From a virus: a stretch of DNA of 64,000 nucleotides. Both the position numbers and the translations under genes were made by a program. The notes under the pieces were generated by a model. That model was not told the origin of the DNA. It was given only the letters and a program-made list of their open reading frames with translations, and searched no databases. Location: positions 32,001 through 96,000 of IMG/VR virus record IMGVR_UViG_3300027659_000009, one strand, 5' to 3'. Numbering within the stretch: position 1 is the first letter of the stretch; the number at the start of each line of letters is the position of its first letter. This document shows, in pieces, positions 1 through 64,000 of this stretch.

Positions 1-5
1 GTAAA

Positions 6-329
6 ATGAAAAGACTAAATTATAAAAACGAATTCACTTCAGAAAAAGAAGTACTTAATTTGGTACCTGAAGGTTATAAATTTGATGGTAACGTATTTTT
101 AATGACAGATGGTAATCAGACTTATAAAGTAAGATGGGATGAGTCAATTAATGAAGGTACCGTATTGGGTTATAGAAACAAATCTATGATAAATGAGGAT
201 ATGGTTAAAATGAAAAAATTATTCAATTACAAACATTCAGATTCTATGAGTAAAACTAATGATTATGGTACAGAATCAAAAACATTTTCTAAATTATTTG
301 AATCTGCAAAAGGTAAAAGATTAATATAA
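6..329 (+). CDS. hypothetical phage protein (may extend upstream of the window)
   Basis: 107-aa ORF with INE motifs, followed by a terminator. Confidence 0.6.
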   Translation: MKRLNYKNEFTSEKEVLNLVPEGYKFDGNVFLMTDGNQTYKVRWDESINEGTVLGYRNKSMINEDMVKMKKLFNYKHSDSMSKTNDYGTESKTFSKLFESAKGKRLI

Positions 330-355
330 ACTAATTTGGTTGATAATAATTAATT

Positions 356-384
356 TAAAAGGTACTTTATAGGTACCTTTTTTA
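356..384 (+). terminator. intrinsic terminator
   Basis: aaaaggtac...gtacctttt hairpin plus T tract. Confidence 0.7.
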
Positions 385-406
385 TTTTACATAATATTTA
401 TTAGTG

Positions 407-1741
407 ATGAAAATAATTATAACAGAACAACAATTAAGTAATATAGTCAATAAAAAAGAATGGGGCCGGAATGATGATGGGCCCAAAAAATTTAAAAAAA
501 TTAAAAAAAAAATTTATTGTCTTTGTGATGATGGTACATATAGTATTGAATGTTGTGAGACATATAAACAAGTACCATCAACAGAAAAACATGTGTCCGA
601 TTCTTTAAATGTTATTAAATATGCGTTAGACCAAGGATTAGATTTAAAACGTAGTGCTAGTGATAGTAAATATAGAACATCATGGTTTGATTTAATAGGT
701 GGAACTCAAAATCAAAGAAATGATATTTTAAATATTATACCTTCAGAATATAGAAATTATATACCAGAAATAGTATCAGGTGTAGACAAAAATTTTAAAT
801 TTGATGTTAGATTAATTGATATATTATCGGAAATTGAGAAAATAAGTGGGTTAGAATTAATTATTACAGGGGGTAGAGATTATTTCCATAAACCAAGAAA
901 TCCAAGTTCAAAACATAATACTGGAAAAGCAGTCGATTTTGTACCAATAGATGGTATGAACGCTAAAAATGATAAGAAAATAGAGGAGGCAGTATTACAG
1001 ATAATTTTAAGTGGTAGATATGGTATGGAAATTGGTTTAATAAATGAAAGGGTATACCCTTCTGGTCACGCAAGCGGACCTCATTTTCATATAAGTTTAG
1101 ACACTAATGTAGAGTATAGTAATTTTGGGTTTATTGATATGAATGGTATTTCTTCTGATACTAAAGTAAGTAGTGGTTTAAACTTAAAATGGGGAAATGG
1201 TGGTCCGTACCCCACAAAAATATTGGATAGAATTCATAGTATACAAGTTCAAAAAACAAAAAATATTGAAAAAGAAAAAGAAAAAATATCATTAGAGAAG
1301 ATAAATGCCGAAAAAGAAAATAATATGAAGTTAGAAAAAATAAGATTAGATAATTTATTTTCCACATTAAAATCGGATAATTCATATACATCTTATTGTG
1401 AAAACTTAATTAAAATAAAAAATGAAAACCCTAATGACGTAAGTAAAATACCTACAGAATTGTTAATTAAAAAAGGTGATATAAATGAAACTTTAACTTT
1501 TTGTGAGATGTTACTAGAACCCTTAGTAAAATTGGATATTATGCCGGCACAAAATGTATTAAGACCAAGTGTTATTGGGGTAGAAAAAATAGAAAAAGAC
1601 ATAGAAGAGTATAATAATTTATTAAATTTAAGTACCGTACAATTGATTAGGAAAAAAATAGAATATAAAAACGATCCGACAAAATCAAATTTAATTTTTA
1701 AGATAAATCAAATTTTAAAAGAAAGAATAAAATTAAAATAA
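407..1741 (+). CDS. peptidase M15-like (LAS) Zn cell-wall peptidase with MKIIITE leader
   Basis: SKHNTGKAVD (H-x6-D) and HFH motifs; leader MKIIITEQQL; ATATTTAT at 394-401. Confidence 0.7.
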   Translation: MKIIITEQQLSNIVNKKEWGRNDDGPKKFKKIKKKIYCLCDDGTYSIECCETYKQVPSTEKHVSDSLNVIKYALDQGLDLKRSASDSKYRTSWFDLIGGTQNQRNDILNIIPSEYRNYIPEIVSGVDKNFKFDVRLIDILSEIEKISGLELIITGGRDYFHKPRNPSSKHNTGKAVDFVPIDGMNAKNDKKIEEAVLQIILSGRYGMEIGLINERVYPSGHASGPHFHISLDTNVEYSNFGFIDMNGISSDTKVSSGLNLKWGNGGPYPTKILDRIHSIQVQKTKNIEKEKEKISLEKINAEKENNMKLEKIRLDNLFSTLKSDNSYTSYCENLIKIKNENPNDVSKIPTELLIKKGDINETLTFCEMLLEPLVKLDIMPAQNVLRPSVIGVEKIEKDIEEYNNLLNLSTVQLIRKKIEYKNDPTKSNLIFKINQILKERIKLK

Positions 1742-1811
1742 TTATAAATAATATACTGATTGAATCTACGTTTGTTCCTAAAGAACAGTAAATGATTAAA
1801 AATCACACTAT

Positions 1812-1840
1812 AAAAGGGTACCAAAAGGTACCTTTTTTGT
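1812..1840 (+). terminator. intrinsic terminator
   Basis: aaaagggtacc-aaaa-ggtacctttttt. Confidence 0.7.
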
Positions 1841-1860
1841 TTTATAACATATTTATTAAT

Positions 1861-2631
1861 ATGAAAATATCCTTTAATTCTTTATTAACTGAGACAGTAA
1901 TCGATAACTTAAATATAACTAAAATGGATAAGGCGATACTTAAGTCATTTCATTTACTAAGGAGTGAAAAAATTTATTCACCTAATGGTAAAGAATTTAA
2001 TTTAACTGTTGCAGATAAAATAGAGAAGGTAGAAGAAATGTTAAACACTGGTGACTACCAAAGACTATACACAGTATCTAAATTTTATGAAAAATACGGT
2101 AATTTTCTATTTAACGATATTCCAGATTTAATCGAGGATATAGATATAAATTTTTTAGAGGATCGTGAAGTGATAGAAGGTATTTTATATACATTCTTTT
2201 ATAAAAATTATAAAAATAAAGAAATCTATAGTTATAGGGGTAATTCTTGGGTTTCGGATACATTGATGCCACCTTATGAAGCATCGTTAGAGGAAACATT
2301 TGGTTTAACTATTTTTAATAATAGTGAGGTATATCCCCCTTGTTCATTATTTTTTGACACACTACCAAACAAAAATACTAATAAAATTGGGGTAGATTTT
2401 ATTATTCAGGATGATGAATTTGCGGTGTTTAATGGTGAAAAATATACATACAGTGGTGGTTATGATGAAATAATACATTCTGAATGGATTGACTTTAATT
2501 ACCCCAAAGATTTAAAGAATGAAACACTTAGAACATATTTCGATAAATTAATTAATAAAGTAGTTAACAAAATTATCAAACCAAACGACTATAAGTTTGA
2601 TGAATTTCTTAATTATATGAATCAACAATAA
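1861..2631 (+). CDS. hypothetical protein, leader family (likely start 1861)
   Basis: MKISFNSLLTE follows ATATTTAT at 1849-1856; the upstream ATG at 1792 reads through a terminator. Confidence 0.65.
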   Translation: MKISFNSLLTETVIDNLNITKMDKAILKSFHLLRSEKIYSPNGKEFNLTVADKIEKVEEMLNTGDYQRLYTVSKFYEKYGNFLFNDIPDLIEDIDINFLEDREVIEGILYTFFYKNYKNKEIYSYRGNSWVSDTLMPPYEASLEETFGLTIFNNSEVYPPCSLFFDTLPNKNTNKIGVDFIIQDDEFAVFNGEKYTYSGGYDEIIHSEWIDFNYPKDLKNETLRTYFDKLINKVVNKIIKPNDYKFDEFLNYMNQQ

Positions 2632-2642
2632 AAAAAAATAAA

Positions 2643-3248
2643 ATGTATACAAAAGAACAAATTGAAAAAGCAGTTAAATCAAAAGAATATGTATGGTTTG
2701 ACGGATCAAATGGAAAAGGATATGATGTAAATATAGTTGGTGTAAGAAATAACGCACCTAACATATACAAAAAAGTGACTAATGTATTTGATGATTATAT
2801 AACAATAACATTTAAAGACGAAAATGGTGTTCTACAATACTATTGTTGGTCCGCAACTACTGATCCAGGTAAAAAAGGTGTACAACAATTCCATAATAAA
2901 AATGGTGTTGCAAGATTAGTGCCGGGACAATATAGAGGAACATACGCATTATCATTACATCAAGGAAAATATGAGGCGGTTTGTCAAAGATTACAAGAAG
3001 TTACTGTGTGGAGAGATGGTAATAAAGATTTAACATTTGATGAAGTTAAACAAGATACAGGAATGTTTGGTATTAACATACATAAATCTGGTGTTGATTC
3101 TACTTGGGTGGAAAATTGGTCAGAAGGTTGTCAGGTTTTTAAAAAGGTAAAAGATTTTGATGTGTTTATAAAGATATGTAAGAAAGCCTCTAAAATTTGG
3201 GGTAATAAATTTACATACACATTAATAGAATCTAATGATATAAAATAA
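2643..3248 (+). CDS. L,D-transpeptidase (YkuD)-like protein
   Basis: GINIHKSG...NWSEGCQV His/Cys motif; TTDPG. Confidence 0.6.
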   Translation: MYTKEQIEKAVKSKEYVWFDGSNGKGYDVNIVGVRNNAPNIYKKVTNVFDDYITITFKDENGVLQYYCWSATTDPGKKGVQQFHNKNGVARLVPGQYRGTYALSLHQGKYEAVCQRLQEVTVWRDGNKDLTFDEVKQDTGMFGINIHKSGVDSTWVENWSEGCQVFKKVKDFDVFIKICKKASKIWGNKFTYTLIESNDIK

Positions 3249-3268
3249 AATAAAATAAAATAATAAAA

Positions 3269-4153
3269 ATGGAAATATTAAAGTTAGGATCAAAAGGTAA
3301 ATTGGTAGAAGATTTACAGAAGTACTTAAAAATAAAAGTCGATGGCGACTTTGGTAGTAAAACTGAAACTGCAGTAAAGAATTGGCAAAAAACAAATAAA
3401 TTAATTGCGGATGGGGTTGTTGGACAAAAAACATGGAATGCTATGGGGTTCCAAACAACAACGGATTTATCTGAAACATACCAATCATCAGTAAATGTCA
3501 CCATCAACCAAAAGTTTATGGATAAGGATGAATATTTAGTTGGACCAACTAAAAAAGAATATTTGTTTTTACATCATACCGCTGGTGGTAATGATCCGTA
3601 TGGAGTTGTTAAAATGTGGAATAATGATACTAGAGGTAGAATCGGAACTGAATTTGTTTTAGGTGGACAATCAGTATTTACAGGAAACGATATATACGAT
3701 GGGACGATAGTTCAATCATTTCCTGAAGGATCATATGGGTGGCATTTGGGTGATAATGGTTCAGAATATATGCACTCTCATTCAGTAGGTATTGAGGTAT
3801 GTAATTTCGGACCGATTAAAGATGGTAAAACATACACAGGACAAAAGGCAAATTTAGAACAAATTGTAGAGTTGAATGAATCTTTTAGGGGACATAAAAC
3901 TTGGCATCGTTATTCTGATAAACAACTTTTAGTTTTAAAAGATTTAATATTACACATTGCAAATCGTGATGATATAGATATAAGAAAAGGTTTGATAAGT
4001 GAAATTAAAAAAAGTGGTGTTAAAGGATTTGATTTTAATTCAGACGCGTATTACGGTAAGGTTAAAGGTATGTGGACGCATACTAACACTAGAAAGGATA
4101 AATCCGATATGTTCCCACAACAAGGATTAATTGATATGTTATTATCTTTATAA
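3269..4153 (+). CDS. N-acetylmuramoyl-L-alanine amidase (Amidase_2) with PG-binding domain; endolysin candidate
   Basis: LKLGSKG..VDGDFG..T..AVK.WQ..L.ADGVVG PG_binding_1 pattern; LHHTAG, SVGIE, THT..RKDKSD. Confidence 0.85.
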   Translation: MEILKLGSKGKLVEDLQKYLKIKVDGDFGSKTETAVKNWQKTNKLIADGVVGQKTWNAMGFQTTTDLSETYQSSVNVTINQKFMDKDEYLVGPTKKEYLFLHHTAGGNDPYGVVKMWNNDTRGRIGTEFVLGGQSVFTGNDIYDGTIVQSFPEGSYGWHLGDNGSEYMHSHSVGIEVCNFGPIKDGKTYTGQKANLEQIVELNESFRGHKTWHRYSDKQLLVLKDLILHIANRDDIDIRKGLISEIKKSGVKGFDFNSDAYYGKVKGMWTHTNTRKDKSDMFPQQGLIDMLLSL

Positions 4154-4182
4154 AATAGTATATAAAGTTTATAATTACGTTT

Positions 4183-4644
4183 ATGGAAAATTCAGAATTC
4201 GTGAACTATATCACAAATCCTTTGACTATTGATCAAATGAATTTATTATATAAGGCAAATGATGTAAAATTTGATAGATGTAATTTATACTATGATTTTA
4301 TTAAATCACTTAACAAAGTCATTGTAGACACTTATTTAGGATCAGAGTATATTACAACAGATAGAGAGGTTAATGAACATTATTTATGGTGTTTTAATAA
4401 TATAGTAGATAACTTCAAAGAAGAAAGTATTGTATTTGATGATGTAGTAAGACTAAAAGAATATTTCTTTTATTTTTATGATGAACTATTTTATAAAAAT
4501 AGTGATAAAGTTTTAAATAAATTAGATAATTTGGCAGAGTTATCATTTGATTTCCATAAGATAAAATCTAGATCAGACATAGATATTATGATAGAATTAT
4601 ATAAATTATTCGAAAAAAGTCTTTATTTTAAAACAAAAAAGTGA
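4183..4644 (+). CDS. hypothetical protein
   Basis: 153-aa ORF. Confidence 0.6.
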   Translation: MENSEFVNYITNPLTIDQMNLLYKANDVKFDRCNLYYDFIKSLNKVIVDTYLGSEYITTDREVNEHYLWCFNNIVDNFKEESIVFDDVVRLKEYFFYFYDELFYKNSDKVLNKLDNLAELSFDFHKIKSRSDIDIMIELYKLFEKSLYFKTKK

Positions 4645-4688
4645 CTTTACTATTGATTTTATAGTTTTTTTGTCTTATAGTTGTTTAT

Positions 4689-4925
4689 ATGAATAGTAGA
4701 TTAAAATTTTTACAGATAGTTTTATCGGACTTAATTTCTAAAAGAGATACATTAGAGTTAGATTTAAACAGAGTATTAAATGATGAAAAAACTCAAACTG
4801 ATAATAAAAAAACAGAGTTTGATTTTATATTATCAACTATAACCGTAACCAACAACAAAATACAAATGTTGAGTGAATATATGTCCGTATTTAACAATGT
4901 GGATATTAATAATAACAATGAATAA
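4689..4925 (+). CDS. hypothetical coiled-coil protein
   Basis: 78-aa ORF after a TTG...TATAGTTG promoter-like site. Confidence 0.55.
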   Translation: MNSRLKFLQIVLSDLISKRDTLELDLNRVLNDEKTQTDNKKTEFDFILSTITVTNNKIQMLSEYMSVFNNVDINNNNE

Positions 4926-4937
4926 AAATAAATTAAA

Positions 4938-5111
4938 ATGGAATTGTACGAACAATTAAAAAATTTAGTAGCAGGATTAGAAGAAGATTTTTCTAAATTC
5001 TATGAAAAAAACAATAAGGCTGCTGGAACTAGAGTTAGAAAAGGTTGTCAAGATGTTAAAAACCTTTGTCAGGAAATTAGAGTTAGTGTCTCTGATAAAA
5101 AAAATGTCTAA
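4938..5111 (+). CDS. histone H1-like Hc1 family protein (absent from ORF track)
   Basis: MELYEQLKNLVAGLEEDFSKFYEKNNKAAGTRVRKGCQDVKNLCQEIRVSVSDKKNV; KFYEK.NKAAGTR.RK signature. Confidence 0.8.
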   Translation: MELYEQLKNLVAGLEEDFSKFYEKNNKAAGTRVRKGCQDVKNLCQEIRVSVSDKKNV

Positions 5112-5123
5112 TACAAAAAAGTT

Positions 5124-5315
5124 ATGATTGATATAGTAAAAGATGTATATTTATTTCTGTTCTTTTTATCACTATCAGTGATTGTGAGAAATACATTTTT
5201 CTTAATAAGAAGTGTAAGGATGAATGAACGTTTTAAAATTAATAATGTATCTTTGATAACATTAGGAATTTCTATATCATTCTTTATAACATCAATAATA
5301 TCGTTTTTAAGGTAA
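5124..5315 (+). CDS. small membrane protein
   Basis: two hydrophobic segments. Confidence 0.55.
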   Translation: MIDIVKDVYLFLFFLSLSVIVRNTFFLIRSVRMNERFKINNVSLITLGISISFFITSIISFLR

Positions 5316-5319
5316 AAAA

Positions 5320-5790
5320 ATGTTTCAAGAAAAATTAAGTGAATTAAGACCTTATGTAACTGGAATTAGATTTGTAAAAGACTTACCAGTTGTAGATGTT
5401 TTATTATTAGAAAATTGGGATATGTTCGAAACAGAATCTATAACATATAAACCTAGTAATAATAACAATAATTATTATATGGTTTTCCCCAAAAATTCTG
5501 AAGACTCTATTGATAATGTTTTAGAACACGTTGAATATGTAATAGATTTTAATATTGAAAAAGAAAATAAACTTTCTTTATTGAAGGCTAAAATTGAAGA
5601 ACTTAAGTTCTTATTTAGTGATAAACCGTTAAAGGAATTAGAAAGATTAAAGTTTGTTATCGAATCAATTGATGAACCAACTCTAAAGGACATTAAAACT
5701 GATGTTAATAAGAAAGTTCATAATGGAATCGAATTACCACCAACGAATAGTAATGGTAAATTAGTTGAAGATGAAAAAGAGGGAGTTTAA
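5320..5790 (+). CDS. hypothetical protein
   Basis: 156-aa ORF. Confidence 0.6.
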   Translation: MFQEKLSELRPYVTGIRFVKDLPVVDVLLLENWDMFETESITYKPSNNNNNYYMVFPKNSEDSIDNVLEHVEYVIDFNIEKENKLSLLKAKIEELKFLFSDKPLKELERLKFVIESIDEPTLKDIKTDVNKKVHNGIELPPTNSNGKLVEDEKEGV

Positions 5791-5801
5791 TCCCTCTTTT
5801 T

Positions 5802-6125
5802 TTATACTTCTATTTTTTCTTGAATTGTGTGTAGTAACCAAGTGGTACCTGATAAAAGACACGCATCTAAAAACAATGATAACGGAATAAACCCAACACC
5901 TAAGTAACTATACGTTGGTGATAGAAGTGTGTAACCAGTAATTTGTGCGGTAGTAGATATGAATAAACCAACCCACCACGGAGTACACATCATACAGTTA
6001 ACCAATTGTCCGAAAAAATTAGGACTGTAAACTTCGGCAGTTTTTCTTAAACCGTCAAATATAGAACCAAAAACAATAATGTTTGAAATTCCATAAGTTA
6101 GTAAAATAATTAATAATAATTCCAT
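5802..6125 (-). CDS. DUF1360-like membrane protein with CxxC (likely start 6125)
   Basis: TM segments; IFDGLR..GQLVNCMMCTPWW. Confidence 0.55.
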   Translation of the reverse strand: MELLLIILLTYGISNIIVFGSIFDGLRKTAEVYSPNFFGQLVNCMMCTPWWVGLFISTTAQITGYTLLSPTYSYLGVGFIPLSLFLDACLLSGTTWLLHTIQEKIEV

Positions 6126-6153
6126 AATACTTTTTTTTTTAATTTTTTTTTTA

Positions 6154-6171
6154 ATATTTATTAATAAATAT
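6154..6171. promoter_or_regulatory. palindromic pair of ATATTTAT motifs between divergent genes
   Basis: atatttattaataaatat is a perfect 18-bp palindrome between 6125(-) and 6179(+). Confidence 0.55.
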
Positions 6172-6178
6172 AGGTACA

Positions 6179-7090
6179 ATGAAAGTTATTGTGAATAGAA
6201 AACAATATAATAAAGTGATTAGTGAGACTAGAGGTTACTCTAAAGTTGTTGAAAATTGGGCGGATTATGTCACTGATGAAATATTGGGTAAGATATTAAA
6301 ACAGGATGTTAAAGAAGATGTTTATACAATGACTAATTTATCTAATAAATTAAAAGGTAAAAGTTTTTATGAAGAGTTTCCTGTTGATAGTCTGATATTA
6401 ACGGTTATCATAAATGAAGTGGATGGAGATGACTCATCAATCGATATGGAGTACTCACCTTATTTTACACAAATAATTGAAAATGACGATAACACATATA
6501 ATATATTAGATGCGGAATTCGATGTTGTAATGACATTACCTAAAAATAGAGAAGATATAGATATTAACACTCTATATTATTATTTTTCTTCATTTTTATC
6601 ACATGAATTTATGCATTTATATGAGTGGGTTAATAGGTACTTAGAGACACCTAAAGAAATAAAAGGGTGTGAGGGTATATATACTAATGGTGATATTAAT
6701 GGTGATGCGGTAGATAGAATAGGGTATATGATATACGTCAGCCAATGGTATGAGTTAAACTCTTTTATACAACAAGCGGGTACTATGATAACTAAAAGAA
6801 ACCCACAGGATCATAACGAATTTATGGTATATTTAAAAGAATTACCATTTTATAATTTTGCAGAAATGATGATTAACTATAAAGCGGATATTTATATAAA
6901 AGAGATTGAGTCACTAACAAAAGACAGAACTAATGAATTATCTAAAATCATACTTTGTTTTTATAGTGAAGAAAATAAATTACCTAAAATGAAATCTATA
7001 GATAAGTTTTTAAGTGATGTGGAAAAAAGATTTAGAGTAAGGGGTGAATATTTTAAAAAGAAATTACTAAGATTAGTGACTATAATATGA
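6179..7090 (+). CDS. zincin-like metalloprotease with leader
   Basis: SHEFMHLYE (HExxH) plus a downstream Glu; leader MKVIVNRKQYNKVISE. Confidence 0.6.
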   Translation: MKVIVNRKQYNKVISETRGYSKVVENWADYVTDEILGKILKQDVKEDVYTMTNLSNKLKGKSFYEEFPVDSLILTVIINEVDGDDSSIDMEYSPYFTQIIENDDNTYNILDAEFDVVMTLPKNREDIDINTLYYYFSSFLSHEFMHLYEWVNRYLETPKEIKGCEGIYTNGDINGDAVDRIGYMIYVSQWYELNSFIQQAGTMITKRNPQDHNEFMVYLKELPFYNFAEMMINYKADIYIKEIESLTKDRTNELSKIILCFYSEENKLPKMKSIDKFLSDVEKRFRVRGEYFKKKLLRLVTII

Positions 7091-10000
7091 AAAGAATAAT
7101 TTTAACAGAAAGTCAATATAAACGTTTAATCAAAAAAAACTTAAACGAACAAAAGATAGTATTCAGTAATCCAAAAGATGAATTTGATATTACAAATCAA
7201 ATGATGCAATTATTAATTCATTTGGAATTTTTTATAGATACTATTGCTAATAAATTTTTATATATTGATAAAGTAGAAAATGGTATAATATATATTGATT
7301 CTGCAAAATACACTAAAGAAGAAAAAGATTTAATAAATACAGAAATTGATAAATGGATTGTTTTCACAGACTCAACTAGAGATAAAAGAAGTGAAGATTT
7401 AACATATAACTTTGGTGTTGATAGTGATTGGGATGATCTTTACCCTGATGATGTTGTAGTTGTGGACAATGACAATAATAGTACAACTGATGACATTGAT
7501 TTAGATAATAGTGATGTAACTGATGATATTGACTTTGAAGATGATGGTACTACAGAAATAGATTATGATCCAACTAAAAAATATTCAAGAACAGAATATA
7601 TTGCTTTAGTTAAAGATAATGCTATTAAACAGATGAAAAAATATAAAATACCTGCGTCTATAACTATTGCTCAGGGAATAATTGAATCTGGTGATGGTAA
7701 TTCAGGTTTGGCTAGAAAGGGTAAAAATCATTTTGGTATAAAATGTCACAGTTGGACGGGTGAAAAAATATATTTAGATACTGGAGAAGTAAATAAAGAC
7801 GGGTCTAAACGTATAGACAAAAATGCTTGTTTTAGAAAATATGATAATATTTCACAATCATTTGATGATCACTCCAAATTCTTAGTAGATAATTCTAGAT
7901 ACGGTAGTTTATTTGGGTTAGGTACTACAGACTACAAAGGTTGGGCTGAGGGGTTACAAAAAGCGGGATATGCGACTAGTCCCACATACGCTAATCTTTT
8001 AATTAGTATTATTGAGAAACATAATTTAAATAAATTTGATAGTAATACTACTTCCCCTGTGGTTGGGTGTACTTTTACATCTGCAGAACTTAAATACGTC
8101 AGCGAAAACATAGTAACTAATGATGATAATCTAAATTTTAGATATTGGGTTAATCAAGACCCCAATCGATTAGAAAGGGTAAATAAAAAATTGTCGGACT
8201 GCGGATTAGTGAATCCAATATTAGATAAAAAAGGATCTATTAATGATTATTTAAGACATTCATTTGTTTTAATAGGTAAAGATTGGATTAATGCAAATAA
8301 ACCAAAAAGACCTGATGAGGAAGTAAAAGTTGAAAAGGATGAGGATAATAAAAGAGATTATAATAAAAACGGTAGATTAGATTTAAGTGAATTAACTAAA
8401 ATAATGAATGACACTAACGGGCGAACGGAATACCTATCTAAAGCAGCTGCAATCCAATTTAATAAAATGGTGGTAGATGCGAAGAAAGAAGGTGTAAATA
8501 TTACTATCTCTGACGCATATAGACTTTGTGGTTCCCCAAATGGTAAGGAAAACGTATTTACCCAATGGAAGGCATGGAAAATATATTTAGGAGGAGGTAA
8601 TGTTGCTGCAAAACCAAATCCAAGCAAAGCAGAAAAGTGGAATGAACTACCTGTTTACCCCAATGCCGGATGTGGTTATTGTACATCTAATCATGGATGG
8701 GGTAATGCAATAGATGTTGCGGACGGAAAGAAATGGATTAGGGAAAATGGTGAAAAATATGGTTGGTATTGGGGTGAGGCTCAATCAGAGTCATGGCACT
8801 TTACTTTTTGTGGGGAGGGTGTAGTTAACACACCAAAATACTGTAAAGGTAAAAAAAAGGTAGAAACTGAACTCCCTAAAAAAGTTGTAAAAACCGATTG
8901 TGAATTAACTACTGCAGAACTTAAATACGTCAGCGAAAACATACAAAACGATGATGATAATCTAAATTTTAGATATTGGGTTAATCAAGACCCCAATCGA
9001 TTAGAAAAGGTAAATAAAAAATTGTCGGACTGTGGTTTATCTGACCCTAATTTAAGTAAAAAAGGATCTATTAATGATTATTTAAAACATTCATTTGTTT
9101 TAATAGGTAAAGATTGGGTAAGAGCAAATAAACCAAAAAGACCTGATGAGGAGGAAGAGGTAGTTGTTGATGATGTGATATATGATAGTAGTGAACTATT
9201 AACTTGGAGTAAAAACGCTAAAAAAGACAGAGATGCCGGAATTATCAACCCAACATTAATTAGTGATATTATTAAAGCGTTGAAGGCTATTAATATGAGA
9301 GCACAGATAAGTTGGGCTAGAACTGGACATAATAAATATACGTCAGATGGGGATATTAGTAGACACTGGAGTGGTAATGCGGTAGATATATCTGTTATAG
9401 AAGGTATAGGTAACCCCAATGGAAATGGTAGCAATAAAGGTATTGGTAACGCCAATTTTATGAAAAATGGTGATAGATTGGTAACAGAATTAAAAAAATT
9501 AGGATACTCTTTTGGGGAATCAAATATTAAAGCATTTCTATGGAGAACAGATACAGGTGGTAATCACTGGAATCACGTACACGTATCCAACAAAAACAGA
9601 GTTAAAAAAAAAGTAGAAACTAAACTCCCTAAAAAAACTGAGGAACCTAAAAAATCTGAAGACGCACCAACAATTGTAGGTAATAGTGGATATATTTTGG
9701 GTAAACAAATAACTGTATCTAAAAATGGTCCAGCGGCTCATGCTACTAGGAAGTTAGGTAATTGGCAATCAGATAATGCGACTGACATATTCGGTAAACC
9801 TGGAACTACGGTGTATTCTATTACTAAGGGAACCGTATCTAAGATAGGTGGTAACGATAAGGATCATACTGGTAAAATATATGGTGGTAGTATTACAGTT
9901 AAAGGTAAAGATGGATACTGTGATATATTTTACACCCACTTACAAAAGATAAAGGTAGTAAAGGGGCAAGAAGTCACATTAGGTACACCATTGGCAGAAA

Positions 10001-10107
10001 TATCTTTGTGGCACACAAGCCCTACAGGGTCACACGTTCACGTTGGTTTGCCGTATAAGAAAAATTTAAATTCTCTTCTTAATTTAGATACCGGTAAAAT
10101 TAAATGA
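7087..10107 (+). CDS. multi-domain peptidoglycan hydrolase: GH73 glucosaminidase + M15B + M15-like + M23
   Basis: ASITIAQGIIESG/NHFGIKC/GYATSPTY (GH73); SNHGWGNAID..ESWHF (M15B); SRHWSGNAVD..HWNHVH; YTHL..HVHVG (M23). Confidence 0.85.
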   Translation: MKRIILTESQYKRLIKKNLNEQKIVFSNPKDEFDITNQMMQLLIHLEFFIDTIANKFLYIDKVENGIIYIDSAKYTKEEKDLINTEIDKWIVFTDSTRDKRSEDLTYNFGVDSDWDDLYPDDVVVVDNDNNSTTDDIDLDNSDVTDDIDFEDDGTTEIDYDPTKKYSRTEYIALVKDNAIKQMKKYKIPASITIAQGIIESGDGNSGLARKGKNHFGIKCHSWTGEKIYLDTGEVNKDGSKRIDKNACFRKYDNISQSFDDHSKFLVDNSRYGSLFGLGTTDYKGWAEGLQKAGYATSPTYANLLISIIEKHNLNKFDSNTTSPVVGCTFTSAELKYVSENIVTNDDNLNFRYWVNQDPNRLERVNKKLSDCGLVNPILDKKGSINDYLRHSFVLIGKDWINANKPKRPDEEVKVEKDEDNKRDYNKNGRLDLSELTKIMNDTNGRTEYLSKAAAIQFNKMVVDAKKEGVNITISDAYRLCGSPNGKENVFTQWKAWKIYLGGGNVAAKPNPSKAEKWNELPVYPNAGCGYCTSNHGWGNAIDVADGKKWIRENGEKYGWYWGEAQSESWHFTFCGEGVVNTPKYCKGKKKVETELPKKVVKTDCELTTAELKYVSENIQNDDDNLNFRYWVNQDPNRLEKVNKKLSDCGLSDPNLSKKGSINDYLKHSFVLIGKDWVRANKPKRPDEEEEVVVDDVIYDSSELLTWSKNAKKDRDAGIINPTLISDIIKALKAINMRAQISWARTGHNKYTSDGDISRHWSGNAVDISVIEGIGNPNGNGSNKGIGNANFMKNGDRLVTELKKLGYSFGESNIKAFLWRTDTGGNHWNHVHVSNKNRVKKKVETKLPKKTEEPKKSEDAPTIVGNSGYILGKQITVSKNGPAAHATRKLGNWQSDNATDIFGKPGTTVYSITKGTVSKIGGNDKDHTGKIYGGSITVKGKDGYCDIFYTHLQKIKVVKGQEVTLGTPLAEISLWHTSPTGSHVHVGLPYKKNLNSLLNLDTGKIK
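8081..9152 (+). repeat. near-identical ~240-nt direct repeat (8081-8321 and 8912-9152) within the hydrolase gene
   Basis: AELKYVSENI...NFRYWVNQDPNRLE...ANKPKRPDEE occurs twice with near nucleotide identity. Confidence 0.9.
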
Positions 10108-10496
10108 TAAGAAATGAAAAAAAAAATTATGGTGGTGTACTACTTTTTTGTACCACTACTAATAGATTTTTATTAGGGCAAAGAGGTAAAACAATAACTT
10201 TCTCAAACTCATGGAGTCTTTTTGGTGGTAAAATAGAAAAGGGTGAGACAGTATTAGAAGGTATCAAAAGAGAGTTATATGAGGAAACTAATATAAATTC
10301 AGATGACATATTTTATAAATTATTTGAAACTCAATGGGGAATGGGTTATCCATATCATTTCTACATAGGATATTGTAATGAAGAATATGAGTGTAAATTA
10401 AATGAAGAAAATCAAGATTGGGGTTGGTTTGATATAAATGATTTACCTAAACCATTATTTCCTACGTTATTTTCTTCACTTGTTAGAATTTTATAG
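10104..10496 (+). CDS. Nudix hydrolase
   Basis: GGKIEKGETVLEGIKRELYEET Nudix box. Confidence 0.9.
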   Translation: MIRNEKKNYGGVLLFCTTTNRFLLGQRGKTITFSNSWSLFGGKIEKGETVLEGIKRELYEETNINSDDIFYKLFETQWGMGYPYHFYIGYCNEEYECKLNEENQDWGWFDINDLPKPLFPTLFSSLVRIL

Positions 10497-10510
10497 TTAT
10501 ATTTGTTAGT

Positions 10511-10702
10511 ATGGATGAGTTTATTAAAACAAATGGGGATATTGAAGCGGAAAAAATAAGAACCCAACTTAAGAAGGAACAATTTATAAAACAGATAAAG
10601 TCTGGTCTCGGTGATCATATCAAAAATAATGGTGGTAAAATAAAAAAAATTAGAAAATCTTTTTTAAGGAGATTTTGGGATAGATTGATAAATGTTTTTT
10701 AG
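10511..10702 (+). CDS. hypothetical protein
   Basis: 63-aa ORF. Confidence 0.5.
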   Translation: MDEFIKTNGDIEAEKIRTQLKKEQFIKQIKSGLGDHIKNNGGKIKKIRKSFLRRFWDRLINVF

Positions 10703-10703
10703 T

Positions 10704-10931
10704 ATGAATTTAGAAAAGTTATTAGAGATTGCGAATGAGTGTGTTGAAAATAAAGTAATAGAAACAGAAGGGTTAACTATTATGTATAAATTAGACGAAC
10801 CAACACATAAAAAATTAGATGAGGAATTATTTTATAATACCAATAACAATCTAAATAATTTTGTTCATAACGATTTGATAGAAATCAACATCGCAGGCAT
10901 TACATTTATTTTCGAAATAGTTAAAGTTTGA
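10704..10931 (+). CDS. hypothetical protein
   Basis: ORF, likely ATG at 10704. Confidence 0.55.
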   Translation: MNLEKLLEIANECVENKVIETEGLTIMYKLDEPTHKKLDEELFYNTNNNLNNFVHNDLIEINIAGITFIFEIVKV

Positions 10932-10962
10932 CATTTTAATCTTTAAACCATATAATTGTCAT

Positions 10963-11976
10963 ATGGAAAATAAAGATATACACAATGATTTTATTGATTT
11001 CATCTTAAATGATGAAAAAGAAGTTTACGACAATGGTTTAAGTCACCCTAGTGTCGAATTTGAGGAACAAGAAAGAAAGGTTGTAGATACAATACTGGAA
11101 GAAAGATTAATCGACTATTACTGTTGTGGTAGATTCTATGGTAACGAAAAACTTGTTTGTGATAACATTAAAAAATTAAGTTCTTGGGTTTGTGATAGAG
11201 ATGGTTTAAACATGAAAGATGTTATAAACAAAATCTTAGATGAAATTAGAGAATGTGAGGATTTGAATCCCGCCTATCAAGAACCATTATCCTATTTATA
11301 TAGAACTAAAAAAGTAGAAGACATCATTAAAAAAACTGATGGGACATACTTCAGTGACAAATTAAAAAATTGTTGTTTGGTTAAGGATGAAAACGGACAG
11401 TGGGATTATGTTAACAAATTAAATTCTAACTACAGTGACGTTTCCGAATTACTAACTACCTTATTTCTAAAAGGTGGACAAATAGAAATGTTATCTAAAC
11501 TTAATGTCACAGAAATTAAAAATTATCTATTATCACTTAAAAAAGGTAATACTATTTATAAATTACTCACTAAATACTTTACCATTGACGAGTATAAAGA
11601 TTTCACATATAATACCAAAAATAATACTAAGGTTGGTGACTTTGTTGAATCCTTAACTAAGGACTTATTCATAAAAGATGGGTTTACTATTATTTTTGAA
11701 GGACAAAATGGTAACTTCATTGATATGATGTACGGTATCGATTTCATCGTAGAAAAAGAAGGTGAAATATTTTTAGTACAAGTAAAGAGTAAATCTAATG
11801 CGGCGTTATTAAGTTCTACTAAAAGACAATACAGATACATCGACATATTCGTAGGACAGTCTAAAGATTTAAATGGTATTAACTTATATTATAGAGAAGA
11901 TGAATTCAAAGAAAGATTTTTTGGGAAAGATGTACTCAAAAGTAATTTGGAATATTTAAAAATAAGATATAAGTAA
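10963..11976 (+). CDS. protein with C-terminal PD-(D/E)xK nuclease-like domain
   Basis: GDFVE...IDMMYGIDFIV...LVQVKS. Confidence 0.5.
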   Translation: MENKDIHNDFIDFILNDEKEVYDNGLSHPSVEFEEQERKVVDTILEERLIDYYCCGRFYGNEKLVCDNIKKLSSWVCDRDGLNMKDVINKILDEIRECEDLNPAYQEPLSYLYRTKKVEDIIKKTDGTYFSDKLKNCCLVKDENGQWDYVNKLNSNYSDVSELLTTLFLKGGQIEMLSKLNVTEIKNYLLSLKKGNTIYKLLTKYFTIDEYKDFTYNTKNNTKVGDFVESLTKDLFIKDGFTIIFEGQNGNFIDMMYGIDFIVEKEGEIFLVQVKSKSNAALLSSTKRQYRYIDIFVGQSKDLNGINLYYREDEFKERFFGKDVLKSNLEYLKIRYK

Positions 11977-11980
11977 AAAA

Positions 11981-12012
11981 TTTGTATATTTATAAATAAA
12001 ATAATATATTTG
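11981..12012 (+). promoter_or_regulatory. Bacteroidota sigmaA-type promoter
   Basis: TTTG-N20-TATATTTG. Confidence 0.7.
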
Positions 12013-12027
12013 TAAAAAAAAAAGATT

Positions 12028-12663
12028 ATGGGATGTGATGTTCATATGTTCGCAGAAAAATTTAACCCACAAAATAAAAAATGGGAAAAGGTGAGTAATA
12101 AGTTTTATGACTCATACGCACTAGACATTATAATAGAAAAAATAATACATAGTTTTGGTTTAACAGACAAAGAGGCAAAAGATATTATCTATAGATATTT
12201 GAGTGGTAAAAATAATCCTAAAAATAAAATGGAGGATTATATTATGAATAAATTTTTAAAACCATCAATTAGTGATGATCCAAATTTTCAATACTGGAAA
12301 GATGAAAGTAAATTCCCACACCCATATACGGATCAACCTTATAGTGGGAGAAATTATGATTTATTTGGTGCACTTGCAGGTGTTAGAAACCCATCTATGG
12401 AATTAATTGCGGATATGGATAGAGGTTTACCTGATGATGTTTCCGATGAACTATGTGATATATTTGATGAATGGGGTATGGATGCACATTCTGCAAACTA
12501 TCTTTATTTAGATGAGATAATGGGTAGTTCTTACTATAAGATGTCTGACAGTAAGTTAAATGACATTGGTGTGGGTACATATTTCTTTAGAGATGTTGTA
12601 GATGCATTGTTAAATATAGGTGATTCTAAGGATGTTAGATTAGTTTTTTGGTTTGATAATTAA
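12028..12663 (+). CDS. conserved phage hypothetical protein
   Basis: MGCDVH...GRNYDLFGALAGVR...RGLPDD...VRLVFWFDN pattern typical of a phage family. Confidence 0.65.
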   Translation: MGCDVHMFAEKFNPQNKKWEKVSNKFYDSYALDIIIEKIIHSFGLTDKEAKDIIYRYLSGKNNPKNKMEDYIMNKFLKPSISDDPNFQYWKDESKFPHPYTDQPYSGRNYDLFGALAGVRNPSMELIADMDRGLPDDVSDELCDIFDEWGMDAHSANYLYLDEIMGSSYYKMSDSKLNDIGVGTYFFRDVVDALLNIGDSKDVRLVFWFDN

Positions 12664-12744
12664 AAAAAATTATTTTTTCTAAAATATTTGACTTTTTAGG
12701 AAATTGTAACTATAATTGTAGTCAGAAATTAAAAAAGTTTTATT

Positions 12745-14166
12745 ATGAGCGACTCTCAAACAATTTTGGTAGAAAATAAAGGTAACGTAACATTAACTGA
12801 TAATGGTATGGTTACAAACAACACCACATTGAATAAATGTGTAGATTTGTTTTTCTCTATTGGATCGATGAGAGGAAAATCAAAAGATAAAGTAGTTAAA
12901 GTTTTCGAAGAAGCCTTTAATGAAAATCCTTTGGTTGCGTCTAAAGTCTTATTTTGGGCTAGAGACGTTAGAGGTGGGTCAGGTGAAAGAAAAGTCTTTA
13001 GAGACGTTATCTCATCCTTAATCACCAACTCACCACAAACTATTAGAAAGAACATTGCTTTAATACCAGAATTTGGTAGATGGGATGATGTTTTAGTTTT
13101 ATTTGGTACAGAGTTAGAGGACGATATGTATTCACTTATTAGAACGGCTTTAACAAACGGAGACGGTCTATGTGCCAAATGGATGCCGAGAAAAGGTATC
13201 ATCGCTAACGGACTTAGAAAATTGTTTAAGGTTACACCGAAACAATATCGAAAGATGTTAGTGGAACTAACTAATGTTGTGGAGACTAAGATGTGTGCTA
13301 GAGATTGGGAGTCAATTGATTATTCTAAACTTCCTTCTCTCGCATCATCTAGATATCAGAAGTCCTTTAAAAGAAACGATTTGACAAGGTATGAAGAATA
13401 TAAAACTGCCTTAGTCGATGGAACTGCAAAAGTTAATGCTGGTGCACTATACCCATATGACATCATAAAATCTATGAATATGGGTGGTGACGATGTTGTT
13501 AATGAGAAACAATGGGAATCATTACCTAATTGGATGGAAGGTTCTGAAGAAAGAATTTTACCAGTTGTTGATGTTTCAGGATCTATGGTTTGTGAGGTAG
13601 CGGGTAATCCTAACCTAACTTGTATGGATATTGCAATATCGTTAGGTATGTATATTTCAGAAAGAAATACGGGTAACTTTAAAGATGCGTTCATCACATT
13701 CTCTGAAAATCCTGAATTACAATACCTAAGAGGAAGCCTAAATGCAAGACTACACCAATTGAGGAGAGCAGAATGGGGTATGAGTACTAATTTAGAAAAA
13801 GTGTTCAGTCTAATTCTAACACAGGCAAAAAATAATAATATTACGGAGGAATTTATGCCGACTAAGATATTAATTTTGTCAGATATGCAATTCAATCAGG
13901 CGAACAGAAGGGATAGTTTGGGGGCACAATCTATGATTGAAGAAATGTATAGTGAGGCAGGGTATAAAGTACCTGATATCGTATACTGGAATTTAAATGC
14001 GAAAGGTGGGAATTTCCCAGTTGAGTTTGATAAAAATGGTACTGCATTAGTATCGGGATTCAGTCCGTCAATTCTTAAATCTATATTAGGTGGAAAGAAT
14101 ATGTCGCCAGAATCAATACTGATGGAAACTATTAATGATATACGATATAGTTTAGTTACTATATAA
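12745..14166 (+). CDS. DUF2828 / TROVE(Ro60)-like RNA-binding protein with C-terminal vWA domain
   Basis: ARDVRGGSGER, FGRWDD, AKWMPR; vWA MIDAS DVSGSM, LSDMQF, YWNL, SGFS. Confidence 0.8.
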   Translation: MSDSQTILVENKGNVTLTDNGMVTNNTTLNKCVDLFFSIGSMRGKSKDKVVKVFEEAFNENPLVASKVLFWARDVRGGSGERKVFRDVISSLITNSPQTIRKNIALIPEFGRWDDVLVLFGTELEDDMYSLIRTALTNGDGLCAKWMPRKGIIANGLRKLFKVTPKQYRKMLVELTNVVETKMCARDWESIDYSKLPSLASSRYQKSFKRNDLTRYEEYKTALVDGTAKVNAGALYPYDIIKSMNMGGDDVVNEKQWESLPNWMEGSEERILPVVDVSGSMVCEVAGNPNLTCMDIAISLGMYISERNTGNFKDAFITFSENPELQYLRGSLNARLHQLRRAEWGMSTNLEKVFSLILTQAKNNNITEEFMPTKILILSDMQFNQANRRDSLGAQSMIEEMYSEAGYKVPDIVYWNLNAKGGNFPVEFDKNGTALVSGFSPSILKSILGGKNMSPESILMETINDIRYSLVTI

Positions 14167-14179
14167 AACGTTCTTTGAA
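14167..14179 (+). promoter_or_regulatory. boxA-like element (GTTCTTTGAA)
   Basis: aaacgttctttgaa identical to the sequence at 28691 before the tRNAs; also found before the tmRNA. Confidence 0.55.
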
Positions 14180-14184
14180 GATAT

Positions 14185-14346
14185 TTGTGGTAGTAAACGA
14201 ATCATTGCAGCAAAATTTAAAACTATAAATTTAACTACAATAGATAGGGCTTTGATAACCCACATAACTACATGGGTGTAAACCGTGAAAGCGGAGGAAC
14301 CACTCAGGGTTATGAGAAAAAGTGTCAGACGATTCCGATACCACAA
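14185..14346 (+). ncRNA. putative structured ncRNA 1 (Y-RNA-like candidate)
   Basis: terminal helix ttgtggta/taccacaa plus gaatc/gattc; blocks shared with ncRNA 2. Confidence 0.65.
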
Positions 14347-14354
14347 TGTTATTA

Positions 14355-14675
14355 GGTGTAAAGGGTTGGGGGTTATCGAACTCCCTTTAAGTCCAATAAA
14401 CGAATGGTTTCTGCAACTTTAAAAACTACAAAAACAAGTTCAGAAGGGGTTTTACCACTTTACTTCGATAAAAGTATAAAGTGGACGACCATAGGTGAGT
14501 TAAAGTGGGTGTACCCCACACTCTAGGTCGTAAAACATACCTCTTGTTTATCTCATGTGAAAAAGATAGTTGGATTTGTCTCAACTAAAAAAACAGACAC
14601 CCAAACCTATATGGGTTAAAAATGTGGGGGTGATACTATATCACTTAAAAAAAATAGGATCACCATTCCGACACC
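14355..14675 (+). ncRNA. putative structured ncRNA 2 (Y-RNA-like candidate)
   Basis: ggtgt/acacc and gaatggt/accattc closing helices; many internal hairpins; raised GC. Confidence 0.65.
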
Positions 14676-14682
14676 GAAATTA

Positions 14683-14710
14683 AAGAGGGAAGAGAAATCT
14701 TCCCTTTTTT
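14683..14710 (+). terminator. intrinsic terminator
   Basis: agggaaga-gaaa-tcttccct plus T tract. Confidence 0.8.
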
Positions 14711-14783
14711 ATTTTATAACGTTTACAGTTAAATATTTTTTTAGTAAAATTATGGAAATAATAAAAAAATAAAAATATGAATT

Positions 14784-15257
14784 ATGAAAATAATTACTAA
14801 AAATAATAAGTTAGAAAAAGGTATTAGACATTATTTAGTTTATTTAGTTGATGATAATAATAACCCTATTGAATGTATAGATGCAGTGGGTGAAGAAGAA
14901 AGAACTCAAAAGGAAAATGAACTCAGTGGGAAATATGAAATATCTACAGAAAATGTGGAATATGTTTCATTAGAAAAATTTAGAACACAAAATAGAGATT
15001 ATACTCCATTGATTTTGGTGTTTTACTTAGAAAAATCGTTGTTTAATAATACTGATATGATTAGAAGTTACGGTGAAAACGTTAGATCTTATTTAGAGAA
15101 TAGAGGGGATGACGTTAGAATATTCTTTATGCCAACAGAAGGTAAAGAAGAAATTAAATGTATTAACCCATTATACATTGATGAGGTTAGTGATATTGAA
15201 AAATTAAATGATTTAGTATCTGATTTAGAGAATAAATTTCAAGTAGGGGTTGAGTAA
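14784..15257 (+). CDS. hypothetical protein
   Basis: 157-aa ORF. Confidence 0.6.
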   Translation: MKIITKNNKLEKGIRHYLVYLVDDNNNPIECIDAVGEEERTQKENELSGKYEISTENVEYVSLEKFRTQNRDYTPLILVFYLEKSLFNNTDMIRSYGENVRSYLENRGDDVRIFFMPTEGKEEIKCINPLYIDEVSDIEKLNDLVSDLENKFQVGVE

Positions 15258-15908
15258 TTAAGGTCGGGTGGATGTACGATAAGTTTTATTCATACTCCAC
15301 CCAGTCTTTTCTGAAATTCTCTTATATAATTTAGTCCTACCCTTATCCCCAACTAACCCAGTGAATACTACATTATTAATTTTGTTATGATCACAAAATT
15401 CCTTTATAGTTAAATATAATCTTTTTGCGTCATTACTATTTTTACAAGTTATAATATCAAAGTCACCATTTTGGTGAATTAAAACTTTATTGATAACGTA
15501 GTTTACCATTTTAATGTTGTCTTCTTTAGACTTCTTCAGTAAAATCCGTTTTATTATTTCTTTGGTTTCTAATCTATAATCAAAACCAAATACGGTAAAT
15601 TTTTCTTCGTAAAAATATTCATCTTTGTGTACCATAGTCCAACTATCACTGTTAATTGTGATAGGTATAACTCTCCCTAAATCGTCTCTTTCAAAATAAT
15701 CACTATCCCTTTCTTCTTTCTCTTTAAGGAAAAGAATTTCGTATGTCACAGATTTAATTTTTTTATACGCGTTATTTTTTTTAGGGAATAATACTTTATT
15801 GTTATCCCTAATTTTATAATATTTTTCTTTTACAATATCTTCACTATTACCCTCATATAGTATTTTTTTCTTTTTACCATTTTGGGTGATAATAATTCTG
15901 TAGCGCAT
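15258..15908 (-). CDS. hypothetical protein
   Basis: 216-aa ORF. Confidence 0.6.
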   Translation of the reverse strand: MRYRIIITQNGKKKKILYEGNSEDIVKEKYYKIRDNNKVLFPKKNNAYKKIKSVTYEILFLKEKEERDSDYFERDDLGRVIPITINSDSWTMVHKDEYFYEEKFTVFGFDYRLETKEIIKRILLKKSKEDNIKMVNYVINKVLIHQNGDFDIITCKNSNDAKRLYLTIKEFCDHNKINNVVFTGLVGDKGRTKLYKRISEKTGWSMNKTYRTSTRP

Positions 15909-15961
15909 ATCTTTATTTTTTATAAAAAATACTTATTATTTGTAATAAATAAATAGAAGTA

Positions 15962-16945
15962 ATGAATAAAGATTATTATAAAATATTAGAAATTGAAAGA
16001 AACTCCACTGAAAATGATATAAAAAAGTCATATAGGAGGTTATCTAAACAGTATCATCCCGATGTAAATCCTGATAATAAAGAGGCGGAAGAAAAGTTTA
16101 AAGATATTGCCGAAGCGTATTCTATATTATCAGACAAAGAAAAAAAAGTAAACTATGATAGGTTTGGAACTGCCGATGGTAGAACTAACCCTTTCAGTGG
16201 TATGAACGATTTTGCATCTTTTTTTAACGGACAAAACAGAAGAAGAAAAGGTACTGATATTAGATTAAACGTTAAAATAAGTTTAGAGGAGGTATTTGAG
16301 GGTGTCCATAAAAAAATAAAATACCGTAAGTCAAATGGGTGTAATACTTGTAATAATACAGGTGGTGAGACAACACATTGTAATTCTTGTGGTGGTAGTG
16401 GTATGGTTTCTCAGATACAAAACACTCCGTTTGGTACGATGTCTAATGTGACTACTTGTCCCACATGTTCTGGATTAGGAGAGATGGTTATAAAAAAATG
16501 TGAAACTTGTTTTGGTTTGGGTACTAATACTGGTGAGGTGGAATTTGAATTCGACATTCCCAAAGGGATAATGGACGGAGAATCATTTAAAGTTAACGGT
16601 ATGGGTAATTCCATTAGAAAGGGAATTGATGGTGACTTAATATTAAATATTATTGAAACTCCACACGATAAATACAGAAGAGTTGGTAACGACATACATC
16701 AAAGAGTTAGTTTAGATTATAAAGATTTAGTGTTGGGTAACGATGAAATACAAGTAGATACTTTGGAAGGTAAAATAAAGTTTAAAATTAAGGAAGGTAC
16801 TAAAGTAGGTAGTATGTTAAGAATACCGAATAGAGGTTTATTTAGAAAAAATGAAAAGGGTGATATGTTAATTGAGGTATGGTTAGATATACCAGAGAAT
16901 GTCAGTGAAGAAGAAAAAGAAAAAATAAAAGACTTAAAAATTTGA
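15962..16945 (+). CDS. dnaJ: molecular chaperone DnaJ
   Basis: J-domain HPD motif, CxxCxGxG zinc-finger repeats, C-terminal domain. Confidence 0.95.
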
Positions 16946-16999
16946 TTTTTTTAAAAATAATGTCTATTATTAAACATCAATATAAAAAAAATATAATTT

Positions 17000-17425
17000 A
17001 TGGCAAAATTTGAAGAGGTCTACGAAGACACATTAACGTTGTTTCAGAAACACATTGATCAAACATCCATTCCTAGAATGGTGAAAATTAAAATTTTATC
17101 TAACGACGCAATTAAGAAAGAGTTCGGTAAGGTTTCAAAGACTAGTGACATTGTTAAGTTTATGACAGACTATGATGTAGTTATTCAAGTCAATGAACCA
17201 ATTTTCGATCAATTGGAGGACAAACAAAAAGAATACGTTGTAAGAGATTTGTTAGCACAAATTGTTTACGATATGGAAAAAGATAAAATCAGCATTGTGT
17301 CACACGATATCACTACGTTTAGTGGTGTTTTAAGAAACTTTGATATCGACACATACCTTTCTATTAAAGAAAGTATAATAACTCTTCTAGAACAAAAACA
17401 AATAGAAGCAGATTCAAAAAAATAA
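17000..17425 (+). CDS. hypothetical protein (possibly degenerate phage metallopeptidase fold)
   Basis: 141-aa ORF; no intact HExxH. Confidence 0.5.
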   Translation: MAKFEEVYEDTLTLFQKHIDQTSIPRMVKIKILSNDAIKKEFGKVSKTSDIVKFMTDYDVVIQVNEPIFDQLEDKQKEYVVRDLLAQIVYDMEKDKISIVSHDITTFSGVLRNFDIDTYLSIKESIITLLEQKQIEADSKK

Positions 17426-17428
17426 ATT

Positions 17429-17623
17429 ATGAGTATTAACAAAATTGCTACAGATCCTAGTTTAACGGATCAAGAAAAGAATTGGGAGTTAATGAGTGTT
17501 TTAGGTCTAAAATGGTCAGAAACTAAAGAACTTTCAGAAGAAGATAAATCTTTTCTTTTAGAAAAAGTAGAATTGATTAAGGTTCAGATGTCCCAACAGG
17601 CATCATACGAATCAAATCGATAA
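17429..17623 (+). CDS. hypothetical protein
   Basis: 64-aa ORF followed by a terminator hairpin at 17633-17665. Confidence 0.55.
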   Translation: MSINKIATDPSLTDQEKNWELMSVLGLKWSETKELSEEDKSFLLEKVELIKVQMSQQASYESNR

Positions 17624-17676
17624 GACTTATTTAAAGGGGTATCATTTGGTACCCCTTAATTTTTTAAAAGATATTT

Positions 17677-18264
17677 ATGAACGGACGCATAAGAGTTAAT
17701 GCGGGCTATAGTTTTGAGAGGGATGTGAGAAAAAAATATAATTTTGAAAGGTATATTAAATCTCCTCGTATAAAATGGGCTGGTATCGGAAGAAATAATG
17801 TGGATAAGATAATGAGTCTAAGTAAAGATCCAGAATTATTTAAACCAATAATGGAAGAGTCTAGATTCATAAAGGCGGATGCTAAAGATAAGAAAGGTAA
17901 TCTTTATGAGATAAAGAAATACTCTAAAAAAGATTTAAAAAAATACAGACTTTATTCAGAACCTATTATAAAGGTAGCCCCAACTAGAAGTAAATGGGGT
18001 AAAGGAAATTCTTTTTTCGACAATTTTAATGGGTCGGATGATTATAATAATTTTATTGAGAGTATAATCAAATCAAAGTGGTGGAAGAAACTTAATAAAA
18101 AAATTTTAGAGAATATTTATAAATCTAATTGTGGGTTGTTTACTAAAGACGGTGCAATCCCAAATGAGTTGTTAGAATATAAATGGGTAATAAATAAAGG
18201 TGAATATGGGACTATATTCGATAATTATCATAGAATAAGTATTATAGTTAAACTTAGAGACTAG
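17677..18264 (+). CDS. putative PD-(D/E)xK endonuclease
   Basis: GYSFE...KADAKD...YEIKK; basic; next to two methyltransferases. Confidence 0.45.
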   Translation: MNGRIRVNAGYSFERDVRKKYNFERYIKSPRIKWAGIGRNNVDKIMSLSKDPELFKPIMEESRFIKADAKDKKGNLYEIKKYSKKDLKKYRLYSEPIIKVAPTRSKWGKGNSFFDNFNGSDDYNNFIESIIKSKWWKKLNKKILENIYKSNCGLFTKDGAIPNELLEYKWVINKGEYGTIFDNYHRISIIVKLRD

Positions 18265-18308
18265 GTTGACTATTCAAAAAAAAATAATTATTATTAAAGA
18301 AAAAATAG

Positions 18309-19220
18309 ATGATTAGTTATATTGGTGGTAAGGCTAGAATATCTAAATGGATAGTTCCGTACATACCGAGAGATATTGAAACATATGTTGAACCATTCAG
18401 TGGTATGTTTTGGGTATTTTTTAAAATGGATTTAAATCACTACCCTAATTTGAAAACGGTAGTCTATAATGATTTTAATGGACTTAACTCAAACTTATTT
18501 AGTTGTTGTAAAGAATATGATAGAATGTGGGACGAAATGTCAAAGTACCCCTGTCAACAATTAGGTATTGAGGACACACCAACCACATATGAAGAAATGT
18601 TCGATGAGTATCAGAAAGAAGTTTTTCATAGTGGTATAACAATTACTGAAGATAATAAATTTGAGGTTGCAGCAAAATATGTTTATGTATTAACTCAAAT
18701 ATTCTCTGGTTCTAAACCAGAAACATCGTCATATATGGACTATAAAGGTAAATACAGATGTAAGGTATTAATCTTTATGGATAAACTTAAGGATAGAAAA
18801 TATCGTTCACACTTTGATAAAATTACATTTGTTGAAAATATGGATTTTCAGGAAGTGATTGAGAAATATGATTCTGAGAAAACATATTTTTATGTTGATC
18901 CACCGTATTGGAAAACTGAAAATTATTATTCTAATCACGATTTTGATAGAAACGATCATGAAAGATTGGCAGATTCATTAAAATCTATTAGTGGTAAATT
19001 TTCTCTTAGTTATTATGATTTTCCTATATTAAGGGTTTGGTTTCCTAAACACGAATATGTTTGGGAAATGAAAGAATTTGCTAAAGCCGCATCAGCAAAA
19101 AGTGGTGTGAAGCAAAATATGGGTGAAGAACTGTTAGTTATGAACTACGGAGAAAACCAAAATATATTACCTGTTTTCGGAGAACAGTTAGATTTGTTTA
19201 AACATTCATTTTTATTATAA
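18309..19220 (+). CDS. dam: DNA adenine methyltransferase (D12/Dam class)
   Basis: YIGGK, YVEPFSG, NDFN, YVDPPY. Confidence 0.85.
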   Translation: MISYIGGKARISKWIVPYIPRDIETYVEPFSGMFWVFFKMDLNHYPNLKTVVYNDFNGLNSNLFSCCKEYDRMWDEMSKYPCQQLGIEDTPTTYEEMFDEYQKEVFHSGITITEDNKFEVAAKYVYVLTQIFSGSKPETSSYMDYKGKYRCKVLIFMDKLKDRKYRSHFDKITFVENMDFQEVIEKYDSEKTYFYVDPPYWKTENYYSNHDFDRNDHERLADSLKSISGKFSLSYYDFPILRVWFPKHEYVWEMKEFAKAASAKSGVKQNMGEELLVMNYGENQNILPVFGEQLDLFKHSFLL

Positions 19221-19221
19221 T

Positions 19222-20136
19222 ATGGCAAAAAGACCAAAAAGAAAAGTAGATGTCGTTCAAGGAGTTTTGTTCGATCTAAAAGAGTACACAACTGGTGTTA
19301 CTGAGGTTGAAATAACTAAAGATGTCTTTAGTGATGTGGAAGAAATATATGGGGTAACAAATTCTACTGATGTAGGGTTACTCACAAATGAAATATATTG
19401 TGGTGATACAGTTGAGACTATGAAATTGATTAATGATAAATCTATAAGACTTATATTAACTTCACCACCATACTTGGCTTCTATTAGGAAAGACAATCAT
19501 AAGTATCCTGGTGCTAAGGATATCATTAAAGATAACCAACCAGTTAAAGAGTATTTAAGTTGGTTGGTGGAAGTATTTAAAGAATATGAGAGAATATTAA
19601 CTGACGATGGTGTTATTGTTTTTAATTATAGTTATACCACTTTTAATCCTTCGTTACCATACATTTTGATTAATGAAGTTTTTGAAAATACGGGATTAGA
19701 GATATATGATACTGCATCTTGGAAAAAGAAATCTTGTGTACCAATAAGTGGGCACCCAAATAGATTGACTAGAATTGTTGAGATGGTGTACATATTTGCA
19801 AAGACACCTAACTTCAATGCGAATAAAAAAGTTGTAACTATTTCTAAAACGGGTCAAAGATATTACAAAACCTACTTTAACTTTATTGAGGCAAAAAATA
19901 ATGATGGAAAGGTTGAGGGTCATGAGGCGACATTCTCATCTGAATTCGCTAAGTTCTTTATTGACTTATACTCTGAACCAAATGATATCGTTCTTGATAA
20001 TTTTTCAGGTACTGGTACCACACCATATGCGTCATCTAAAATGGGTAGACAGTTTATTGGTATTGATTTAGTTGAGGATTACTGTGATTATGCTAGAGAT
20101 CGTATGCAAAAACTTTATGAAGAAAGAAACAAATAA
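19222..20136 (+). CDS. N4-cytosine/N6-adenine DNA methyltransferase, beta class
   Basis: TSPPY precedes VLDNFSGTGTT; HEATF. Confidence 0.85.
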   Translation: MAKRPKRKVDVVQGVLFDLKEYTTGVTEVEITKDVFSDVEEIYGVTNSTDVGLLTNEIYCGDTVETMKLINDKSIRLILTSPPYLASIRKDNHKYPGAKDIIKDNQPVKEYLSWLVEVFKEYERILTDDGVIVFNYSYTTFNPSLPYILINEVFENTGLEIYDTASWKKKSCVPISGHPNRLTRIVEMVYIFAKTPNFNANKKVVTISKTGQRYYKTYFNFIEAKNNDGKVEGHEATFSSEFAKFFIDLYSEPNDIVLDNFSGTGTTPYASSKMGRQFIGIDLVEDYCDYARDRMQKLYEERNK

Positions 20137-20185
20137 ATTTTGTTTTTTATAAATATTTTATTAACTTCGTACCAAACTATAATAA

Positions 20186-20587
20186 ATGAGTGAGACGTTA
20201 ATTAAGAAACTTAAAGATTATTTAGATGAAAAACCAAACTACGAAAAGTTTGTAATTCTTTATGATGAGATGTCATATGATTTAGATTTCATTAAAAATC
20301 TTTATCCAGATGAACTTAAAACGTTTCAGGATTTAAAATTTACCCCACACAAAAACAATTTTTATGACACCGATAAAGGAGTGCAAGCCCTTCTTAACTT
20401 TGATAACGGACATTACGTATCTGTTATTGGGGGAAGTGTTGGGTTTTATGGTGATGGTGTTAATACCTTTGAGGTAGGATATCCTTTACCTGATGATAGT
20501 ATTGATGTTGCTGGTTGGTTAGAACCTGAAGAGGTGACAGAAATGATGTTTAAAATACAAATGAGAAAACCTTTAAAAAATGAGTAG
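20186..20587 (+). CDS. hypothetical protein
   Basis: 133-aa ORF. Confidence 0.6.
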   Translation: MSETLIKKLKDYLDEKPNYEKFVILYDEMSYDLDFIKNLYPDELKTFQDLKFTPHKNNFYDTDKGVQALLNFDNGHYVSVIGGSVGFYGDGVNTFEVGYPLPDDSIDVAGWLEPEEVTEMMFKIQMRKPLKNE

Positions 20588-20624
20588 TAAAAGTGAAATT
20601 ATCGGTATTTTAGAGGAAATGGTT

Positions 20625-20678
20625 TAATAACGTCCGATGATAAACAATCGTTTTAATGTTGTTTATCATTTGTTATAT
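20625..20678. repeat. TAAC...GTTA-bounded palindrome (attC-like)
   Basis: atgataaacaa/ttgtttatcat perfect arms flanked by taac and gtta. Confidence 0.5.
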
Positions 20679-20704
20679 TTTTAGTTATTAATTTGTTTTA
20701 TCCT

Positions 20705-21052
20705 ATGAATTATAGATATAAAAAAATAGATGAGAAATCAAAAATAATTACCGATGGATTGGGTTGTGGTATTGATGAAGGTATTAGAGAATTAATTGTT
20801 TTATTGAATTATAACAACATTGGGACAACACAATCTTGTTGGGGACATAAAAATTGGGGTGAAAATTTTCCTTGGTTTGATATTGATAGTAGTTATTATA
20901 AGAATATTGAAAATATTATTTTTGATTTGGAAATTGAAATTGAAAAACTCGGTGTTGATACAATACGATTTTATCCAAAGTGTAAAACATTAATAAAGGG
21001 TAGAAAAGAGTTCAACAAGTTAAAAGACAAACTAAAACAAATTAATAATTAA
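20705..21052 (+). CDS. hypothetical protein (ID..I..L...LN...I.T..SC.GH family)
   Basis: IDEGIRELIVLLN..IGTTQSCWGH motif. Confidence 0.6.
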   Translation: MNYRYKKIDEKSKIITDGLGCGIDEGIRELIVLLNYNNIGTTQSCWGHKNWGENFPWFDIDSSYYKNIENIIFDLEIEIEKLGVDTIRFYPKCKTLIKGRKEFNKLKDKLKQINN

Positions 21053-21374
21053 ATATAACTATTGTATCACCGTCCACTTCGATTTTATATTTATCTGGAG
21101 ATAAGTTAGTGTAATAGATTTTTAAATATTCTAACATGTCTCCTTTTTTTTGTGGGACATCTAATTGTCTTATTTTAGATTTTTTATCTTTTGGTTTTAC
21201 CCACTCTTCTATATTAGATTTTTTTGAATTTTTTAAGAAGTCTATTTCGTCAGTAAATAACCATTTTTTACCCTTACCACATTTTTTATAATAAACGGAA
21301 CCACCGATATCTCTAACTTGAAATACACATCTTTCTTTTTCTTCGTTTAAAATATCTAATAATTTTAATGACAT
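21042..21374 (-). CDS. hypothetical protein with leader
   Basis: MSLKLLDILNEE; ATATTTAT on minus strand at 21380-21387. Confidence 0.6.
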   Translation of the reverse strand: MSLKLLDILNEEKERCVFQVRDIGGSVYYKKCGKGKKWLFTDEIDFLKNSKKSNIEEWVKPKDKKSKIRQLDVPQKKGDMLEYLKIYYTNLSPDKYKIEVDGDTIVIFNY

Positions 21375-21547
21375 ATGTAATAAATATTTGATTTTATAAA
21401 TAAGTATCAGTATACTTATATATGAGTTTAACGAAACAGTTATTTGAAAAGAGTAAGATGTACGATGATCGTGAAATTGATCATTATGATATTATTTCTT
21501 ATAACAAAGGTTACGATAAATCATTAAAGAAAAGTTCTTTGAAAAAT

Positions 21548-21915
21548 GGGGGTGTATTGGCTTTGACTTCTCGTAAGAAGAATAGGCGTAAGCGTGTCGT
21601 GGTAGAGCGTTAATCTAAAACAAACAATAGTCGGCAACGATACAAAAATGGGCTTAGCCCTAAACGAAAACATTCTTTTGAATGGTACTGTAGGTACAAT
21701 TGCAAAAGAAGAGGTTGTATTCGCCTAATCGAGTAATACATACAGGTTATTATCTTTTTGAACCTTTATAAATAAGAAGACTGAGGATTAGTTGTTAGTA
21801 AACCGAACAGTGTAATAAGGGAACTGTCTATTTTGTCAATTTAGAAAAATTGACTACACACGTAGAAATCCGTTTGGACATAAGAAGGACGGGGGTTCGA
21901 AACCCCCCACCTCCA
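21548..21915 (+). ncRNA. ssrA: tmRNA
   Basis: GGGGGTG/CACCTCC-A acceptor with G3:U70; 5' GGCTTTGAC; T-arm GGGGG-TTCGAAA-CCCCC; AATAGTC|GGC resume context; tag ORF 21633-21728. Confidence 0.92.
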
Positions 21916-21990
21916 CGCTATAGGTTTCTTTGTTCCTTAAAAACAAAGTGGTGGAACCGTCAGATAGAAATCCTATCGGCCCCAATTTTA

Positions 21991-22020
21991 TAATACCCCC
22001 ATATTTTTTGGGGGTATTTA
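21991..22020 (+). terminator. intrinsic terminator
   Basis: aataccccc...gggggtatt. Confidence 0.65.
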
Positions 22021-22082
22021 TTACTGAATATAAACTTTATTTATTGATTTGACTTTCATTATAAAAACGTTATAATTGTAAT

Positions 22083-22259
22083 ATGGGAAAGTTTTTTAAT
22101 TATCATAAAAGTAAAGATATTTTTTGGTTTAGGTTATTCGGTTACGGAATATCCTTAACAAAACGATTCACATTTAGCCAAAGATACGGTTTAAAAAAAT
22201 ATATTTATCTTTTTGGTTATGTTATAAGTTTTTTAAAACCATATAGTTATCATAGATGA
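22083..22259 (+). CDS. small hypothetical protein (58 aa)
   Basis: ORF after a TTTGAC...TATAATTG promoter; stop overlaps the next start (ATGA). Confidence 0.5.
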   Translation: MGKFFNYHKSKDIFWFRLFGYGISLTKRFTFSQRYGLKKYIYLFGYVISFLKPYSYHR

Positions 22260-22594
22260 AAAAGCGTTTAAAAAAAATAAGTTGGGAGACTAGAAAGTTT
22301 CATTTATTATTTAACTTAATTACTTTAAAGTTAAATGATCACTTTAGTAGTTGGGGTATTAATTTTTTTAATATTATTAAAAATCATAATTCATACTCAC
22401 TATTTTCTTTTGAGTTTAAATTACCAAACAAAACTAACATCCCTAAGTTTAGAGTAACTAAGTGGGATATATTATTTTTAAGGACTCCATTACTTTCAGT
22501 TTATGAGGACTTATGTGAAAAAAATATTTGGGGTGATGATTTATCTCGAATAGATAAAATAAATTTAAAAATTTTAGAAAGATTATTTAGATAA
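22256..22594 (+). CDS. hypothetical protein
   Basis: 112-aa ORF. Confidence 0.55.
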   Translation: MKKRLKKISWETRKFHLLFNLITLKLNDHFSSWGINFFNIIKNHNSYSLFSFEFKLPNKTNIPKFRVTKWDILFLRTPLLSVYEDLCEKNIWGDDLSRIDKINLKILERLFR

Positions 22595-22595
22595 T

Positions 22596-23231
22596 ATGGA
22601 AATAAAATTCGCAGACACATTCAGTAAGAGTTTAAAAAAATTAATGTGGCATGAGAGTAAGATTTATAAATTTTATTCTTTTTTTAGACGTGATATTTGG
22701 CGTTTTATAAAAAACGTATGGAGATTTAGAAAACCATTGTCGAAACACTACTGGTGGGATCATCACGGGACATTAATGTTTATGGAGGTTGGTTTAACCC
22801 ATATGTCTGAAAACATAGAAAAAAAGGGAATAGAAATAGAAATATCAAGGTTGAAAAAGGTTGAGTCTATGAAACGTGCCGTACAGATAATTAAAAATTA
22901 TAATGAGGGTAACTACATTGAAATGGCAGAATCTGAGATTGGGTCATTACACCTTCACGATTGGGAGTTTGAGGAAGTGCCAGATAAACCTAAGTTATCT
23001 AGATTAGTAGAAAAGAATACTGAAGAAGAAGATAAACATAATAGTAAAGTTTTTGAACTGTCCCGTAAAATTGAGGAAAAAGAATGGAAAGAACTATTCA
23101 AAATTTTAAAAGGTCAGGATTATAAAGATTATAAAAAGTTTGAGAAAACTTTAACTGAGGAAGAGAAAAAAGAAACAGATCGATATTACAAATGGTTTAA
23201 TGGTTCAGGACTTAAGGGTTGGTGGGACTAA
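22596..23231 (+). CDS. hypothetical phage protein
   Basis: 211-aa ORF ending GWWD. Confidence 0.65.
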   Translation: MEIKFADTFSKSLKKLMWHESKIYKFYSFFRRDIWRFIKNVWRFRKPLSKHYWWDHHGTLMFMEVGLTHMSENIEKKGIEIEISRLKKVESMKRAVQIIKNYNEGNYIEMAESEIGSLHLHDWEFEEVPDKPKLSRLVEKNTEEEDKHNSKVFELSRKIEEKEWKELFKILKGQDYKDYKKFEKTLTEEEKKETDRYYKWFNGSGLKGWWD

Positions 23232-23544
23232 AATTTTAAAAAATAATATTATGAGTAATATTAAAGAAGATAATAAATTGGCTATGATAGTAATAGTATT
23301 GGTATGGTTTATTTTTATCGGAATTGTTACTTATGTTATAACTATTTAAAAAATAATATGTATATTTGTAAAAAAAAATACTATGCCACCTAAAGATTAT
23401 TACAAAAGAAAGTTTGATAAGATAGTTGATTCTTATATAGAGATGATGTCAGATTTAGATAAAGTTAAAAAATTAGATAGGGAAAGGTTAATTAAATATT
23501 TGGCATTATCCGCATTAGATTATGTTAACAAATACCCCAACTAA

Positions 23545-23727
23545 ATGGTTAGAGTAATTTTCCCACATGAAACTTATTATGATGAAATACTTAATTTCAA
23601 TTGGGATGAATTTAAACCTGTTAAAATTTTAGGTGACTGTGTTTTTGGGTGGTATCAAGAAGTATATGTTTGTGTAAATAAAAATGATTATGAATCAAAA
23701 GACGATAGGACAAATGACGATAAGTGA
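23545..23727 (+). CDS. hypothetical protein
   Basis: 60-aa ORF. Confidence 0.45.
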   Translation: MVRVIFPHETYYDEILNFNWDEFKPVKILGDCVFGWYQEVYVCVNKNDYESKDDRTNDDK

Positions 23728-23969
23728 GGTATATCCTCATTTAAAGGTTATAGCACACGCATATGGTTTGCGTTTAAATAGGGTAAAAGAATTAAAATTC
23801 GCTAGATTAATTTTGTCAAACTTATACTGTAGAGATTTATGTTAAAAAGAATAAAAACAAAATTAAAGAGTTGGTGGAGAAAACACATTATTAATGTTTG
23901 TCCATCTGAATTAGAGGATATTGAGTTTTCCGAAAAATTTAGAAAATAAAAACAAAAAAACATAAAAAA

Positions 23970-24482
23970 ATGGGAATTAAAAAAAGTTTTATTGAGATGA
24001 TTAAAAGTGGGTATCCTGATTTTGATCCACAAAACGACACAGTTGAAATTGAATTTGAAGGTGGTGGAGACTCTTTTGGGTCTTTTTCATATATAGGAAT
24101 CTACCCTCACAAACACAATGAAGGTAGTTTAGATTTGAATGATCATTTGAATCTATTATTTCAAATTTTAGATGAGTCTGGTGTCGAATATAATTGGAAT
24201 AACGCAGGTACTTCTGGTAAGATAGAATACAATATGAATTCTGAACAAGAGATTACTGTTAGTACTATTGTTAGTGAAGAGTATTGGGGTGAAATTTATG
24301 AGGAAGACGAAGAAGATAATAAAATTTGGGATACAACATTAGGTGATGGTTTAGATGATGAAACGAATGAAACCAATCATCAAAACAATGATACCATCTA
24401 TTGGGATGGAACAGTAGAGGGTTCACCTATTGAAACTAATCAAGAAGATATTGATAAATCAAATACTGACACAAATGGCTAA
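23970..24482 (+). CDS. DUF6878-like protein with acidic tail
   Basis: EIEFEGGGDS...WNNAGTSG; paired with a DUF6915-like gene. Confidence 0.5.
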   Translation: MGIKKSFIEMIKSGYPDFDPQNDTVEIEFEGGGDSFGSFSYIGIYPHKHNEGSLDLNDHLNLLFQILDESGVEYNWNNAGTSGKIEYNMNSEQEITVSTIVSEEYWGEIYEEDEEDNKIWDTTLGDGLDDETNETNHQNNDTIYWDGTVEGSPIETNQEDIDKSNTDTNG

Positions 24483-24879
24483 CCCATTAGTACATTCCAA
24501 ATCTTCCGTAAGACTGTGGGGTGGTAATGTAGAAGATTACTTACCACTACATAATAAAATGGATGTCTCTAAAAAATACTTTAGTGATAATAGACATAGG
24601 GTGTTAACCCATAATATGTTTTTCATATTTGAAGTAATGATACCTATATTTGGGGAATATATAACAAACTCTGATGGTAAAACTGTATCAGTTAAAGATA
24701 TATGTGAATACCATATCTTAGAGGATTACGGTAAAAAGTTTATACCTAATGTATCCGATTTTTTACAGGAAATGGAGATTAAATCTTGGATGGCGAATGG
24801 TTTGGGTGAATCACCTTCTTCACAAAAAAAAGTTATCAGTGAAGTGGGGAGAATACATAAGATGGTTTTAAAAGATTAA
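24475..24879 (+). CDS. DUF6915-like protein (start 24475)
   Basis: MANPLVHSKSS..WGG..EDY..LH..MD.SK...D.RHR..THN...HILED. Confidence 0.7.
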   Translation: MANPLVHSKSSVRLWGGNVEDYLPLHNKMDVSKKYFSDNRHRVLTHNMFFIFEVMIPIFGEYITNSDGKTVSVKDICEYHILEDYGKKFIPNVSDFLQEMEIKSWMANGLGESPSSQKKVISEVGRIHKMVLKD

Positions 24880-24881
24880 AT

Positions 24882-25187
24882 ATGTTTGAAGTAATTGGTA
24901 AGGTAACTGTATTGGTTTTATTTTTTTCGGTTATATTCCTCCAATACCTATTAATGATCACAGGTGTGGTAAGAAAAGATTTAAATAAAATAGAAAAAAC
25001 TATTGGTTGGATACCTTTATTACCATTTATATTAATGTTTTTAGTGTTTATTATTTTTATAATTGAAAATATGTGGTACAGTTTTAAAAAATGGTTTGAG
25101 ATTAATTTAGGATGGTTTTTTATTAATGGTAGAAAACAAAATCAGTGGGGTGAATATTTAAGAGACAAATATGGGAATGACAAATAA
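24882..25187 (+). CDS. membrane protein
   Basis: two TM segments. Confidence 0.55.
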   Translation: MFEVIGKVTVLVLFFSVIFLQYLLMITGVVRKDLNKIEKTIGWIPLLPFILMFLVFIIFIIENMWYSFKKWFEINLGWFFINGRKQNQWGEYLRDKYGNDK

Positions 25188-25201
25188 AAAAGGTTAAAAT
25201 A

Positions 25202-25233
25202 TTTGTTTTTATGGAAATTAATAACTATATTTG
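25202..25233 (+). promoter_or_regulatory. Bacteroidota sigmaA-type promoter
   Basis: TTTG-N20-TATATTTG. Confidence 0.7.
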
Positions 25234-25258
25234 TTTACTAAATTAATATAAATATATT

Positions 25259-25423
25259 ATGGGAGTTCCACAAATTATCTTACTAAGTCTTATTGGACTT
25301 AACTTATTAATCTCTTCTTATTTACACGGTAAACCAAAGGAAGGGAATCACAGTGTCTTTGTTTCAATCGTAGGTGTAACAATATATCTAACATTGTTAT
25401 ATTTTGGAGGTTTTTTTGATTAA
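25259..25423 (+). CDS. small membrane protein (54 aa, absent from ORF track)
   Basis: MGVPQIILLSLIGLNLLISSYLHGKPKEG...YFGGFFD. Confidence 0.55.
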   Translation: MGVPQIILLSLIGLNLLISSYLHGKPKEGNHSVFVSIVGVTIYLTLLYFGGFFD

Positions 25424-25425
25424 TT

Positions 25426-26118
25426 ATGAAAAAGAAGATATCATTTATTAGTGATACGCACACCAAACACGAAAAACTAAACGGTTTTTTACCTGGCGGA
25501 GATATCCTTATTTGTGCGGGTGACATATCTAGTAGAGGGTATATTACTGAGATTGAAAACTTTTTAAAGTGGTTTGATAGTATAGACAATTACGACTTTA
25601 AAGTTTTTATCGCAGGAAATCACGATTTTGGGTTTGAAACCGATTATGAAAAACTTATAGGTTTATTGACAGGGTATAAAAATATCGACTATCTTCAAGA
25701 TGAAAGAATGGAACTTTGGGATGGTGAAGATCAACAGTTAGTAATCTATGGAACACCTTGGCAACCAGAGTTTTTTGAATGGGCATTTAATTTACCTAGA
25801 GGTGAAAAGTTAAAAGAGAAATGGGATATGATTCCTGTGGATACGGATATACTTATCACTCACGGACCACCTTTTGGGAAGTTAGATTATGTTCGTTATG
25901 GAAATGAGAACGTTGGTTGTGAAGAACTTATAAAACGTGTTGAGGAAATTAAACCTAAAATTCATATTTTTGGACATATACATGAAGGTTATGGATATGT
26001 GTTTGATGGTAATACTCACTACATTAATGCGGCAGTATTAAATGGTAGATACGAATATCGTAACAAACCAGTTAATGTGATTTGGGATACTGAAACAAAT
26101 GAAATGGAATTCGTATGA
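25426..26118 (+). CDS. calcineurin-like metallophosphoesterase
   Basis: SDTH, AGD, GNHD, THGPP, GHIHE. Confidence 0.9.
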   Translation: MKKKISFISDTHTKHEKLNGFLPGGDILICAGDISSRGYITEIENFLKWFDSIDNYDFKVFIAGNHDFGFETDYEKLIGLLTGYKNIDYLQDERMELWDGEDQQLVIYGTPWQPEFFEWAFNLPRGEKLKEKWDMIPVDTDILITHGPPFGKLDYVRYGNENVGCEELIKRVEEIKPKIHIFGHIHEGYGYVFDGNTHYINAAVLNGRYEYRNKPVNVIWDTETNEMEFV

Positions 26119-26693
26119 AAGTAATATTTTTAGATCATGATGGTGTTATTTGTCTATCCACAGAGTGGGGTGGAAGACATAAGAAACAAAAAAAATGGGA
26201 TGGACGTAAGTTATCTATGTCTATGAGGGATATTCCTTTGGAGTACCGATTTGATAATTTTAATAAGAAATCCATTAAAGTACTTAATGAAATTATTGAG
26301 GAGACAGGTGCGGAAATTGTTATTTCATCTGATTGGAAATTACATGGAACACTTGAAGAACTTAGTAACTACTACGAAAGTCAAGGGATTGTTAAAAAAC
26401 CAATTGCATTAACAACTAATTTAGGACAGTGTACTTGGTACAATGATATGGTATGGGTTTGGTCTCCGAGATGGGATTTAGAAATGACTAGAGTTATTGA
26501 GATAAAACAATTTTTATACGATCACCCTGAGATTACACATTGGGTTGCAGTCGATGACTTGAATATGGGTAAAAATGGTGAGGACTGGAAGGACTGGGGT
26601 TTAGATAATTTCGTATTAACACCTTCATCTGATCAAGGGATTAAACAATCGGGAATCAAAAATAAAATATTAAAATTATTAAAAGGTGAATAA
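26115..26693 (+). CDS. HAD-family phosphatase (Swiss-army-knife RNA-repair type)
   Basis: FLDHDGV, IVISSDW, VAVDD. Confidence 0.8.
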   Translation: MKVIFLDHDGVICLSTEWGGRHKKQKKWDGRKLSMSMRDIPLEYRFDNFNKKSIKVLNEIIEETGAEIVISSDWKLHGTLEELSNYYESQGIVKKPIALTTNLGQCTWYNDMVWVWSPRWDLEMTRVIEIKQFLYDHPEITHWVAVDDLNMGKNGEDWKDWGLDNFVLTPSSDQGIKQSGIKNKILKLLKGE

Positions 26694-26717
26694 AGAAAAA
26701 ATAATGGATAAAAAAAT

Positions 26718-26978
26718 ATGAGTAAGGCAAAATTGGAATTTGATTTAACAGACTTTGATGATAAAATGGAATTTGAAAGATGTAATAAGTCTACTGATAT
26801 GTCTTTTGTTATTTTTGAAATGGTTTATAATATGAAAAAAAGATTATATTATGAATTTGAAGAGAGGGAAGAGAAAGGTGAGAAACTTACAGTATATGAT
26901 GGAATAGATTCAGTTTTTGAAAAATTAAGTGAACAATTATCGGAAAGAGGTATTAATATTGACAAACTTATAATTTAA
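26718..26978 (+). CDS. hypothetical protein
   Basis: 86-aa ORF. Confidence 0.6.
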   Translation: MSKAKLEFDLTDFDDKMEFERCNKSTDMSFVIFEMVYNMKKRLYYEFEEREEKGEKLTVYDGIDSVFEKLSEQLSERGINIDKLII

Positions 26979-26988
26979 AATAAAATAA

Positions 26989-27378
26989 ATGACAGAAGAA
27001 GAAATGAATGATTTTCTAATTTCTATTGGTGGATTAGAAAACGGTTGGAGAACTGATAGTCCACCAATTAAAGATTGTGGTTATTTTGTAGTGGACAATG
27101 GGTGGTTAAAACTTATAAAAGAACTTATAGAAGATTTAATTAAATTGGGTTGGGATAAACAAATAACTCAAGTTAAAGAAAAGTTCGGTGGGTTAAGGTT
27201 CTATATTAATGGTGGTAGTGATGAAATATTTGAAAGAATTACGGAGGCGGAAAATAAAAGTTATGAAATTTGTGAAGTGACTGGTGAACCTGGTACTTTG
27301 AGAACTGACATAGGTTGGTATAGAACTCTTTGTGATGTAGAATATGAAAAAATAAAAAATAGAAAAGATGGAATATAA
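26989..27378 (+). CDS. conserved phage hypothetical protein
   Basis: QVKEKFGGLRFY...ICE..G.PG...GW..TLC motif. Confidence 0.65.
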   Translation: MTEEEMNDFLISIGGLENGWRTDSPPIKDCGYFVVDNGWLKLIKELIEDLIKLGWDKQITQVKEKFGGLRFYINGGSDEIFERITEAENKSYEICEVTGEPGTLRTDIGWYRTLCDVEYEKIKNRKDGI

Positions 27379-27643
27379 TTTTAAAAATAGATACAATGAA
27401 AATATTAGTTTCATTGGTGAAGGTGAGACATTTGAAATGAACGGTGGTGAATATTACAGATACCTATTCAATGTGGATAAAGACGGTAATTTTGAAAGTT
27501 ATCACGCAGTTGATCCTTCTGGCGGACCATTCATTGGTGTGGGAATGGATATGGGTTATATACACGATGATTTAAAAGGTTTGATAGTAGAATCTATAAA
27601 TAGGGTGGAAGAAAAAATAATTTTAAATACTAAAAGAATATGA
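27368..27643 (+). CDS. hypothetical protein
   Basis: VDPSGGPFI motif. Confidence 0.6.
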   Translation: MEYNFKNRYNENISFIGEGETFEMNGGEYYRYLFNVDKDGNFESYHAVDPSGGPFIGVGMDMGYIHDDLKGLIVESINRVEEKIILNTKRI

Positions 27644-28029
27644 GTTACGAAGAATTTTTAAAGGTATTGATGTCTTATAAAAAAATTAATGAGGATATCA
27701 GTGAATTATATGATATAGGATTTGATTTTTTAGAAGGTAAGTATCGTGTGTCAGATAGTGTTAGTATAATGTTTGATGCGGTTTTAGATTCACACTTTAC
27801 TGATGAAGGTGTTGATTGGATAAATTGGTTTATTTTTGAAAATGATTGGGGACAAAAAGATTGGTCTTTGGTACCTACATTTGATAGTGTTACAGGGAAA
27901 ATGGAAGACAATACTGATCCAATGCGTAAATATGGTGCAAAAGATGAGAAAGGTGAACCGATATGTCATTCATTTGAATCAACATATGAATTCGTTAAAC
28001 AATATTTAAAATATAAAACAGATGAATAA
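27640..28029 (+). CDS. hypothetical protein
   Basis: DWINWFIFENDWG. Confidence 0.6.
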   Translation: MSYEEFLKVLMSYKKINEDISELYDIGFDFLEGKYRVSDSVSIMFDAVLDSHFTDEGVDWINWFIFENDWGQKDWSLVPTFDSVTGKMEDNTDPMRKYGAKDEKGEPICHSFESTYEFVKQYLKYKTDE

Positions 28030-28215
28030 ATTAGAATTAACAGATGAACAACTTTTGTTAGAAAGAATACTTAACGCTATGTCAGATAAATTTGATATGA
28101 ATTATGATAAATTGTCTGATGAAATAAAAAAAATGTTTAAAGAAGAAAAAATATAATGAATAAAATTTGGTGGAATGAAAATTATTCGTATCTTTGTCTA
28201 AATAAATCAAAAACT

Positions 28216-28632
28216 ATGAAAAAATTTTTTAAGAGATTATGTAAAAGAATCTATGTGAAGTATACTTTATGGATACATTACAGAGCCTTAGCCCCAAAAG
28301 GGAAGAAGACTCAGAATGAGGCTATTTGTAATGCCATCTGTAGAAAGATGATATCACACAAAGATTCTAAATTTATGATTGCCCCTCTATCTGAGAAAAG
28401 GTACATTAAAAACGCAACACTTAATTTGTTTGTCGTATTTGAGGATCGTCAGGTTAGTATAACTAATCACGTTTACCATTATGATGTAAGATTATGTGAA
28501 AGAGATTGGTATAAACTTATTCGTAGTTATAACGAAAAGACTGAGGATCTTAGAATGGGTTATGAGAATGAGATTAAATCTCAGATAGTTCATTCTTTGT
28601 CTAAAATATTAGATAAAATATCGGAAAAATAA
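28216..28632 (+). CDS. hypothetical protein (likely start 28216)
   Basis: promoter TTTG-N19-TATCTTTG at 28166-28196 lies inside the longer ORF. Confidence 0.6.
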   Translation: MKKFFKRLCKRIYVKYTLWIHYRALAPKGKKTQNEAICNAICRKMISHKDSKFMIAPLSEKRYIKNATLNLFVVFEDRQVSITNHVYHYDVRLCERDWYKLIRSYNEKTEDLRMGYENEIKSQIVHSLSKILDKISEK

Positions 28633-28727
28633 TTATCAAACCTATTGTTTTTCTGAAAAATAGTAGTTATTATTGTAAAAGAAAAAAAGAAAACGTTCTT
28701 TGAATAATATTTAAACCAACGCAAACT

Positions 28728-28799
28728 GCTGCCATCGTCTAACGGTTAGGACCTATGGTTTTCATCCATAAAATCGGAGTTCGATTCTCCGTGGCAGTA
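28728..28799 (+). tRNA. tRNA-Glu(TTC)
   Basis: cloverleaf GCTGCCA/TGGCAGT, anticodon arm TATGG-TTTTCAT-CCATA, TTCGATT; no encoded CCA. Confidence 0.92.
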
Positions 28800-28806
28800 C
28801 AAACAT

Positions 28807-28879
28807 TGCGGGATAGGGAAGTTGGTAGCCCGCTAGGCTCATAACCTAGAGGTCGTAGGTTCGAATCCTGCTCCCGCTA
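28807..28879 (+). tRNA. tRNA-Met(CAT), initiator-like
   Basis: CTAGG-CTCATAA-CCTAG; U1:U72 mismatch; TTCGAAT. Confidence 0.88.
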
Positions 28880-28949
28880 CTAAAATAGTTCTTTGTTTTA
28901 TTGGTTATTACTTTTGATTAGATAAAGTTATATATCATCTTTTAAATTT

Positions 28950-29021
28950 GGCCCCATAGTTCAACGGATAGAACAGTGGTTTTCTAAACCTCTAATCCAA
29001 GTTCGATTCTTGGTGGGGCTA
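28950..29021 (+). tRNA. tRNA-Arg(TCT)
   Basis: GGCCCCA/TGGGGCT; loop TTTCTAA; TTCGATT. Confidence 0.9.
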
Positions 29022-29113
29022 CTAATTACTATGACGAATCCTCCACTAATAATGGGGAATTTTTATTTATAAACATTATTATAATGTGTATACTTATAAA
29101 AAAAACAAAAACT

Positions 29114-29611
29114 ATGAAAAAATTAAAATTACTACTAGTGGTTCTACTACTATTGATCACAACTAAAACATTCTCACAAAATACTTACTTTACCCTTTAC
29201 ATTCTTGGTGCAACCGATTGCCAGTACTCCATTACAGGAAATTGGATTGATACGGTAGGACAACCACAACAAGGGTCTTTGTCCTTTGCTGCTGGAGACA
29301 CATCTTCAACCTTTCAAGATATATGGTATTGTCAAGTGGAGTCAACCAGTACTACGAGTATCTTATCAATTTGTGTTGAACCAGATACACTATGTAATTG
29401 CCCAACGGTTTGTATTCAACAATTACCAATTACACAAGGATCAATTACAATTCTGTTATGTGATAGTATTGTAGGAGTTGAAGAACAACAAATTTTGTCA
29501 TTAATGGATAACAAATACTATGATTTATTTGGAAGAGAAATTAAAGATATATCAAAATACCCAATTAATTCTTTTTATATTAAGAACGGTAGAAAATATA
29601 TTAAAGAATAA
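29114..29611 (+). CDS. secreted Cys-rich protein with signal peptide and T9SS-like C-terminal sorting domain
   Basis: MKKLKLLLVVLLLLITTKTFS|Q; C-terminus YYDLFGREI...FYIKNGRKYIK. Confidence 0.65.
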   Translation: MKKLKLLLVVLLLLITTKTFSQNTYFTLYILGATDCQYSITGNWIDTVGQPQQGSLSFAAGDTSSTFQDIWYCQVESTSTTSILSICVEPDTLCNCPTVCIQQLPITQGSITILLCDSIVGVEEQQILSLMDNKYYDLFGREIKDISKYPINSFYIKNGRKYIKE

Positions 29612-29718
29612 TACATTACACAAATAAAATAATAACTAATCCTACCTTGACAACAAAAAAATATTTTTTTGTTGACAATTAAAATAAATTTAGTTATAAT
29701 TGAATAAAAAATAAACTT

Positions 29719-30348
29719 ATGGAATTATTAAAATCGTTAGAGTGGAGATACGCCACCAAAAAAATGAATGGGGAGAAAATCCCACAGGATAAATTAGAAA
29801 GAATCTTAGACGCAACAAGATTGGCACCAAGTTCATACGGACTTACACCATATAATGTTATTGTGGTAGAGGATCAAAAATTAAAAGAAGAGTTACAAGG
29901 GGCATGTTACGGACAAACACAATTAAGTGAGTCATCCGCAGTACTTGTATTTGCAACGTGGGATGAGGTTACAGAACATTCTGTAGAGAACTACATTAAT
30001 GAGATTGCAAAACAAAGAGAAATCCCTGTAGAGTCATTAAATGGTTTACAAGACATGATGAATGGATCATTAACCAACATGTCACATGAACAAAAGATTT
30101 CTTGGGCTCAGAGACAAGCATACATCGGATTAGGGTTCGCATTAACGGCAGCAGCAATAGAAGAAGTAGACTCAACACCAATGGAAGGATTTGTTCCTGA
30201 ATCAGTGGATACTGTTTTAGGTCTACAAGAATTAGGATTAAAATCGGTAGTAGTTCTTCCATTAGGATATAGAGATACAGAGAATGATTATTTATCAACA
30301 CTAAAGAAAGTGAGATGGGATAATGATAAGTTCTTTATTAGAAAATAA
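29719..30348 (+). CDS. nitroreductase (NfsB-like NAD(P)H oxidoreductase)
   Basis: WRYATKK, RLAPSSYGL, DSTPMEGF, LGYR. Confidence 0.9.
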   Translation: MELLKSLEWRYATKKMNGEKIPQDKLERILDATRLAPSSYGLTPYNVIVVEDQKLKEELQGACYGQTQLSESSAVLVFATWDEVTEHSVENYINEIAKQREIPVESLNGLQDMMNGSLTNMSHEQKISWAQRQAYIGLGFALTAAAIEEVDSTPMEGFVPESVDTVLGLQELGLKSVVVLPLGYRDTENDYLSTLKKVRWDNDKFFIRK

Positions 30349-30354
30349 AAATTT

Positions 30355-30428
30355 AGTTAGTTAGATGGCGTGTTGGCATACGCACCCGATCATAAGGGAG
30401 ATAATGGGTTCGATTCCTGTGCTGACTA
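30355..30428 (+). tRNA. atypical tRNA-like RNA / pseudo-tRNA (CAT within an 8-nt loop)
   Basis: acceptor AGTTAGT/GCTGACT, T-arm ATGGG-TTCGATT-CCTGT; non-canonical D and anticodon arms. Confidence 0.55.
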
Positions 30429-30486
30429 CGCAAAAAACATTGAACTGAGTTTCCTTGCTGCAAAGTGGGTTTTACAAGTTCAACAT

Positions 30487-30640
30487 AGTCAGGTGGTGGA
30501 ATGGTAGACACATAGTGACACGCACGGCAGCCTTGAATAAGTGCATTTTGAAAAGGCAATGCGAATGATGAAGAACACTACCTCACGGTGCGTAGGTAAA
30601 ATTCAAAGTGTTCATACAGGTTCGATTCCTGTCCTGACTA
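30487..30640 (+). ncRNA. 154-nt tRNA-like RNA with expanded anticodon/variable region
   Basis: AGTCAGG/CCTGACT-A acceptor, Leu-type D-arm GTGGAATGGTAGACAC, T-arm ACAGG-TTCGATT-CCTGT, ~100 nt between D and T arms. Confidence 0.75.
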
Positions 30641-30652
30641 CAAACACATAAA

Positions 30653-30725
30653 CTTCGGTACCCGTACCGCTGACGATGGGCTAAGTAATATACAATTCCG
30701 TACTGCGGGGAGTAGAATGCCGAAG
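30653..30725 (+). ncRNA. putative GC-rich structured RNA
   Basis: closing helix cttcgg/ccgaag; internal cccgt/atggg and tccgt/gcggg hairpins. Confidence 0.45.
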
Positions 30726-30758
30726 AGTGTGTTTATAAAAATAAATAAAAATAAAAAT

Positions 30759-30911
30759 ATGAGTGATAAAAAATTTGTAGAAGTTTGTGTAGGTATCGGA
30801 ATGAATCAGTTTTTTCCTGAATATACATTAATAGAAATACCTAATGATGTGGTAGTGGAAGTTAAAGAAAAAAAAGTTAGGAAAACTAAAAAGAAAGAAG
30901 AAAGTAAATAA
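30759..30911 (+). CDS. small hypothetical protein
   Basis: MSDKKFVEVCVGIG...; likely ATG at 30759. Confidence 0.45.
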   Translation: MSDKKFVEVCVGIGMNQFFPEYTLIEIPNDVVVEVKEKKVRKTKKKEESK

Positions 30912-30946
30912 TTTTAAACATAAGGTGATTTTTTATCACCTTTTTT

Positions 30947-30977
30947 TTTGTTATATGAAATATTTTACCTATATTTG
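30947..30977 (+). promoter_or_regulatory. Bacteroidota sigmaA-type promoter
   Basis: TTTG-N19-TATATTTG. Confidence 0.7.
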
Positions 30978-30993
30978 TCTTAAATAAATTCAT

Positions 30994-31728
30994 ATGCCAA
31001 AGATATTTGAAGTAGGTGGTTGTGTCAGAGATGAATTGATGGGTGTGGAAACAAATGATATTGATTTCACATTTGTCTTAGACAATTTGGATAGAACCGT
31101 AGAAGAAGGATTCCAAATAATGACTGATTGGTTATTACATAAGGAATTTACTATTTTCTTAAGTACACCTGATTGTTTTACTATTAGGGCAAAGTTTCCT
31201 AAAGATCACATTCATTCTGGTTTGGTTGCAGATTTTGTTCTCGCAAGAAAAGAGGTGGGGTATGTTGAAGGAACAAGAAAACCTATTTTGGAATTGGGTA
31301 AGTTGGAAGATGATTTGGTTCGTAGAGACTTTACGTTGAACGCATTGGCGAAAGATGAAAACGGTTCTATTATAGATTTGTTCGATGGTATTTGGGCATT
31401 GGAAAATAAACTATTGTTAACTCCATTGGACGCAAAGGTAACTATGTTAGATGATCCATTAAGGCTGATTAGGGCATTTAGATTTTCTATCACTAAAGGT
31501 TTTGAGATATCACCTACGATTTGGGAGACTTGTTTAATGGATAGTGTTGTAGATAAATTAGAGTTGGTAGTATCAAAGGAAAGAATCAGAGAAGAACTTT
31601 TAAAGATGTTAAAACACGATACGTTAAAGTCTTTGGAATTGTTTTCAAGAATAAAAATACTTAACCCTAAAATTTTGGATATTATGTTTGGTGGGGATAT
31701 GTGGTTAAAACCAACATTTGAAAAATAA
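30994..31728 (+). CDS. cca: tRNA nucleotidyltransferase (CCA-adding, class II)
   Basis: VGGCVRD..DIDF; DLVRRDFTLNALA; DDPLRLIRAFRF; SKERIREE. Confidence 0.88.
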   Translation: MPKIFEVGGCVRDELMGVETNDIDFTFVLDNLDRTVEEGFQIMTDWLLHKEFTIFLSTPDCFTIRAKFPKDHIHSGLVADFVLARKEVGYVEGTRKPILELGKLEDDLVRRDFTLNALAKDENGSIIDLFDGIWALENKLLLTPLDAKVTMLDDPLRLIRAFRFSITKGFEISPTIWETCLMDSVVDKLELVVSKERIREELLKMLKHDTLKSLELFSRIKILNPKILDIMFGGDMWLKPTFEK

Positions 31729-31732
31729 TTAT

Positions 31733-32788
31733 ATGAAAGAGATACTTAAAAAATATGAAGAGGATGGATTGTTGTTCAGACAATTCTATCAGACATTGGA
31801 TTTAGAGATTTGGAATTATTCTGAAAAGGTTCAATACGAAGGACTATGGGATGACATCACATTAATGTGTCGTGGATTAGTCACAAACTCTAATGGTGAT
31901 ATTGTGGCAAGACCATTCCGTAAATTCTTTAACATCGAAGAGGGTAGACATACACCTACAGAACAGTTTAATGTCTACGAAAAAATGGATGGTTCTTTGG
32001 GTATATTATTTTTCTACAATGACGTTTGGGTTATGGCAACTAGAGGTTCCTTCACTTCTGATCAGGCGGTTAAAGGATTTGAGATGTTGAAGAACTATGA
32101 CTATGAGAAACTACATAAAGATTATACATATCTGTTTGAGATAATATATGATGAGAATCGTATTGTGGTAAAATACTCATTCGAAGATTTAGTATTACTT
32201 GGGGTTATTGAAACCAAAACTGGTTATGAAGTTGATTTATGTGGTGTAGAAAACGATATCAGATTAAAAAATTTAATAACTAATATTGGTTTTAAGGTAG
32301 TAAAACAATATGATGGCATAAAAGACTATTCATTATTGAAGGGAATGATAGGGGATGATGAAGAAGGTTTCGTTGTTCAGTTCTCTAACGGTGATAGGAT
32401 GAAAGTTAAGGGTGAGGAGTACCTTCGTCTACATAAGATAATGACTAACGTATCTACCACTGCGATATGGGAAATGGTGAGTGAGGGTAAAGATGTGTTG
32501 GAGTTATTAAAAGATGTTCCAGATGAATTCTACGATAAAATTAAATTATATGTTAGTTCTTTAAACTATGGGTATTACCAATACTGGAATCAATTAGGTA
32601 AAACATATGATTACTTTAGGTTTGGTAAATATGGTGTCATAGAAGTGGAACCGACTAAGAAAGAGTTTGCGGAATTCATTAAAGATAATCATCCAGTTGC
32701 GAAGGCAATTATGTTTGCGATGTGGGATGGAAAAGACTATGATAAAATTATTTGGAAAGCACTCAAACCAGAATTTAAAAAGTTATGA
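31733..32788 (+). CDS. RNA ligase 1 (T4 Rnl1-like)
   Basis: CRG, RPFRKFFN, EKMDGSL (motif I), TYLFE, EGFVV, KVK. Confidence 0.9.
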   Translation: MKEILKKYEEDGLLFRQFYQTLDLEIWNYSEKVQYEGLWDDITLMCRGLVTNSNGDIVARPFRKFFNIEEGRHTPTEQFNVYEKMDGSLGILFFYNDVWVMATRGSFTSDQAVKGFEMLKNYDYEKLHKDYTYLFEIIYDENRIVVKYSFEDLVLLGVIETKTGYEVDLCGVENDIRLKNLITNIGFKVVKQYDGIKDYSLLKGMIGDDEEGFVVQFSNGDRMKVKGEEYLRLHKIMTNVSTTAIWEMVSEGKDVLELLKDVPDEFYDKIKLYVSSLNYGYYQYWNQLGKTYDYFRFGKYGVIEVEPTKKEFAEFIKDNHPVAKAIMFAMWDGKDYDKIIWKALKPEFKKL

Positions 32789-33435
32789 TAGATAATATAG
32801 AATTAATTAAACCATTATTAAATTTCACAGAAAAGGGTGACTTTTATATGTTATATGTGTTTAAAAGAAAAAAAGATCAACCAGAAGGTGAGAGAGATAA
32901 CCACCAATCAGTTAGAACTATTAAAACTTATTGTATTGATTCGATAGAACATTTAGAAAGAAGATATGATGAGGTAAAACAATTATGTGAGATGTTTAAG
33001 GCTAGGGCATACATTCATGTTCAGAAACAAAACCATAAAGATGTTTCTTTAAATATGTTGACAATACTTGCGGAACGTATTAGAGACGGTGTGTCTAATC
33101 AGAAAGGTTTGTTTGACTCTGTTGTTGGACAAATAAAAACAATGGAGAAAAGATGGATCATCGATGTGGATGATATGATGCAAGCCAGTCCCATAATGAT
33201 GGCATATATTGAATATGAATGTACACCAATTACTAAAGTTAAATTTGACGAGGCTGGATTTCCGATTGGTTATGAAGTTGGACCAAAGATTGAGACAATA
33301 ATTCCTACAAAGAATGGACACCATTTAATCACAAAAAAATTCGATGTAAATAAGTTTAAAGATAAGTATCCTGACGTAGACGTACAAAAAAAGAACCCTA
33401 CATTACTTTTTTTACCTGAAAGTTTGTCTAATTAA
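32785..33435 (+). CDS. conserved hypothetical protein coupled to the RNA ligase
   Basis: RKKD, ARAYI, WIIDVD, PTKNGHHLIT (DxD plus His, AEP-like pattern). Confidence 0.6.
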   Translation: MIDNIELIKPLLNFTEKGDFYMLYVFKRKKDQPEGERDNHQSVRTIKTYCIDSIEHLERRYDEVKQLCEMFKARAYIHVQKQNHKDVSLNMLTILAERIRDGVSNQKGLFDSVVGQIKTMEKRWIIDVDDMMQASPIMMAYIEYECTPITKVKFDEAGFPIGYEVGPKIETIIPTKNGHHLITKKFDVNKFKDKYPDVDVQKKNPTLLFLPESLSN

Positions 33436-33458
33436 TAAATTTTTAATATATTTGTAAA

Positions 33459-34115
33459 ATGAAATTAGTTTTAGAAAAAGATCAACGACTATACTTTACG
33501 AGTGATACACATTATAATCACGCAAATATTTGTACTGCAACTACAACTTGGGTTGGCGCGGAAAACCTAACCCGTAAGTTTAATACACTTAACCATATGA
33601 ATGATACATTGGTTAACAGTATTAATGAGGTGGTTGGTGAAAATGATGTCTTAATACATTTAGGGGATTGGAGTTTTGGTGGGTTTGAAAAAATTTCTGA
33701 ATTCCGTAATCGTATTATTTGTAAGAACATTCATTTAACCTATGGTAATCACGATCACCATATTCGTAATAATAAGGAAGACATACAGGAGATATTCTCT
33801 ACCACACAAGATTATTTATTTTTAGATATTCGTCGCCCATCTATTGTTGGTAAAGGTGTTATGGATAAATACTCTTTTGTATGTATGCATTATCCTATTG
33901 CATCTTGGGACAGTATGAATGATGGTACGATACATTTACACGGTCACGTTCATTTACCACCTAATTTACGATTGGGAGAGGGTAAATCATTAGATGTAGG
34001 TGTTGATGGTAATAACTTACACCCTATGACTTTAGATGAGGTATTATCGATTGTAAAAAATCAACCGATTAGAAAATTATCCCTACCAAAGGATCATCAC
34101 GAAAAAAGAATTTAA
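33459..34115 (+). CDS. calcineurin-like phosphoesterase
   Basis: SDTHYNH, LGD, GNHD, HYP, HGHVH, DVGVD. Confidence 0.9.
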   Translation: MKLVLEKDQRLYFTSDTHYNHANICTATTTWVGAENLTRKFNTLNHMNDTLVNSINEVVGENDVLIHLGDWSFGGFEKISEFRNRIICKNIHLTYGNHDHHIRNNKEDIQEIFSTTQDYLFLDIRRPSIVGKGVMDKYSFVCMHYPIASWDSMNDGTIHLHGHVHLPPNLRLGEGKSLDVGVDGNNLHPMTLDEVLSIVKNQPIRKLSLPKDHHEKRI

Positions 34116-34130
34116 TTTAAATTAATATAT

Positions 34131-34313
34131 ATGAGTGGAGAAAATAGTCATAGAGGAATTGGAATCGGGACGATTCTTTTCCTTATTTTTATGGTTTTAA
34201 AATTGACAAACCATATCGATTGGAGTTGGTGGTGGATCACAAGTCCTCTATGGATACCAGTTTCACTTCTAATTTTATTTTTAGTGATAGGGTATATAGT
34301 TTTAAAACGATGA
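34131..34313 (+). CDS. small membrane protein
   Basis: LFLIFMVLKLT..IDWSWWWI.SPLW. Confidence 0.7.
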   Translation: MSGENSHRGIGIGTILFLIFMVLKLTNHIDWSWWWITSPLWIPVSLLILFLVIGYIVLKR

Positions 34314-34732
34314 GTGAAAAAGTTCTATACATTGTAAGAGGAGTACCTGGTTCAGGTAAATCTACATTCGCTAAAAGATTAGTGGGAGACGATTTCTTAG
34401 TTTGTGAGGCAGACAAATATTTTGTCGATAAAGAGACTGGAGAATATAATTTTGATTTTACTAAAATCAAAGATGCACATAAATTCTGTCAAGATACAGT
34501 TGAAACTTATATGAAGGATTCATTGGTTAATGATAACTTCTACAGAGAGATTGCAGTCTCAAATACATTCACACAGGAATGGGAAATGGATCGTTATTAT
34601 GAATTGGCAAAACAATATGGGTATAAAGTGTTCTCAATAATCGTAGAGAATAGACACAAAGGTATAAATGAACACGGTGTACCTGAAGACAAAATTCAGA
34701 TAATGAAAGATAGATTTGAAATAAGTCTATAA
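34310..34732 (+). CDS. P-loop kinase (AAA_33 / polynucleotide-kinase-like)
   Basis: RGVPGSGKST, EAD, VSNTF, HGVP. Confidence 0.85.
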   Translation: MSEKVLYIVRGVPGSGKSTFAKRLVGDDFLVCEADKYFVDKETGEYNFDFTKIKDAHKFCQDTVETYMKDSLVNDNFYREIAVSNTFTQEWEMDRYYELAKQYGYKVFSIIVENRHKGINEHGVPEDKIQIMKDRFEISL

Positions 34733-34781
34733 AATACTTTACTATGTGGTGGAGTGTTATATAATTAAATAAAAAAATATT

Positions 34782-35207
34782 ATGAGTAAAGTTGAACTAA
34801 ATAAGAATGTAACAGTCCATTACACAGGAAGATTAGAGGACGGAACAGTATTCGATTCTTCACTAGATGAAGGAAGAGAACCATTAAGAACTATTTTAGG
34901 ACAAGGTAATTTAATTCCTGGTTTTGAAAAAGGTATTTTAGATAAGAGTGTTGGTGATAAAGTCACTGTAGAGATCGAACCATCTGATGCGTATGGGGAA
35001 TACTTAGATGGTTTAGTAACCACTTTAGAGAAAGGTAGATTCCCTATGGGTGTCAGCGTCGGTGACGTTTTACAATCTGAAAGTGAAAGAGGTACTATGG
35101 TGGTAACTGTTACTGAAATTACGGATGATAGTGTCACTATTGATGCTAACCATCCTATGGCAGGTAAAAAATTAATATTTGATATTGAGATTCTTAACGT
35201 AGATTAA
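34782..35207 (+). CDS. slyD: FKBP-type peptidyl-prolyl isomerase (SlyD-like)
   Basis: HYTGRLEDGTVFDSS, LIPGFE, AYG, DANHPMAGK. Confidence 0.9.
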   Translation: MSKVELNKNVTVHYTGRLEDGTVFDSSLDEGREPLRTILGQGNLIPGFEKGILDKSVGDKVTVEIEPSDAYGEYLDGLVTTLEKGRFPMGVSVGDVLQSESERGTMVVTVTEITDDSVTIDANHPMAGKKLIFDIEILNVD

Positions 35208-35273
35208 TTTTTTTTAGGGTATTGACATTGTAGATTTTTTTCATTAATATTATAAAAAATAAATATATACATT

Positions 35274-35474
35274 ATGAAAAACGTTAAAAAAGTGTCTGTA
35301 AAGGCAGTTAAAAACAGAGAAGAGGAATTACTTTCTCTATTCGGGCCCTCTAAAACAAATGTCCCTACAGAATCATTAAGTTACATCAGAAAAAATCCTA
35401 AAAGATTTGTTCAGAAAATCACTGAAATTTATGGACTTAATTCTGTAGTTAAGTGGGTCGGAGAGAAAGCCTAA
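35274..35474 (+). CDS. hypothetical protein
   Basis: own promoter (TTGACA...) and terminator. Confidence 0.6.
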   Translation: MKNVKKVSVKAVKNREEELLSLFGPSKTNVPTESLSYIRKNPKRFVQKITEIYGLNSVVKWVGEKA

Positions 35475-35561
35475 TTCTCTAAAATTTTTATTTAAAGGGG
35501 GGGTACAAATTGTATTCCCCCTTTATATTTATATAATAATAAAAAGATAAAAAATAAAAAA

Positions 35562-35852
35562 ATGAATTTAGAAGAAATTTTGAAATCTGACAAACCAGTT
35601 TTGGTGGATTTTTGGGCGGCTTGGTGTGGTCCTTGTAAAATGATGAACCCTGTGATTGAACAAGTTAAGAGTAATAATGAAAACTTAGAAGTTGTTAAAG
35701 TTAATGTGGATGAAGAAAGAGATTTGGCGGTTAAATACCAAATAAGAAGTATCCCTACATTAGTACTATTTAAAGAAGGTGTACCAGTATGGAGAAATAG
35801 TGGTGTACTTACCGAACAAAAAATAAGTGATAAGATAAAAGAAGTACTTTAA
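35562..35852 (+). CDS. trxA: thioredoxin
   Basis: DFWAAWCGPCK, IRSIPT. Confidence 0.95.
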   Translation: MNLEEILKSDKPVLVDFWAAWCGPCKMMNPVIEQVKSNNENLEVVKVNVDEERDLAVKYQIRSIPTLVLFKEGVPVWRNSGVLTEQKISDKIKEVL

Positions 35853-35952
35853 AATAAAACCCACATCAGTGGGTTTTTTTATTTTATAGAATATTTATAG
35901 ATATATAACAATAATAAAGTTTTTTTGTGTGAGAAAATTAATACAAAAAATT

Positions 35953-36243
35953 ATGAAAATTTTTAAAGACATTCTAACAGAAAATGGAATGTTCTCTCAA
36001 AGTAGAATTTATTTATTATGGGCTATTATTGCATACTATGTTACATTAGGTGTATTAATGGTTGCTGGTATGAATAAGACTACTCAGTTAGACATTGTAA
36101 AATTTAAAATTATTATTGATGCACTTGAATATGCAATGGTTCTTTTTGCAGGTTACACCTTTGGTGGTAAATTCTTAGGGGTTATTAAAACTATAGGTAC
36201 ACATAGAAAAGACGATAAAAAAGAAGAAGTAGAAAGTAACTAA
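35953..36243 (+). CDS. two-TM membrane protein (holin-like)
   Basis: two TM segments, charged C-tail; ATATTTAT at 35891. Confidence 0.5.
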   Translation: MKIFKDILTENGMFSQSRIYLLWAIIAYYVTLGVLMVAGMNKTTQLDIVKFKIIIDALEYAMVLFAGYTFGGKFLGVIKTIGTHRKDDKKEEVESN

Positions 36244-36244
36244 A

Positions 36245-36859
36245 ATGAAGATTAGGTTAACAGAAAGTCAATATAAAAGATTACTAAATGAAGATGATAA
36301 GTCATTTTTAGATGGCGATGTGGATTTTACTAACATAGATAACAAAGTTACACCTGTCATTGCAAAAATATTTATGGTTTTGAAAAATAAACACTTTGAA
36401 CCTAGTAGTGAATACCTCAAACTAAAAATACCTTTAGAATCTCCATACTTTGTAAAAATTGCTGAAGAAATAAGAACCTTAACGGGGTACGAAAATGATG
36501 AAGTTATGTTGTTAACGCACAACTATAGTACTATTTTAACGGAAGTTATTAAAAATTCGGAAGATTGGAAGTCTTTGGTAGGGTTACCTTTAGAATACTA
36601 TGGTAAGATGAATCTACCTACTTCAGTAAACTGGACTGGATACTTAAGTGGTTGGGGTGATGGTACAGTATCGGCTTATGCCACTAATTACGATGATTTC
36701 CAAAGAAAGATTGAGGACGGTGAAGTTGTGATAGATTATGATAATAGTGAAATAGAATATGACAGTGGTGATATACAATGGGAAAGAAATTACGACGCTG
36801 ACTACGATAATTTAAGTGATATAGAAATCGATTTAAATAATATTTCTTTTAACGGATAA
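36245..36859 (+). CDS. acidic protein with leader (putative virion internal protein)
   Basis: MKIRLTESQYKRLLNE. Confidence 0.65.
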   Translation: MKIRLTESQYKRLLNEDDKSFLDGDVDFTNIDNKVTPVIAKIFMVLKNKHFEPSSEYLKLKIPLESPYFVKIAEEIRTLTGYENDEVMLLTHNYSTILTEVIKNSEDWKSLVGLPLEYYGKMNLPTSVNWTGYLSGWGDGTVSAYATNYDDFQRKIEDGEVVIDYDNSEIEYDSGDIQWERNYDADYDNLSDIEIDLNNISFNG

Positions 36860-36860
36860 T

Positions 36861-37433
36861 ATGAAAATAAAATTGACAGAAACTCAATACAATAGATTAC
36901 TTACTGAAGATAAAAACTACGGTAGGTTAGGTGATACCTTCCAACAATATATGGTTAGGGTATTTAAATTGTTAGGTAAGAAAAACTCATCTGATGAGGA
37001 AATAAAAAAAACAATTATAGAGGATTTAGGTTTGTCTGATCATGAAACTAAAATACTTTTATATAACTATAAAAATAAATTCTTACCTATACCTATTTCA
37101 GAGTATGATAGTTTAATAGGAGAACCAATAGATTTTGTTGGTACATATAAAATTGCAGTTGATATGCCAACAGTAGTATCTTGTAGAACATATATTGCTG
37201 GGTTTGTTGAAGTTACTGCCAATTCAAAAGAAGAAGCAATAAATAAGGTAGAAAATGGTATTTATGAAAGAATGTATTTAGATTCGAATTCTCTTGATTT
37301 TATGAATCCTGATTTAGATTATGATTTACCTTCAGACGCAGAAATAATGGAGGAGATGACATTAGATAATTTTAGAGATGTAGATTGGAGTGATGAAGAT
37401 GAGGTTGAGTCGAGAGTAAATTTAAAAATATGA
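36861..37433 (+). CDS. acidic protein with leader; paralog of 36245
   Basis: MKIKLTETQYNRLLTE; shared SL(V/I)G.P(L/I)(E/D)..G segment. Confidence 0.65.
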   Translation: MKIKLTETQYNRLLTEDKNYGRLGDTFQQYMVRVFKLLGKKNSSDEEIKKTIIEDLGLSDHETKILLYNYKNKFLPIPISEYDSLIGEPIDFVGTYKIAVDMPTVVSCRTYIAGFVEVTANSKEEAINKVENGIYERMYLDSNSLDFMNPDLDYDLPSDAEIMEEMTLDNFRDVDWSDEDEVESRVNLKI

Positions 37434-37852
37434 AAATAATAATAACTGAAAGTCAATATAAAAAAGTTTTACTAAGAGAATTTGGTGAAACCGTTGATGA
37501 CCCTAAGAGATGGTATAAGATGATACTTAAGTGGGTAGATAATAATCCTAAGAGACTTAGTTTTGATAGTAAGGAATATGAAACTATTGCCTACGATGAT
37601 AAAGGTATATACTTAGGTTATTACGATAAAGAAGGTAACTACGGTTTTGTTGTTACAGAATATGGTATAGGTTTAGATGACTATACTGAAGAAATATTAG
37701 ATGAGGTAGATGCGGCTGGAGGAGATGCACCTGCTGGTGGTTCTTCTACTGTTTGGCCTCTTGCCGATGTTGGTAGAGGACCTGCGAACCCTATAGATAA
37801 CACACCGTGGGGTGTAAGTCCGACTAGAGGGCCCGCAAATCAATTAACGTAA
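37430..37852 (+). CDS. protein with leader and RGPAN repeats
   Basis: MKIIITESQYKKVLLRE; W...RGPAN twice. Confidence 0.65.
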   Translation: MKIIITESQYKKVLLREFGETVDDPKRWYKMILKWVDNNPKRLSFDSKEYETIAYDDKGIYLGYYDKEGNYGFVVTEYGIGLDDYTEEILDEVDAAGGDAPAGGSSTVWPLADVGRGPANPIDNTPWGVSPTRGPANQLT

Positions 37853-37859
37853 TTAAACG

Positions 37860-37964
37860 TTATTTACCGTTATTATTTTGTGTGTTCGGTTGTGTAGTGG
37901 TTTGAGTACTACTTTGAGTCACTGGTTTCGCAACTGGTTTTTTGCTTTTACATCCGCATCCCAT
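37860..37964 (-). CDS. 34-aa MGCGCK peptide (absent from ORF track)
   Basis: MGCGCKSKKPVAKPVTQSSTQTTTQPNTQNNNGK; minus-strand ATATTTAT at 37998-38005. Confidence 0.6.
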   Translation of the reverse strand: MGCGCKSKKPVAKPVTQSSTQTTTQPNTQNNNGK

Positions 37965-38044
37965 AATTTCTAATGTTTTTTGTAGTGTTATTATATTATA
38001 AATATCCTCTATTTTTTTTAATTGTAAACATTTTTCAATAAAAA

Positions 38045-38076
38045 TTTGGTAGTTTGAGAAACATTACCTATATTTG
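38045..38076 (+). promoter_or_regulatory. Bacteroidota sigmaA-type promoter
   Basis: TTTG-N20-TATATTTG. Confidence 0.7.
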
Positions 38077-38091
38077 TAGAAAATATAACAT

Positions 38092-39087
38092 ATGAATTTA
38101 GATTTTTTGAAAGAAGTTTTGTCCTTACCATCGATATCAGGTGATGAAAGTATGGTTAGAGATTACATTATAGAATATGCAAAAACTAACGGTATAGAGT
38201 ATTACACCGATAAAAAAGGTAATCTCTATCTCACTAAGGGTATGTTAGATTCTACGGACGAATATTTCCCTTGTGTTGTTTCCCATATGGACACCGTACA
38301 CAGATCACATAGAAACCTAATTGAAAATAAAGTTAGGTTAACCATCAAAGAAGATAATTTAGGTTGGTTAACTGCTCACCATCCAGAAACGGATAAACAA
38401 ACTGGTATTGGTGGTGATGATAAATGTGGTGTCTATGTTTGTTTAGAGTTATTCAATAACTTTGATAAATTAAAGGGTGCCTTTTTTGTTGAGGAAGAAA
38501 TAGGTATGTTAGGTTCTAAAGAATCGGATGATAGATTCTTTGAGAATGTGGGATACGCAATTCAATTCGACGCACCCTCATCCAATTGGATTACAGAAGT
38601 TTGTAGTGGGGTAAAATTGTTCGATGAAGATTTCAAAACTGAGATTAAAGGTGTGTTGAATGAATCAGGTTACAATAAATTTAGTATCGATCCATTTACG
38701 GATGTTAATCAGTTGGCTAAAAAATATGACTTTAACTGTTTGAATTTAGGTTGTGGTTATTACAGACAACACAGTGATTCCGAATATGTGGTTATGAGTG
38801 AGGTTGGGGATTCTTTAAAGGCAGGTGTGGAACTAATTAACAAATTAGGTGTTACTAAGTATGTTCACAAAAAAACTGTGGTGAAACCAATTGTGAATGA
38901 GACATATAAAAACGGATTGTCTTCACAGTTTGATGAGTTTGATGAAGATCCATTTGTAGATGAGTTTGATGAGATAGGTGCTGAGGTTACTGAAATGGTT
39001 ATAACTATGTTCATTGGTGGTATTGGTGAGAAAGATATTTGTGAAGAAGTTTCAAAATATCTAAGAGACTATTACACTAATTATTAA
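38092..39087 (+). CDS. M28/M20/M42-family Zn peptidase
   Basis: SHMDTV, GGDDKCG, EEIG, QFD, YY.QH..E. Confidence 0.85.
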   Translation: MNLDFLKEVLSLPSISGDESMVRDYIIEYAKTNGIEYYTDKKGNLYLTKGMLDSTDEYFPCVVSHMDTVHRSHRNLIENKVRLTIKEDNLGWLTAHHPETDKQTGIGGDDKCGVYVCLELFNNFDKLKGAFFVEEEIGMLGSKESDDRFFENVGYAIQFDAPSSNWITEVCSGVKLFDEDFKTEIKGVLNESGYNKFSIDPFTDVNQLAKKYDFNCLNLGCGYYRQHSDSEYVVMSEVGDSLKAGVELINKLGVTKYVHKKTVVKPIVNETYKNGLSSQFDEFDEDPFVDEFDEIGAEVTEMVITMFIGGIGEKDICEEVSKYLRDYYTNY

Positions 39088-39091
39088 TATT

Positions 39092-39277
39092 ATGTTTAAT
39101 TTTGATTTTGATGAATTAGATAGAAACCAAATTAGAACATTTGCATTAATTGCAGTTTTAGTTTTTTTTATTATTGTTGCAATACTTTTGATTTTCCCAA
39201 TAATTTTTTATATAATTGTATTCTTAGGTATAGTAATACCATCTTATTTCCTTTATAAAAACTATAAAAATAAATAA
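39092..39277 (+). CDS. small membrane protein
   Basis: long hydrophobic stretch. Confidence 0.5.
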   Translation: MFNFDFDELDRNQIRTFALIAVLVFFIIVAILLIFPIIFYIIVFLGIVIPSYFLYKNYKNK

Positions 39278-39278
39278 T

Positions 39279-41354
39279 ATGAATAGTGACATCTTAAAAG
39301 AAAAAAACATTGTAGATAGAATCCTTAATGATTTATCTAAGTACGGTGAAATTCCTAATAAAGGATTTTTATCTGGTGGTGCAGTTGCTAATACACTAAT
39401 GGGTTATGTATGGGACGGAGAATACCCTATCAATGATTTAGATATTTTTATTGACGATACTGATAATATGGTATTCCGTAACGTAACTACACCATTAAGA
39501 TCAAATAATTTAATCATTGAGGGTGATGGTTATATGGTTACTAAATTATCTTATGATCACGGAAGTAACTATCAAATAGTATCTGTGGAAAGAGAAGGTT
39601 TTTTGAATACAATTTTTATAAGTTCAGTTCAACAAAAAGTTGGATATGCTTTTATCCTTAACGGATTCGATTTTAATTGTTGTCAAGTTGGGATTGATTT
39701 AGAAAATAACACTATATGTTATACGGACTCTTTTGAGAATTTTCTTAATAACAAACAATTAGAGGTTACTGCAATTTATACTCCTGCACACACTGCCATT
39801 AGATTGTTTAAAAAATTAGATGAACTTAAATGTTTTTGTAATGTTGAGGAGTCTATGAATTTGTTATCCCAACCGTTATTGATGGAAAACCTAATCAATC
39901 TAAGTCCTAGACATTTTGGTTTATATTTTAGTACAAAGTATAAAGAAATGTATTTCACATACTATAGTAAAATAAAAGAATATTTTAAATTAACTAAATT
40001 CTTTGAACATAAGAAAAGTATGTGGAATTTAAGAAACGGTGTTAGTCAGATTGAGAACTCTAATCATGTGGCTAATTGGTTGAACCCAAATGTAAATATA
40101 CCTACAGAGGTATTAAGTATGTGGGCTAAGAACAACGATATAATGTGGACACTCACACCCAAAAAATATGTTGATTTAGATTTAGAAATCAGAAAAGTTT
40201 TATTCGGTGTTAGTTTTAACCCATTAACATTTATGAACGCCTATAATATAGTTAAAGGTAAAACTAATAAAAAGTTAAAGGCTAAGGCAGAGAAAGTGGT
40301 TATGGGTGATTACTACCTATGTAAGGTTATTTCTTTGGTAGATAATAATTTCTATAACTGTGATTTTGATTCTTCACACGTTAAAGAATTGGAATCTTTT
40401 ATGGATAAGGATAGGTGGGTAGTACCATATATTGCAAAGAATAGATTAAACCTACAAGAATCATTAATTTTAAGTAGAGAGATTAAACGGGTTTACAACA
40501 ACGAAGGTGAGTGGGTTTCAGAATTAGTTTCGAACTACCTAAATACCGTTAATAAGTTCTATAAAGTTACATATGAAAGTATTGTTGAGGGCATTAGGAA
40601 AGATAAAGAAAAATTCAGTCACAACCTTTTTGAACCATTAGATTTTAGCGATTTACCTTTACCTAAAGGTGTAAAAATAAAAGAGTTGATTACTGAGTTA
40701 GATTTACAATGGGCGAGTAAAAAACTAAAAAATTGTATGAACAATCCCGGACAAAATTATAAAGGTTCAATAGAGGGTGGTAATACTAAACTCTTTGTAA
40801 TTATAACACCAAACAATATGTCAGGTTTAGAACTAAGGTTAGTCGAAGACTCAGTTTTTAAAGAAACACAATTATTGTCATATTGTAATAGAGTGAGTAG
40901 TGAATATCATAAAATAATTTCTACTATTTTTACAAATTACCTCAATATGTTACATTTGAAAAAAACTTATGAAAGTAAGATTAATAATTTTGTGACTATT
41001 GATATGATGAATAGAGGTATTCTCGTTAATGTAAAAGATGAAGACACCTCAAAAAATAGTAAGTTGTTTGGTTTGGTGGATGAATTTGATGGGTTTGGAG
41101 AACCAGTACCAATGGATCAACCTGTAATGGAACAGGAACCAGTATATAATGTAACACCTGTTATGGTACGTGATCATCAAAATGGATTTCGTAGAAGGAT
41201 ACGTAATCAAAATAATACAGTTATATTAGGGGAAATACAGGATCATTTAACAGCGGAAATAAATCGTATTGGACAAACTTTAGATACAGATAATGAAGTA
41301 AGTGATAATGAGGTAGATGGGTATGATTACGATTATCCGGATCACAGGGCTTAG
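39279..41354 (+). CDS. nucleotidyltransferase-like protein with PcfJ-like C-terminal region
   Basis: LSGGAVAN..INDLDIF..FDFNCCQVG; ELITELDLQWASKKLKNCM. Confidence 0.55.
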   Translation: MNSDILKEKNIVDRILNDLSKYGEIPNKGFLSGGAVANTLMGYVWDGEYPINDLDIFIDDTDNMVFRNVTTPLRSNNLIIEGDGYMVTKLSYDHGSNYQIVSVEREGFLNTIFISSVQQKVGYAFILNGFDFNCCQVGIDLENNTICYTDSFENFLNNKQLEVTAIYTPAHTAIRLFKKLDELKCFCNVEESMNLLSQPLLMENLINLSPRHFGLYFSTKYKEMYFTYYSKIKEYFKLTKFFEHKKSMWNLRNGVSQIENSNHVANWLNPNVNIPTEVLSMWAKNNDIMWTLTPKKYVDLDLEIRKVLFGVSFNPLTFMNAYNIVKGKTNKKLKAKAEKVVMGDYYLCKVISLVDNNFYNCDFDSSHVKELESFMDKDRWVVPYIAKNRLNLQESLILSREIKRVYNNEGEWVSELVSNYLNTVNKFYKVTYESIVEGIRKDKEKFSHNLFEPLDFSDLPLPKGVKIKELITELDLQWASKKLKNCMNNPGQNYKGSIEGGNTKLFVIITPNNMSGLELRLVEDSVFKETQLLSYCNRVSSEYHKIISTIFTNYLNMLHLKKTYESKINNFVTIDMMNRGILVNVKDEDTSKNSKLFGLVDEFDGFGEPVPMDQPVMEQEPVYNVTPVMVRDHQNGFRRRIRNQNNTVILGEIQDHLTAEINRIGQTLDTDNEVSDNEVDGYDYDYPDHRA

Positions 41355-41420
41355 AAATTTATATATAAAATGTATCAATAATCCCATACTCTCCGATATT
41401 TATTATTAAAATATGGGGAG

Positions 41421-41609
41421 ATGGGAACTAACGAAAAAAAGGGGTGTGTTCTATTCTATCTTGGTAAAACCAAAGAGGAAGAACTTATGTTAAATTTCGA
41501 TCGAATTTATGACAACCACAAATTTTTGGCATTAAAAAAGGGATTCTTAGGTGAAATTAAATTCGTAGAATCCCTTGAAACTATATACATTTACGTTAAA
41601 ATATCTTAA
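41421..41609 (+). CDS. hypothetical protein
   Basis: 62-aa ORF; ATATTTAT at 41396. Confidence 0.5.
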   Translation: MGTNEKKGCVLFYLGKTKEEELMLNFDRIYDNHKFLALKKGFLGEIKFVESLETIYIYVKIS

Positions 41610-42103
41610 ACTGTTTTAGTGACGTTTAATGATTTGTTTATCTCGTACAACCCAACTTTATCGTCACCAACAATCTTTAAGTTGTCAATAATTTCTTTAA
41701 ATTTATTTTCTTCTTCTCTTTGTTCAATAACGAACCACTGTAAGAAATTTTCTGTCGTATAATCCCCAACTTCTTTACACTTACTAATAATCTTATTAAT
41801 AGAATTAGTAACCTTTCTTTCGTTGGATAATGACATCTGAAAAAGTTGGAGTATGTTAAACTCTAATTCCCCTTCATCCATAAAATTATAATTTGGTACT
41901 ATTGGATTTCCCTCTTGTTCTAAAACATACTCAAACAATTTAACCATATGTTCTCTTTCTTCATTTGATTGATTGAGAAAAAATTTAGATATACCGTAAT
42001 AATGATTTTCACTAAATTTTTTAGATAGGTTTAGGTAAAAATACGATGCCGTATTCTCTAACCATATTTGTTCGTTTAATAACGATAAAACTTCTTCATT
42101 CAT
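41606..42103 (-). CDS. ftnA: non-heme ferritin
   Basis: LNEQI..E..AS..Y, EEREH, E..VT, FLQWFVIEQREEE ferroxidase residues. Confidence 0.92.
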   Translation of the reverse strand: MNEEVLSLLNEQIWLENTASYFYLNLSKKFSENHYYGISKFFLNQSNEEREHMVKLFEYVLEQEGNPIVPNYNFMDEGELEFNILQLFQMSLSNERKVTNSINKIISKCKEVGDYTTENFLQWFVIEQREEENKFKEIIDNLKIVGDDKVGLYEINKSLNVTKTV

Positions 42104-42104
42104 G

Positions 42105-42293
42105 TTAATTGTTTTGTTCTTTTTTTTTCTGATTATATATTGCCTTAATTTTCTCTTCTCTTTTTCTGACAGATTCTTTTAAATATTCCTCTCTGTCTTT
42201 ACATTCTTTCACAATTTTGGTTTTTACGAATTTACCTTTCAACTCCTTTAAACCTCTTTCGATGTTACCGTTTTTAATTTGTACTATTAACAT
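42105..42293 (-). CDS. rpsU: ribosomal protein bS21
   Basis: MLIVQIKNGNIERGLK..K.K..KT....E...R..Y.K.SV.KR....KA.Y. Confidence 0.85.
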   Translation of the reverse strand: MLIVQIKNGNIERGLKELKGKFVKTKIVKECKDREEYLKESVRKREEKIKAIYNQKKKEQNN

Positions 42294-42367
42294 TTATTTA
42301 TTTTTATTATTAAATATGGTTATTTACTCAAAAATTAATATTTATTAGTAAAATGTAAAGGTTAATA

Positions 42368-43369
42368 ATGAAATTTAGTGAAATATTAAGTGAGGAGTTA
42401 GATAGAAACGGAATTAGGAGAGTACTCAATACAATTCAGAGACGTTTTATAGATAAATTAGAAAAAAAACCTAATTCATTGTACCCGTTTGATGGATCTA
42501 TGGTAAAGGTAGATTCTGTATATATACCATTATTTGATTTTATCAAAGAATTCATAACGACAGAATATTCTGATATGATGAATATATTTTACACTTTCAT
42601 AGTAGAGTACAATACTGAAGGTAACTATGAAAATGTTGATTCATTAGTAAAAATAAGTGAAAGTGAAATGGAGTCTATGTTTTCCGATGAAGTTATTATC
42701 TTATCTAAATATTTTAGAACATCTCCATTTTTAATTAGTAAAGAATCTTCATTATATTATGGTTTGCCTATATATTATGTTTATGAAGAAGAAAATTTTT
42801 ATTGTATTGGTGACTATCGGAATATGGTTAATGCTACCAAAGAATATCTTCGTGATCGTTTTTCAGATAATACAGAAATTATTGCTAGTATAGGTACAGA
42901 AGAGTATATAAATTATTTGTTTATAGAAGACTACGACAAAGATAGATTGTCGGATGAGATGGCGACAGAGAGAGAATCTGAAATGTCTGATGATCAAATA
43001 TTGGGATACTTAAAAAGGTTTAGTAAACCACATATAGTCGATTTAGTTAATAGTTATGAAAATTCTTCGGAAGATGAAAAAGGTAAAATAATAGAAGAAT
43101 TGAGAAAATATAGTATTGAGTTTTTATCTAATCAATATTATGATGAATTAGATGATGTTTTTGAATATTTATTAGAAAGAGGATTCATTAACACAACTAA
43201 TGATGGTAAAATTGAAATAAATCATATACCATACTATATTAGGTTTGATTGGAATAGTTTTATAGATGATGAGTCAGGTAACGTACATTTTGAACAATTG
43301 AGTGTTTATGGGCAGGTGTATAGATACGGTGGAGATAATCCATATTATATGATTAAAATAGATTATTAA
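42368..43369 (+). CDS. acidic protein, paralog family A (leader MKFSEILSEE)
   Basis: similar to 43370 and 47234 (YCIGD..; YY..K/R.D end). Confidence 0.65.
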   Translation: MKFSEILSEELDRNGIRRVLNTIQRRFIDKLEKKPNSLYPFDGSMVKVDSVYIPLFDFIKEFITTEYSDMMNIFYTFIVEYNTEGNYENVDSLVKISESEMESMFSDEVIILSKYFRTSPFLISKESSLYYGLPIYYVYEEENFYCIGDYRNMVNATKEYLRDRFSDNTEIIASIGTEEYINYLFIEDYDKDRLSDEMATERESEMSDDQILGYLKRFSKPHIVDLVNSYENSSEDEKGKIIEELRKYSIEFLSNQYYDELDDVFEYLLERGFINTTNDGKIEINHIPYYIRFDWNSFIDDESGNVHFEQLSVYGQVYRYGGDNPYYMIKIDY

Positions 43370-44452
43370 ATGAGAAGATTAATATTAGAAAACGAAATAA
43401 CTCCCTTTTATAAAAGGGTTTTAAAGTTACTTAACAAAAAGTTGGGTGAAGGTGAAGATGCTAGCGTAGTTTGGGATTTATTAACCAAAGAATTATCTAT
43501 AGATGATACAGATTCTAAAATAGAAATACTTCATCTATATACAAATCATTATGATGAATTAGGTAATTACGATAATTTAACTGATGTAGATTTAGAAGGT
43601 GTAAGTGACACTTCTTCATATAATGATGAACAAATTGCATTGTCACTATTTTTAGCCATACCACCGATATTAATAGAAAGTGAATATAGTCATCATGGTT
43701 TAAATTCATATAAGGATTTAACTTCAGATGAGATATATGCGATAGGTGATGATGATGAGGTTAGTAATGCAATGGAAAACTATTTTGATGGGTACGTTGA
43801 TGAAGTTGGTGGGATAGAAAATATGGATAGATATACAATTGATGATTTTATAGAGTTAGATGATTATGGTGTACAACAATACGCAGAAGAAAGTGCGGAC
43901 AATAGAATAGATGACATGAGTGAAGAAGATGTAATATCAGATGCAGGGTACGATAGTAGAGAAGAATATGAAGATAAGTTGTCAACATTAGAGGAAAGAA
44001 TTGATGAGTTAAATAACCTTTTAGAAGAAAAAGAAGGTGAATTAGATGAGAGGGTAGATGATGATGAAGATTTTTTTGGTACTGAAGAATACGAAGAATT
44101 AAAAGAAGAGATTAATGACTTGGAAATAGAACTTTCGGACAAACAAACTATTTACGAAGGATTGGGTGATGAGTTAAGAGAACTATTTGACACTGCGAGA
44201 CAAGAGTTATATGATACAATTGTATCAGACATAATTAGTGAGATTGACAATGATGGAGTGGATTATTTTATAAATAATTTAGGGATAAGTTTTTCTGAGG
44301 CAGTAGATTATTACTGTACATTTGATGAGTCAGGTTTAGAGAAATATCTTGCAGAAAATGAAGACAGAGGTAATACACTATCTGGTTATGATGGTAATGA
44401 AAATGAAATAGAGTATAATGGGATAACTTATTATATTTATAGAACAGATTAA
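43370..44452 (+). CDS. acidic coiled-coil protein, paralog family A
   Basis: YAIGDDDEV; coiled-coil insert; YDGNE.E..YNG.TYYIYRTD. Confidence 0.65.
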   Translation: MRRLILENEITPFYKRVLKLLNKKLGEGEDASVVWDLLTKELSIDDTDSKIEILHLYTNHYDELGNYDNLTDVDLEGVSDTSSYNDEQIALSLFLAIPPILIESEYSHHGLNSYKDLTSDEIYAIGDDDEVSNAMENYFDGYVDEVGGIENMDRYTIDDFIELDDYGVQQYAEESADNRIDDMSEEDVISDAGYDSREEYEDKLSTLEERIDELNNLLEEKEGELDERVDDDEDFFGTEEYEELKEEINDLEIELSDKQTIYEGLGDELRELFDTARQELYDTIVSDIISEIDNDGVDYFINNLGISFSEAVDYYCTFDESGLEKYLAENEDRGNTLSGYDGNENEIEYNGITYYIYRTD

Positions 44453-44462
44453 ATATATAAAA

Positions 44463-45710
44463 ATGAAAATAAAATTAAACGTAAGTCAATATAAAAGGTT
44501 ACTAGAAATGAGACATGATGGTAAATCCACTGGTTTATTTGCTGATGAAGAACCTAAAAAGGAATTGGGTGATGAAGATAGTACAGAAGAAATCATCGAA
44601 GGTAAAAAAAAGAAAAAGAATACACTATGTGCTAGAGGTATAAGTGCGGCAAAATCTACATATGATGTTTATCCTTCTGCGTACGCTAACGGTTATGCAG
44701 TTCAAGTATGTAAAGGTAAGGTTAAAGGATTGGATGGAGAAAAAAGATGTAGTGGGAGTTACTGTAGAGGTAAAAGAAATGAAACATATAATTTTGATGA
44801 TATAGAAGTTGCGGAAAGATTAGATGAAGATTTGGCAGTTTGGTTTGGAACAAAGAAAAAACCAAAAGGTAGTAAACAACCTAATGGGCCTTGGGTTAAC
44901 ATCTGTAGAAAAAAAGAAGGTGGCGGACATCCTGAATGTGGTAGAGGTGATTCCGATAAAGGTGGTTATCCAGTTTGTAGGGCAAAAAGTGTTGCAGCGA
45001 ATATGAGTCAGGAGTCTAAAGATTCTGCGTGTAGACGTAAGAGAGAAAAAGAAAAAAATGATGGTAAATCAGGGAAAGGACAATCTCCAAGTCCTATTAA
45101 AGTTAAAAACTATAAATCTAAAAAGAATGAATCCTTAAACTACGATAGAATGTTAATTACTGAAAACAGAACTATTATTAGTGAAGGTTTAAGATATCAT
45201 ATAGATAATGAAATACCATTAACTGAATCAGTTTATAGATATGGTAGTGAATCTTTCTTTAACTTAATAAATGAAGTTAGAGAATTGTACACCAAAGGTA
45301 AAGTCGACTTATCATTTAGTGACGAAGAGATTATAAGAACCGACATTGGTAAACAAGGTATCTATGAGGGTAGAAAGGTTTGGTTGGACATACCAAATGA
45401 GTATATGGAAATAAATGAGGCAGAATATAAAGGTAAGACTGTTGAGTTGAGTAAACCTAAAAGAGGTGGAAGTAAAAAGTTTTATGTTTATGTGATGTGT
45501 AATGGTAAGGTTAAAAAAGTTTCCTTTGGCGCAAAATCTGGTGGGGCAAATTTGTCTGTAAAACTTAGAGACCCTAAGGCTAAAAAGGCGTTTTCTGATA
45601 GACACAATTGTCCGCAGAAAAATGATAAATGTAGTGCGGGTTATTGGAGTTGTAGATTACCTAGATATGCAAAACAATTAGGATTATCAGGTGGAGGTAC
45701 TTGGTGGTAA
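44463..45710 (+). CDS. multi-module basic Cys-rich protein with leader
   Basis: MKIKLNVSQYKRLLE; modules YPSAYANG, LAVWFG..WV.IC, AEYKG..KKFYVYV..RHNC..AGYWSC resembling T4-like phage small proteins. Confidence 0.65.
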   Translation: MKIKLNVSQYKRLLEMRHDGKSTGLFADEEPKKELGDEDSTEEIIEGKKKKKNTLCARGISAAKSTYDVYPSAYANGYAVQVCKGKVKGLDGEKRCSGSYCRGKRNETYNFDDIEVAERLDEDLAVWFGTKKKPKGSKQPNGPWVNICRKKEGGGHPECGRGDSDKGGYPVCRAKSVAANMSQESKDSACRRKREKEKNDGKSGKGQSPSPIKVKNYKSKKNESLNYDRMLITENRTIISEGLRYHIDNEIPLTESVYRYGSESFFNLINEVRELYTKGKVDLSFSDEEIIRTDIGKQGIYEGRKVWLDIPNEYMEINEAEYKGKTVELSKPKRGGSKKFYVYVMCNGKVKKVSFGAKSGGANLSVKLRDPKAKKAFSDRHNCPQKNDKCSAGYWSCRLPRYAKQLGLSGGGTWW

Positions 45711-45733
45711 ATAAAAAATAAAAAATTAATATT

Positions 45734-46165
45734 ATGAATAGAATAGTTAAATTAACAGAAGAAGACATTAAAAACATGGTTAAAAAAACTATGAATCAAA
45801 TTAATGTACAAGGTGATGAACATCACGATAGAGGAAATAGATATATGTTTTTCTCAAACCTACAACAAATGAGAAGACAATGTGATATATTATTAGATAT
45901 GGATCCAGAAATGGTTGAGGGTGTTTTAGAAAATGGACACGATTGGGCACAAGATCACATTGCAGAGGCAAAAAACAATATTGATCAAGTATTTGATTTC
46001 TTAATGAATGAAACTAAAAAGTATGGTATGGAGTTATCTATGAATATAGATGATAATGATATGATGAATGAAAAGTGGAGTAAAGAATATAAAAATTCCA
46101 TAGATTGTAATAATCCAAAAGGATTCTCTCAGAGAGCACATTGTCAAGGTCGTAAGAAAAGATAG
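45734..46165 (+). CDS. protein with leader and C-terminal IDCNNPKGFSQRAHC module
   Basis: MNRIVKLTEEDIKNMVKK; HDWAQDHI. Confidence 0.65.
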   Translation: MNRIVKLTEEDIKNMVKKTMNQINVQGDEHHDRGNRYMFFSNLQQMRRQCDILLDMDPEMVEGVLENGHDWAQDHIAEAKNNIDQVFDFLMNETKKYGMELSMNIDDNDMMNEKWSKEYKNSIDCNNPKGFSQRAHCQGRKKR

Positions 46166-46166
46166 T

Positions 46167-46433
46167 ATGGATTTCCCGTTTGAAGAAAATAAAATAAATG
46201 GTTTTTATGTTCGTAAATTTTCTGATAATGTAGAGAATAGTGAATTGGTTTGGCATAGAGATAAAGAAGATAGGATTGTTGAGAGTGTTGGACATACAGA
46301 TTGGATGGTACAATTAGATAACCAACTACCTATCCCATTAACAGAAACAGTACTTATCCCAAAAGAAGTATATCACAGAGTAATTAAAGGTACTGGTGAA
46401 TTAACAGTTAAAATAAAAAAATTAAATGATTAA
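46167..46433 (+). CDS. small cupin-like protein
   Basis: WHRD.EDR...IPK..YHRVIKG. Confidence 0.65.
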   Translation: MDFPFEENKINGFYVRKFSDNVENSELVWHRDKEDRIVESVGHTDWMVQLDNQLPIPLTETVLIPKEVYHRVIKGTGELTVKIKKLND

Positions 46434-47232
46434 GTTAACTCAAATATTAAATGAATCTGAGGGTAATTTATCTTATTTAGATAATAAGGTTTATAGAAAA
46501 TACTTAAACGTTCTTAATAAAAAATATCCTGAACTTCAAAATGAGGTAAGGCAGTATATTTACCCTAAGATAGAGTTGGGGCAACAATTTAATGAAAGCA
46601 AACCCTATAACAAAATGTTTAATTTTTTTGGTACGGGTTTTTTCAATTTAGATGTTGACGATAAATGTGATTTAATTTTTCTTTTTATTTTAAATTTAGA
46701 CGTTAAAGATTTTTTAACTGAGGAATTAAATGTTGCTAATGGGTTATATTTTGTGACAATGGAAATGGCTCAGGAGGGTTATGATTATTACAGTGAAACT
46801 GAAAATCTTACGTGTGACGAATGTAACGGAAGGGGATCTGAACCTGTAACATGTTCAGATTGTGATGGGAAAGGCAAAATTGAGGATTCTGATGGTGAAA
46901 CAGAATCGTGTTATGAATGTGATGGTAGTGGTGAGAAAGAGGAAGAGTGTGATTATTGTGGTGGTGATGGTGAATACGAAGAGGAAATTCATAGTGTAAC
47001 TAAGATAATACATAAATGGTTTATGGTTATGACAGAGAATCCTGACTTCCCACAAGTTGAAGATGGTTTTGATTTTATTGAAAAATACGCTGATAAAGTG
47101 TATGTAATTACGGCAATCAAAGGTGATGAAGAAGTTGCCAGAGATGAGTCAAATTTACCTGACGACTTAGAGATTACGGATTATGATGTTGATGAACCAA
47201 ATAAATTCGGAATAAGATATATTATGCTTTGA
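46426..47232 (+). CDS. protein with DnaJ-type zinc finger and leader
   Basis: four CxxCxGxG repeats; MIKLTQILNE. Confidence 0.7.
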   Translation: MIKLTQILNESEGNLSYLDNKVYRKYLNVLNKKYPELQNEVRQYIYPKIELGQQFNESKPYNKMFNFFGTGFFNLDVDDKCDLIFLFILNLDVKDFLTEELNVANGLYFVTMEMAQEGYDYYSETENLTCDECNGRGSEPVTCSDCDGKGKIEDSDGETESCYECDGSGEKEEECDYCGGDGEYEEEIHSVTKIIHKWFMVMTENPDFPQVEDGFDFIEKYADKVYVITAIKGDEEVARDESNLPDDLEITDYDVDEPNKFGIRYIML

Positions 47233-47233
47233 T

Positions 47234-48457
47234 ATGGAAATAGATTTTAATGATATAACACCTTTAGATTTAAGAATTTTAAACCATTTAAGAAAGAATT
47301 CTATAACAGATGAGTGGGAACCACTTTATGACTATTTAGTTAACAATTTTAATAGTGATCCTGAAGATATACAAAAAATCATCTTAATTTATAGTGATAA
47401 AGAAAATAAAAATATAGATTTTAAAGACGTTAACAATATATCCATACCAAATTTTGATTATTCATCGTATGATACTAAAAGATTGGCGTTTGCAGAATTT
47501 ATTGACGTACATCCTGTTTTTGTTAAACCATTTGAAACATATCTTTCTAATCTTACTTCTTTTAAAGTATTGATACCCTCTATTGGTTATAGTATTAGGT
47601 ATGTTTATTATGTTGGAGACATTGATGCGGTACATAAAGAGGCGGATATGAAAATTCGTGAAAAAATAGATGAGGAGGGATGGGATTTTTTTAGTAATAG
47701 TTTTTTAATAGATTATGTTGAAATTAATCAAGAATATTTAGATTATAATGTAACTGAAATTGCTAAAAACGAATATGAATATGGAATAAGTAAATTTAAA
47801 TCTAAAATTGATGTGGAATTAAAGGAAAATCTTTTAAAAAATATTGATAAATATGATGAATACGAAGATTTGAAGTATACATTTGATGAATTGACTGAAA
47901 CTAAAAAAGAAATAGATAAAACTTTTTTAGGGTTAGATAATAACATCAATAAACTAGAGAAAGAAAAAAAAATTATTGAGATAGAAATAGAAAGGTTAGG
48001 TGATATTACAGATTATGGTGATGATGAAGATAGTTACTCAACAGAGTTTGATGATGAATTAGAAGATTTAGAAAATAAATTAAATAAAATTGAAAACAGA
48101 TTAGAAGAGGCGGAGTATGAATATAATCAATATTATAAGGATTATGATTCATTAGTAGACGAATTAGAAGTTGTAACCGAAAAATTAACCAAATATGAGG
48201 GTGTGAATTTCGAAAAGTTATATATGACTATTAGGAAAGAAAAGTTAAAAGAAAATTATAGTTATGATATTGAAAATTATGTTGATGAACTAAGTTTAAC
48301 TATGGGTGAGGCAATAGCCGACAACGTTTTAAAGATAGGTGATGTAGATTACCTAATAGATGAGGCAATAAAAAGAGATGGTCCTGAATATTTCATTGGT
48401 GACTTAACAAAAGATGTTTTTATTTATAACGGTGAGGAATATTACATTCTTTGGTAA
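47234..48457 (+). CDS. acidic coiled-coil protein, paralog family A
   Basis: DITP..RIL; YYVGD; coiled coil; YNGEEYYI. Confidence 0.65.
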   Translation: MEIDFNDITPLDLRILNHLRKNSITDEWEPLYDYLVNNFNSDPEDIQKIILIYSDKENKNIDFKDVNNISIPNFDYSSYDTKRLAFAEFIDVHPVFVKPFETYLSNLTSFKVLIPSIGYSIRYVYYVGDIDAVHKEADMKIREKIDEEGWDFFSNSFLIDYVEINQEYLDYNVTEIAKNEYEYGISKFKSKIDVELKENLLKNIDKYDEYEDLKYTFDELTETKKEIDKTFLGLDNNINKLEKEKKIIEIEIERLGDITDYGDDEDSYSTEFDDELEDLENKLNKIENRLEEAEYEYNQYYKDYDSLVDELEVVTEKLTKYEGVNFEKLYMTIRKEKLKENYSYDIENYVDELSLTMGEAIADNVLKIGDVDYLIDEAIKRDGPEYFIGDLTKDVFIYNGEEYYILW

Positions 48458-48501
48458 TATTGACATTTTAAGAAAAAATCCTTATTTTTGTAAAAAAAGA
48501 T

Positions 48502-48729
48502 ATGGAGAAACCAATTAACCCAAATGAAAGGGTAGTCCACCCAACCCACTACAACAAAGGTATTGAAATGTGGGATTATGCACATTCACATAATTTAGAT
48601 TTTTTTGAGGGTAATATTGTTAAATATGTTACTAGATGGAAACAAAAAAATGGGATTGAGGATTTAAAGAAGGCAAAACAATATTTAGATAAACTTATCG
48701 AATTAAATGAGAGTAATAATTGCAGGTAG
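48502..48729 (+). CDS. DUF3310 (SaV-like) protein
   Basis: HPTHY..IE..D..GNIVKYVTRW..KNGIEDLKKA..YL. Confidence 0.85.
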   Translation: MEKPINPNERVVHPTHYNKGIEMWDYAHSHNLDFFEGNIVKYVTRWKQKNGIEDLKKAKQYLDKLIELNESNNCR

Positions 48730-49054
48730 TAGAAATTTTAATGACTACGAAATACTAAAGAAAAAATTAAATGCAATTCTCAAAAATCAAAAAGAAGTAA
48801 CTATAATATCTGGTACCGCAAATGGTGCAGATAAGATGGGTGAATGGTATGCAAATGAAAATCACCTTAAGTTAGAACAGTATCCTGCGATGTGGGATTT
48901 ATTCGGTAAGAAGGCTGGGTATATGAGAAACGAAGAGATGGCTAAAATCGCAGATGCCTCCATAATATTTTGGGACGGTAAGAGTAAAGGATCCAAACAT
49001 ATGATAGATATTTCAAAAAAATATAATTTAAAACTGCGCATTGTGATGTTTTAA
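48707..49054 (+). CDS. SLOG / DUF2493 (YspA-like) protein
   Basis: IIAGSR.F, ISG.A.GAD, AG..RN..M, FWDG.SKG. Confidence 0.85.
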   Translation: MRVIIAGSRNFNDYEILKKKLNAILKNQKEVTIISGTANGADKMGEWYANENHLKLEQYPAMWDLFGKKAGYMRNEEMAKIADASIIFWDGKSKGSKHMIDISKKYNLKLRIVMF

Positions 49055-49078
49055 CATATTTATTTTCAAAAATATGTT

Positions 49079-49405
49079 ATGGATTATATTATAGATGAAA
49101 TTTACGAAATTTTTTGTGACACTGACAAACTACTTACAGTAACCTTTAAGGTTGAGGGAGACATTGAAGATTCTTATAGAGAATTGATTGACAGTGAATA
49201 TTACAATTGGTGTAACGAACATTATATTACCGAAGGTGAAAACTTAGTAGACTATGGTTATTATGATGATGAAGATGAGAACATACCAGACTTCTTTAAT
49301 CACAACAAATGGAATATGTACTACTCCAATGAAGATATGATTATAGAATACCTTTACGAGAACTATTCAGATTTGAGAACTTTACCTTCACCAAAGGTAG
49401 ATTAA
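49079..49405 (+). CDS. acidic hypothetical protein
   Basis: 108-aa ORF; ATATTTAT at 49056. Confidence 0.55.
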   Translation: MDYIIDEIYEIFCDTDKLLTVTFKVEGDIEDSYRELIDSEYYNWCNEHYITEGENLVDYGYYDDEDENIPDFFNHNKWNMYYSNEDMIIEYLYENYSDLRTLPSPKVD

Positions 49406-51786
49406 TCTCTCCAATCCTGAAAGTACCCATCGGCAAACTCTACATAAATAACATCATCATTGTTAGTTTGAACCCTCCATTCCGTTGCACTACTAACAGA
49501 ATTATCGAGACTATAATGATGACTATCATCATAAATGTATACGTGGAAACCAAATAGTTTAGATAATATTAATTCAGAATCTGAATAATCAAACCCCATA
49601 GAAAATAAATTGTATATATATGGTGGTTTTAATTTAGATGATACTTTATCAATTAAGTCTTCAGTAACTGATTCGTTTATATCACCCATCGTATGAATCT
49701 GTAGATTCTCAACACCTTTATCGAAATCTGCCCAATCACCATTAGTCCATTCTCTATAAACTAATTCACTATTGTTTTTATTTATAAGTGCAGTACAAGT
49801 TTGTGTTTCACCATCTACCATTAAATCTTTACCGAAAACAATATTGAGTATTGGTACCCATTCAGATACAGATATACCTAAAGATTTTAAGTCAGAAAAA
49901 TATGGTGGGTTAATTATATTTGAAATTTTTTGGTAAAATGTTTTTTTTTTATCGATAGACTCGTTAACTAACTCATTATCACCACCTACCAAATTAACTT
50001 TTAAATTGACACCATTTTCTTCTCCCCACTGTTTAAATTCAATGGCGTGTGGTTCTCTATCTTCCCACATTTCGATCTGATTAACATTAGGGAATCTATT
50101 CAGTAGACTTTTAATAGTATTAATTTTACTAGACAAAGTATCACCATTACCCTTATAGTGGTATTCGTCAAACGATATATTATGTAATAATAATAATTCC
50201 TCTATTTGTTCTGCCTGATGTGGTATTCTACCCGTTAACATTATTACTAAAGTATCTGGATTAGATTTCTCTCTTAGGTAATCTGTAACAGTAGTTTCTA
50301 TAGGTTGTATATCGAATACCGCATCGTCCAAAGATTCAGGTTTACTCCACCATCCTATATGTGGGTATTCTTTACCAGTAAATTCCTCCCATTGTTTCTT
50401 ACCTTCTTCGGGGTGTGGTGTCTTCATTAATGTACCGTCAAAATCGAATATTGAAATCTTATTAATTAGGTTGTAATTTTCTTTTAAAAGTTTTATTTTC
50501 TTATTGTATCTTACACTTTCGTTTAAGTCTAATACACTACCCGAAACCCAATTAGATAATTCATCAATAGGGACAATATGTGTTTGATCATCGTATGTGA
50601 ATTTAACTTTATTGTTTTTAAAGTCGATATCGTTACTGTATAATGATATTATACCATTTCTAGCCATATAATATTCACCTTGTGAAGTAGTATCAGATAT
50701 TTTTTTAAAACCTAACTTATTAAGTAAATCTAAAACATACTTTCTATTTATTATTAACTCCTCTAAGTCTATATCTTCTGATTCAGTAATTTTTTCTATT
50801 GTGGATTTTAATGATCTGTTTAGTTCCGTAATTACATCATTTACACCATCACTATCCATCCATTCACCATAGTAGGCATCCTCCAAACCAACCTCAGGTT
50901 GTATTTCCGCATCTTTTAATTCAGAAAGATTAAGTAGATTCTTTTCTTTTACTATTTCTATTAATTCATCGTATGGTATGTTAATACAATAATTACCGTA
51001 CCTACAACTACTTTTATTGGTGTCGTATTTAATTTCTTCACTATAGGTTTTTCTTACACTATCTTGTCTAGCCCTAGTTACTACAATACTCATCTCACCT
51101 ATGTAATCATCAACCACCCTTTCGTAATATTCTTTAGGTAATACTTTCTCTAAAAAATCGCTAACCTCTGTTTCTACAATACTTTTACCGTCTTTACCTG
51201 GCCATTCAGACAACCCTGACATTATTGCCAAAGTTTCTAAGTGTTCTACTGTTTCATCATTAGTACTGACATAATCGAACTCGGATGTTTCTATATCTTC
51301 ATATGAATCACTGTAAGAACTAAACGCATCGTAATACTTCCATAAGTCATCATCACCTAACCCTGAGAAATAATTTTCCCAGTCATCCCTTTCTAAACTT
51401 ATTGAGATTTTTCCATCCTCAAAATCTAAACATGGGACATCACCAGAATTCGAACATAATTTAAACCACCCTCCGATTAGTGAATCTAATTTATTACGAT
51501 TTTCATCATATAATGTATCAATATAATTATTTAATTCTTGACTATTTAATAAAGATATATTATTCAAAAAATTGAGAAGAGGACCTTCTCTATCTACTTC
51601 CATAGTATCGTAATCGCCAATACCTTTATTATAGTACCAAAGTCTATATAAATCTAATACCTCAGATTTATCCAACCCAAATTCATCTTTAAGTATTTTA
51701 AACACTTGATCCTTATTGGAGGTATCGTCAATTTTTTTATCCAAATAGGAAAGTATTTTTACCTCAAATTTTGTAAGTTTGTCCAT
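49402..51786 (-). CDS. multi-domain protein: acidic domain + HAD phosphatase + two PPY modules
   Basis: IFDFDGTL, GWWS, LTGR, WEDR..H; repeated (N/K)PPY..L..(L/M)G...IL..(V/L)FG. Confidence 0.75.
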   Translation of the reverse strand: MDKLTKFEVKILSYLDKKIDDTSNKDQVFKILKDEFGLDKSEVLDLYRLWYYNKGIGDYDTMEVDREGPLLNFLNNISLLNSQELNNYIDTLYDENRNKLDSLIGGWFKLCSNSGDVPCLDFEDGKISISLERDDWENYFSGLGDDDLWKYYDAFSSYSDSYEDIETSEFDYVSTNDETVEHLETLAIMSGLSEWPGKDGKSIVETEVSDFLEKVLPKEYYERVVDDYIGEMSIVVTRARQDSVRKTYSEEIKYDTNKSSCRYGNYCINIPYDELIEIVKEKNLLNLSELKDAEIQPEVGLEDAYYGEWMDSDGVNDVITELNRSLKSTIEKITESEDIDLEELIINRKYVLDLLNKLGFKKISDTTSQGEYYMARNGIISLYSNDIDFKNNKVKFTYDDQTHIVPIDELSNWVSGSVLDLNESVRYNKKIKLLKENYNLINKISIFDFDGTLMKTPHPEEGKKQWEEFTGKEYPHIGWWSKPESLDDAVFDIQPIETTVTDYLREKSNPDTLVIMLTGRIPHQAEQIEELLLLHNISFDEYHYKGNGDTLSSKINTIKSLLNRFPNVNQIEMWEDREPHAIEFKQWGEENGVNLKVNLVGGDNELVNESIDKKKTFYQKISNIINPPYFSDLKSLGISVSEWVPILNIVFGKDLMVDGETQTCTALINKNNSELVYREWTNGDWADFDKGVENLQIHTMGDINESVTEDLIDKVSSKLKPPYIYNLFSMGFDYSDSELILSKLFGFHVYIYDDSHHYSLDNSVSSATEWRVQTNNDDVIYVEFADGYFQDWRD

Positions 51787-51831
51787 ATTAATAAATATAT
51801 GAAATAAATATTAAAAAAAAAGTATAAAATG

Positions 51832-51863
51832 TTTGGTAGATTGAAAAAAGGTCCTTATATTTG
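51832..51863 (+). promoter_or_regulatory. Bacteroidota sigmaA-type promoter
   Basis: TTTG-N20-TATATTTG. Confidence 0.7.
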
Positions 51864-51883
51864 TAGAAATAAAACTAAAAGAT

Positions 51884-52678
51884 ATGAGTTACTTAAATTT
51901 TAATGAGATTGGACAACGTTGTCCTTCGGCTTTGACACAAGAACCGTCAAACCATTTGTCGAACATTTATCGTTTCATTCCTACTACGGAAGTGATCGAT
52001 TTGTTAGGTGAGCAGGGTTGGTTACCCACACAGGCAATGCAAACTCGTTCTCGTAAGGGATATGAGTCAAAGATGCCATTTAAAAAACATATGTTACGTT
52101 TCAGAAATGAAAATAACATTAACATCGCCAGAGAGATTGGGGACACACACCCAGAAATCCTTTTGACGAATTCACACGATGGTTCATCATCGTTTAAGTT
52201 TCACGTTGGTTTATTCCGTTTGGTGTGTTCTAATGGATTGGTTATTGCCGATAAGACTTTTGATGAGTTTCGTGTAATGCACAAAGGGTTTCAAAAAGAA
52301 GACATCCTTAAAGTTGTTAATATGACAACAGAAAAAATTCCTATGGTAGTAGGTAGAGTTCAAGATATGATGTCTAAAGAAATGTCTATGACACAACAGT
52401 ACGACTTCGCTAAGATGGTTGCTGACAACTATTGGGGTGAAGATAAAATGATTGATGTGAATCAGATGCTTAAGGTTCGTAGAATTGAGGACTCTGGATC
52501 CGATTTGTGGAGTGTATTCAATAGAGTACAGGAGAATGTCTTACAAGGTGGTATTATTACAATCACACCGAAAGATAATGGTAATCTTCGTAGATCACGA
52601 AGTAGAGCAATTCGATCAATCGATCAGAACATTGAGGTTAATAAAATGTTATGGGGAATGTCAGAGTTAGTTTTGTAA
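51884..52678 (+). CDS. DUF932/DUF945 family protein
   Basis: Y.FIPT, KHMLRFR, NSHDGSS, G.FRLVCSNGL, LW.VFNRVQEN. Confidence 0.9.
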   Translation: MSYLNFNEIGQRCPSALTQEPSNHLSNIYRFIPTTEVIDLLGEQGWLPTQAMQTRSRKGYESKMPFKKHMLRFRNENNINIAREIGDTHPEILLTNSHDGSSSFKFHVGLFRLVCSNGLVIADKTFDEFRVMHKGFQKEDILKVVNMTTEKIPMVVGRVQDMMSKEMSMTQQYDFAKMVADNYWGEDKMIDVNQMLKVRRIEDSGSDLWSVFNRVQENVLQGGIITITPKDNGNLRRSRSRAIRSIDQNIEVNKMLWGMSELVL

Positions 52679-52787
52679 TAGGTAGTTGTTTTTTTGTTAA
52701 AGGTGGGGGACTTATCCCCCATTTTTTTTTAATATAATACTGACTTTTACAAAGAAACATATATTTATAATAAAAAAGTTTGGAATT

Positions 52788-53387
52788 ATGATAGAGTTAA
52801 TTATTGCTTTCATAACAGGTGTTATCAGCCCAATCACTATACTGTTATTTAAAAATTGGTTAGATAAGAAAAAGAAACCTGATATGGTGGCGGATACACT
52901 AGAATTAGGTGAGGTTGTGACACATAAAATAGAAGAAATTAGAGAAGAAATAGGTGCAGATAGAGTTTGGTTGATACAGTTCCACAATGGAGGACATTTT
53001 TACCCAACAGGTAAATCGATGGCAAAATTCTCAATGATATATGAAACAGTTAATATCAAAGTAAATTCTATACAAAATAATTTTCAAAATATACCTGTTA
53101 GTTTATTCTCAAAATCGATAAATGAACTATTAAAGAATGACATAATAGAGATAACCGATTTTAAAGACGAAACAGTATTGACATTTGGGTTAAAGCACAT
53201 TGGAGAAGAATATGGATGTAAATCGGGATATTTATTCTCAATAAAAACTATCGATGACAAGTTTATTGGTATATTAGGTGTAGACTATACGGGAGAGAGA
53301 AGGACACTTAGTGATGACATCATCAATAGGTTATCGGTTAAAGCAACATCAATTGGAGGTGTGTTGATGAATCATCTGAAATCGTAA
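52788..53387 (+). CDS. N-terminal TM + GAF-like domain protein (T4 holin T-like candidate)
   Basis: TM helix; ADRV...FHNGG; IGILGVDY. Confidence 0.55.
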   Translation: MIELIIAFITGVISPITILLFKNWLDKKKKPDMVADTLELGEVVTHKIEEIREEIGADRVWLIQFHNGGHFYPTGKSMAKFSMIYETVNIKVNSIQNNFQNIPVSLFSKSINELLKNDIIEITDFKDETVLTFGLKHIGEEYGCKSGYLFSIKTIDDKFIGILGVDYTGERRTLSDDIINRLSVKATSIGGVLMNHLKS

Positions 53388-53853
53388 ACCAGTTAGGAAC
53401 ATCTCTATTTTTCCACTTAGCAAAATCCTTTTTAAAATCAATGTAATACTTCCTATATGAAAGAATAGGGTTATTATCTATTTTACATTCATCTGGCATC
53501 GCCAATTTAAAATCTGTAACACTACCATTCTCTTTGATATTAGGTATGTTTAGAAGACACCATTCGATTATCTCTTGTGACTTATGTTTCTTACCATAAC
53601 GGTAAGTATATTCCTCACACAACTCTAAACCTAAATCACACAACCAAACATAGTTTTCAACACACTCTCTAGCCCAAATGGAACAAGGGTGATTTTTATG
53701 TGATAGTTTATATGAGATCATACGTTGACTATCAGTCATATGGTGTACACCACATAAAAGTTGTGCCGTCTCTAAAATCATTTTTACTACGTGTTTATCA
53801 CAGTGCATCTGCGCACACGACTTAGGGTCGTAATCCAAAACAAAAATATTCAT
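53338..53853 (-). CDS. pyrimidine-dimer DNA glycosylase / endonuclease V family
   Basis: MNIF.LD, DKHVVKMILE.AQLL, H.NHPCS.W, EY..RYGK.H, AMP. Confidence 0.85.
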   Translation of the reverse strand: MNIFVLDYDPKSCAQMHCDKHVVKMILETAQLLCGVHHMTDSQRMISYKLSHKNHPCSIWARECVENYVWLCDLGLELCEEYTYRYGKKHKSQEIIEWCLLNIPNIKENGSVTDFKLAMPDECKIDNNPILSYRKYYIDFKKDFAKWKNRDVPNWFTISDDSSTHLQLMLL

Positions 53854-53855
53854 AG

Positions 53856-54065
53856 TTACAAATTTACAATTTCTTCTTCCACTACACCATCGTTGATTCT
53901 GTAGTAACTTCCAGTTTTCCTAACTTCACCTTCTTTAATACCAATTAATCCTTCCCATTTTCCATCAGGAAATTTGCATAGGTAAAATTTTGTAAATTGA
54001 TCACCGTGTGTTTTTTCTAAAACAGTCTTTAATTCTAATATTAACTCACTTACAGTCTTTTCCAT
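53856..54065 (-). CDS. hypothetical protein
   Basis: 69-aa ORF; minus-strand ATATTTAT at 54080. Confidence 0.55.
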   Translation of the reverse strand: MEKTVSELILELKTVLEKTHGDQFTKFYLCKFPDGKWEGLIGIKEGEVRKTGSYYRINDGVVEEEIVNL

Positions 54066-54162
54066 AAAACATTTATTTTATAAATATCAACAAATATACT
54101 ATTAATTTTTAAAAATACAAACGATTATTGATTTTTTTAATAAAAATCCATATAATTGTAAT

Positions 54163-54582
54163 ATGGAAAATGAAGGAGTAACAAACTCAGTGATTAGATT
54201 CATTAATAAAAATGGTGAACTAACTCCACAATACTTATCCGATATGAAAGATAAAATATCTGTGTTAAGGGATTTAAGGGAAAAGATTGATAGTGCGTTG
54301 GATAGACTAAAAATTAATATCATAAAAAGTAGTACACACTTATTAATTGATAAGATACATAGAGGTGATATTGAAACCAGTTTAAAAATTTTAGAGAACA
54401 CTAGAGATAGATCAGTATTTTATGATTTCATCACATTATTTGATGAGTTAGTAGTATTAAATGAACAGTATCTACAAAAGTATGAGAATGAATATTCAGA
54501 TATTAAAGACATTAAAGATAATTTGGGGTTGAATGATTATAAATTGTACAAAATAATTAATGAGATAAGTTTGGATAAGTAA
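54163..54582 (+). CDS. hypothetical protein
   Basis: 139-aa ORF. Confidence 0.55.
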   Translation: MENEGVTNSVIRFINKNGELTPQYLSDMKDKISVLRDLREKIDSALDRLKINIIKSSTHLLIDKIHRGDIETSLKILENTRDRSVFYDFITLFDELVVLNEQYLQKYENEYSDIKDIKDNLGLNDYKLYKIINEISLDK

Positions 54583-54618
54583 AATATTATTTCTATATTT
54601 GTTTCAAATAACACAATT

Positions 54619-54894
54619 ATGGAAAATAATCCTTTGAAAAGTGAAAGAGTGAAAAAGTTTTTAGAGAAGTTTTATCCATCCAAAACAGATAAATTAGGAT
54701 TACCTTCTTTAATTACAGTAAATGATAGAGATCATACATTGACTTGTTCTATCGATAGATCTTATTTGAAAAGAATTATAATTGTAGAACTAATAAAAAA
54801 TTTTGGTTATGATAAGGAACAATCCAATACCATTGCGGAGTTCTATTGTGACGAAAAATATGAAATTTATAAAAAAATAATATTATCGTTATGA
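54619..54894 (+). CDS. hypothetical protein
   Basis: promoter TTTG-N20-TATATTTG at 54570-54601. Confidence 0.55.
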   Translation: MENNPLKSERVKKFLEKFYPSKTDKLGLPSLITVNDRDHTLTCSIDRSYLKRIIIVELIKNFGYDKEQSNTIAEFYCDEKYEIYKKIILSL

Positions 54895-55214
54895 AAGATT
54901 TTTATTTTTCAGATGAAGAAGATGAAAAAAATTTTTTAAAAAATCAAAAATGGTTAATACATAGTTTGATTATTGAAGGAGTGAAACAGTCAATCAAAGA
55001 AAGGTTAGATGAAATAGTTTTATTTAGGATTATCAACCCAATCAGTAACTTTATTATGGTTTCAGAATTAAAGAAGGATGATTGGGAATCTAGTCTTAGT
55101 AAAAGTTTAGAGTATTTTGAATCTGTTGAGGAGTATGAGAAGTGTGCGGACATTAAAAAACTTTTAAAAAAAATAAAAAATGGGAATAATAGAATTATTG
55201 AAGGCAAAAAATAA
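54891..55214 (+). CDS. protein with UVR-like C-terminal motif
   Basis: YFESVEEYEKCADIK. Confidence 0.55.
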   Translation: MKDFYFSDEEDEKNFLKNQKWLIHSLIIEGVKQSIKERLDEIVLFRIINPISNFIMVSELKKDDWESSLSKSLEYFESVEEYEKCADIKKLLKKIKNGNNRIIEGKK

Positions 55215-55371
55215 ATGTGTTAGAGTTATTGAAAGTTGTATTACATTAGAACAACTTAAGGTTGCCAAAAAATATGCAGAACTTTACAATAAAAAGTATG
55301 AAGACTTTTTGGGTTATAATATGTTAATAAGAAAAATAAATAAAAATGAAGAGAGCCTTAACTTACGATGA
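55180..55371 (+). CDS. hypothetical protein
   Basis: VIESC.T.EQL..A.KY. Confidence 0.55.
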   Translation: MGIIELLKAKNKCVRVIESCITLEQLKVAKKYAELYNKKYEDFLGYNMLIRKINKNEESLNLR

Positions 55372-56416
55372 TATTCTATTAGTACCTAAGTACTCAGAAA
55401 TAGAAACCAGAGGTAGTATTAATTTAACCACATTGGTTAGTAGAAGATATGGAATCCTACAACCATATGTCGCATCTTGTATGGATACAGTATGTGGGTA
55501 TGAGATGGCAATTAAAATGGTTGAATTAGGTGGTGTTGGTTGTATACATAGATTTATGACTGTTGACAAACAATGTGAACAAGTATCTAAAGTTTTGGAA
55601 TATATAACTAATAACCATATGTACGAAGAATGGGGAGTTATGTACGATGATTGGCACTCAGAAATTCCCAATATCCCAGTTATGGCTGCGGTAGGTATTA
55701 GTGAGTCTGACATTGAACGTGCTAAACGATTGGTAAGTTGTGGGGTTAATATCATTCTGATTGATGTGGCTCACGGACATCATATAAATGTTAAAAAGAT
55801 GATAAAGTCTTTAAGGGAATCACTACCTTCTAAAGTTGATATCATTGCGGGTAACATTTCTACTGAAGAATCGGCAATTGATTTATGTGAGTGGGGTGTC
55901 GATGGATTAAGAGTTGGTATTGGCGGTGGTAGTTTGTGTACCACCAGAATTCAAACAGGTCACGGTGTACCCAATATAACATCTATAATTGATTGTGTTA
56001 AGGGATCTAAAGTACCTGTTATGGCGGATGGTGGTATCAGAAGTAGTGGTGACATTGCAAAGGCATTATCAATTGGTGCAGATTGTGTAATGTTAGGTTC
56101 ACTATTGGCTGGCACCAAAGAATCACCAGGTAAAATTATTACGAATGGTGATGGAATTCTATGTAAAAAATATAGAGGTTCCGCTAGTTTAGAAACTAAA
56201 TCATCTCACGGTCAATCAACAAAACACGTAGAGGGTGAGTCTACATTAATACCTTATAAAGGTAGTGTTGATATTGTTATAGAGAAATTAACAGATGGTG
56301 TTAAGTCAGCACTTTCTTATAGTGGATCAAACACTATCAAAACTTTCCAATTAAAATCTGAGATAGTTGAGATTACACCATCTGGTATGGTAGAGTCTAA
56401 ACCACACTTGCTTTGA
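55346..56416 (+). CDS. guaB: IMP dehydrogenase / GMP reductase family (no CBS domains)
   Basis: LTYDDILLVP, MDTV, IDVAHGH, GIGGGSLCTTR, ADGGIR, MLGSLLAG. Confidence 0.8.
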   Translation: MKRALTYDDILLVPKYSEIETRGSINLTTLVSRRYGILQPYVASCMDTVCGYEMAIKMVELGGVGCIHRFMTVDKQCEQVSKVLEYITNNHMYEEWGVMYDDWHSEIPNIPVMAAVGISESDIERAKRLVSCGVNIILIDVAHGHHINVKKMIKSLRESLPSKVDIIAGNISTEESAIDLCEWGVDGLRVGIGGGSLCTTRIQTGHGVPNITSIIDCVKGSKVPVMADGGIRSSGDIAKALSIGADCVMLGSLLAGTKESPGKIITNGDGILCKKYRGSASLETKSSHGQSTKHVEGESTLIPYKGSVDIVIEKLTDGVKSALSYSGSNTIKTFQLKSEIVEITPSGMVESKPHLL

Positions 56417-56435
56417 AAAATGGGACTTAAGGAAG

Positions 56436-57227
56436 TTATAGTTCTTCTAAATTAATAATTTTAGAACCCAAACCCTTATTCTTTAACGTAATTTCTTCTT
56501 CGTGTGGGAATAGAATGTTATTAGATAACGTTTCTAAAACATCCATATTAGTTTTGTCGACATCTACAGTCACTAAAAATACTTTATCACCCATACAACT
56601 ACCTTGTATGGATCCTCTACCGTAGTGATTTTTAACTAAATTATTTTTGTTAAGTGAATAGTGTGAACCAACATATTCCTTATCTATGTTGACTATATCA
56701 TCACTACATACTATTCTATATAATCTTAGAGTTTTTGGTAAACTATTTAAATACGAAACTAAGTCAATTAAATCATCCTTTGCACTTTCTTCATCATAAC
56801 CCATATTTTCATAATCTGAAAGTAAATCATTAATCTCTGTTTTACTTAGTTTATATTTTTTACTATTATCTACATTTTCATTTATAGTATCATTTGGAAG
56901 TAATGGTTCGTAATATTTTTTATAGATTTCAGGCATCAAAAAATATAAAACAAATTCTAATGGTGAATCAGAATTTTCAGTAACTTTAAAATCGTCATAT
57001 GCTATACCAATTAATATAGAGAAAACACTTCCAATCTGCCCAAAATTGAGGTGTTTAAACTTTAATACGTTTTCTAAAAAATTATAATCAACCTTTAAGG
57101 GAGTCCTAACACATTTACTTTTAGTATTACATATGTTAATGAGATTATCCTCATCTAAATAGGTATATTTATTTACTATAAATTTACTTAGTTTTTTGTA
57201 GTATTTTGGATAGTTTTTTTCGTTCAT
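56436..57227 (-). CDS. hypothetical protein; C-terminal ADP-ribosyltransferase-like R-S-E motif
   Basis: LRLYR...GSHYS...HEEEITL; minus-strand ATATTTAT at 57256. Confidence 0.45.
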   Translation of the reverse strand: MNEKNYPKYYKKLSKFIVNKYTYLDEDNLINICNTKSKCVRTPLKVDYNFLENVLKFKHLNFGQIGSVFSILIGIAYDDFKVTENSDSPLEFVLYFLMPEIYKKYYEPLLPNDTINENVDNSKKYKLSKTEINDLLSDYENMGYDEESAKDDLIDLVSYLNSLPKTLRLYRIVCSDDIVNIDKEYVGSHYSLNKNNLVKNHYGRGSIQGSCMGDKVFLVTVDVDKTNMDVLETLSNNILFPHEEEITLKNKGLGSKIINLEEL

Positions 57228-57292
57228 TTCGTTTAAAAATACTTTATATATTAAAATAAATATCTATAATTGTAATAAAATGGTGTATAAAT

Positions 57293-57706
57293 ATGGAGAT
57301 TCTTAACACTCACCCAATTAAAAAATCCGACTTAGGGTTTCACGGAAATTTATTTGGTGGGAAATTGTTGGCTTGGATAGATGCCTCTGCTGCAGGTTAT
57401 GCGATGCAACTATGTGATACACCCAGAATGGTTACCGTCAGTATTGATCAATGTAATTTTGAGAAACCAGTCAAAGAAAGTCAATTACTTAAGATATATG
57501 CTAAACCGACTAAAGTTGGTACTACATCGGTGACTATTTATATGGAGGCTAGGGCACATAATGTTTATACAGGTAAACAAGATTTAGTACTTAAAACTAA
57601 CATCACTTTTGTTCAAATAGACGAGGGTGCTAACCCAATACCTTTAGGTGAAAAGGCTAAAAAACGTATAAAAAATATGTTTGATACAGAAACATCTGAA
57701 AAGTAA
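57293..57706 (+). CDS. acyl-CoA thioesterase (hotdog fold)
   Basis: HGNLFGGKLLAWID, VTV, F..PV, VG.TS. Confidence 0.9.
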   Translation: MEILNTHPIKKSDLGFHGNLFGGKLLAWIDASAAGYAMQLCDTPRMVTVSIDQCNFEKPVKESQLLKIYAKPTKVGTTSVTIYMEARAHNVYTGKQDLVLKTNITFVQIDEGANPIPLGEKAKKRIKNMFDTETSEK

Positions 57707-57769
57707 TTTATATTATTTGTTTTTCATAAAAAAATATACTATATTTGTCTAAATAATAAAAAAATAAAA

Positions 57770-58279
57770 ATGGATGTAGAGGAAATTAATTTTAGTAGTC
57801 GTTCTCAGTTAAAATTTTATGACGAACATAAAGATTTGGCTTATCAGACTGTTAAGAAATATCTTAAGGATGACTTTGACATTGACGATGTAGTACAATC
57901 TGGATTTATGAAAATATTCACCAAACCTGAACACATAAATAATAGAAAAAATTTAAGAGGTTATCTTTATGTAATGTTTAAGAATCGTTCAATAGATTTT
58001 ATCAGAAATAAAAAATATAATGTCGAATATGTTGATAGTATAACTGGTGATATTATTGAAGGTGTTGAATATAAAGAAGAGATGTTATCTGATATTGAGA
58101 TTGAGATGTATAAACTTAGTCCTACGTACCATTTAGTTTTTAAATGTTATCATATAGAAAATATGTCACATAAAGATATATCAGAAAAATTAGGTATATG
58201 TGAAGGTACTTCTAAATCTAATTTACATAGGGCTACTAAAAAAATACAAAAAAAATTAAAAGATAAAATATATGAATAA
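57770..58279 (+). CDS. ECF-type RNA polymerase sigma factor
   Basis: DDVVQ.GF.K, N..ID..R, SHK.I...LGI.EGTSKSNL.RA; promoter at 57716-57747. Confidence 0.85.
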   Translation: MDVEEINFSSRSQLKFYDEHKDLAYQTVKKYLKDDFDIDDVVQSGFMKIFTKPEHINNRKNLRGYLYVMFKNRSIDFIRNKKYNVEYVDSITGDIIEGVEYKEEMLSDIEIEMYKLSPTYHLVFKCYHIENMSHKDISEKLGICEGTSKSNLHRATKKIQKKLKDKIYE

Positions 58280-58397
58280 AATGTTAATTATCGTAGGGAT
58301 ACTTTTATTAAGTTCTTGCGCATCTACAAAAAAAACCGAATGTGAAGCATACGGTAAAAGTACTGAAACAAAAATAGAATCTAATAAGTCAAAATAA
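58272..58397 (+). CDS. 41-aa lipoprotein (absent from ORF track)
   Basis: MNKMLIIVGILLLSSC lipobox; CEAY. Confidence 0.6.
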   Translation: MNKMLIIVGILLLSSCASTKKTECEAYGKSTETKIESNKSK

Positions 58398-58401
58398 AAA
58401 T

Positions 58402-58641
58402 ATGATAGATAAAATTTTAGAATGGTTTCCTGAAGAAGATATTCTTAAGGCAGATGGTTTCGATGAGGCAATCATAGGTATTGAAACTAATGAAATGAGG
58501 TTAATTTACTCAGTCAGTAAGTGTATACAAATACTATGTAGAGATATGAACGAAGAGGAGGCAGTAGAATTCTTCGACTTCAATGTAAGAGGTAGTTACG
58601 TTGGTGATAAAACACCAATATGGTGTGTAGATGATCTTTAA
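58402..58641 (+). CDS. conserved phage hypothetical protein
   Basis: ADGFDEAIIG...EAVEFFDFNV.G.YVG..TP. Confidence 0.7.
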   Translation: MIDKILEWFPEEDILKADGFDEAIIGIETNEMRLIYSVSKCIQILCRDMNEEEAVEFFDFNVRGSYVGDKTPIWCVDDL

Positions 58642-58760
58642 ATAAACGTTAGACTTTGATTCAGTTTGGGTTAATAGTTGTAAATTTTTTAGTATTAAAT
58701 AATTATTTTACGATTTTAAGATATTTATAGGATAATAATATACAACTAAAAAAAACTATT

Positions 58761-58931
58761 ATGAGTAAAGAACAAATTTTGGGACTTATTAGACACATCT
58801 TAACTTCTGTTGGTGGTGCGATATTAATGTTAGGTTATTTTGATGAGACATTGGTTACTGAGGTAACAGGTGGATTGATGACTGCGATTGGTTTCGTATG
58901 GTCAGTTATAGACAAGCATAAAGCGTCTTAA
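58761..58931 (+). CDS. small two-TM holin-like protein (absent from ORF track)
   Basis: MSKEQILGLIRHILTSVGG...IGFVWSVIDK; ATATTTAT at 58721. Confidence 0.65.
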   Translation: MSKEQILGLIRHILTSVGGAILMLGYFDETLVTEVTGGLMTAIGFVWSVIDKHKAS

Positions 58932-59018
58932 GAATAAAAAAGTCATATTTTTTAAATCCATATGAAAGTGTGGATTTTTTATTTTTATGTGGTATTTATA
59001 TGTATTAACTTATTATAA

Positions 59019-59498
59019 ATGGAAAATTTAAATGAAGAACTGAAAAGAATCAAAAAATTAATGTTATTTGAGTCTTCTGAAGTTAAAGATGATACTGAAA
59101 CAGATACTGAGGAAACTGAAGACGTTACTAACGATTCTGATCCAGGTGATAAAAATTTTATAATTCATGATGATACTACTATAAAAGTTTCTGGTGGTTG
59201 GTTAAAGGATAATAAAAACAGAATTGGTTGTGTTAAAGTTGATGCTGGTTGGTTGGGTGGTACTTTTGCACAAGGCATAAAAAAATTAATCCAAAGGTTG
59301 AAAGGTAATGTTGTTGCAATGCCACAGAATGCAATTGATTTATACGATGAAATTGAATTAAGTAAGTCTGAGAAAGAAATTTTAATAAAAAAATGGAAAG
59401 ATAATGAGGTTTTTGTTAAAAAACAGAATGGTGCGGAAATTCATATAGGTAGATCAAAGGAATTAACAAACTTCTGTAAAAAAGAGTGGGCTAAATAA
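59019..59498 (+). CDS. hypothetical protein with leader
   Basis: MENLNEELKRIKKLMLFE. Confidence 0.65.
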   Translation: MENLNEELKRIKKLMLFESSEVKDDTETDTEETEDVTNDSDPGDKNFIIHDDTTIKVSGGWLKDNKNRIGCVKVDAGWLGGTFAQGIKKLIQRLKGNVVAMPQNAIDLYDEIELSKSEKEILIKKWKDNEVFVKKQNGAEIHIGRSKELTNFCKKEWAK

Positions 59499-59513
59499 CA
59501 TATTACAACATTT

Positions 59514-60044
59514 ATGAAAGATATAATAAAAAAAATATTAAAAGAAGAGGTTGACCCTAAAAAAGATAAATTTGATAGATATATTATCAACACCCTTAAA
59601 AAGGAAGGTTTTAACCCATCAACAGACTACATTAAAGTTGTACAATTTTTAAAAAATAATTTTGCCTTAAGTGGTATGGATGCATTTGAGATGTTTCAAT
59701 TATACCTTAACAATTTCAAAAGTGATATTGAATATGGTGATTTAAATAGAACTGTCAATTATAGTAAAAAAATTAAATCCGCTAATAATAGTGCTAAAGA
59801 TTTAGTTTCTAGTAAAATACCGTTTAAAGGTAGTAATACACATGCGGAATACGTTGGTAACACATATGTAGTATATTCATATAATTGGTACCCTATATTT
59901 GTATTTAAGGATGGGCAATGGTTTGAGAATGAAAATAGATATTCAAGTTCAACCGCCAAACAAATGAGTCAACTGAGACCAAATGGGCAAGGTGAAATAC
60001 TTTACGCACCTAAGTCTAAATTAAGTGATATAATAAATAGTTAA
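59514..60044 (+). CDS. hypothetical protein with leader
   Basis: MKDIIKKILKEE; YVVYSY.WYP.F...W.EN...YS.ST.KQ. Confidence 0.65.
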   Translation: MKDIIKKILKEEVDPKKDKFDRYIINTLKKEGFNPSTDYIKVVQFLKNNFALSGMDAFEMFQLYLNNFKSDIEYGDLNRTVNYSKKIKSANNSAKDLVSSKIPFKGSNTHAEYVGNTYVVYSYNWYPIFVFKDGQWFENENRYSSSTAKQMSQLRPNGQGEILYAPKSKLSDIINS

Positions 60045-60045
60045 T

Positions 60046-60864
60046 ATGGAAAACTTAAATGAAGAAATAAGTCGTATTAAATCTATTATGGGTGTGATTA
60101 CTGAATCGGAAAAATTTGGTATGAGTGACACATTTAAGAAGTTAAAAAAGACCGTTAAGGTTTTAAAAGAAAAGAATAAAGTATTAATATTATCTTGTTC
60201 TAATAGATATCAGTTTGATTCTAAAAATTTAGATATACCTAAATCTAAATTGTTGGCAATGTACATACAAGAAGAATTAGGGGATAAGGCAACTTTTATT
60301 GATATTACGGAATTAAAAATTTTACCTTGTGAAGGTAATGTTTCCAGATCAGAAGGTAACTCTTGTGGACTATTAAAGGCATTACTTAAAGATAAAACAA
60401 AAAACCCATCAGGAAATCACAGATGTTGGGTTAATATTAACGAACCGTCTGATGAACTTTGGAAAATCAGTAAGGAATTGTTTGAGTCTGACGCAGTTGT
60501 ATTCTTTTCATCTGTTAGATGGGGACAAACAAATATGTATTACCAAAACCTAATCGAAAGATTAACTTGGATTCAAAATAGACATACTACCTTAGGTGAA
60601 TCAAATCTTATTAAAGACATTGAGTCTGGATATATATGTGTTGGACAGAATTGGAATGGTGCAAATGTAATTGAAACACAAAAGGGTGTTCACCATTATT
60701 ATGGTTTTAAAGTGAATGAAGACTTATATTGGAACTGGCAATATACACAAGATGCTGATGATGAAACACAAAAATCTTATAAGGCATCACATAACAAATT
60801 TTTAAAGGACACTAAGATACCTGAAGAATTTGTCGAAGAGAATGAAAGCCCAAAGAAAAAATAA
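60046..60864 (+). CDS. flavodoxin-fold NAD(P)H-dependent FMN reductase-like protein with leader
   Basis: SNR..KS, I.PCEGNVS, HRCW, SDAVVF.SSVRWG..YQ.LIERL. Confidence 0.65.
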   Translation: MENLNEEISRIKSIMGVITESEKFGMSDTFKKLKKTVKVLKEKNKVLILSCSNRYQFDSKNLDIPKSKLLAMYIQEELGDKATFIDITELKILPCEGNVSRSEGNSCGLLKALLKDKTKNPSGNHRCWVNINEPSDELWKISKELFESDAVVFFSSVRWGQTNMYYQNLIERLTWIQNRHTTLGESNLIKDIESGYICVGQNWNGANVIETQKGVHHYYGFKVNEDLYWNWQYTQDADDETQKSYKASHNKFLKDTKIPEEFVEENESPKKK

Positions 60865-60871
60865 TTACAAC

Positions 60872-60895
60872 AAACCCACTTAGTTGGGTTTTTTT
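60872..60895 (+). terminator. intrinsic terminator
   Basis: aaaccca-cttagt-tgggttt plus T tract; followed by a promoter at 60897-60928. Confidence 0.7.
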
Positions 60896-60932
60896 ATTTG
60901 ACATTGTTAAATATAATCAATATATTTGACAT

Positions 60933-61160
60933 ATGGAAAACAATGAGGTATACGAAGAATTAGAAAATTTTGAGAATGTTAGATACAGAATGAAAAATGA
61001 AGGTATCGATTACTGTTTTAAACATTACTCTAATTTTGAAGAGATTAAAGACGAAAAGTTTCATGAACTTAGGAATAAATTCTTAACATCAATAGATGGG
61101 ATCCAAAATTATGTGGATGGTAAAATAAACGAATTAAATGATAAGATAAATGAAATATAA
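60933..61160 (+). CDS. hypothetical protein
   Basis: EGIDYCF.HYS.F.EI.D..FH.LR. Confidence 0.65.
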   Translation: MENNEVYEELENFENVRYRMKNEGIDYCFKHYSNFEEIKDEKFHELRNKFLTSIDGIQNYVDGKINELNDKINEI

Positions 61161-61704
61161 AAAAAAACCTGTAGTAATTGACGCAGTCCAATGGACTGGT
61201 GAGAATCCTGAAGAAATGATTGATTTCCTAACATCTGATAAGTTTGTTAATGAAACTATGTCATTTTTAGATGGTAAACCTTTTTATATTGATCATAGTA
61301 GAGTTAATGGTGGGTTAGTCATTAAAACAATGGAAGGTGAACACGTTGCCACTATTGGGGATTACATTATAAAAGGTGTGAAAGGTGAGTATTACCCTTG
61401 TAAAGAAGATGTGTTTATCCAAACATATGAAAAGGTAATTGAGTCAGAAACACCAGAGTATCCTTTTGGTGATATATCATCAATACCGTGTGGTACGAAA
61501 CCTATTGAGGATCATTTGAGTATGTTACCTAACGAAGTGTCATATGGGACTATTTGTTCGTGTAACCCATTAAATGGTGGTAGTGGTATATGTGGGTGTG
61601 TTATGGATGACAGAATGGTTCCTGACCCTAAAAAAACTGGTACAGGTAATAATAACAATTACGTTACCACATATTCTTGGGATACCTCAAAACCATATAA
61701 ATGA
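61150..61704 (+). CDS. PGDYG-like phage protein with Cys-rich C-terminus
   Basis: YKKKPVVI.A.QW..I.T.EG..GDYIIKGVKGE.YPCK.D.F..TY. Confidence 0.75.
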   Translation: MKYKKKPVVIDAVQWTGENPEEMIDFLTSDKFVNETMSFLDGKPFYIDHSRVNGGLVIKTMEGEHVATIGDYIIKGVKGEYYPCKEDVFIQTYEKVIESETPEYPFGDISSIPCGTKPIEDHLSMLPNEVSYGTICSCNPLNGGSGICGCVMDDRMVPDPKKTGTGNNNNYVTTYSWDTSKPYK

Positions 61705-61783
61705 GAAATACAATAAAGTGGGGTGATTTTGGTTCATCAGAGTTTATTATAAAAAGTTTTAAATATACCAAATTAAATAAATT

Positions 61784-62059
61784 ATGAATTTTTTACTCGG
61801 ATTAGCCCTATTAATTCTATTAATCCCTTTTAATAGATTTGCATTAAAGATGGTACCAAAGATGTCACCACTAGCAAGTCAAGCAATTTTATTCTTTATG
61901 TTATTTGGTAATTTGATTATTGCTTTAGGTTGGGGATATGGATTAAGAGAGGAAGTTACCAGCATGAATTCATTTATAATGGGGATTGGATTAGCGTGTG
62001 TCCTTAATATGGGGTATAAAATAATATATCTATTAGTGTTTAATGAAGATAATAAATAA
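61784..62059 (+). CDS. membrane protein
   Basis: three TM segments. Confidence 0.55.
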   Translation: MNFLLGLALLILLIPFNRFALKMVPKMSPLASQAILFFMLFGNLIIALGWGYGLREEVTSMNSFIMGIGLACVLNMGYKIIYLLVFNEDNK

Positions 62060-62079
62060 AATAACAAAAAACTAAAAAA

Positions 62080-62370
62080 ATGAAAGAAATCTTAAGTGGA
62101 ACATTACCAAATAAAAAAGATGTTCTTAGACCTACAAAAACACCAAAAGTTAAAATCAAAAAAAAACCTATAATAGAACCATTAGTAGATTCTACTGAAC
62201 CCACACTAGTAGAAACAATGAAGACAATAAGTCGAAACGGTTTTATCAAAGAGAAATCTTCATTCTCTGTTTTACATATAATATCATTTGTACTATTAAT
62301 TCCTGCGGCAATTGTAGCAATTCCTGGGTTTCTCATTCTACTCTTATCGGATTATTTGAAAGAAGATTAA
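62080..62370 (+). CDS. hypothetical protein, C-terminal TM
   Basis: 96-aa ORF. Confidence 0.5.
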   Translation: MKEILSGTLPNKKDVLRPTKTPKVKIKKKPIIEPLVDSTEPTLVETMKTISRNGFIKEKSSFSVLHIISFVLLIPAAIVAIPGFLILLLSDYLKED

Positions 62371-62630
62371 ATTTATTTAAACAAAAAAAAATGGTTAAAC
62401 ATAAAGAAATGAAAGTGACAACTCACATTATGAATGAGATTACAAAATATACTAAAAAGTTGATTGAAAAAAAAAGGGACAACCCTAAATTGGTTGTAAA
62501 GGACAAACATATTATTATTAATCCTTATGTAAATTCGAAATATTAGTTTATTAGTATGTTGAAACAAACAATCCGTATGAGAAACATACGGATTTTTATG
62601 TTTAATGGCATATTTATATATAAAATAAAT

Positions 62631-63350
62631 ATGAAACGTAATATAGAACAACAAATTGATAAAATTAAATACCTTTTCGAATATGAAATGGGTGTAACTA
62701 AAAGTGAACAGAAAACATTACTTAGAGAATTTGATATTTACGATGACAAATTTGACACATTGATTGACGAACTTAAATCTGATGGTGGTGATAATATTAT
62801 GGCTGAAATTGGAATATCAAATGATAGTTTGAGTAGTACTGAGAATTTAACAAAAGAATTATCTGGTAAAAATATGTTGGAAGTTTGTGATATTAATGGA
62901 TATATTGAAAATAAAATTGGATCATCAATTAAAAACAAATTTTCCGGAAAGGTTGGTGAGGTTATTAACTTAATTAAAGAGTATATAGATAAATTTATGG
63001 TGTTTTTGAGTACATTAACTATTGAGGAACTAAAACAATTATTTAAAAATATAAAATCTAAAAAATCTGAGGCAGATGAACTAATGTTGTCAAATGGTAC
63101 CTCATCTGAAGTAGTTAGTGAAGGAATGATTAATGAATTTTTTGGTACTAGCATGACAGTTATCACTCTTTTTGGAGGATTTGCTATGCCGGCATTGGTA
63201 TTATCAATATTTACTATTGGTTTAGTAACATTAATTGGTTTATACTTACTTAAAATGATATTTTGTAAATTTAATATAGTTCTTCCATATCGCGGTAGAG
63301 CCTCATGTGGAAAAATGAGTTGGGGTAAAATGATAATTTCGTGTAATTGA
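62631..63350 (+). CDS. protein with leader and C-terminal TM (likely start 62631)
   Basis: MKRNIEQQIDKIKYLFEYE..LLRE; ATATTTAT at 62610. Confidence 0.6.
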   Translation: MKRNIEQQIDKIKYLFEYEMGVTKSEQKTLLREFDIYDDKFDTLIDELKSDGGDNIMAEIGISNDSLSSTENLTKELSGKNMLEVCDINGYIENKIGSSIKNKFSGKVGEVINLIKEYIDKFMVFLSTLTIEELKQLFKNIKSKKSEADELMLSNGTSSEVVSEGMINEFFGTSMTVITLFGGFAMPALVLSIFTIGLVTLIGLYLLKMIFCKFNIVLPYRGRASCGKMSWGKMIISCN

Positions 63351-63507
63351 AAATAATAATTATTGAGGAATTAATATATGAATCCCCACCTCATTCGTGA
63401 GTTGGATATATGGTTACTTAAATATTTATTATGTGCATTTAATATAAACATCGCCAGAACAAAGGGAGTTGGAGTTAGAAGTTTATTTTAGGGACAATGT
63501 AAATAAT

Positions 63508-63891
63508 ATGAATAGAATACTAATAAAAAATATAGTTAAAAAAATACTTAAAGAAGATGTAGAGAATAATCTTTATAAAAAGATTGCTACCATAGTAAAA
63601 CCACCATACGTCACAGATATGTATAAAATGGGTTTAACTAATAGTGAGATTAAAAAAGTACTCGAAGTTATATTTGGTATGGAGTTAAAAATCTTTGGAA
63701 TTGACAATGGTGGCGATGTGTTTGTTCACCATAACAAACCCGGTGGACCATGGATTTATTACGAAATGTTTGATGGTAGCGGTTGGGAAATTGTGGAAAG
63801 AAACAAACAAGGTATGATAATTAGAAAATACGGTTTCGATGGTGATGATTATTATGATCAAAAATTAAAACCAACCAAATATTCCACATAG
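63508..63891 (+). CDS. stand-alone PPY-module protein with leader
   Basis: IVKKILKED then KI...VKPPY...MG...VL..IFG, homologous to the modules of 49402. Confidence 0.65.
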   Translation: MNRILIKNIVKKILKEDVENNLYKKIATIVKPPYVTDMYKMGLTNSEIKKVLEVIFGMELKIFGIDNGGDVFVHHNKPGGPWIYYEMFDGSGWEIVERNKQGMIIRKYGFDGDDYYDQKLKPTKYST

Positions 63892-63910
63892 ATTAAAGTA
63901 ATGTAAGATT

Positions 63911-64000
63911 ATGAATGGGAAAAAAATAATTAAATTAACTGAATCTGATTTACTTAGAATAGTAAAGAGGGTTATTAATGAAAGTCAATTACTTGTTGAA
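63911..64000 (+). CDS. partial CDS with leader, runs off the window
   Basis: MNGKKIIKLTESDLLRIVKRVINESQLLVE. Confidence 0.6.
   Translation, partial: MNGKKIIKLTESDLLRIVKRVINESQLLVE

Follow-up and report, generated by a model that had tools for sequence, protein, structure and literature searches.

N-terminal leaders shared by unrelated proteins of an uncultured T4-type phage: candidate prohead-targeting propeptides

In phage T4, a capsid-targeting sequence (CTS) is carried by IPI, IPII, IPIII, and Alt, and short propeptides are found on gp24, gp22, gp21, gp67, and gp68. Encapsulin cargo-loading peptides follow a related logic, in which a short terminal peptide sends diverse cargo inside an HK97-fold shell. 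They generally sit at the C-terminus, bind to the shell protein itself, and stay on the cargo, and no virus, scaffold, or protease is involved. In T4, gp21 removes the propeptides, which are 10–19 residues long and direct a variety of proteins to the core (PMC9026906, PMC3012670). In the phiKZ-like jumbo phages (phiKZ, 201phi2-1, and SPN3US), a T4-related protease cleaves dozens of head-internal proteins after Glu (PMC9026906, PMC7411985, PMC5694885). The cleavage sites of these phages comprise Glu and very few other determinants (PMC9026906).

The window analyzed here, a stretch of 64,000 nucleotides, is one part of a 166-kb record of 30% GC, itself about half of a phage genome of roughly 300 kb. 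The phage is an uncultured T4-type phage of Bacteroidota. Leaders (tags) of 9–23 residues open at least 47 of its genes in this half genome, or 21% of the called genes. The leaders, which form four classes, are quite probably prohead-targeting propeptides of the T4 CTS kind. Because at least 47 unrelated proteins carry short, exchangeable tags that close with the cleavage motif of the phage's head protease, a much-expanded form of the T4 load-then-clip signal is most likely.

The likeness to T4 extends to a T4-type head, a protease of the gp21 family, a short N-terminal peptide that ends in hydrophobic-x-Glu on otherwise unrelated proteins, a cargo set that varies between related phages, and genes near or inside the head module that appear to be late, as judged here from ATATTTAT boxes. 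In T4 (NC_000866), head-targeted proteins open with one acidic or polar residue, followed by a hydrophobic pair, any residue, and Glu. This pattern is common to class D and to the ends of classes A–C; at about 10 residues it is too short for homology statistics, and leaders and T4 CTS share the pattern with no significant sequence homology. Unlike T4, which has about half a dozen tagged genes and an experimentally defined CTS, the present phage has four interchangeable tag classes of up to 23 residues, known from sequence alone, a class A tag that is near-invariant over thousands of metagenomic protein clusters, and cargo with no bias to basic proteins. The phiKZ-like phages differ in that the tag here is a discrete, exchangeable module in another lineage, with a T4-type gp23 head. 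As with encapsulin peptides, a short terminal peptide is proposed to address diverse cargo to the interior of a shell, yet the leaders are N-terminal and belong to a virus with scaffold and protease genes.

Leader classes and the proteins that carry them

Profiles made from the N-termini of the genome itself were run on all six-frame open reading frames (ORFs) of the 166-kb record, which is the genome-wide search that the sequence-only reading had proposed. They match 47 genes, 16 of them in the window, distributed over class A (26), class B (8), class C (8), and class D (5). The E-values are circular for class membership because the profiles were built from the same sequences; the absence of internal matches and the external matches are non-circular. 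All 47 matches lie at ORF starts, each beginning 0–6 residues past a Met. No internal match in the six-frame ORFs of the record is significant, the sole one being a marginal class C match (E 0.095). The shared N-terminal leaders are real and far beyond chance. Leader DNA is nearly identical in one gene pair, at genome positions 105022 and 105691.

The sequence-only reading had cited 19 leader genes of three types. Every one of the 19 starts is an ATG codon that opens the quoted peptide, and the profiles match 15 of the genes, distributed over the classes as listed below; those at 6179, 62631, 1861, and 43370 are weaker look-alikes. The notion of discrete shared leaders stands, but the residue patterns resolve better into four classes, which share a core of a hydrophobic pair, any residue, and Glu. 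An [LI]-x-E motif occurs within about 37 residues of the start in all 47 leader genes versus 29% of internal 25-residue windows. The latter frequency, in an AT-rich proteome in which the motif is common, counts against the CTS reading. The features of the window are as follows.

407..1741, + strand: leader gene, class A (weak); 444 aa; profile E 0.0012 at residue 1; ATATTTAT at 394–401; no Pfam match
1861..2631, + strand: leader-like, weak, class D-like; 256 aa; missed by the class D profile; the internal start chosen earlier is supported by ATATTTAT at 1849–1856, 12 nt upstream
3269..4153, + strand: untagged endolysin-type gene, for contrast; Pfam PG_binding_1 and Amidase_2; TAnnTTTG-type transcription unit
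6179..7090, + strand: leader-like, weak, class A-like; 303 aa; profile match non-significant; ATATTTAT at 6154–6161
7087..10107, + strand: leader gene, class A; 1006 aa; profile E 2e-8 at residue 1; cargo a triple murein hydrolase (Pfam Glucosaminidase, VanY, Peptidase_M23)
21042..21374, − strand: leader gene, class D; 110 aa; N-terminal profile E 0.004; ATATTTAT at 21380–21387 on the minus strand
35953..36243, + strand: class D-like start, then a hydrophobic segment; 96 aa; ATATTTAT at 35891–35898; no Pfam match; first gene of the 36245 array, absent from the earlier gene list
36245..36859, + strand: leader gene, class A; 204 aa; profile E 8.5e-10; acidic cargo, net charge −19
36861..37433, + strand: leader gene, class A; 190 aa; profile E 2.7e-8
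37430..37852, + strand: leader gene, class A; 140 aa; profile E 1.1e-8
42368..43369, + strand: leader gene, class D; 333 aa; profile E 6e-4; acidic cargo; ATATTTAT at 42338–42345
43370..44452, + strand: leader-like, weak; 360 aa; distant paralogue of 42368, cargo 26% identical
44463..45710, + strand: leader gene, class A (weak); 415 aa; profile E 0.056; ATATTTAT at 44433–44440; C-terminal domain found behind class C tags in other sequences
45734..46165, + strand: leader gene, class A; 143 aa; profile E 2.8e-7
46426..47232, + strand: leader gene, class D; 268 aa; profile E 0.007; Cys-rich, zinc-finger-like cargo (DnaJ_CXXCXGXG E 1.3e-5, under the Pfam cut-off)
59019..59498, + strand: leader gene, class B; 159 aa; profile E 3.5e-10
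59514..60044, + strand: leader gene, class C; 176 aa; profile E 1.8e-7
60046..60864, + strand: leader gene, class B; 272 aa; profile E 3.6e-10
62631..63350, + strand: leader-like, weak, class B-like; 239 aa; missed by the class B profile; the internal start chosen earlier is supported by ATATTTAT at 62610–62617, 21 nt upstream
63508..63891, + strand: leader gene, class C; 127 aa; profile E 7e-5
63911..64000, + strand: leader gene, class A; 470 aa, running 1,323 bases past the window end; profile E 1.9e-9; weak PG_binding_1; orthologues of the cargo in other sequences bear two different tag sub-types

Clustering by BLASTP places the cargoes of the 19 window proteins in 18 clusters, and the description of the attached proteins as unrelated therefore holds; genome-wide, 51 proteins form 49 clusters. 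Most cargo proteins are small, acidic, or enzymes, and the set includes murein hydrolases, small acidic proteins, and many proteins with no assigned function. The ordinary endolysin is untagged while the extra murein hydrolases are tagged, and the host-like DnaJ, thioredoxin, and IMPDH genes all lack a leader, as the sequence-only reading had it.

In an AF2 model, the leader is a low-confidence helix (9–25), apart from the folded cargo domain. A Sec or lipoprotein signal peptide was rejected, as the leaders form amphipathic helices that are charged, contain acidic residues along their whole length, and lack a hydrophobic core of 10 or more residues after a basic N-terminus; true signal peptides are present on other genes of the phage genome.

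Given the broad hydrophobic face of its amphipathic helix, the leader could also be an uncleaved docking or oligomerization helix that joins many proteins to a hub elsewhere than in the prohead core, for example to the capsid outside, neck or tail appendages, a membrane, or each other. A conserved N-terminal anchor with a variable C-terminal part is usual for tail fibers and spikes, and late-type promoters fit any virion protein. However, the cargo here is not fiber-like, the leader pattern matches T4 propeptides, and different tag classes are found on the same cargo. Moreover, conservation stops at hydrophobic-x-Glu and cargo identity begins there, neither of which an anchor needs. Such a helix is thus an unlikely account of the leaders.

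Tag boundary, conservation, and exchange

The class A tag is near-invariant on about 4,500 protein clusters from public metagenomes. Its conservation was followed in 101 unique IMG/VR proteins selected by their first 11 residues only, the cargoes of which form 80 clusters. Residues 12–22 carry 1.7–4.2 bits, most above 2.8, and E22 is present in 92 of the 101 proteins. Past E22, the information drops to 1.3, 0.85, and then less than 0.7 bits, such that tag conservation ends exactly past hydrophobic-x-Glu. This tag exceeds in length, and by far in conservation, what a T4 CTS requires, which counts against the CTS reading and suggests a specific conserved receptor.

Orthologous cargo, 78–79% identical, is found behind leaders of class B and of class A, the latter in both a short and a long form, and under these different tags identity starts at the residue right after Glu. 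A second exchange of this kind was also seen. The modularity expected from capsid targeting is therefore borne out, with classes that swap on orthologous cargo and a junction immediately after Glu. In fused proteins with internal leader copies, hydrophobic-x-Glu|Asn precedes each copy. The tag, its position, its exact boundary, its interchangeability, its conservation at the peptide level, and its genomic associations are all direct observations.

At every conserved position, the codon choice of the leader follows background usage, and identity at the third codon position is 0.51 versus 0.71 at the first and second. Synonymous codons are thus free to vary, and selection acts on the peptide. 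The idea that the genes share a feature of the nucleic acid, with the peptide as a by-product, is largely refuted by these values, whether that feature were a recombination cassette, a translation-initiation region, or an mRNA element such as a site for bS21. The pair 105022/105691 would fit such a feature, as would the lack of Shine–Dalgarno sites in Bacteroidota and the ribosomal protein bS21 encoded in the phage genome, since phage bS21 has been proposed to favor late phage mRNAs (PMC9723584). However, leader copies differ at most wobble sites, and the four peptide classes have a residue pattern, not DNA, in common, which makes a nucleic-acid origin very improbable. Still more improbable is a role like that of RiPP leaders, recognized by a modifying enzyme of, for example, the radical-SAM/SPASM maturase type: Radical_SAM (PF04055) has no match in the record or in five complete relatives with leaders, whereas it matched in each of the 14 control genomes.

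Head module, gene neighborhood, and relatives

The T4-type head that capsid targeting predicts, with its S77 protease, was found. By PHROGs and Pfam, the head module encodes a terminase, a portal protein (Portal_T4, 2e-76), a protease (Peptidase_S77, 9e-25), and a major capsid protein (Gp23, 3e-72), as well as a scaffold-like protein. L-x-E sites in the N-terminal region of the capsid protein are kept near the aligned mature end of T4 gp23, and L/I-x-E-S sites in the scaffold are invariant.

An upstream ATATTTAT box is common to leader genes and the portal, protease, and scaffold genes, and the major capsid protein gene lies in a ATATTTAT-type unit. Leader genes are divided 38 to 1 between ATATTTAT-type and TAnnTTTG-type transcription units, compared with 57 to 75 for other genes (odds ratio 50, p 1e-10). 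On the evidence of the genes downstream, ATATTTAT is a candidate late promoter, and the tagged genes appear to be co-regulated with head genes. The predicted gene context is also observed in four relatives, in which leader genes lie inside the head modules, between portal and capsid genes, at varying positions.

Of 35 viral contigs with leaders, 22 have S77, as do 7 of the 8 that are near-complete, a co-occurrence that is confounded by shared ancestry; one 93%-complete leader-bearing relative has no S77 match. Near-complete relatives have 8–24 class A genes each. Class A tags were not found in PTm1 or Flavobacterium phage immuto, both S77-bearing, nor in any cultured phage among 50,697 phage records.

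The genome also encodes, behind a ATATTTAT box, an 821-aa ClpC-like protein with Clp_N, AAA, UVR, AAA_2, and ClpB_D2-small domains. AAA_2 occurs in this record and in all seven near-complete leader-bearing relatives tested and is absent from immuto, PTm1, and T4, all of which lack class A tags. Every comparative test made came out as capsid targeting predicts, but the support is partial, in that the tags are accompanied by a lineage-conserved Clp/Hsp100-type ATPase no less than by the protease, and the tag may have another reader. The leader would then be a recognition tag for this double-ring AAA+ unfoldase or another conserved chaperone (e.g., the phage DnaJ), marking late proteins for unfolding, remodeling, translocation, or timed removal, instead of or upstream of head targeting. 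For such AAA+ proteins in T4-type jumbo phages, a role in carrying proteins into the head was put forward as a speculation by Iyer et al. (PMC7824862). However, the AAA_2 co-occurrence is confined to one lineage and hence is not independent evidence, and immuto has tags analogous to the leaders with no AAA_2 gene. Known Clp tags are short and degenerate and require no closing Glu and no set junction point. The leader copies inside fused proteins misfit a free-N-terminus degron, and the tagged genes are located in head modules. An unfoldase tag is accordingly rather unlikely.

Under the prohead-targeting reading, the leader, a 9–23-residue amphipathic helix made late in infection, would give its carrier an affinity for the scaffold core as the T4-type prohead assembles. 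The S77 (gp21-type) protease would then cut after the closing hydrophobic-x-Glu, freeing inside the head a large and fast-changing set of cargo, part of which is probably delivered with the DNA. We infer core binding, cleavage, virion residence, and ejection, and injection is the weakest step of this reading. The at least 47 cargo genes, far beyond the handful of T4, also count against it. By analogy with T4 gp67 and gp68, some of the small acidic tagged proteins may serve the core or scaffold as accessories and then be degraded.

No published description of such tags was found in a literature search. In the accessible part of Chen et al. 2022 (PMC9723584), "N-terminal" is used of bS21 only, and the tags are apparently undescribed there. 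The bS21-encoding freshwater Bacteroidetes phages of that report have genomes of up to ~330 kb and predicted hosts among Flavobacteriia, and look like the same lineage as the present phage. Both have a T4-type head module, and relatives of the present phage carry a reverse-strand bS21 gene between two hypothetical genes.

Leader classes across the record

An ATG codon opens the quoted peptide at all 19 coordinates cited by the sequence-only reading, which had described three types of shared leader on unrelated proteins. These types are re-sorted here into four classes, in which 15 of the 19 genes are recovered; the genes starting at window positions 6179, 62631, 1861, and 43370 are weaker look-alikes. 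The class A leader is either long (MKKIIRLTESDLxRIVKRVIKE) or short (MKIxLTESQYKRLLxE), and the class B, C, and D leaders read MNLQEEIxRIREMMG, MKNLIKRILKEE, and MKFSDILKE, respectively. The genome-wide profile scan that had been proposed, applied to all six-frame ORFs of the record, yields 26, 8, 8, and 5 matches for classes A, B, C, and D. Every match begins 0–6 residues past a Met at the ORF start, and no significant internal leader matches were found in the same ORFs. The membership E-values are circular, as the profile seeds come from the same genome, while the positional result and the external matches are not. The description of the cargo (the part after the tag) as unrelated also holds, with the 19 window proteins forming 18 clusters and 51 proteins genome-wide forming 49.

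The window covers bases 32,001-96,000 of a single viral record of 166,352 bp with 29.7% GC, in which one strand carries 194 of the 223 simple gene calls. At least 47 genes are tagged, corresponding to 21% of gene calls. The record is approximately 51% complete (CheckV), and therefore all counts from it are lower bounds. By PHROGs and Pfam annotation, the record's far end holds a T4-type head module with the following members:

Large terminase
Portal_T4 protein
Two proteins of 255 and 145 aa without a known family
Peptidase_S77 (gp21-type) prohead protease, L006:12214-12903 (stretch of the record)
Scaffold-like protein of 477 aa, strongly acidic
Gp23-family major capsid protein

One tagged array in the window (36245-37852) is headed by an additional candidate:

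35953-36243, 96-aa protein with a class D-like start followed by a predicted membrane-spanning segment

If cut after the tag, this product would be a membrane protein with a head-type propeptide.

The tag as a portable peptide

In a word search, one tagged protein of 96 aa has many metagenomic matches whose 83–96% identity is confined to the first quarter. Scanning IMG/VR for the exact DNA pattern of codons 1–11 of the long class A leader returns at least 119 stretches, and the matches listed include 101 unique complete proteins. Among these, residues 12–22, which lie outside the search pattern, hold 1.7–4.2 bits (most above 2.8), and position 22 is Glu in 92 of the 101. Past this residue, the information drops to 1.3, 0.85, and then below 0.7 bits, and the post-tag parts of the listed proteins fall into 80 clusters. 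When 1.84 billion cluster representatives were searched with a profile, 4,477 reached E ≤0.001, including at least one repeat protein that is a false positive; of the 150 best among the 4,477, 142 have a match that begins in residues 1–15. At all conserved positions of the tag, synonymous codons are used as in the background, and therefore selection acts on the peptide rather than on DNA or RNA. A DNA-level cassette or mRNA element, including one read by ribosomal protein bS21, is contradicted by these codon data and was rejected.

The strongest result for a portable module comes from orthologous cargo carried behind different tags. Three proteins that are 78–79% identical bear a class B tag in this record and short and long class A tags on two other contigs, and their identity starts exactly at E|GLHDTSWEND. 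In a second orthologous pair, the long and short class A tags occur on the same cargo with the junction directly after I-x-E, and further cargo is shared between classes D and A and between classes A and C. Such exchange indicates that the classes are, as judged by sequence comparison, functionally equivalent and that the module closes at hydrophobic-x-Glu. It also poses a question that T4 does not answer, namely which component of the prohead core would read the tag.

Some database proteins (P0069, P0074, and P0080) fuse two to three copies of the class A leader in one ORF, with each internal copy preceded by hydrophobic-x-Glu|Asn. They may be genuine polyproteins that the head protease would process, or neighboring genes may have fused. 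The internal copies are easier to reconcile with a module for binding and cutting than with a signal that needs a free N-terminus. In the AF2 model of a 96-aa member, the leader is a low-confidence helix (residues 9–25) apart from a confident small domain. The tag may possibly be a docking helix that is never cleaved, although this would leave its sharp boundary unexplained.

Another contig (82.7 kb, 34% GC) carries a tandem array of 8–10 genes that all open with the long class A tag (L010:6570-10805 and L011:3065-8188, two stretches examined); L011 includes a duplication of one two-gene unit. The L010 interval that separates the array from the genes that follow (~11,400-13,600) has only short ORFs of atypical composition and may hold RNA genes.

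Upstream motif classes and candidate readers

Two mutually exclusive upstream motifs divide the genome, the host-type TAnnTTTG and the phage-specific ATATTTAT[AT]. The former, the Bacteroidota sigma-A -7 box, is found ahead of enzyme genes and of a phage sigma-70-family gene. ATATTTAT is enriched ten-fold upstream of genes and precedes the portal, protease, scaffold, and other structural genes, and the major capsid protein gene lies in a unit of this type. It also closely precedes the start chosen by the sequence-only reading in two of the four look-alikes (1861 and 62631).

394-401 and 42338-42345, examples of ATATTTAT
Upstream of 30994 and of 38092, examples of TAnnTTTG
L002:9758-10555 (stretch of the record), sigma-70-family gene with r1.2, r2, and r4, in a TAnnTTTG unit

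Assigned to transcription units, tagged genes fall 38 to 1 into the ATATTTAT type over the TAnnTTTG type, whereas for other genes the counts are 57 and 75 (p 1e-10, odds ratio 50). When each gene is instead scored for ATATTTAT in a 60-nt range, tagged genes do not differ significantly (p 0.43) because they form tandem arrays; the transcription-unit test is thus the informative one. We infer that ATATTTAT is a late promoter read by a phage sigma factor, and the sigma-70-family gene is a candidate for its reader.

A ClpC-like protein is also encoded behind a ATATTTAT box:

L005:8121-10586 (-), outside the window, double-ring AAA+ protein of 821 aa with Clp_N, UVR motif, AAA_2, and ClpB_D2-small

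A Clp/Hsp100 unfoldase could read the tag, whether independently or on the way to the head, and Iyer et al. have speculated that AAA+ proteins of T4-type jumbo phages move proteins towards the head (PMC7824862). All seven of the near-complete relatives tested encode an AAA_2 protein, which the phages immuto, PTm1, and T4 lack. The search of relatives for the Clp_N domain was negative, yet that for AAA_2 was positive, and the unfoldase is therefore retained as a possible reader. However, the co-occurrence of AAA_2 and tag was sampled in a single lineage, and such a reader sits poorly with the fixed Glu boundary, with the internal leader copies of the fused proteins, and with immuto, which has analogous tags yet no AAA_2 ATPase. 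No ClpP gene was noticed. A tag for a RiPP-type radical-SAM maturase was rejected, as neither this record nor five complete relatives contain a Radical_SAM match.

The tags and the T4-type head

In T4, propeptides of 10–19 residues confer on a variety of proteins an affinity for the core and are cleaved off by the prohead protease gp21 (PMC9026906, PMC3012670). T4 also offers a precedent for blocked cutting after a Glu-to-Asp change at the closing position (PMC9026906). The T4 record shows that IPII and IPIII begin with MKTYQEFIAE, gp24 with MAKINELLRE, and Alt with MELITELFDE, and that gp22 and gp21 have similar starts. These match the pattern of class D and of the ends of classes A–C. In every feature of this capsid targeting sequence (CTS) that can be assessed at the sequence level, the tag system agrees with T4; it is known here from sequence alone. 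The two differ in scale (at least 47 genes, or 21% of gene calls, here), in the presence of four longer and interchangeable classes, and in that one tag is near-invariant over thousands of cargo families.

Several observations connect the tags to the head. Four relatives have a tagged gene somewhere in the interval from portal to capsid gene, not always in the same place (L007, L160, L161, and L167), and this interval is occupied in T4 by the core genes 67 and 68. Of 35 tag-bearing viral contigs, 22 have the S77 protease, as do seven of the eight that are ≥90% complete; five complete relatives carry 8–24 class A genes per genome. Likely substrates of the S77 protease also retain the motif, with L-x-E sites in the capsid protein near the alignment position of the T4 gp23 mature end and invariant L/I-x-E-S sites in the scaffold. 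The tagged murein-related cargo includes a triple murein hydrolase of 1,006 aa, two PG_binding_1 proteins, and a tail-lysozyme/SH3 protein, in contrast to an untagged gene:

3269-4153, ordinary endolysin-type gene (PG_binding_1 and Amidase_2), in a TAnnTTTG-type unit

This division, with the endolysin-type gene untagged and extra murein hydrolases tagged, fits a link to the head. No charge bias was found in the cargo. A complex prediction for the scaffold protein with residues 1–35 of a class A protein gave a score of 0.00 with controls not run and counts neither way.

Taken together, the observation of the sequence-only reading stands, and its proposal of capsid targeting is strongly consistent with, and in part supported by, the comparisons made here. 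The tags are probably head-targeting propeptides of the T4 CTS kind. More tentatively, a lineage of T4-type jumbo phages of Bacteroidota might load ~50–100 proteins per genome into the capsid via a small set of interchangeable tags, acting as a packaging code, and deliver them with the DNA. About one-fifth of the proteome would then travel within the particle. The tagged pool would cover cargo families in the thousands lineage-wide, and no larger or more modular set of virion cargo would be known. Hundreds of "hypothetical" genes in these abundant lake and ocean Bacteroidota phages would become candidate first-minute takeover and anti-defense factors. The T4 CTS has already been used to load foreign proteins into capsids, and the precise and portable tag-Glu-cargo boundary offers a testable rule and a possible handle for the same purpose.

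Among 50,697 GenBank phage records, neither a 24-residue leader nor a whole 128-aa tagged protein has a tblastn match, and class A tags were not found in any cultured phage; 12.5 kb of the window gave no megablast match. No account of the tag system was found in the literature searched, including the passages of PMC9723584 examined, and for the CTS in jumbo or metagenomic phages only a reference-list citation was found. All four classes are absent from Tenacibaculum phage PTm1, which is a T4-type jumbo phage infecting Flavobacteriia. The cultured Flavobacterium phage immuto (NC_055915) also lacks them but shows recurrent N-termini of its own that close with hydrophobic-x-Glu, in at least three families of 3–5 genes each, with two members within the head module (examples at record positions 123355, 125241, 102294, and 111675).

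By capsid protein, the closest named phages are Rhodothermus phage RM378 and immuto. Two adjoining genes bear on the lineage:

42105-42293 (-), ribosomal protein bS21 (Pfam Ribosomal_S21, 7e-12)
41606-42103 (-), ferritin

In relatives, the bS21 gene lies on the reverse strand within the head module (e.g., L158:4607-4792), an arrangement that is the signature of the freshwater Bacteroidetes "bS21-encoding phages", for which Chen et al. 2022 give genomes of ≤331 kb and predicted Flavobacteriia hosts (PMC9723584). The phage thus appears to belong to that lineage. In the present record, unlike in relatives, the bS21 gene is ~80 kb from the head module. A full DnaJ gene is found at window 15962-16945. 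In the relative L007, the terminase (1,056 aa, L007:4063-7233) and the S77 protease (603 aa, L007:11236-13047) have intein or LAGLIDADG Pfam matches. The portal genes of L161 (374-3469; 1,031 aa) and L163 (8401-11982; 1,193 aa) are oversized and resemble the L007 insertions by length alone.

Follow-up and report, generated by a model that had tools for sequence, protein, structure and literature searches.

The question raised by this locus is what kind of genes lie at positions 30355-30725 of the stretch of viral DNA analyzed here (64,000 nucleotides, hereafter the window), where four structured units, (a) to (d), follow one another and two of them resemble tRNAs. All four were recovered where the first-pass annotation had placed them, and comparison with other phages identifies them as conserved RNA elements. 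That annotation had read the tRNA-like units as a family rather than as independently decayed tRNAs, and had offered three roles for them: decoys, splicing substrates, or carriers of cargo RNA.

Setting and layout of the RNA cluster

The window lies on a single virus contig of 166 kb with 30% GC. The contig is estimated to be 51% complete, and the phage genome is therefore probably larger than 300 kb. The Bacteroidota promoter pattern TTTG-N19-21-TAnnTTTG occurs at 25 sites of the genome, mostly just 5′ of start codons, compared with 2 to 8 sites in shuffled sequences, which indicates a Bacteroidota host. The virus is accordingly referred to here as a Bacteroidota jumbo phage. A tmRNA, encoded by a separate gene of the same phage (21548-21916), and three ordinary tRNAs were also found. 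The cluster and its neighbors are arranged as follows (window coordinates):

29672-29700, + strand, putative promoter 5′ of the nitroreductase gene, a perfect (12/12) sigma70-type motif
29719-30348, + strand, nitroreductase gene (PF00881, E = 1.7e-19), probably cotranscribed with the cluster
30359-30428, + strand, unit (a), a tRNA-like frame in which a 3-bp stem and an 8-nt loop holding CAU replace the anticodon arm
30440-30483, + strand, unit (b), a spacer hairpin (ttgaact/agttcaa) with a GCAA tetraloop
30487-30640, + strand, unit (c), a tRNA-Leu-like frame around a cargo RNA, with U-1 and A73, CCA not encoded
30653-30725, + strand, unit (d), a separate conserved RNA motif with a covarying closing helix
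30759-30911, + strand, 50-aa open reading frame without a Pfam match, the last gene 5′ of the terminator-like hairpin
30922-30950, + strand, hairpin and T run resembling an intrinsic terminator, between the RNA cluster and the CCA gene
30947-30977, + strand, Bacteroidota-type promoter motif TTTG-N19-TAnnTTTG, 5′ of the CCA and Rnl1 genes
30994-31728, + strand, CCA-adding-type nucleotidyltransferase gene (PF01743)
31733-32788, + strand, Rnl1-type RNA ligase gene (PF09511), a member of an ordinary RNA-repair cluster and outside the element

The cluster does lie just upstream of the CCA gene, as first described; between the two, however, stand a hairpin of the terminator type and a promoter motif that is separate from that of the cluster. 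Since the cluster is located between the promoter motif at 29672 and the hairpin at 30922, and the CCA and Rnl1 genes have a promoter motif of their own, the cluster most likely forms part of the nitroreductase transcript, with a predicted start at the 29672-29700 motif, and not of the repair operon. This motif has the form TTGACA-17-TATAAT, while many other genes of the phage use the Bacteroidota-type motif; the nitroreductase/RNA cluster may belong to a different temporal class from those genes.

The RNA-repair set of the phage (window 25426-26693 and 30994-34732) comprises two calcineurin-like phosphoesterases, HAD_SAK_2, the CCA-type enzyme, Rnl1, a 216-aa protein, and an AAA_33 kinase. 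The region 12745-14700 contains a DUF2828/DUF7788 gene and, 3′ of it, a boxA-like site and a GC-richer noncoding stretch of approximately 500 nt, for which Rfam returned no match. Stable-RNA loci follow the boxA-like GTTCTTT sites at window positions 14170, 28695, 28888, and 30330.

Neither default ARAGORN nor Rfam reported (a) to (d) in the window, and Rfam at relaxed thresholds, applied to the window and 15 related loci, yielded no family for the four units or for the cargo RNA of (c). The folding energies of (a), (b), and (c) are unremarkable (z = -1.2, -1.1, and -0.9, none significant; that of (d) is -2.8), so the case rests on comparison. Frame family and cargo are undescribed in the literature covered, to which most subscription papers did not belong, and have no Rfam entry; the cargo or (d) may already be among 10,006 published candidate RNAs (PMC10690425).

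As previously noticed, units (a) and (c) share a T-arm/acceptor motif; the window contains two copies of it, where 0.01 would be expected. Unit (a) is indeed tRNA-like with an 8-nt loop, but its start is most likely 30359 rather than 30355, as judged from the relatives L399 and L401 and from a relaxed ARAGORN call. Counted from 30359, it measures 70 nt to the discriminator and displays G14, U15:A48, and an A7.G66 mismatch that leaves its acceptor 6/7 paired. Its 5′ half is like L399 and its 3′ half like L401, so that it looks like a recombinant of the two relative types. The T stem of (a) is weak and only four relatives were found; we read it as a sister frame with a minimal middle, possibly in decay. 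In a close relative of the phage (L148), (c) is located directly 3′ of the nitroreductase gene and (a), (b), and (d) are missing. Among phages, these modules occur in shuffled arrangements.

The hairpin (b) had been delimited correctly at 30440-30483. Its GCAA tetraloop sits atop a variable stem, and among seven copies a tRNA or frame follows in 7/7 and precedes in 6/6 of those with upstream sequence. The position given for (d) was also right, with a core at 30653-30725, although its outer stem reaches approximately 30734. One search pattern detected (d) at at least 22 loci and a second at more, while a relaxed pattern disclosed no distant homologues. The motif lies between tRNA-Gly and the next tRNA in one phage group, directly 5′ of a frame in others, and directly before (c) itself in L196. 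Three pairs of the closing helix of (d) are compensated; its inner pairs, among them those of a possible loop-loop contact, are invariant and hence lack covariation support. Both (b) and (d) are conserved RNAs located between tRNAs. A hammerhead reading of (d) was rejected, as CUGANGA is not conserved and Rfam gave no match. A variant of (d) at L454:148-260, L458, and L467 has an extra hairpin in one loop, flanked by invariant bases, and at L438:4451-4861 a complete GOLLD RNA shares its tRNA region with a (d) homologue.

The cargo RNA of unit (c)

Unit (c) occupies 30487-30640 (154 nt), as originally proposed, and consists of an acceptor paired at 7/7 positions, a D arm, a T arm, and a 104-nt middle. 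The elements of this middle are as follows:

30516-30613, + strand, cargo RNA motif of approximately 98 nt within the 104-nt middle
30520-30525 with 30588-30593, + strand, covarying pseudoknot
30527-30562, + strand, helix P2
30541-30546, + strand, self-complementary loop GUGCAU with a UGCA core at the tip of P2, the predicted intermolecular kissing site
30566:30600, + strand, single covarying pair
30573-30578 with 30608-30613, + strand, helix P3
30579-30583 with 30594-30598, + strand, helix P4

Searches with the middle of (c) alone recovered 64 distinct sequences at 97 places. In an alignment of 57 sequences, the 26 proposed pairs are formed in 92.5% of cells, compared with 21-42% in slid controls, and double changes were found in 18 of them. 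Compensated pairs number three in the pseudoknot and six in P3, and the isolated pair switches between C-G (36 sequences) and U-A (20); the invariance of P4 and of a nearby TCAA was imposed by the search pattern. As represented by these 64 sequences, the 104-nt middle of (c) is an independent structured RNA motif. The pairings within (c) had been taken as mutually exclusive. This did not hold: ACGCAC/GTGCGT forms a pseudoknot that can coexist with GAACAC/GTGTTC, and covariation was seen in both. Of the 64 motif copies, only 8 allow the alternative pairing TAGTG/CACTA in full.

Comparison of (c) with 50,697 cultured-phage records by blastn gave just three chance matches (E = 0.5), and blastn of the cargo against plasmids found nothing real. 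The cargo pattern was absent from a sample of 401 genomes that represented the phylum to which a Chitinophagaceae bin belongs (the presumed host phylum), and the cargo model had no match in 5 bins; the cargo is thus unlikely to be a host housekeeping RNA. An antisense or guide role was set aside, no match longer than 12 nt being present elsewhere in the phage's own contig (approximately 51% complete). An HDV-like (theta) ribozyme was likewise rejected, since the C of CGAA is base-paired and covaries from G-C to A-U (pair 12-53) and Rfam gave no match. Bacterial Y RNA (YrlA, RF02553) had no match in the window.

The loop of P2 contains a central 4-nt palindrome in all 43 distinct versions (5000 shuffles: mean 15, maximum 28) and a 6-nt palindrome in 31 of the 43 (shuffles: mean 4.4, maximum 14). 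These palindromes vary, comprising 7 different 4-mers and 12 different 6-mers. The 6-nt palindrome of the window has G-U pairs at its ends, and the computed self-duplex energy of its loop is -8.5 kcal/mol, as compared with -0.6 when the palindrome is broken. For OLE and GOLLD, pairing between molecules has been argued from palindrome switching (10.1101/2024.12.08.627333). Since adjacent self-complementary bases are unable to pair within one chain, switching between palindromes suggests pairing between molecules, and we infer that the cargo forms a homodimer through a kissing loop. An origin of the palindromes as DNA sites or template-switch products is less likely, because their flanks are often not complementary and the genome underuses most such words.

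The surroundings of the cargo were compared across phages. Among 66 distinct cargo flanks, 18 lie in a tRNA frame, 24 have a TGAC-led hairpin behind them, and 24 are of other types. A closing helix of at least six Watson-Crick pairs was observed in 23/24 of these other copies, versus 1/24 of the copies with the TGAC hairpin. The three contexts nearly exclude each other. Framed copies display five different acceptor sequences and several T stems, all of them 7/7 paired and near-constant in spacing, and in several of the plain-helix copies a side hairpin stands in the D-arm position. The TGAC hairpin sits between free-standing cargo and, mostly, a tRNA-Leu gene or frame; in the slot behind it, frames and tRNA-Leu genes alternate. 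On the simplest reading, defined ends are a requirement of the cargo, and phages meet it in three ways, of which the tRNA frame is one. The TGAC-led hairpin, with a GAAAGA-type loop and a variable stem, was seen at L001:255-300, L080:2385-2425, L114:1612-1650, and approximately 35 other loci.

Apart from one copy on a long branch, the framed cargo copies form one supported tree group, as would be expected if the cargo had been captured into a frame once; the tree is short, with few columns and no true root, and the direction of change (capture into the frame) is not readable from it. In Porphyromonas phage005 and four related phages, free-standing cargo directly follows the major capsid gene; it was also found upstream of a capsid gene in L216, two genes after a terminase in L158, and elsewhere too. 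A 39-aa hypothetical protein annotated in phage005 (L429:4038-4157; PP754928.1) overlaps the cargo RNA motif and is probably spurious.

Splicing by the adjacent Rnl1 had been proposed, and (c) was therefore examined as an intron-containing tRNA that a nuclease and this ligase would process. ARAGORN with its intron option does call a tRNA-Val(cac) with a 67-nt intron, and Rnl1, CCA, and end-healing genes are nearby. However, the tRNA called is implausible: its intron lies inside the anticodon stem, a C.A mismatch and an unpaired extra arm result, and the call cuts through a motif of which conserved copies exist in capsid operons without a tRNA. Removal of the cargo leaves approximately 7 nt between the D and T arms, from which no anticodon arm can be rebuilt, and no intronless gene was found in the fetched loci. 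The insert matched no group I or group II intron family in Rfam at E values up to 1. Besides the hairpin and promoter motif that intervene before the CCA and Rnl1 genes, linkage to these genes is not conserved: of 168 loci, none has Rnl1 at a distance of 3 kb or less from a family unit, and 5 have a CCA gene at such a distance (1/39 with full flanks). We regard splicing as extremely improbable. CCA enzyme and Rnl1 are common repair genes of jumbo phages (PMC7824862). The phage CCA enzyme, while not a conserved neighbor, may act on CCA-less frames as on all CCA-less RNAs of the phage.

The family of tRNA-Leu-like frames

The frame of (c) is composed of three elements:

30487-30493 with 30633-30639, + strand, acceptor stem, 7/7 paired
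30496-30511, + strand, D arm
30616-30632, + strand, T arm

The features of a tRNA elbow, together with the discriminator, are present (A14, A15:U48, G18G19, C56, and A73). A 5-bp anticodon stem with a 7-nt loop is absent from (c), and its counterpart in (a) has 3 bp and 8 nt. A role as a decoy for anticodon nucleases is inapplicable to (c), which is without an anticodon loop.

A search of relatives for the frame motif and a comparison of the inserts uncovered a family with exchangeable middles. Matches to the exact 23-nt frame pattern are present in at least 120 viral stretches, one of which has as many as 7; among bacterial genome collections, the pattern was found only on metagenome-bin contigs, many of them Bacteroidota. 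Parsing of the fetched loci yielded 235 distinct frame units (including a few misparsed spans; 215 after filtering), which are related in sequence, so that counts overstate independent events. Acceptor, D, and T arms are retained and the anticodon region is swapped out: a plausible anticodon arm is present in only 8 units, and middles range from 10 to 229 nt. A14 is kept in 222/235 units and U-1 in 194/235. At 15:48, 186 of the 235 have A:U and 12 have G:C (154 A:U among canonical tRNAs). After filtering, A73 was found in 193/215 frames versus 226/324 canonical tRNAs, GG in the D loop in 211/215, and an encoded CCA in 4/215. The D arm, the 15:48 pair, and A73 of the frames match tRNA-Leu genes of the same phages or loci. 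Constancy of the acceptor sequence is partly an effect of the search pattern, but among odd frames in loci retrieved with different patterns, 36/58 still have the common acceptor.

We also considered whether these units are pseudogenes, that is, decayed tRNAs into which sequence has been inserted at random. The acceptor mismatch, weak T stem, and few relatives of (a) are in keeping with decay, as are the absence of (a), (b), and (d) from L148 and the weak folding z-scores. Against it, compensatory changes occur in the acceptor, the T stem, and the 15:48 pair, with some at 19:56, and the cargo covaries. In addition, a promoter motif lies 5′ of frames as frequently as of real tRNAs (17/214 versus 20/329). 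Decay is very unlikely for the cluster at large and not plausible for (c); for (a) alone, it is a minor yet real possibility. The original view of a family rather than independently decayed tRNAs is borne out by the 235 distinct units and their covarying structure.

The suggestion that the frame is a carrier for cargo RNA was also borne out for (c), the cargo of which has its own conserved fold and exists with and without a frame. Middles of the family are mostly unrelated to one another (136/150 clusters are singletons), and no other middle was seen free-standing in the fetched loci; the carrier role is therefore shown for the (c) cargo only. A second cargo family, with middles of approximately 95-105 nt, was observed at L013:587-742, L114:836-992, L150:4115-4271, L221:2025-2181, L230:5212-5368, L241, L253, and L257. 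Its frames have an acceptor that starts with UGU and a G or C discriminator, and thus not all frames are of the Leu type. A few family frames, at L018:2846-2920, L051, and L079, may be working tRNAs, since their anticodon arm looks normal for Lys (UUU).

The frames could alternatively serve as punctuation, that is, as processing sites that release the flanking (b), (d), and mRNAs, with a middle that matters little. The tRNA or frame behind every copy of (b), the placement of (d) between tRNA-Gly and the next tRNA or 5′ of a frame in other phages, and the extreme diversity of frame middles are all consistent with such a role. However, strong structural selection acts on the middle of (c), and in L189 and L256 the framed cargo has a Bacteroidota promoter motif and a boxA-like site directly upstream, which fits a product and not a cut mark. 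On balance, punctuation as the main function is unlikely.

A further possibility is that the frame itself is the working part, either as an aminoacylated, anticodonless mimic of tRNA-Leu that is charged by the host LeuRS and binds EF-Tu or as an elbow/acceptor decoy that anticodon nucleases cannot cut, with the cargo as a passenger. The frequencies of A73, D-loop GG, and A15:U48 given above favor this, as does the unusual constancy of the acceptor. Escherichia coli LeuRS needs A73, A15-U48, G18G19, and A20a, and charges variants without anticodon and variable arms (PMC9976931). As read from its sequence, (c) has the full published E. coli LeuRS identity set, which is incomplete in (a) and in some other cargo frames. 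However, descent from tRNA-Leu alone predicts the same bases, and variants with G15:C48, U15:A48 (unit a), or G73/U73 exist. The second cargo family has G73 or C73, and some (c)-type frames have A19.A56. Moreover, the LeuRS of Aquifex depends on a variable arm in the correct orientation (PMC2377443), and the cargo is conserved both with and without the frame. As the primary explanation, a working frame is thus rather doubtful, although it is compatible with a scaffold function and the two can hold together.

A proposed natural tRNA scaffold

The reading we prefer, with a probability of roughly 0.6, is that (c) is a composite gene, in which the top half of a tRNA-Leu would act as a natural tRNA scaffold around a structured RNA of approximately 98 nt that probably dimerizes through a kissing loop. 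Comparison of sequences across phages shows that the frame is kept as a structure, that the cargo has a conserved predicted fold of its own, and that the same cargo occurs frameless, with ends apparently supplied by a plain helix or by neighboring tRNAs.

Under the scaffold model, the nitroreductase transcript would be cut at A1 of (c) by host RNase P, as expected from known tRNA biology. The 3′ end would then be trimmed and CCA added by a host or phage enzyme, giving a stable RNA of approximately 157 nt, and the same processing would also free (a), (b), and (d). The frame would provide the cargo with processed, protected ends. Judging from palindrome switching, the cargo would homodimerize through its kissing loop, and higher oligomers could form if the pseudoknot were intermolecular. 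As to what the cargo does, we would guess first at an abundant complex made of phage RNA only, which would bind or soak up a host or phage protein during infection. A broader and much more speculative version is a modular "tRNA cassette" of Bacteroidota jumbo phages, in which a tRNA-Leu-derived, possibly leucylated frame would capture and stabilize many RNAs and the cargo of (c), as a small RNA that would self-assemble through its kissing loop and an intermolecular pseudoknot, would have a head-assembly or antidefense role. The presence of the cargo in head and packaging modules of several smaller phages is a hint of such a role.

The closest natural architecture is T4 rnaC, the closest working model is the engineered tRNA scaffold, and the closest systems for self-assembly are OLE, ROOL, and GOLLD. 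T4 rnaC (species 1 RNA, 139 nt) and rnaD (species 2, 119 nt) are stable, function-unassigned RNAs of the T4 tRNA cluster (PMC3014915, PMC9697503). In rnaC, as in (c), an acceptor-like stem, which in rnaC is imperfect, and a T arm enclose a long middle unlike that of a tRNA, and the gene lies in a phage tRNA region. However, rnaC has no canonical D arm, whereas the frame of (c) belongs to a multicopy family with exchangeable middles and its cargo also occurs on its own; blastn detected no sequence homology between (c) and rnaC or rnaD. Engineered scaffolds of acceptor, D, and T arms with an insert at the anticodon are recognized by E. coli factors and protect the inserted RNA (PMC3753655). In contrast to these, (c) is natural, both its anticodon and variable arms are replaced, and its cargo is a multibranch, pseudoknotted RNA and not an extension of the anticodon stem.

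Two of the multimeric RNAs, ROOL and GOLLD, come from phages and are often located near tRNA islands. Symmetric kissing loops in OLE and GOLLD were seen by palindrome switching, and the cargo loop likewise covaries between palindromes. Compared with OLE, ROOL, GOLLD, and ARRPOF, the cargo is far smaller (approximately 98 nt) and is carried in a tRNA frame, and its dimer is predicted from sequence; the covariance models of these four RNAs gave no Rfam match for the cargo. The dimerization initiation site (DIS) of HIV-1 also presents an unpaired palindrome like the cargo loop, and phi29 pRNA offers a further multimeric comparison. A natural tRNA-like acceptor/T domain enclosing a pseudoknotted RNA is likewise found in tmRNA; unlike tmRNA, (c) has no RF00023 match, contains a full D stem, and shows no tag frame. 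The frames share their D arm, 15:48 pair, and A73 with the class II tRNA-Leu genes of the same loci but lack the anticodon arm, and their acceptor starts with A1-U72. Finally, allo-tRNAs have 8/4 or 9/3 acceptor/T folds (PMC7609411), versus 7/5 in the frames.

What is new here is the middle of (c) as an independent motif, with a covarying, predicted pseudoknot and a palindrome-switching loop. Porphyromonas phage005 releases particles in culture of strain ATCC 49417 (PMC10367356), and its free-standing cargo copy makes expression testable in a cultured system. The cargo is a candidate for a natural dimer-forming RNA that is, at only approximately 98 nt, small enough for direct structure work, and frame and cargo together provide a testable reading of the long-unexplained RNAs of the T4 rnaC/rnaD type. 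If the model is true, phages themselves would have evolved the tRNA-scaffold trick, and a large class of RNA genes in phages would be overlooked or wrongly labeled by tRNA finders.
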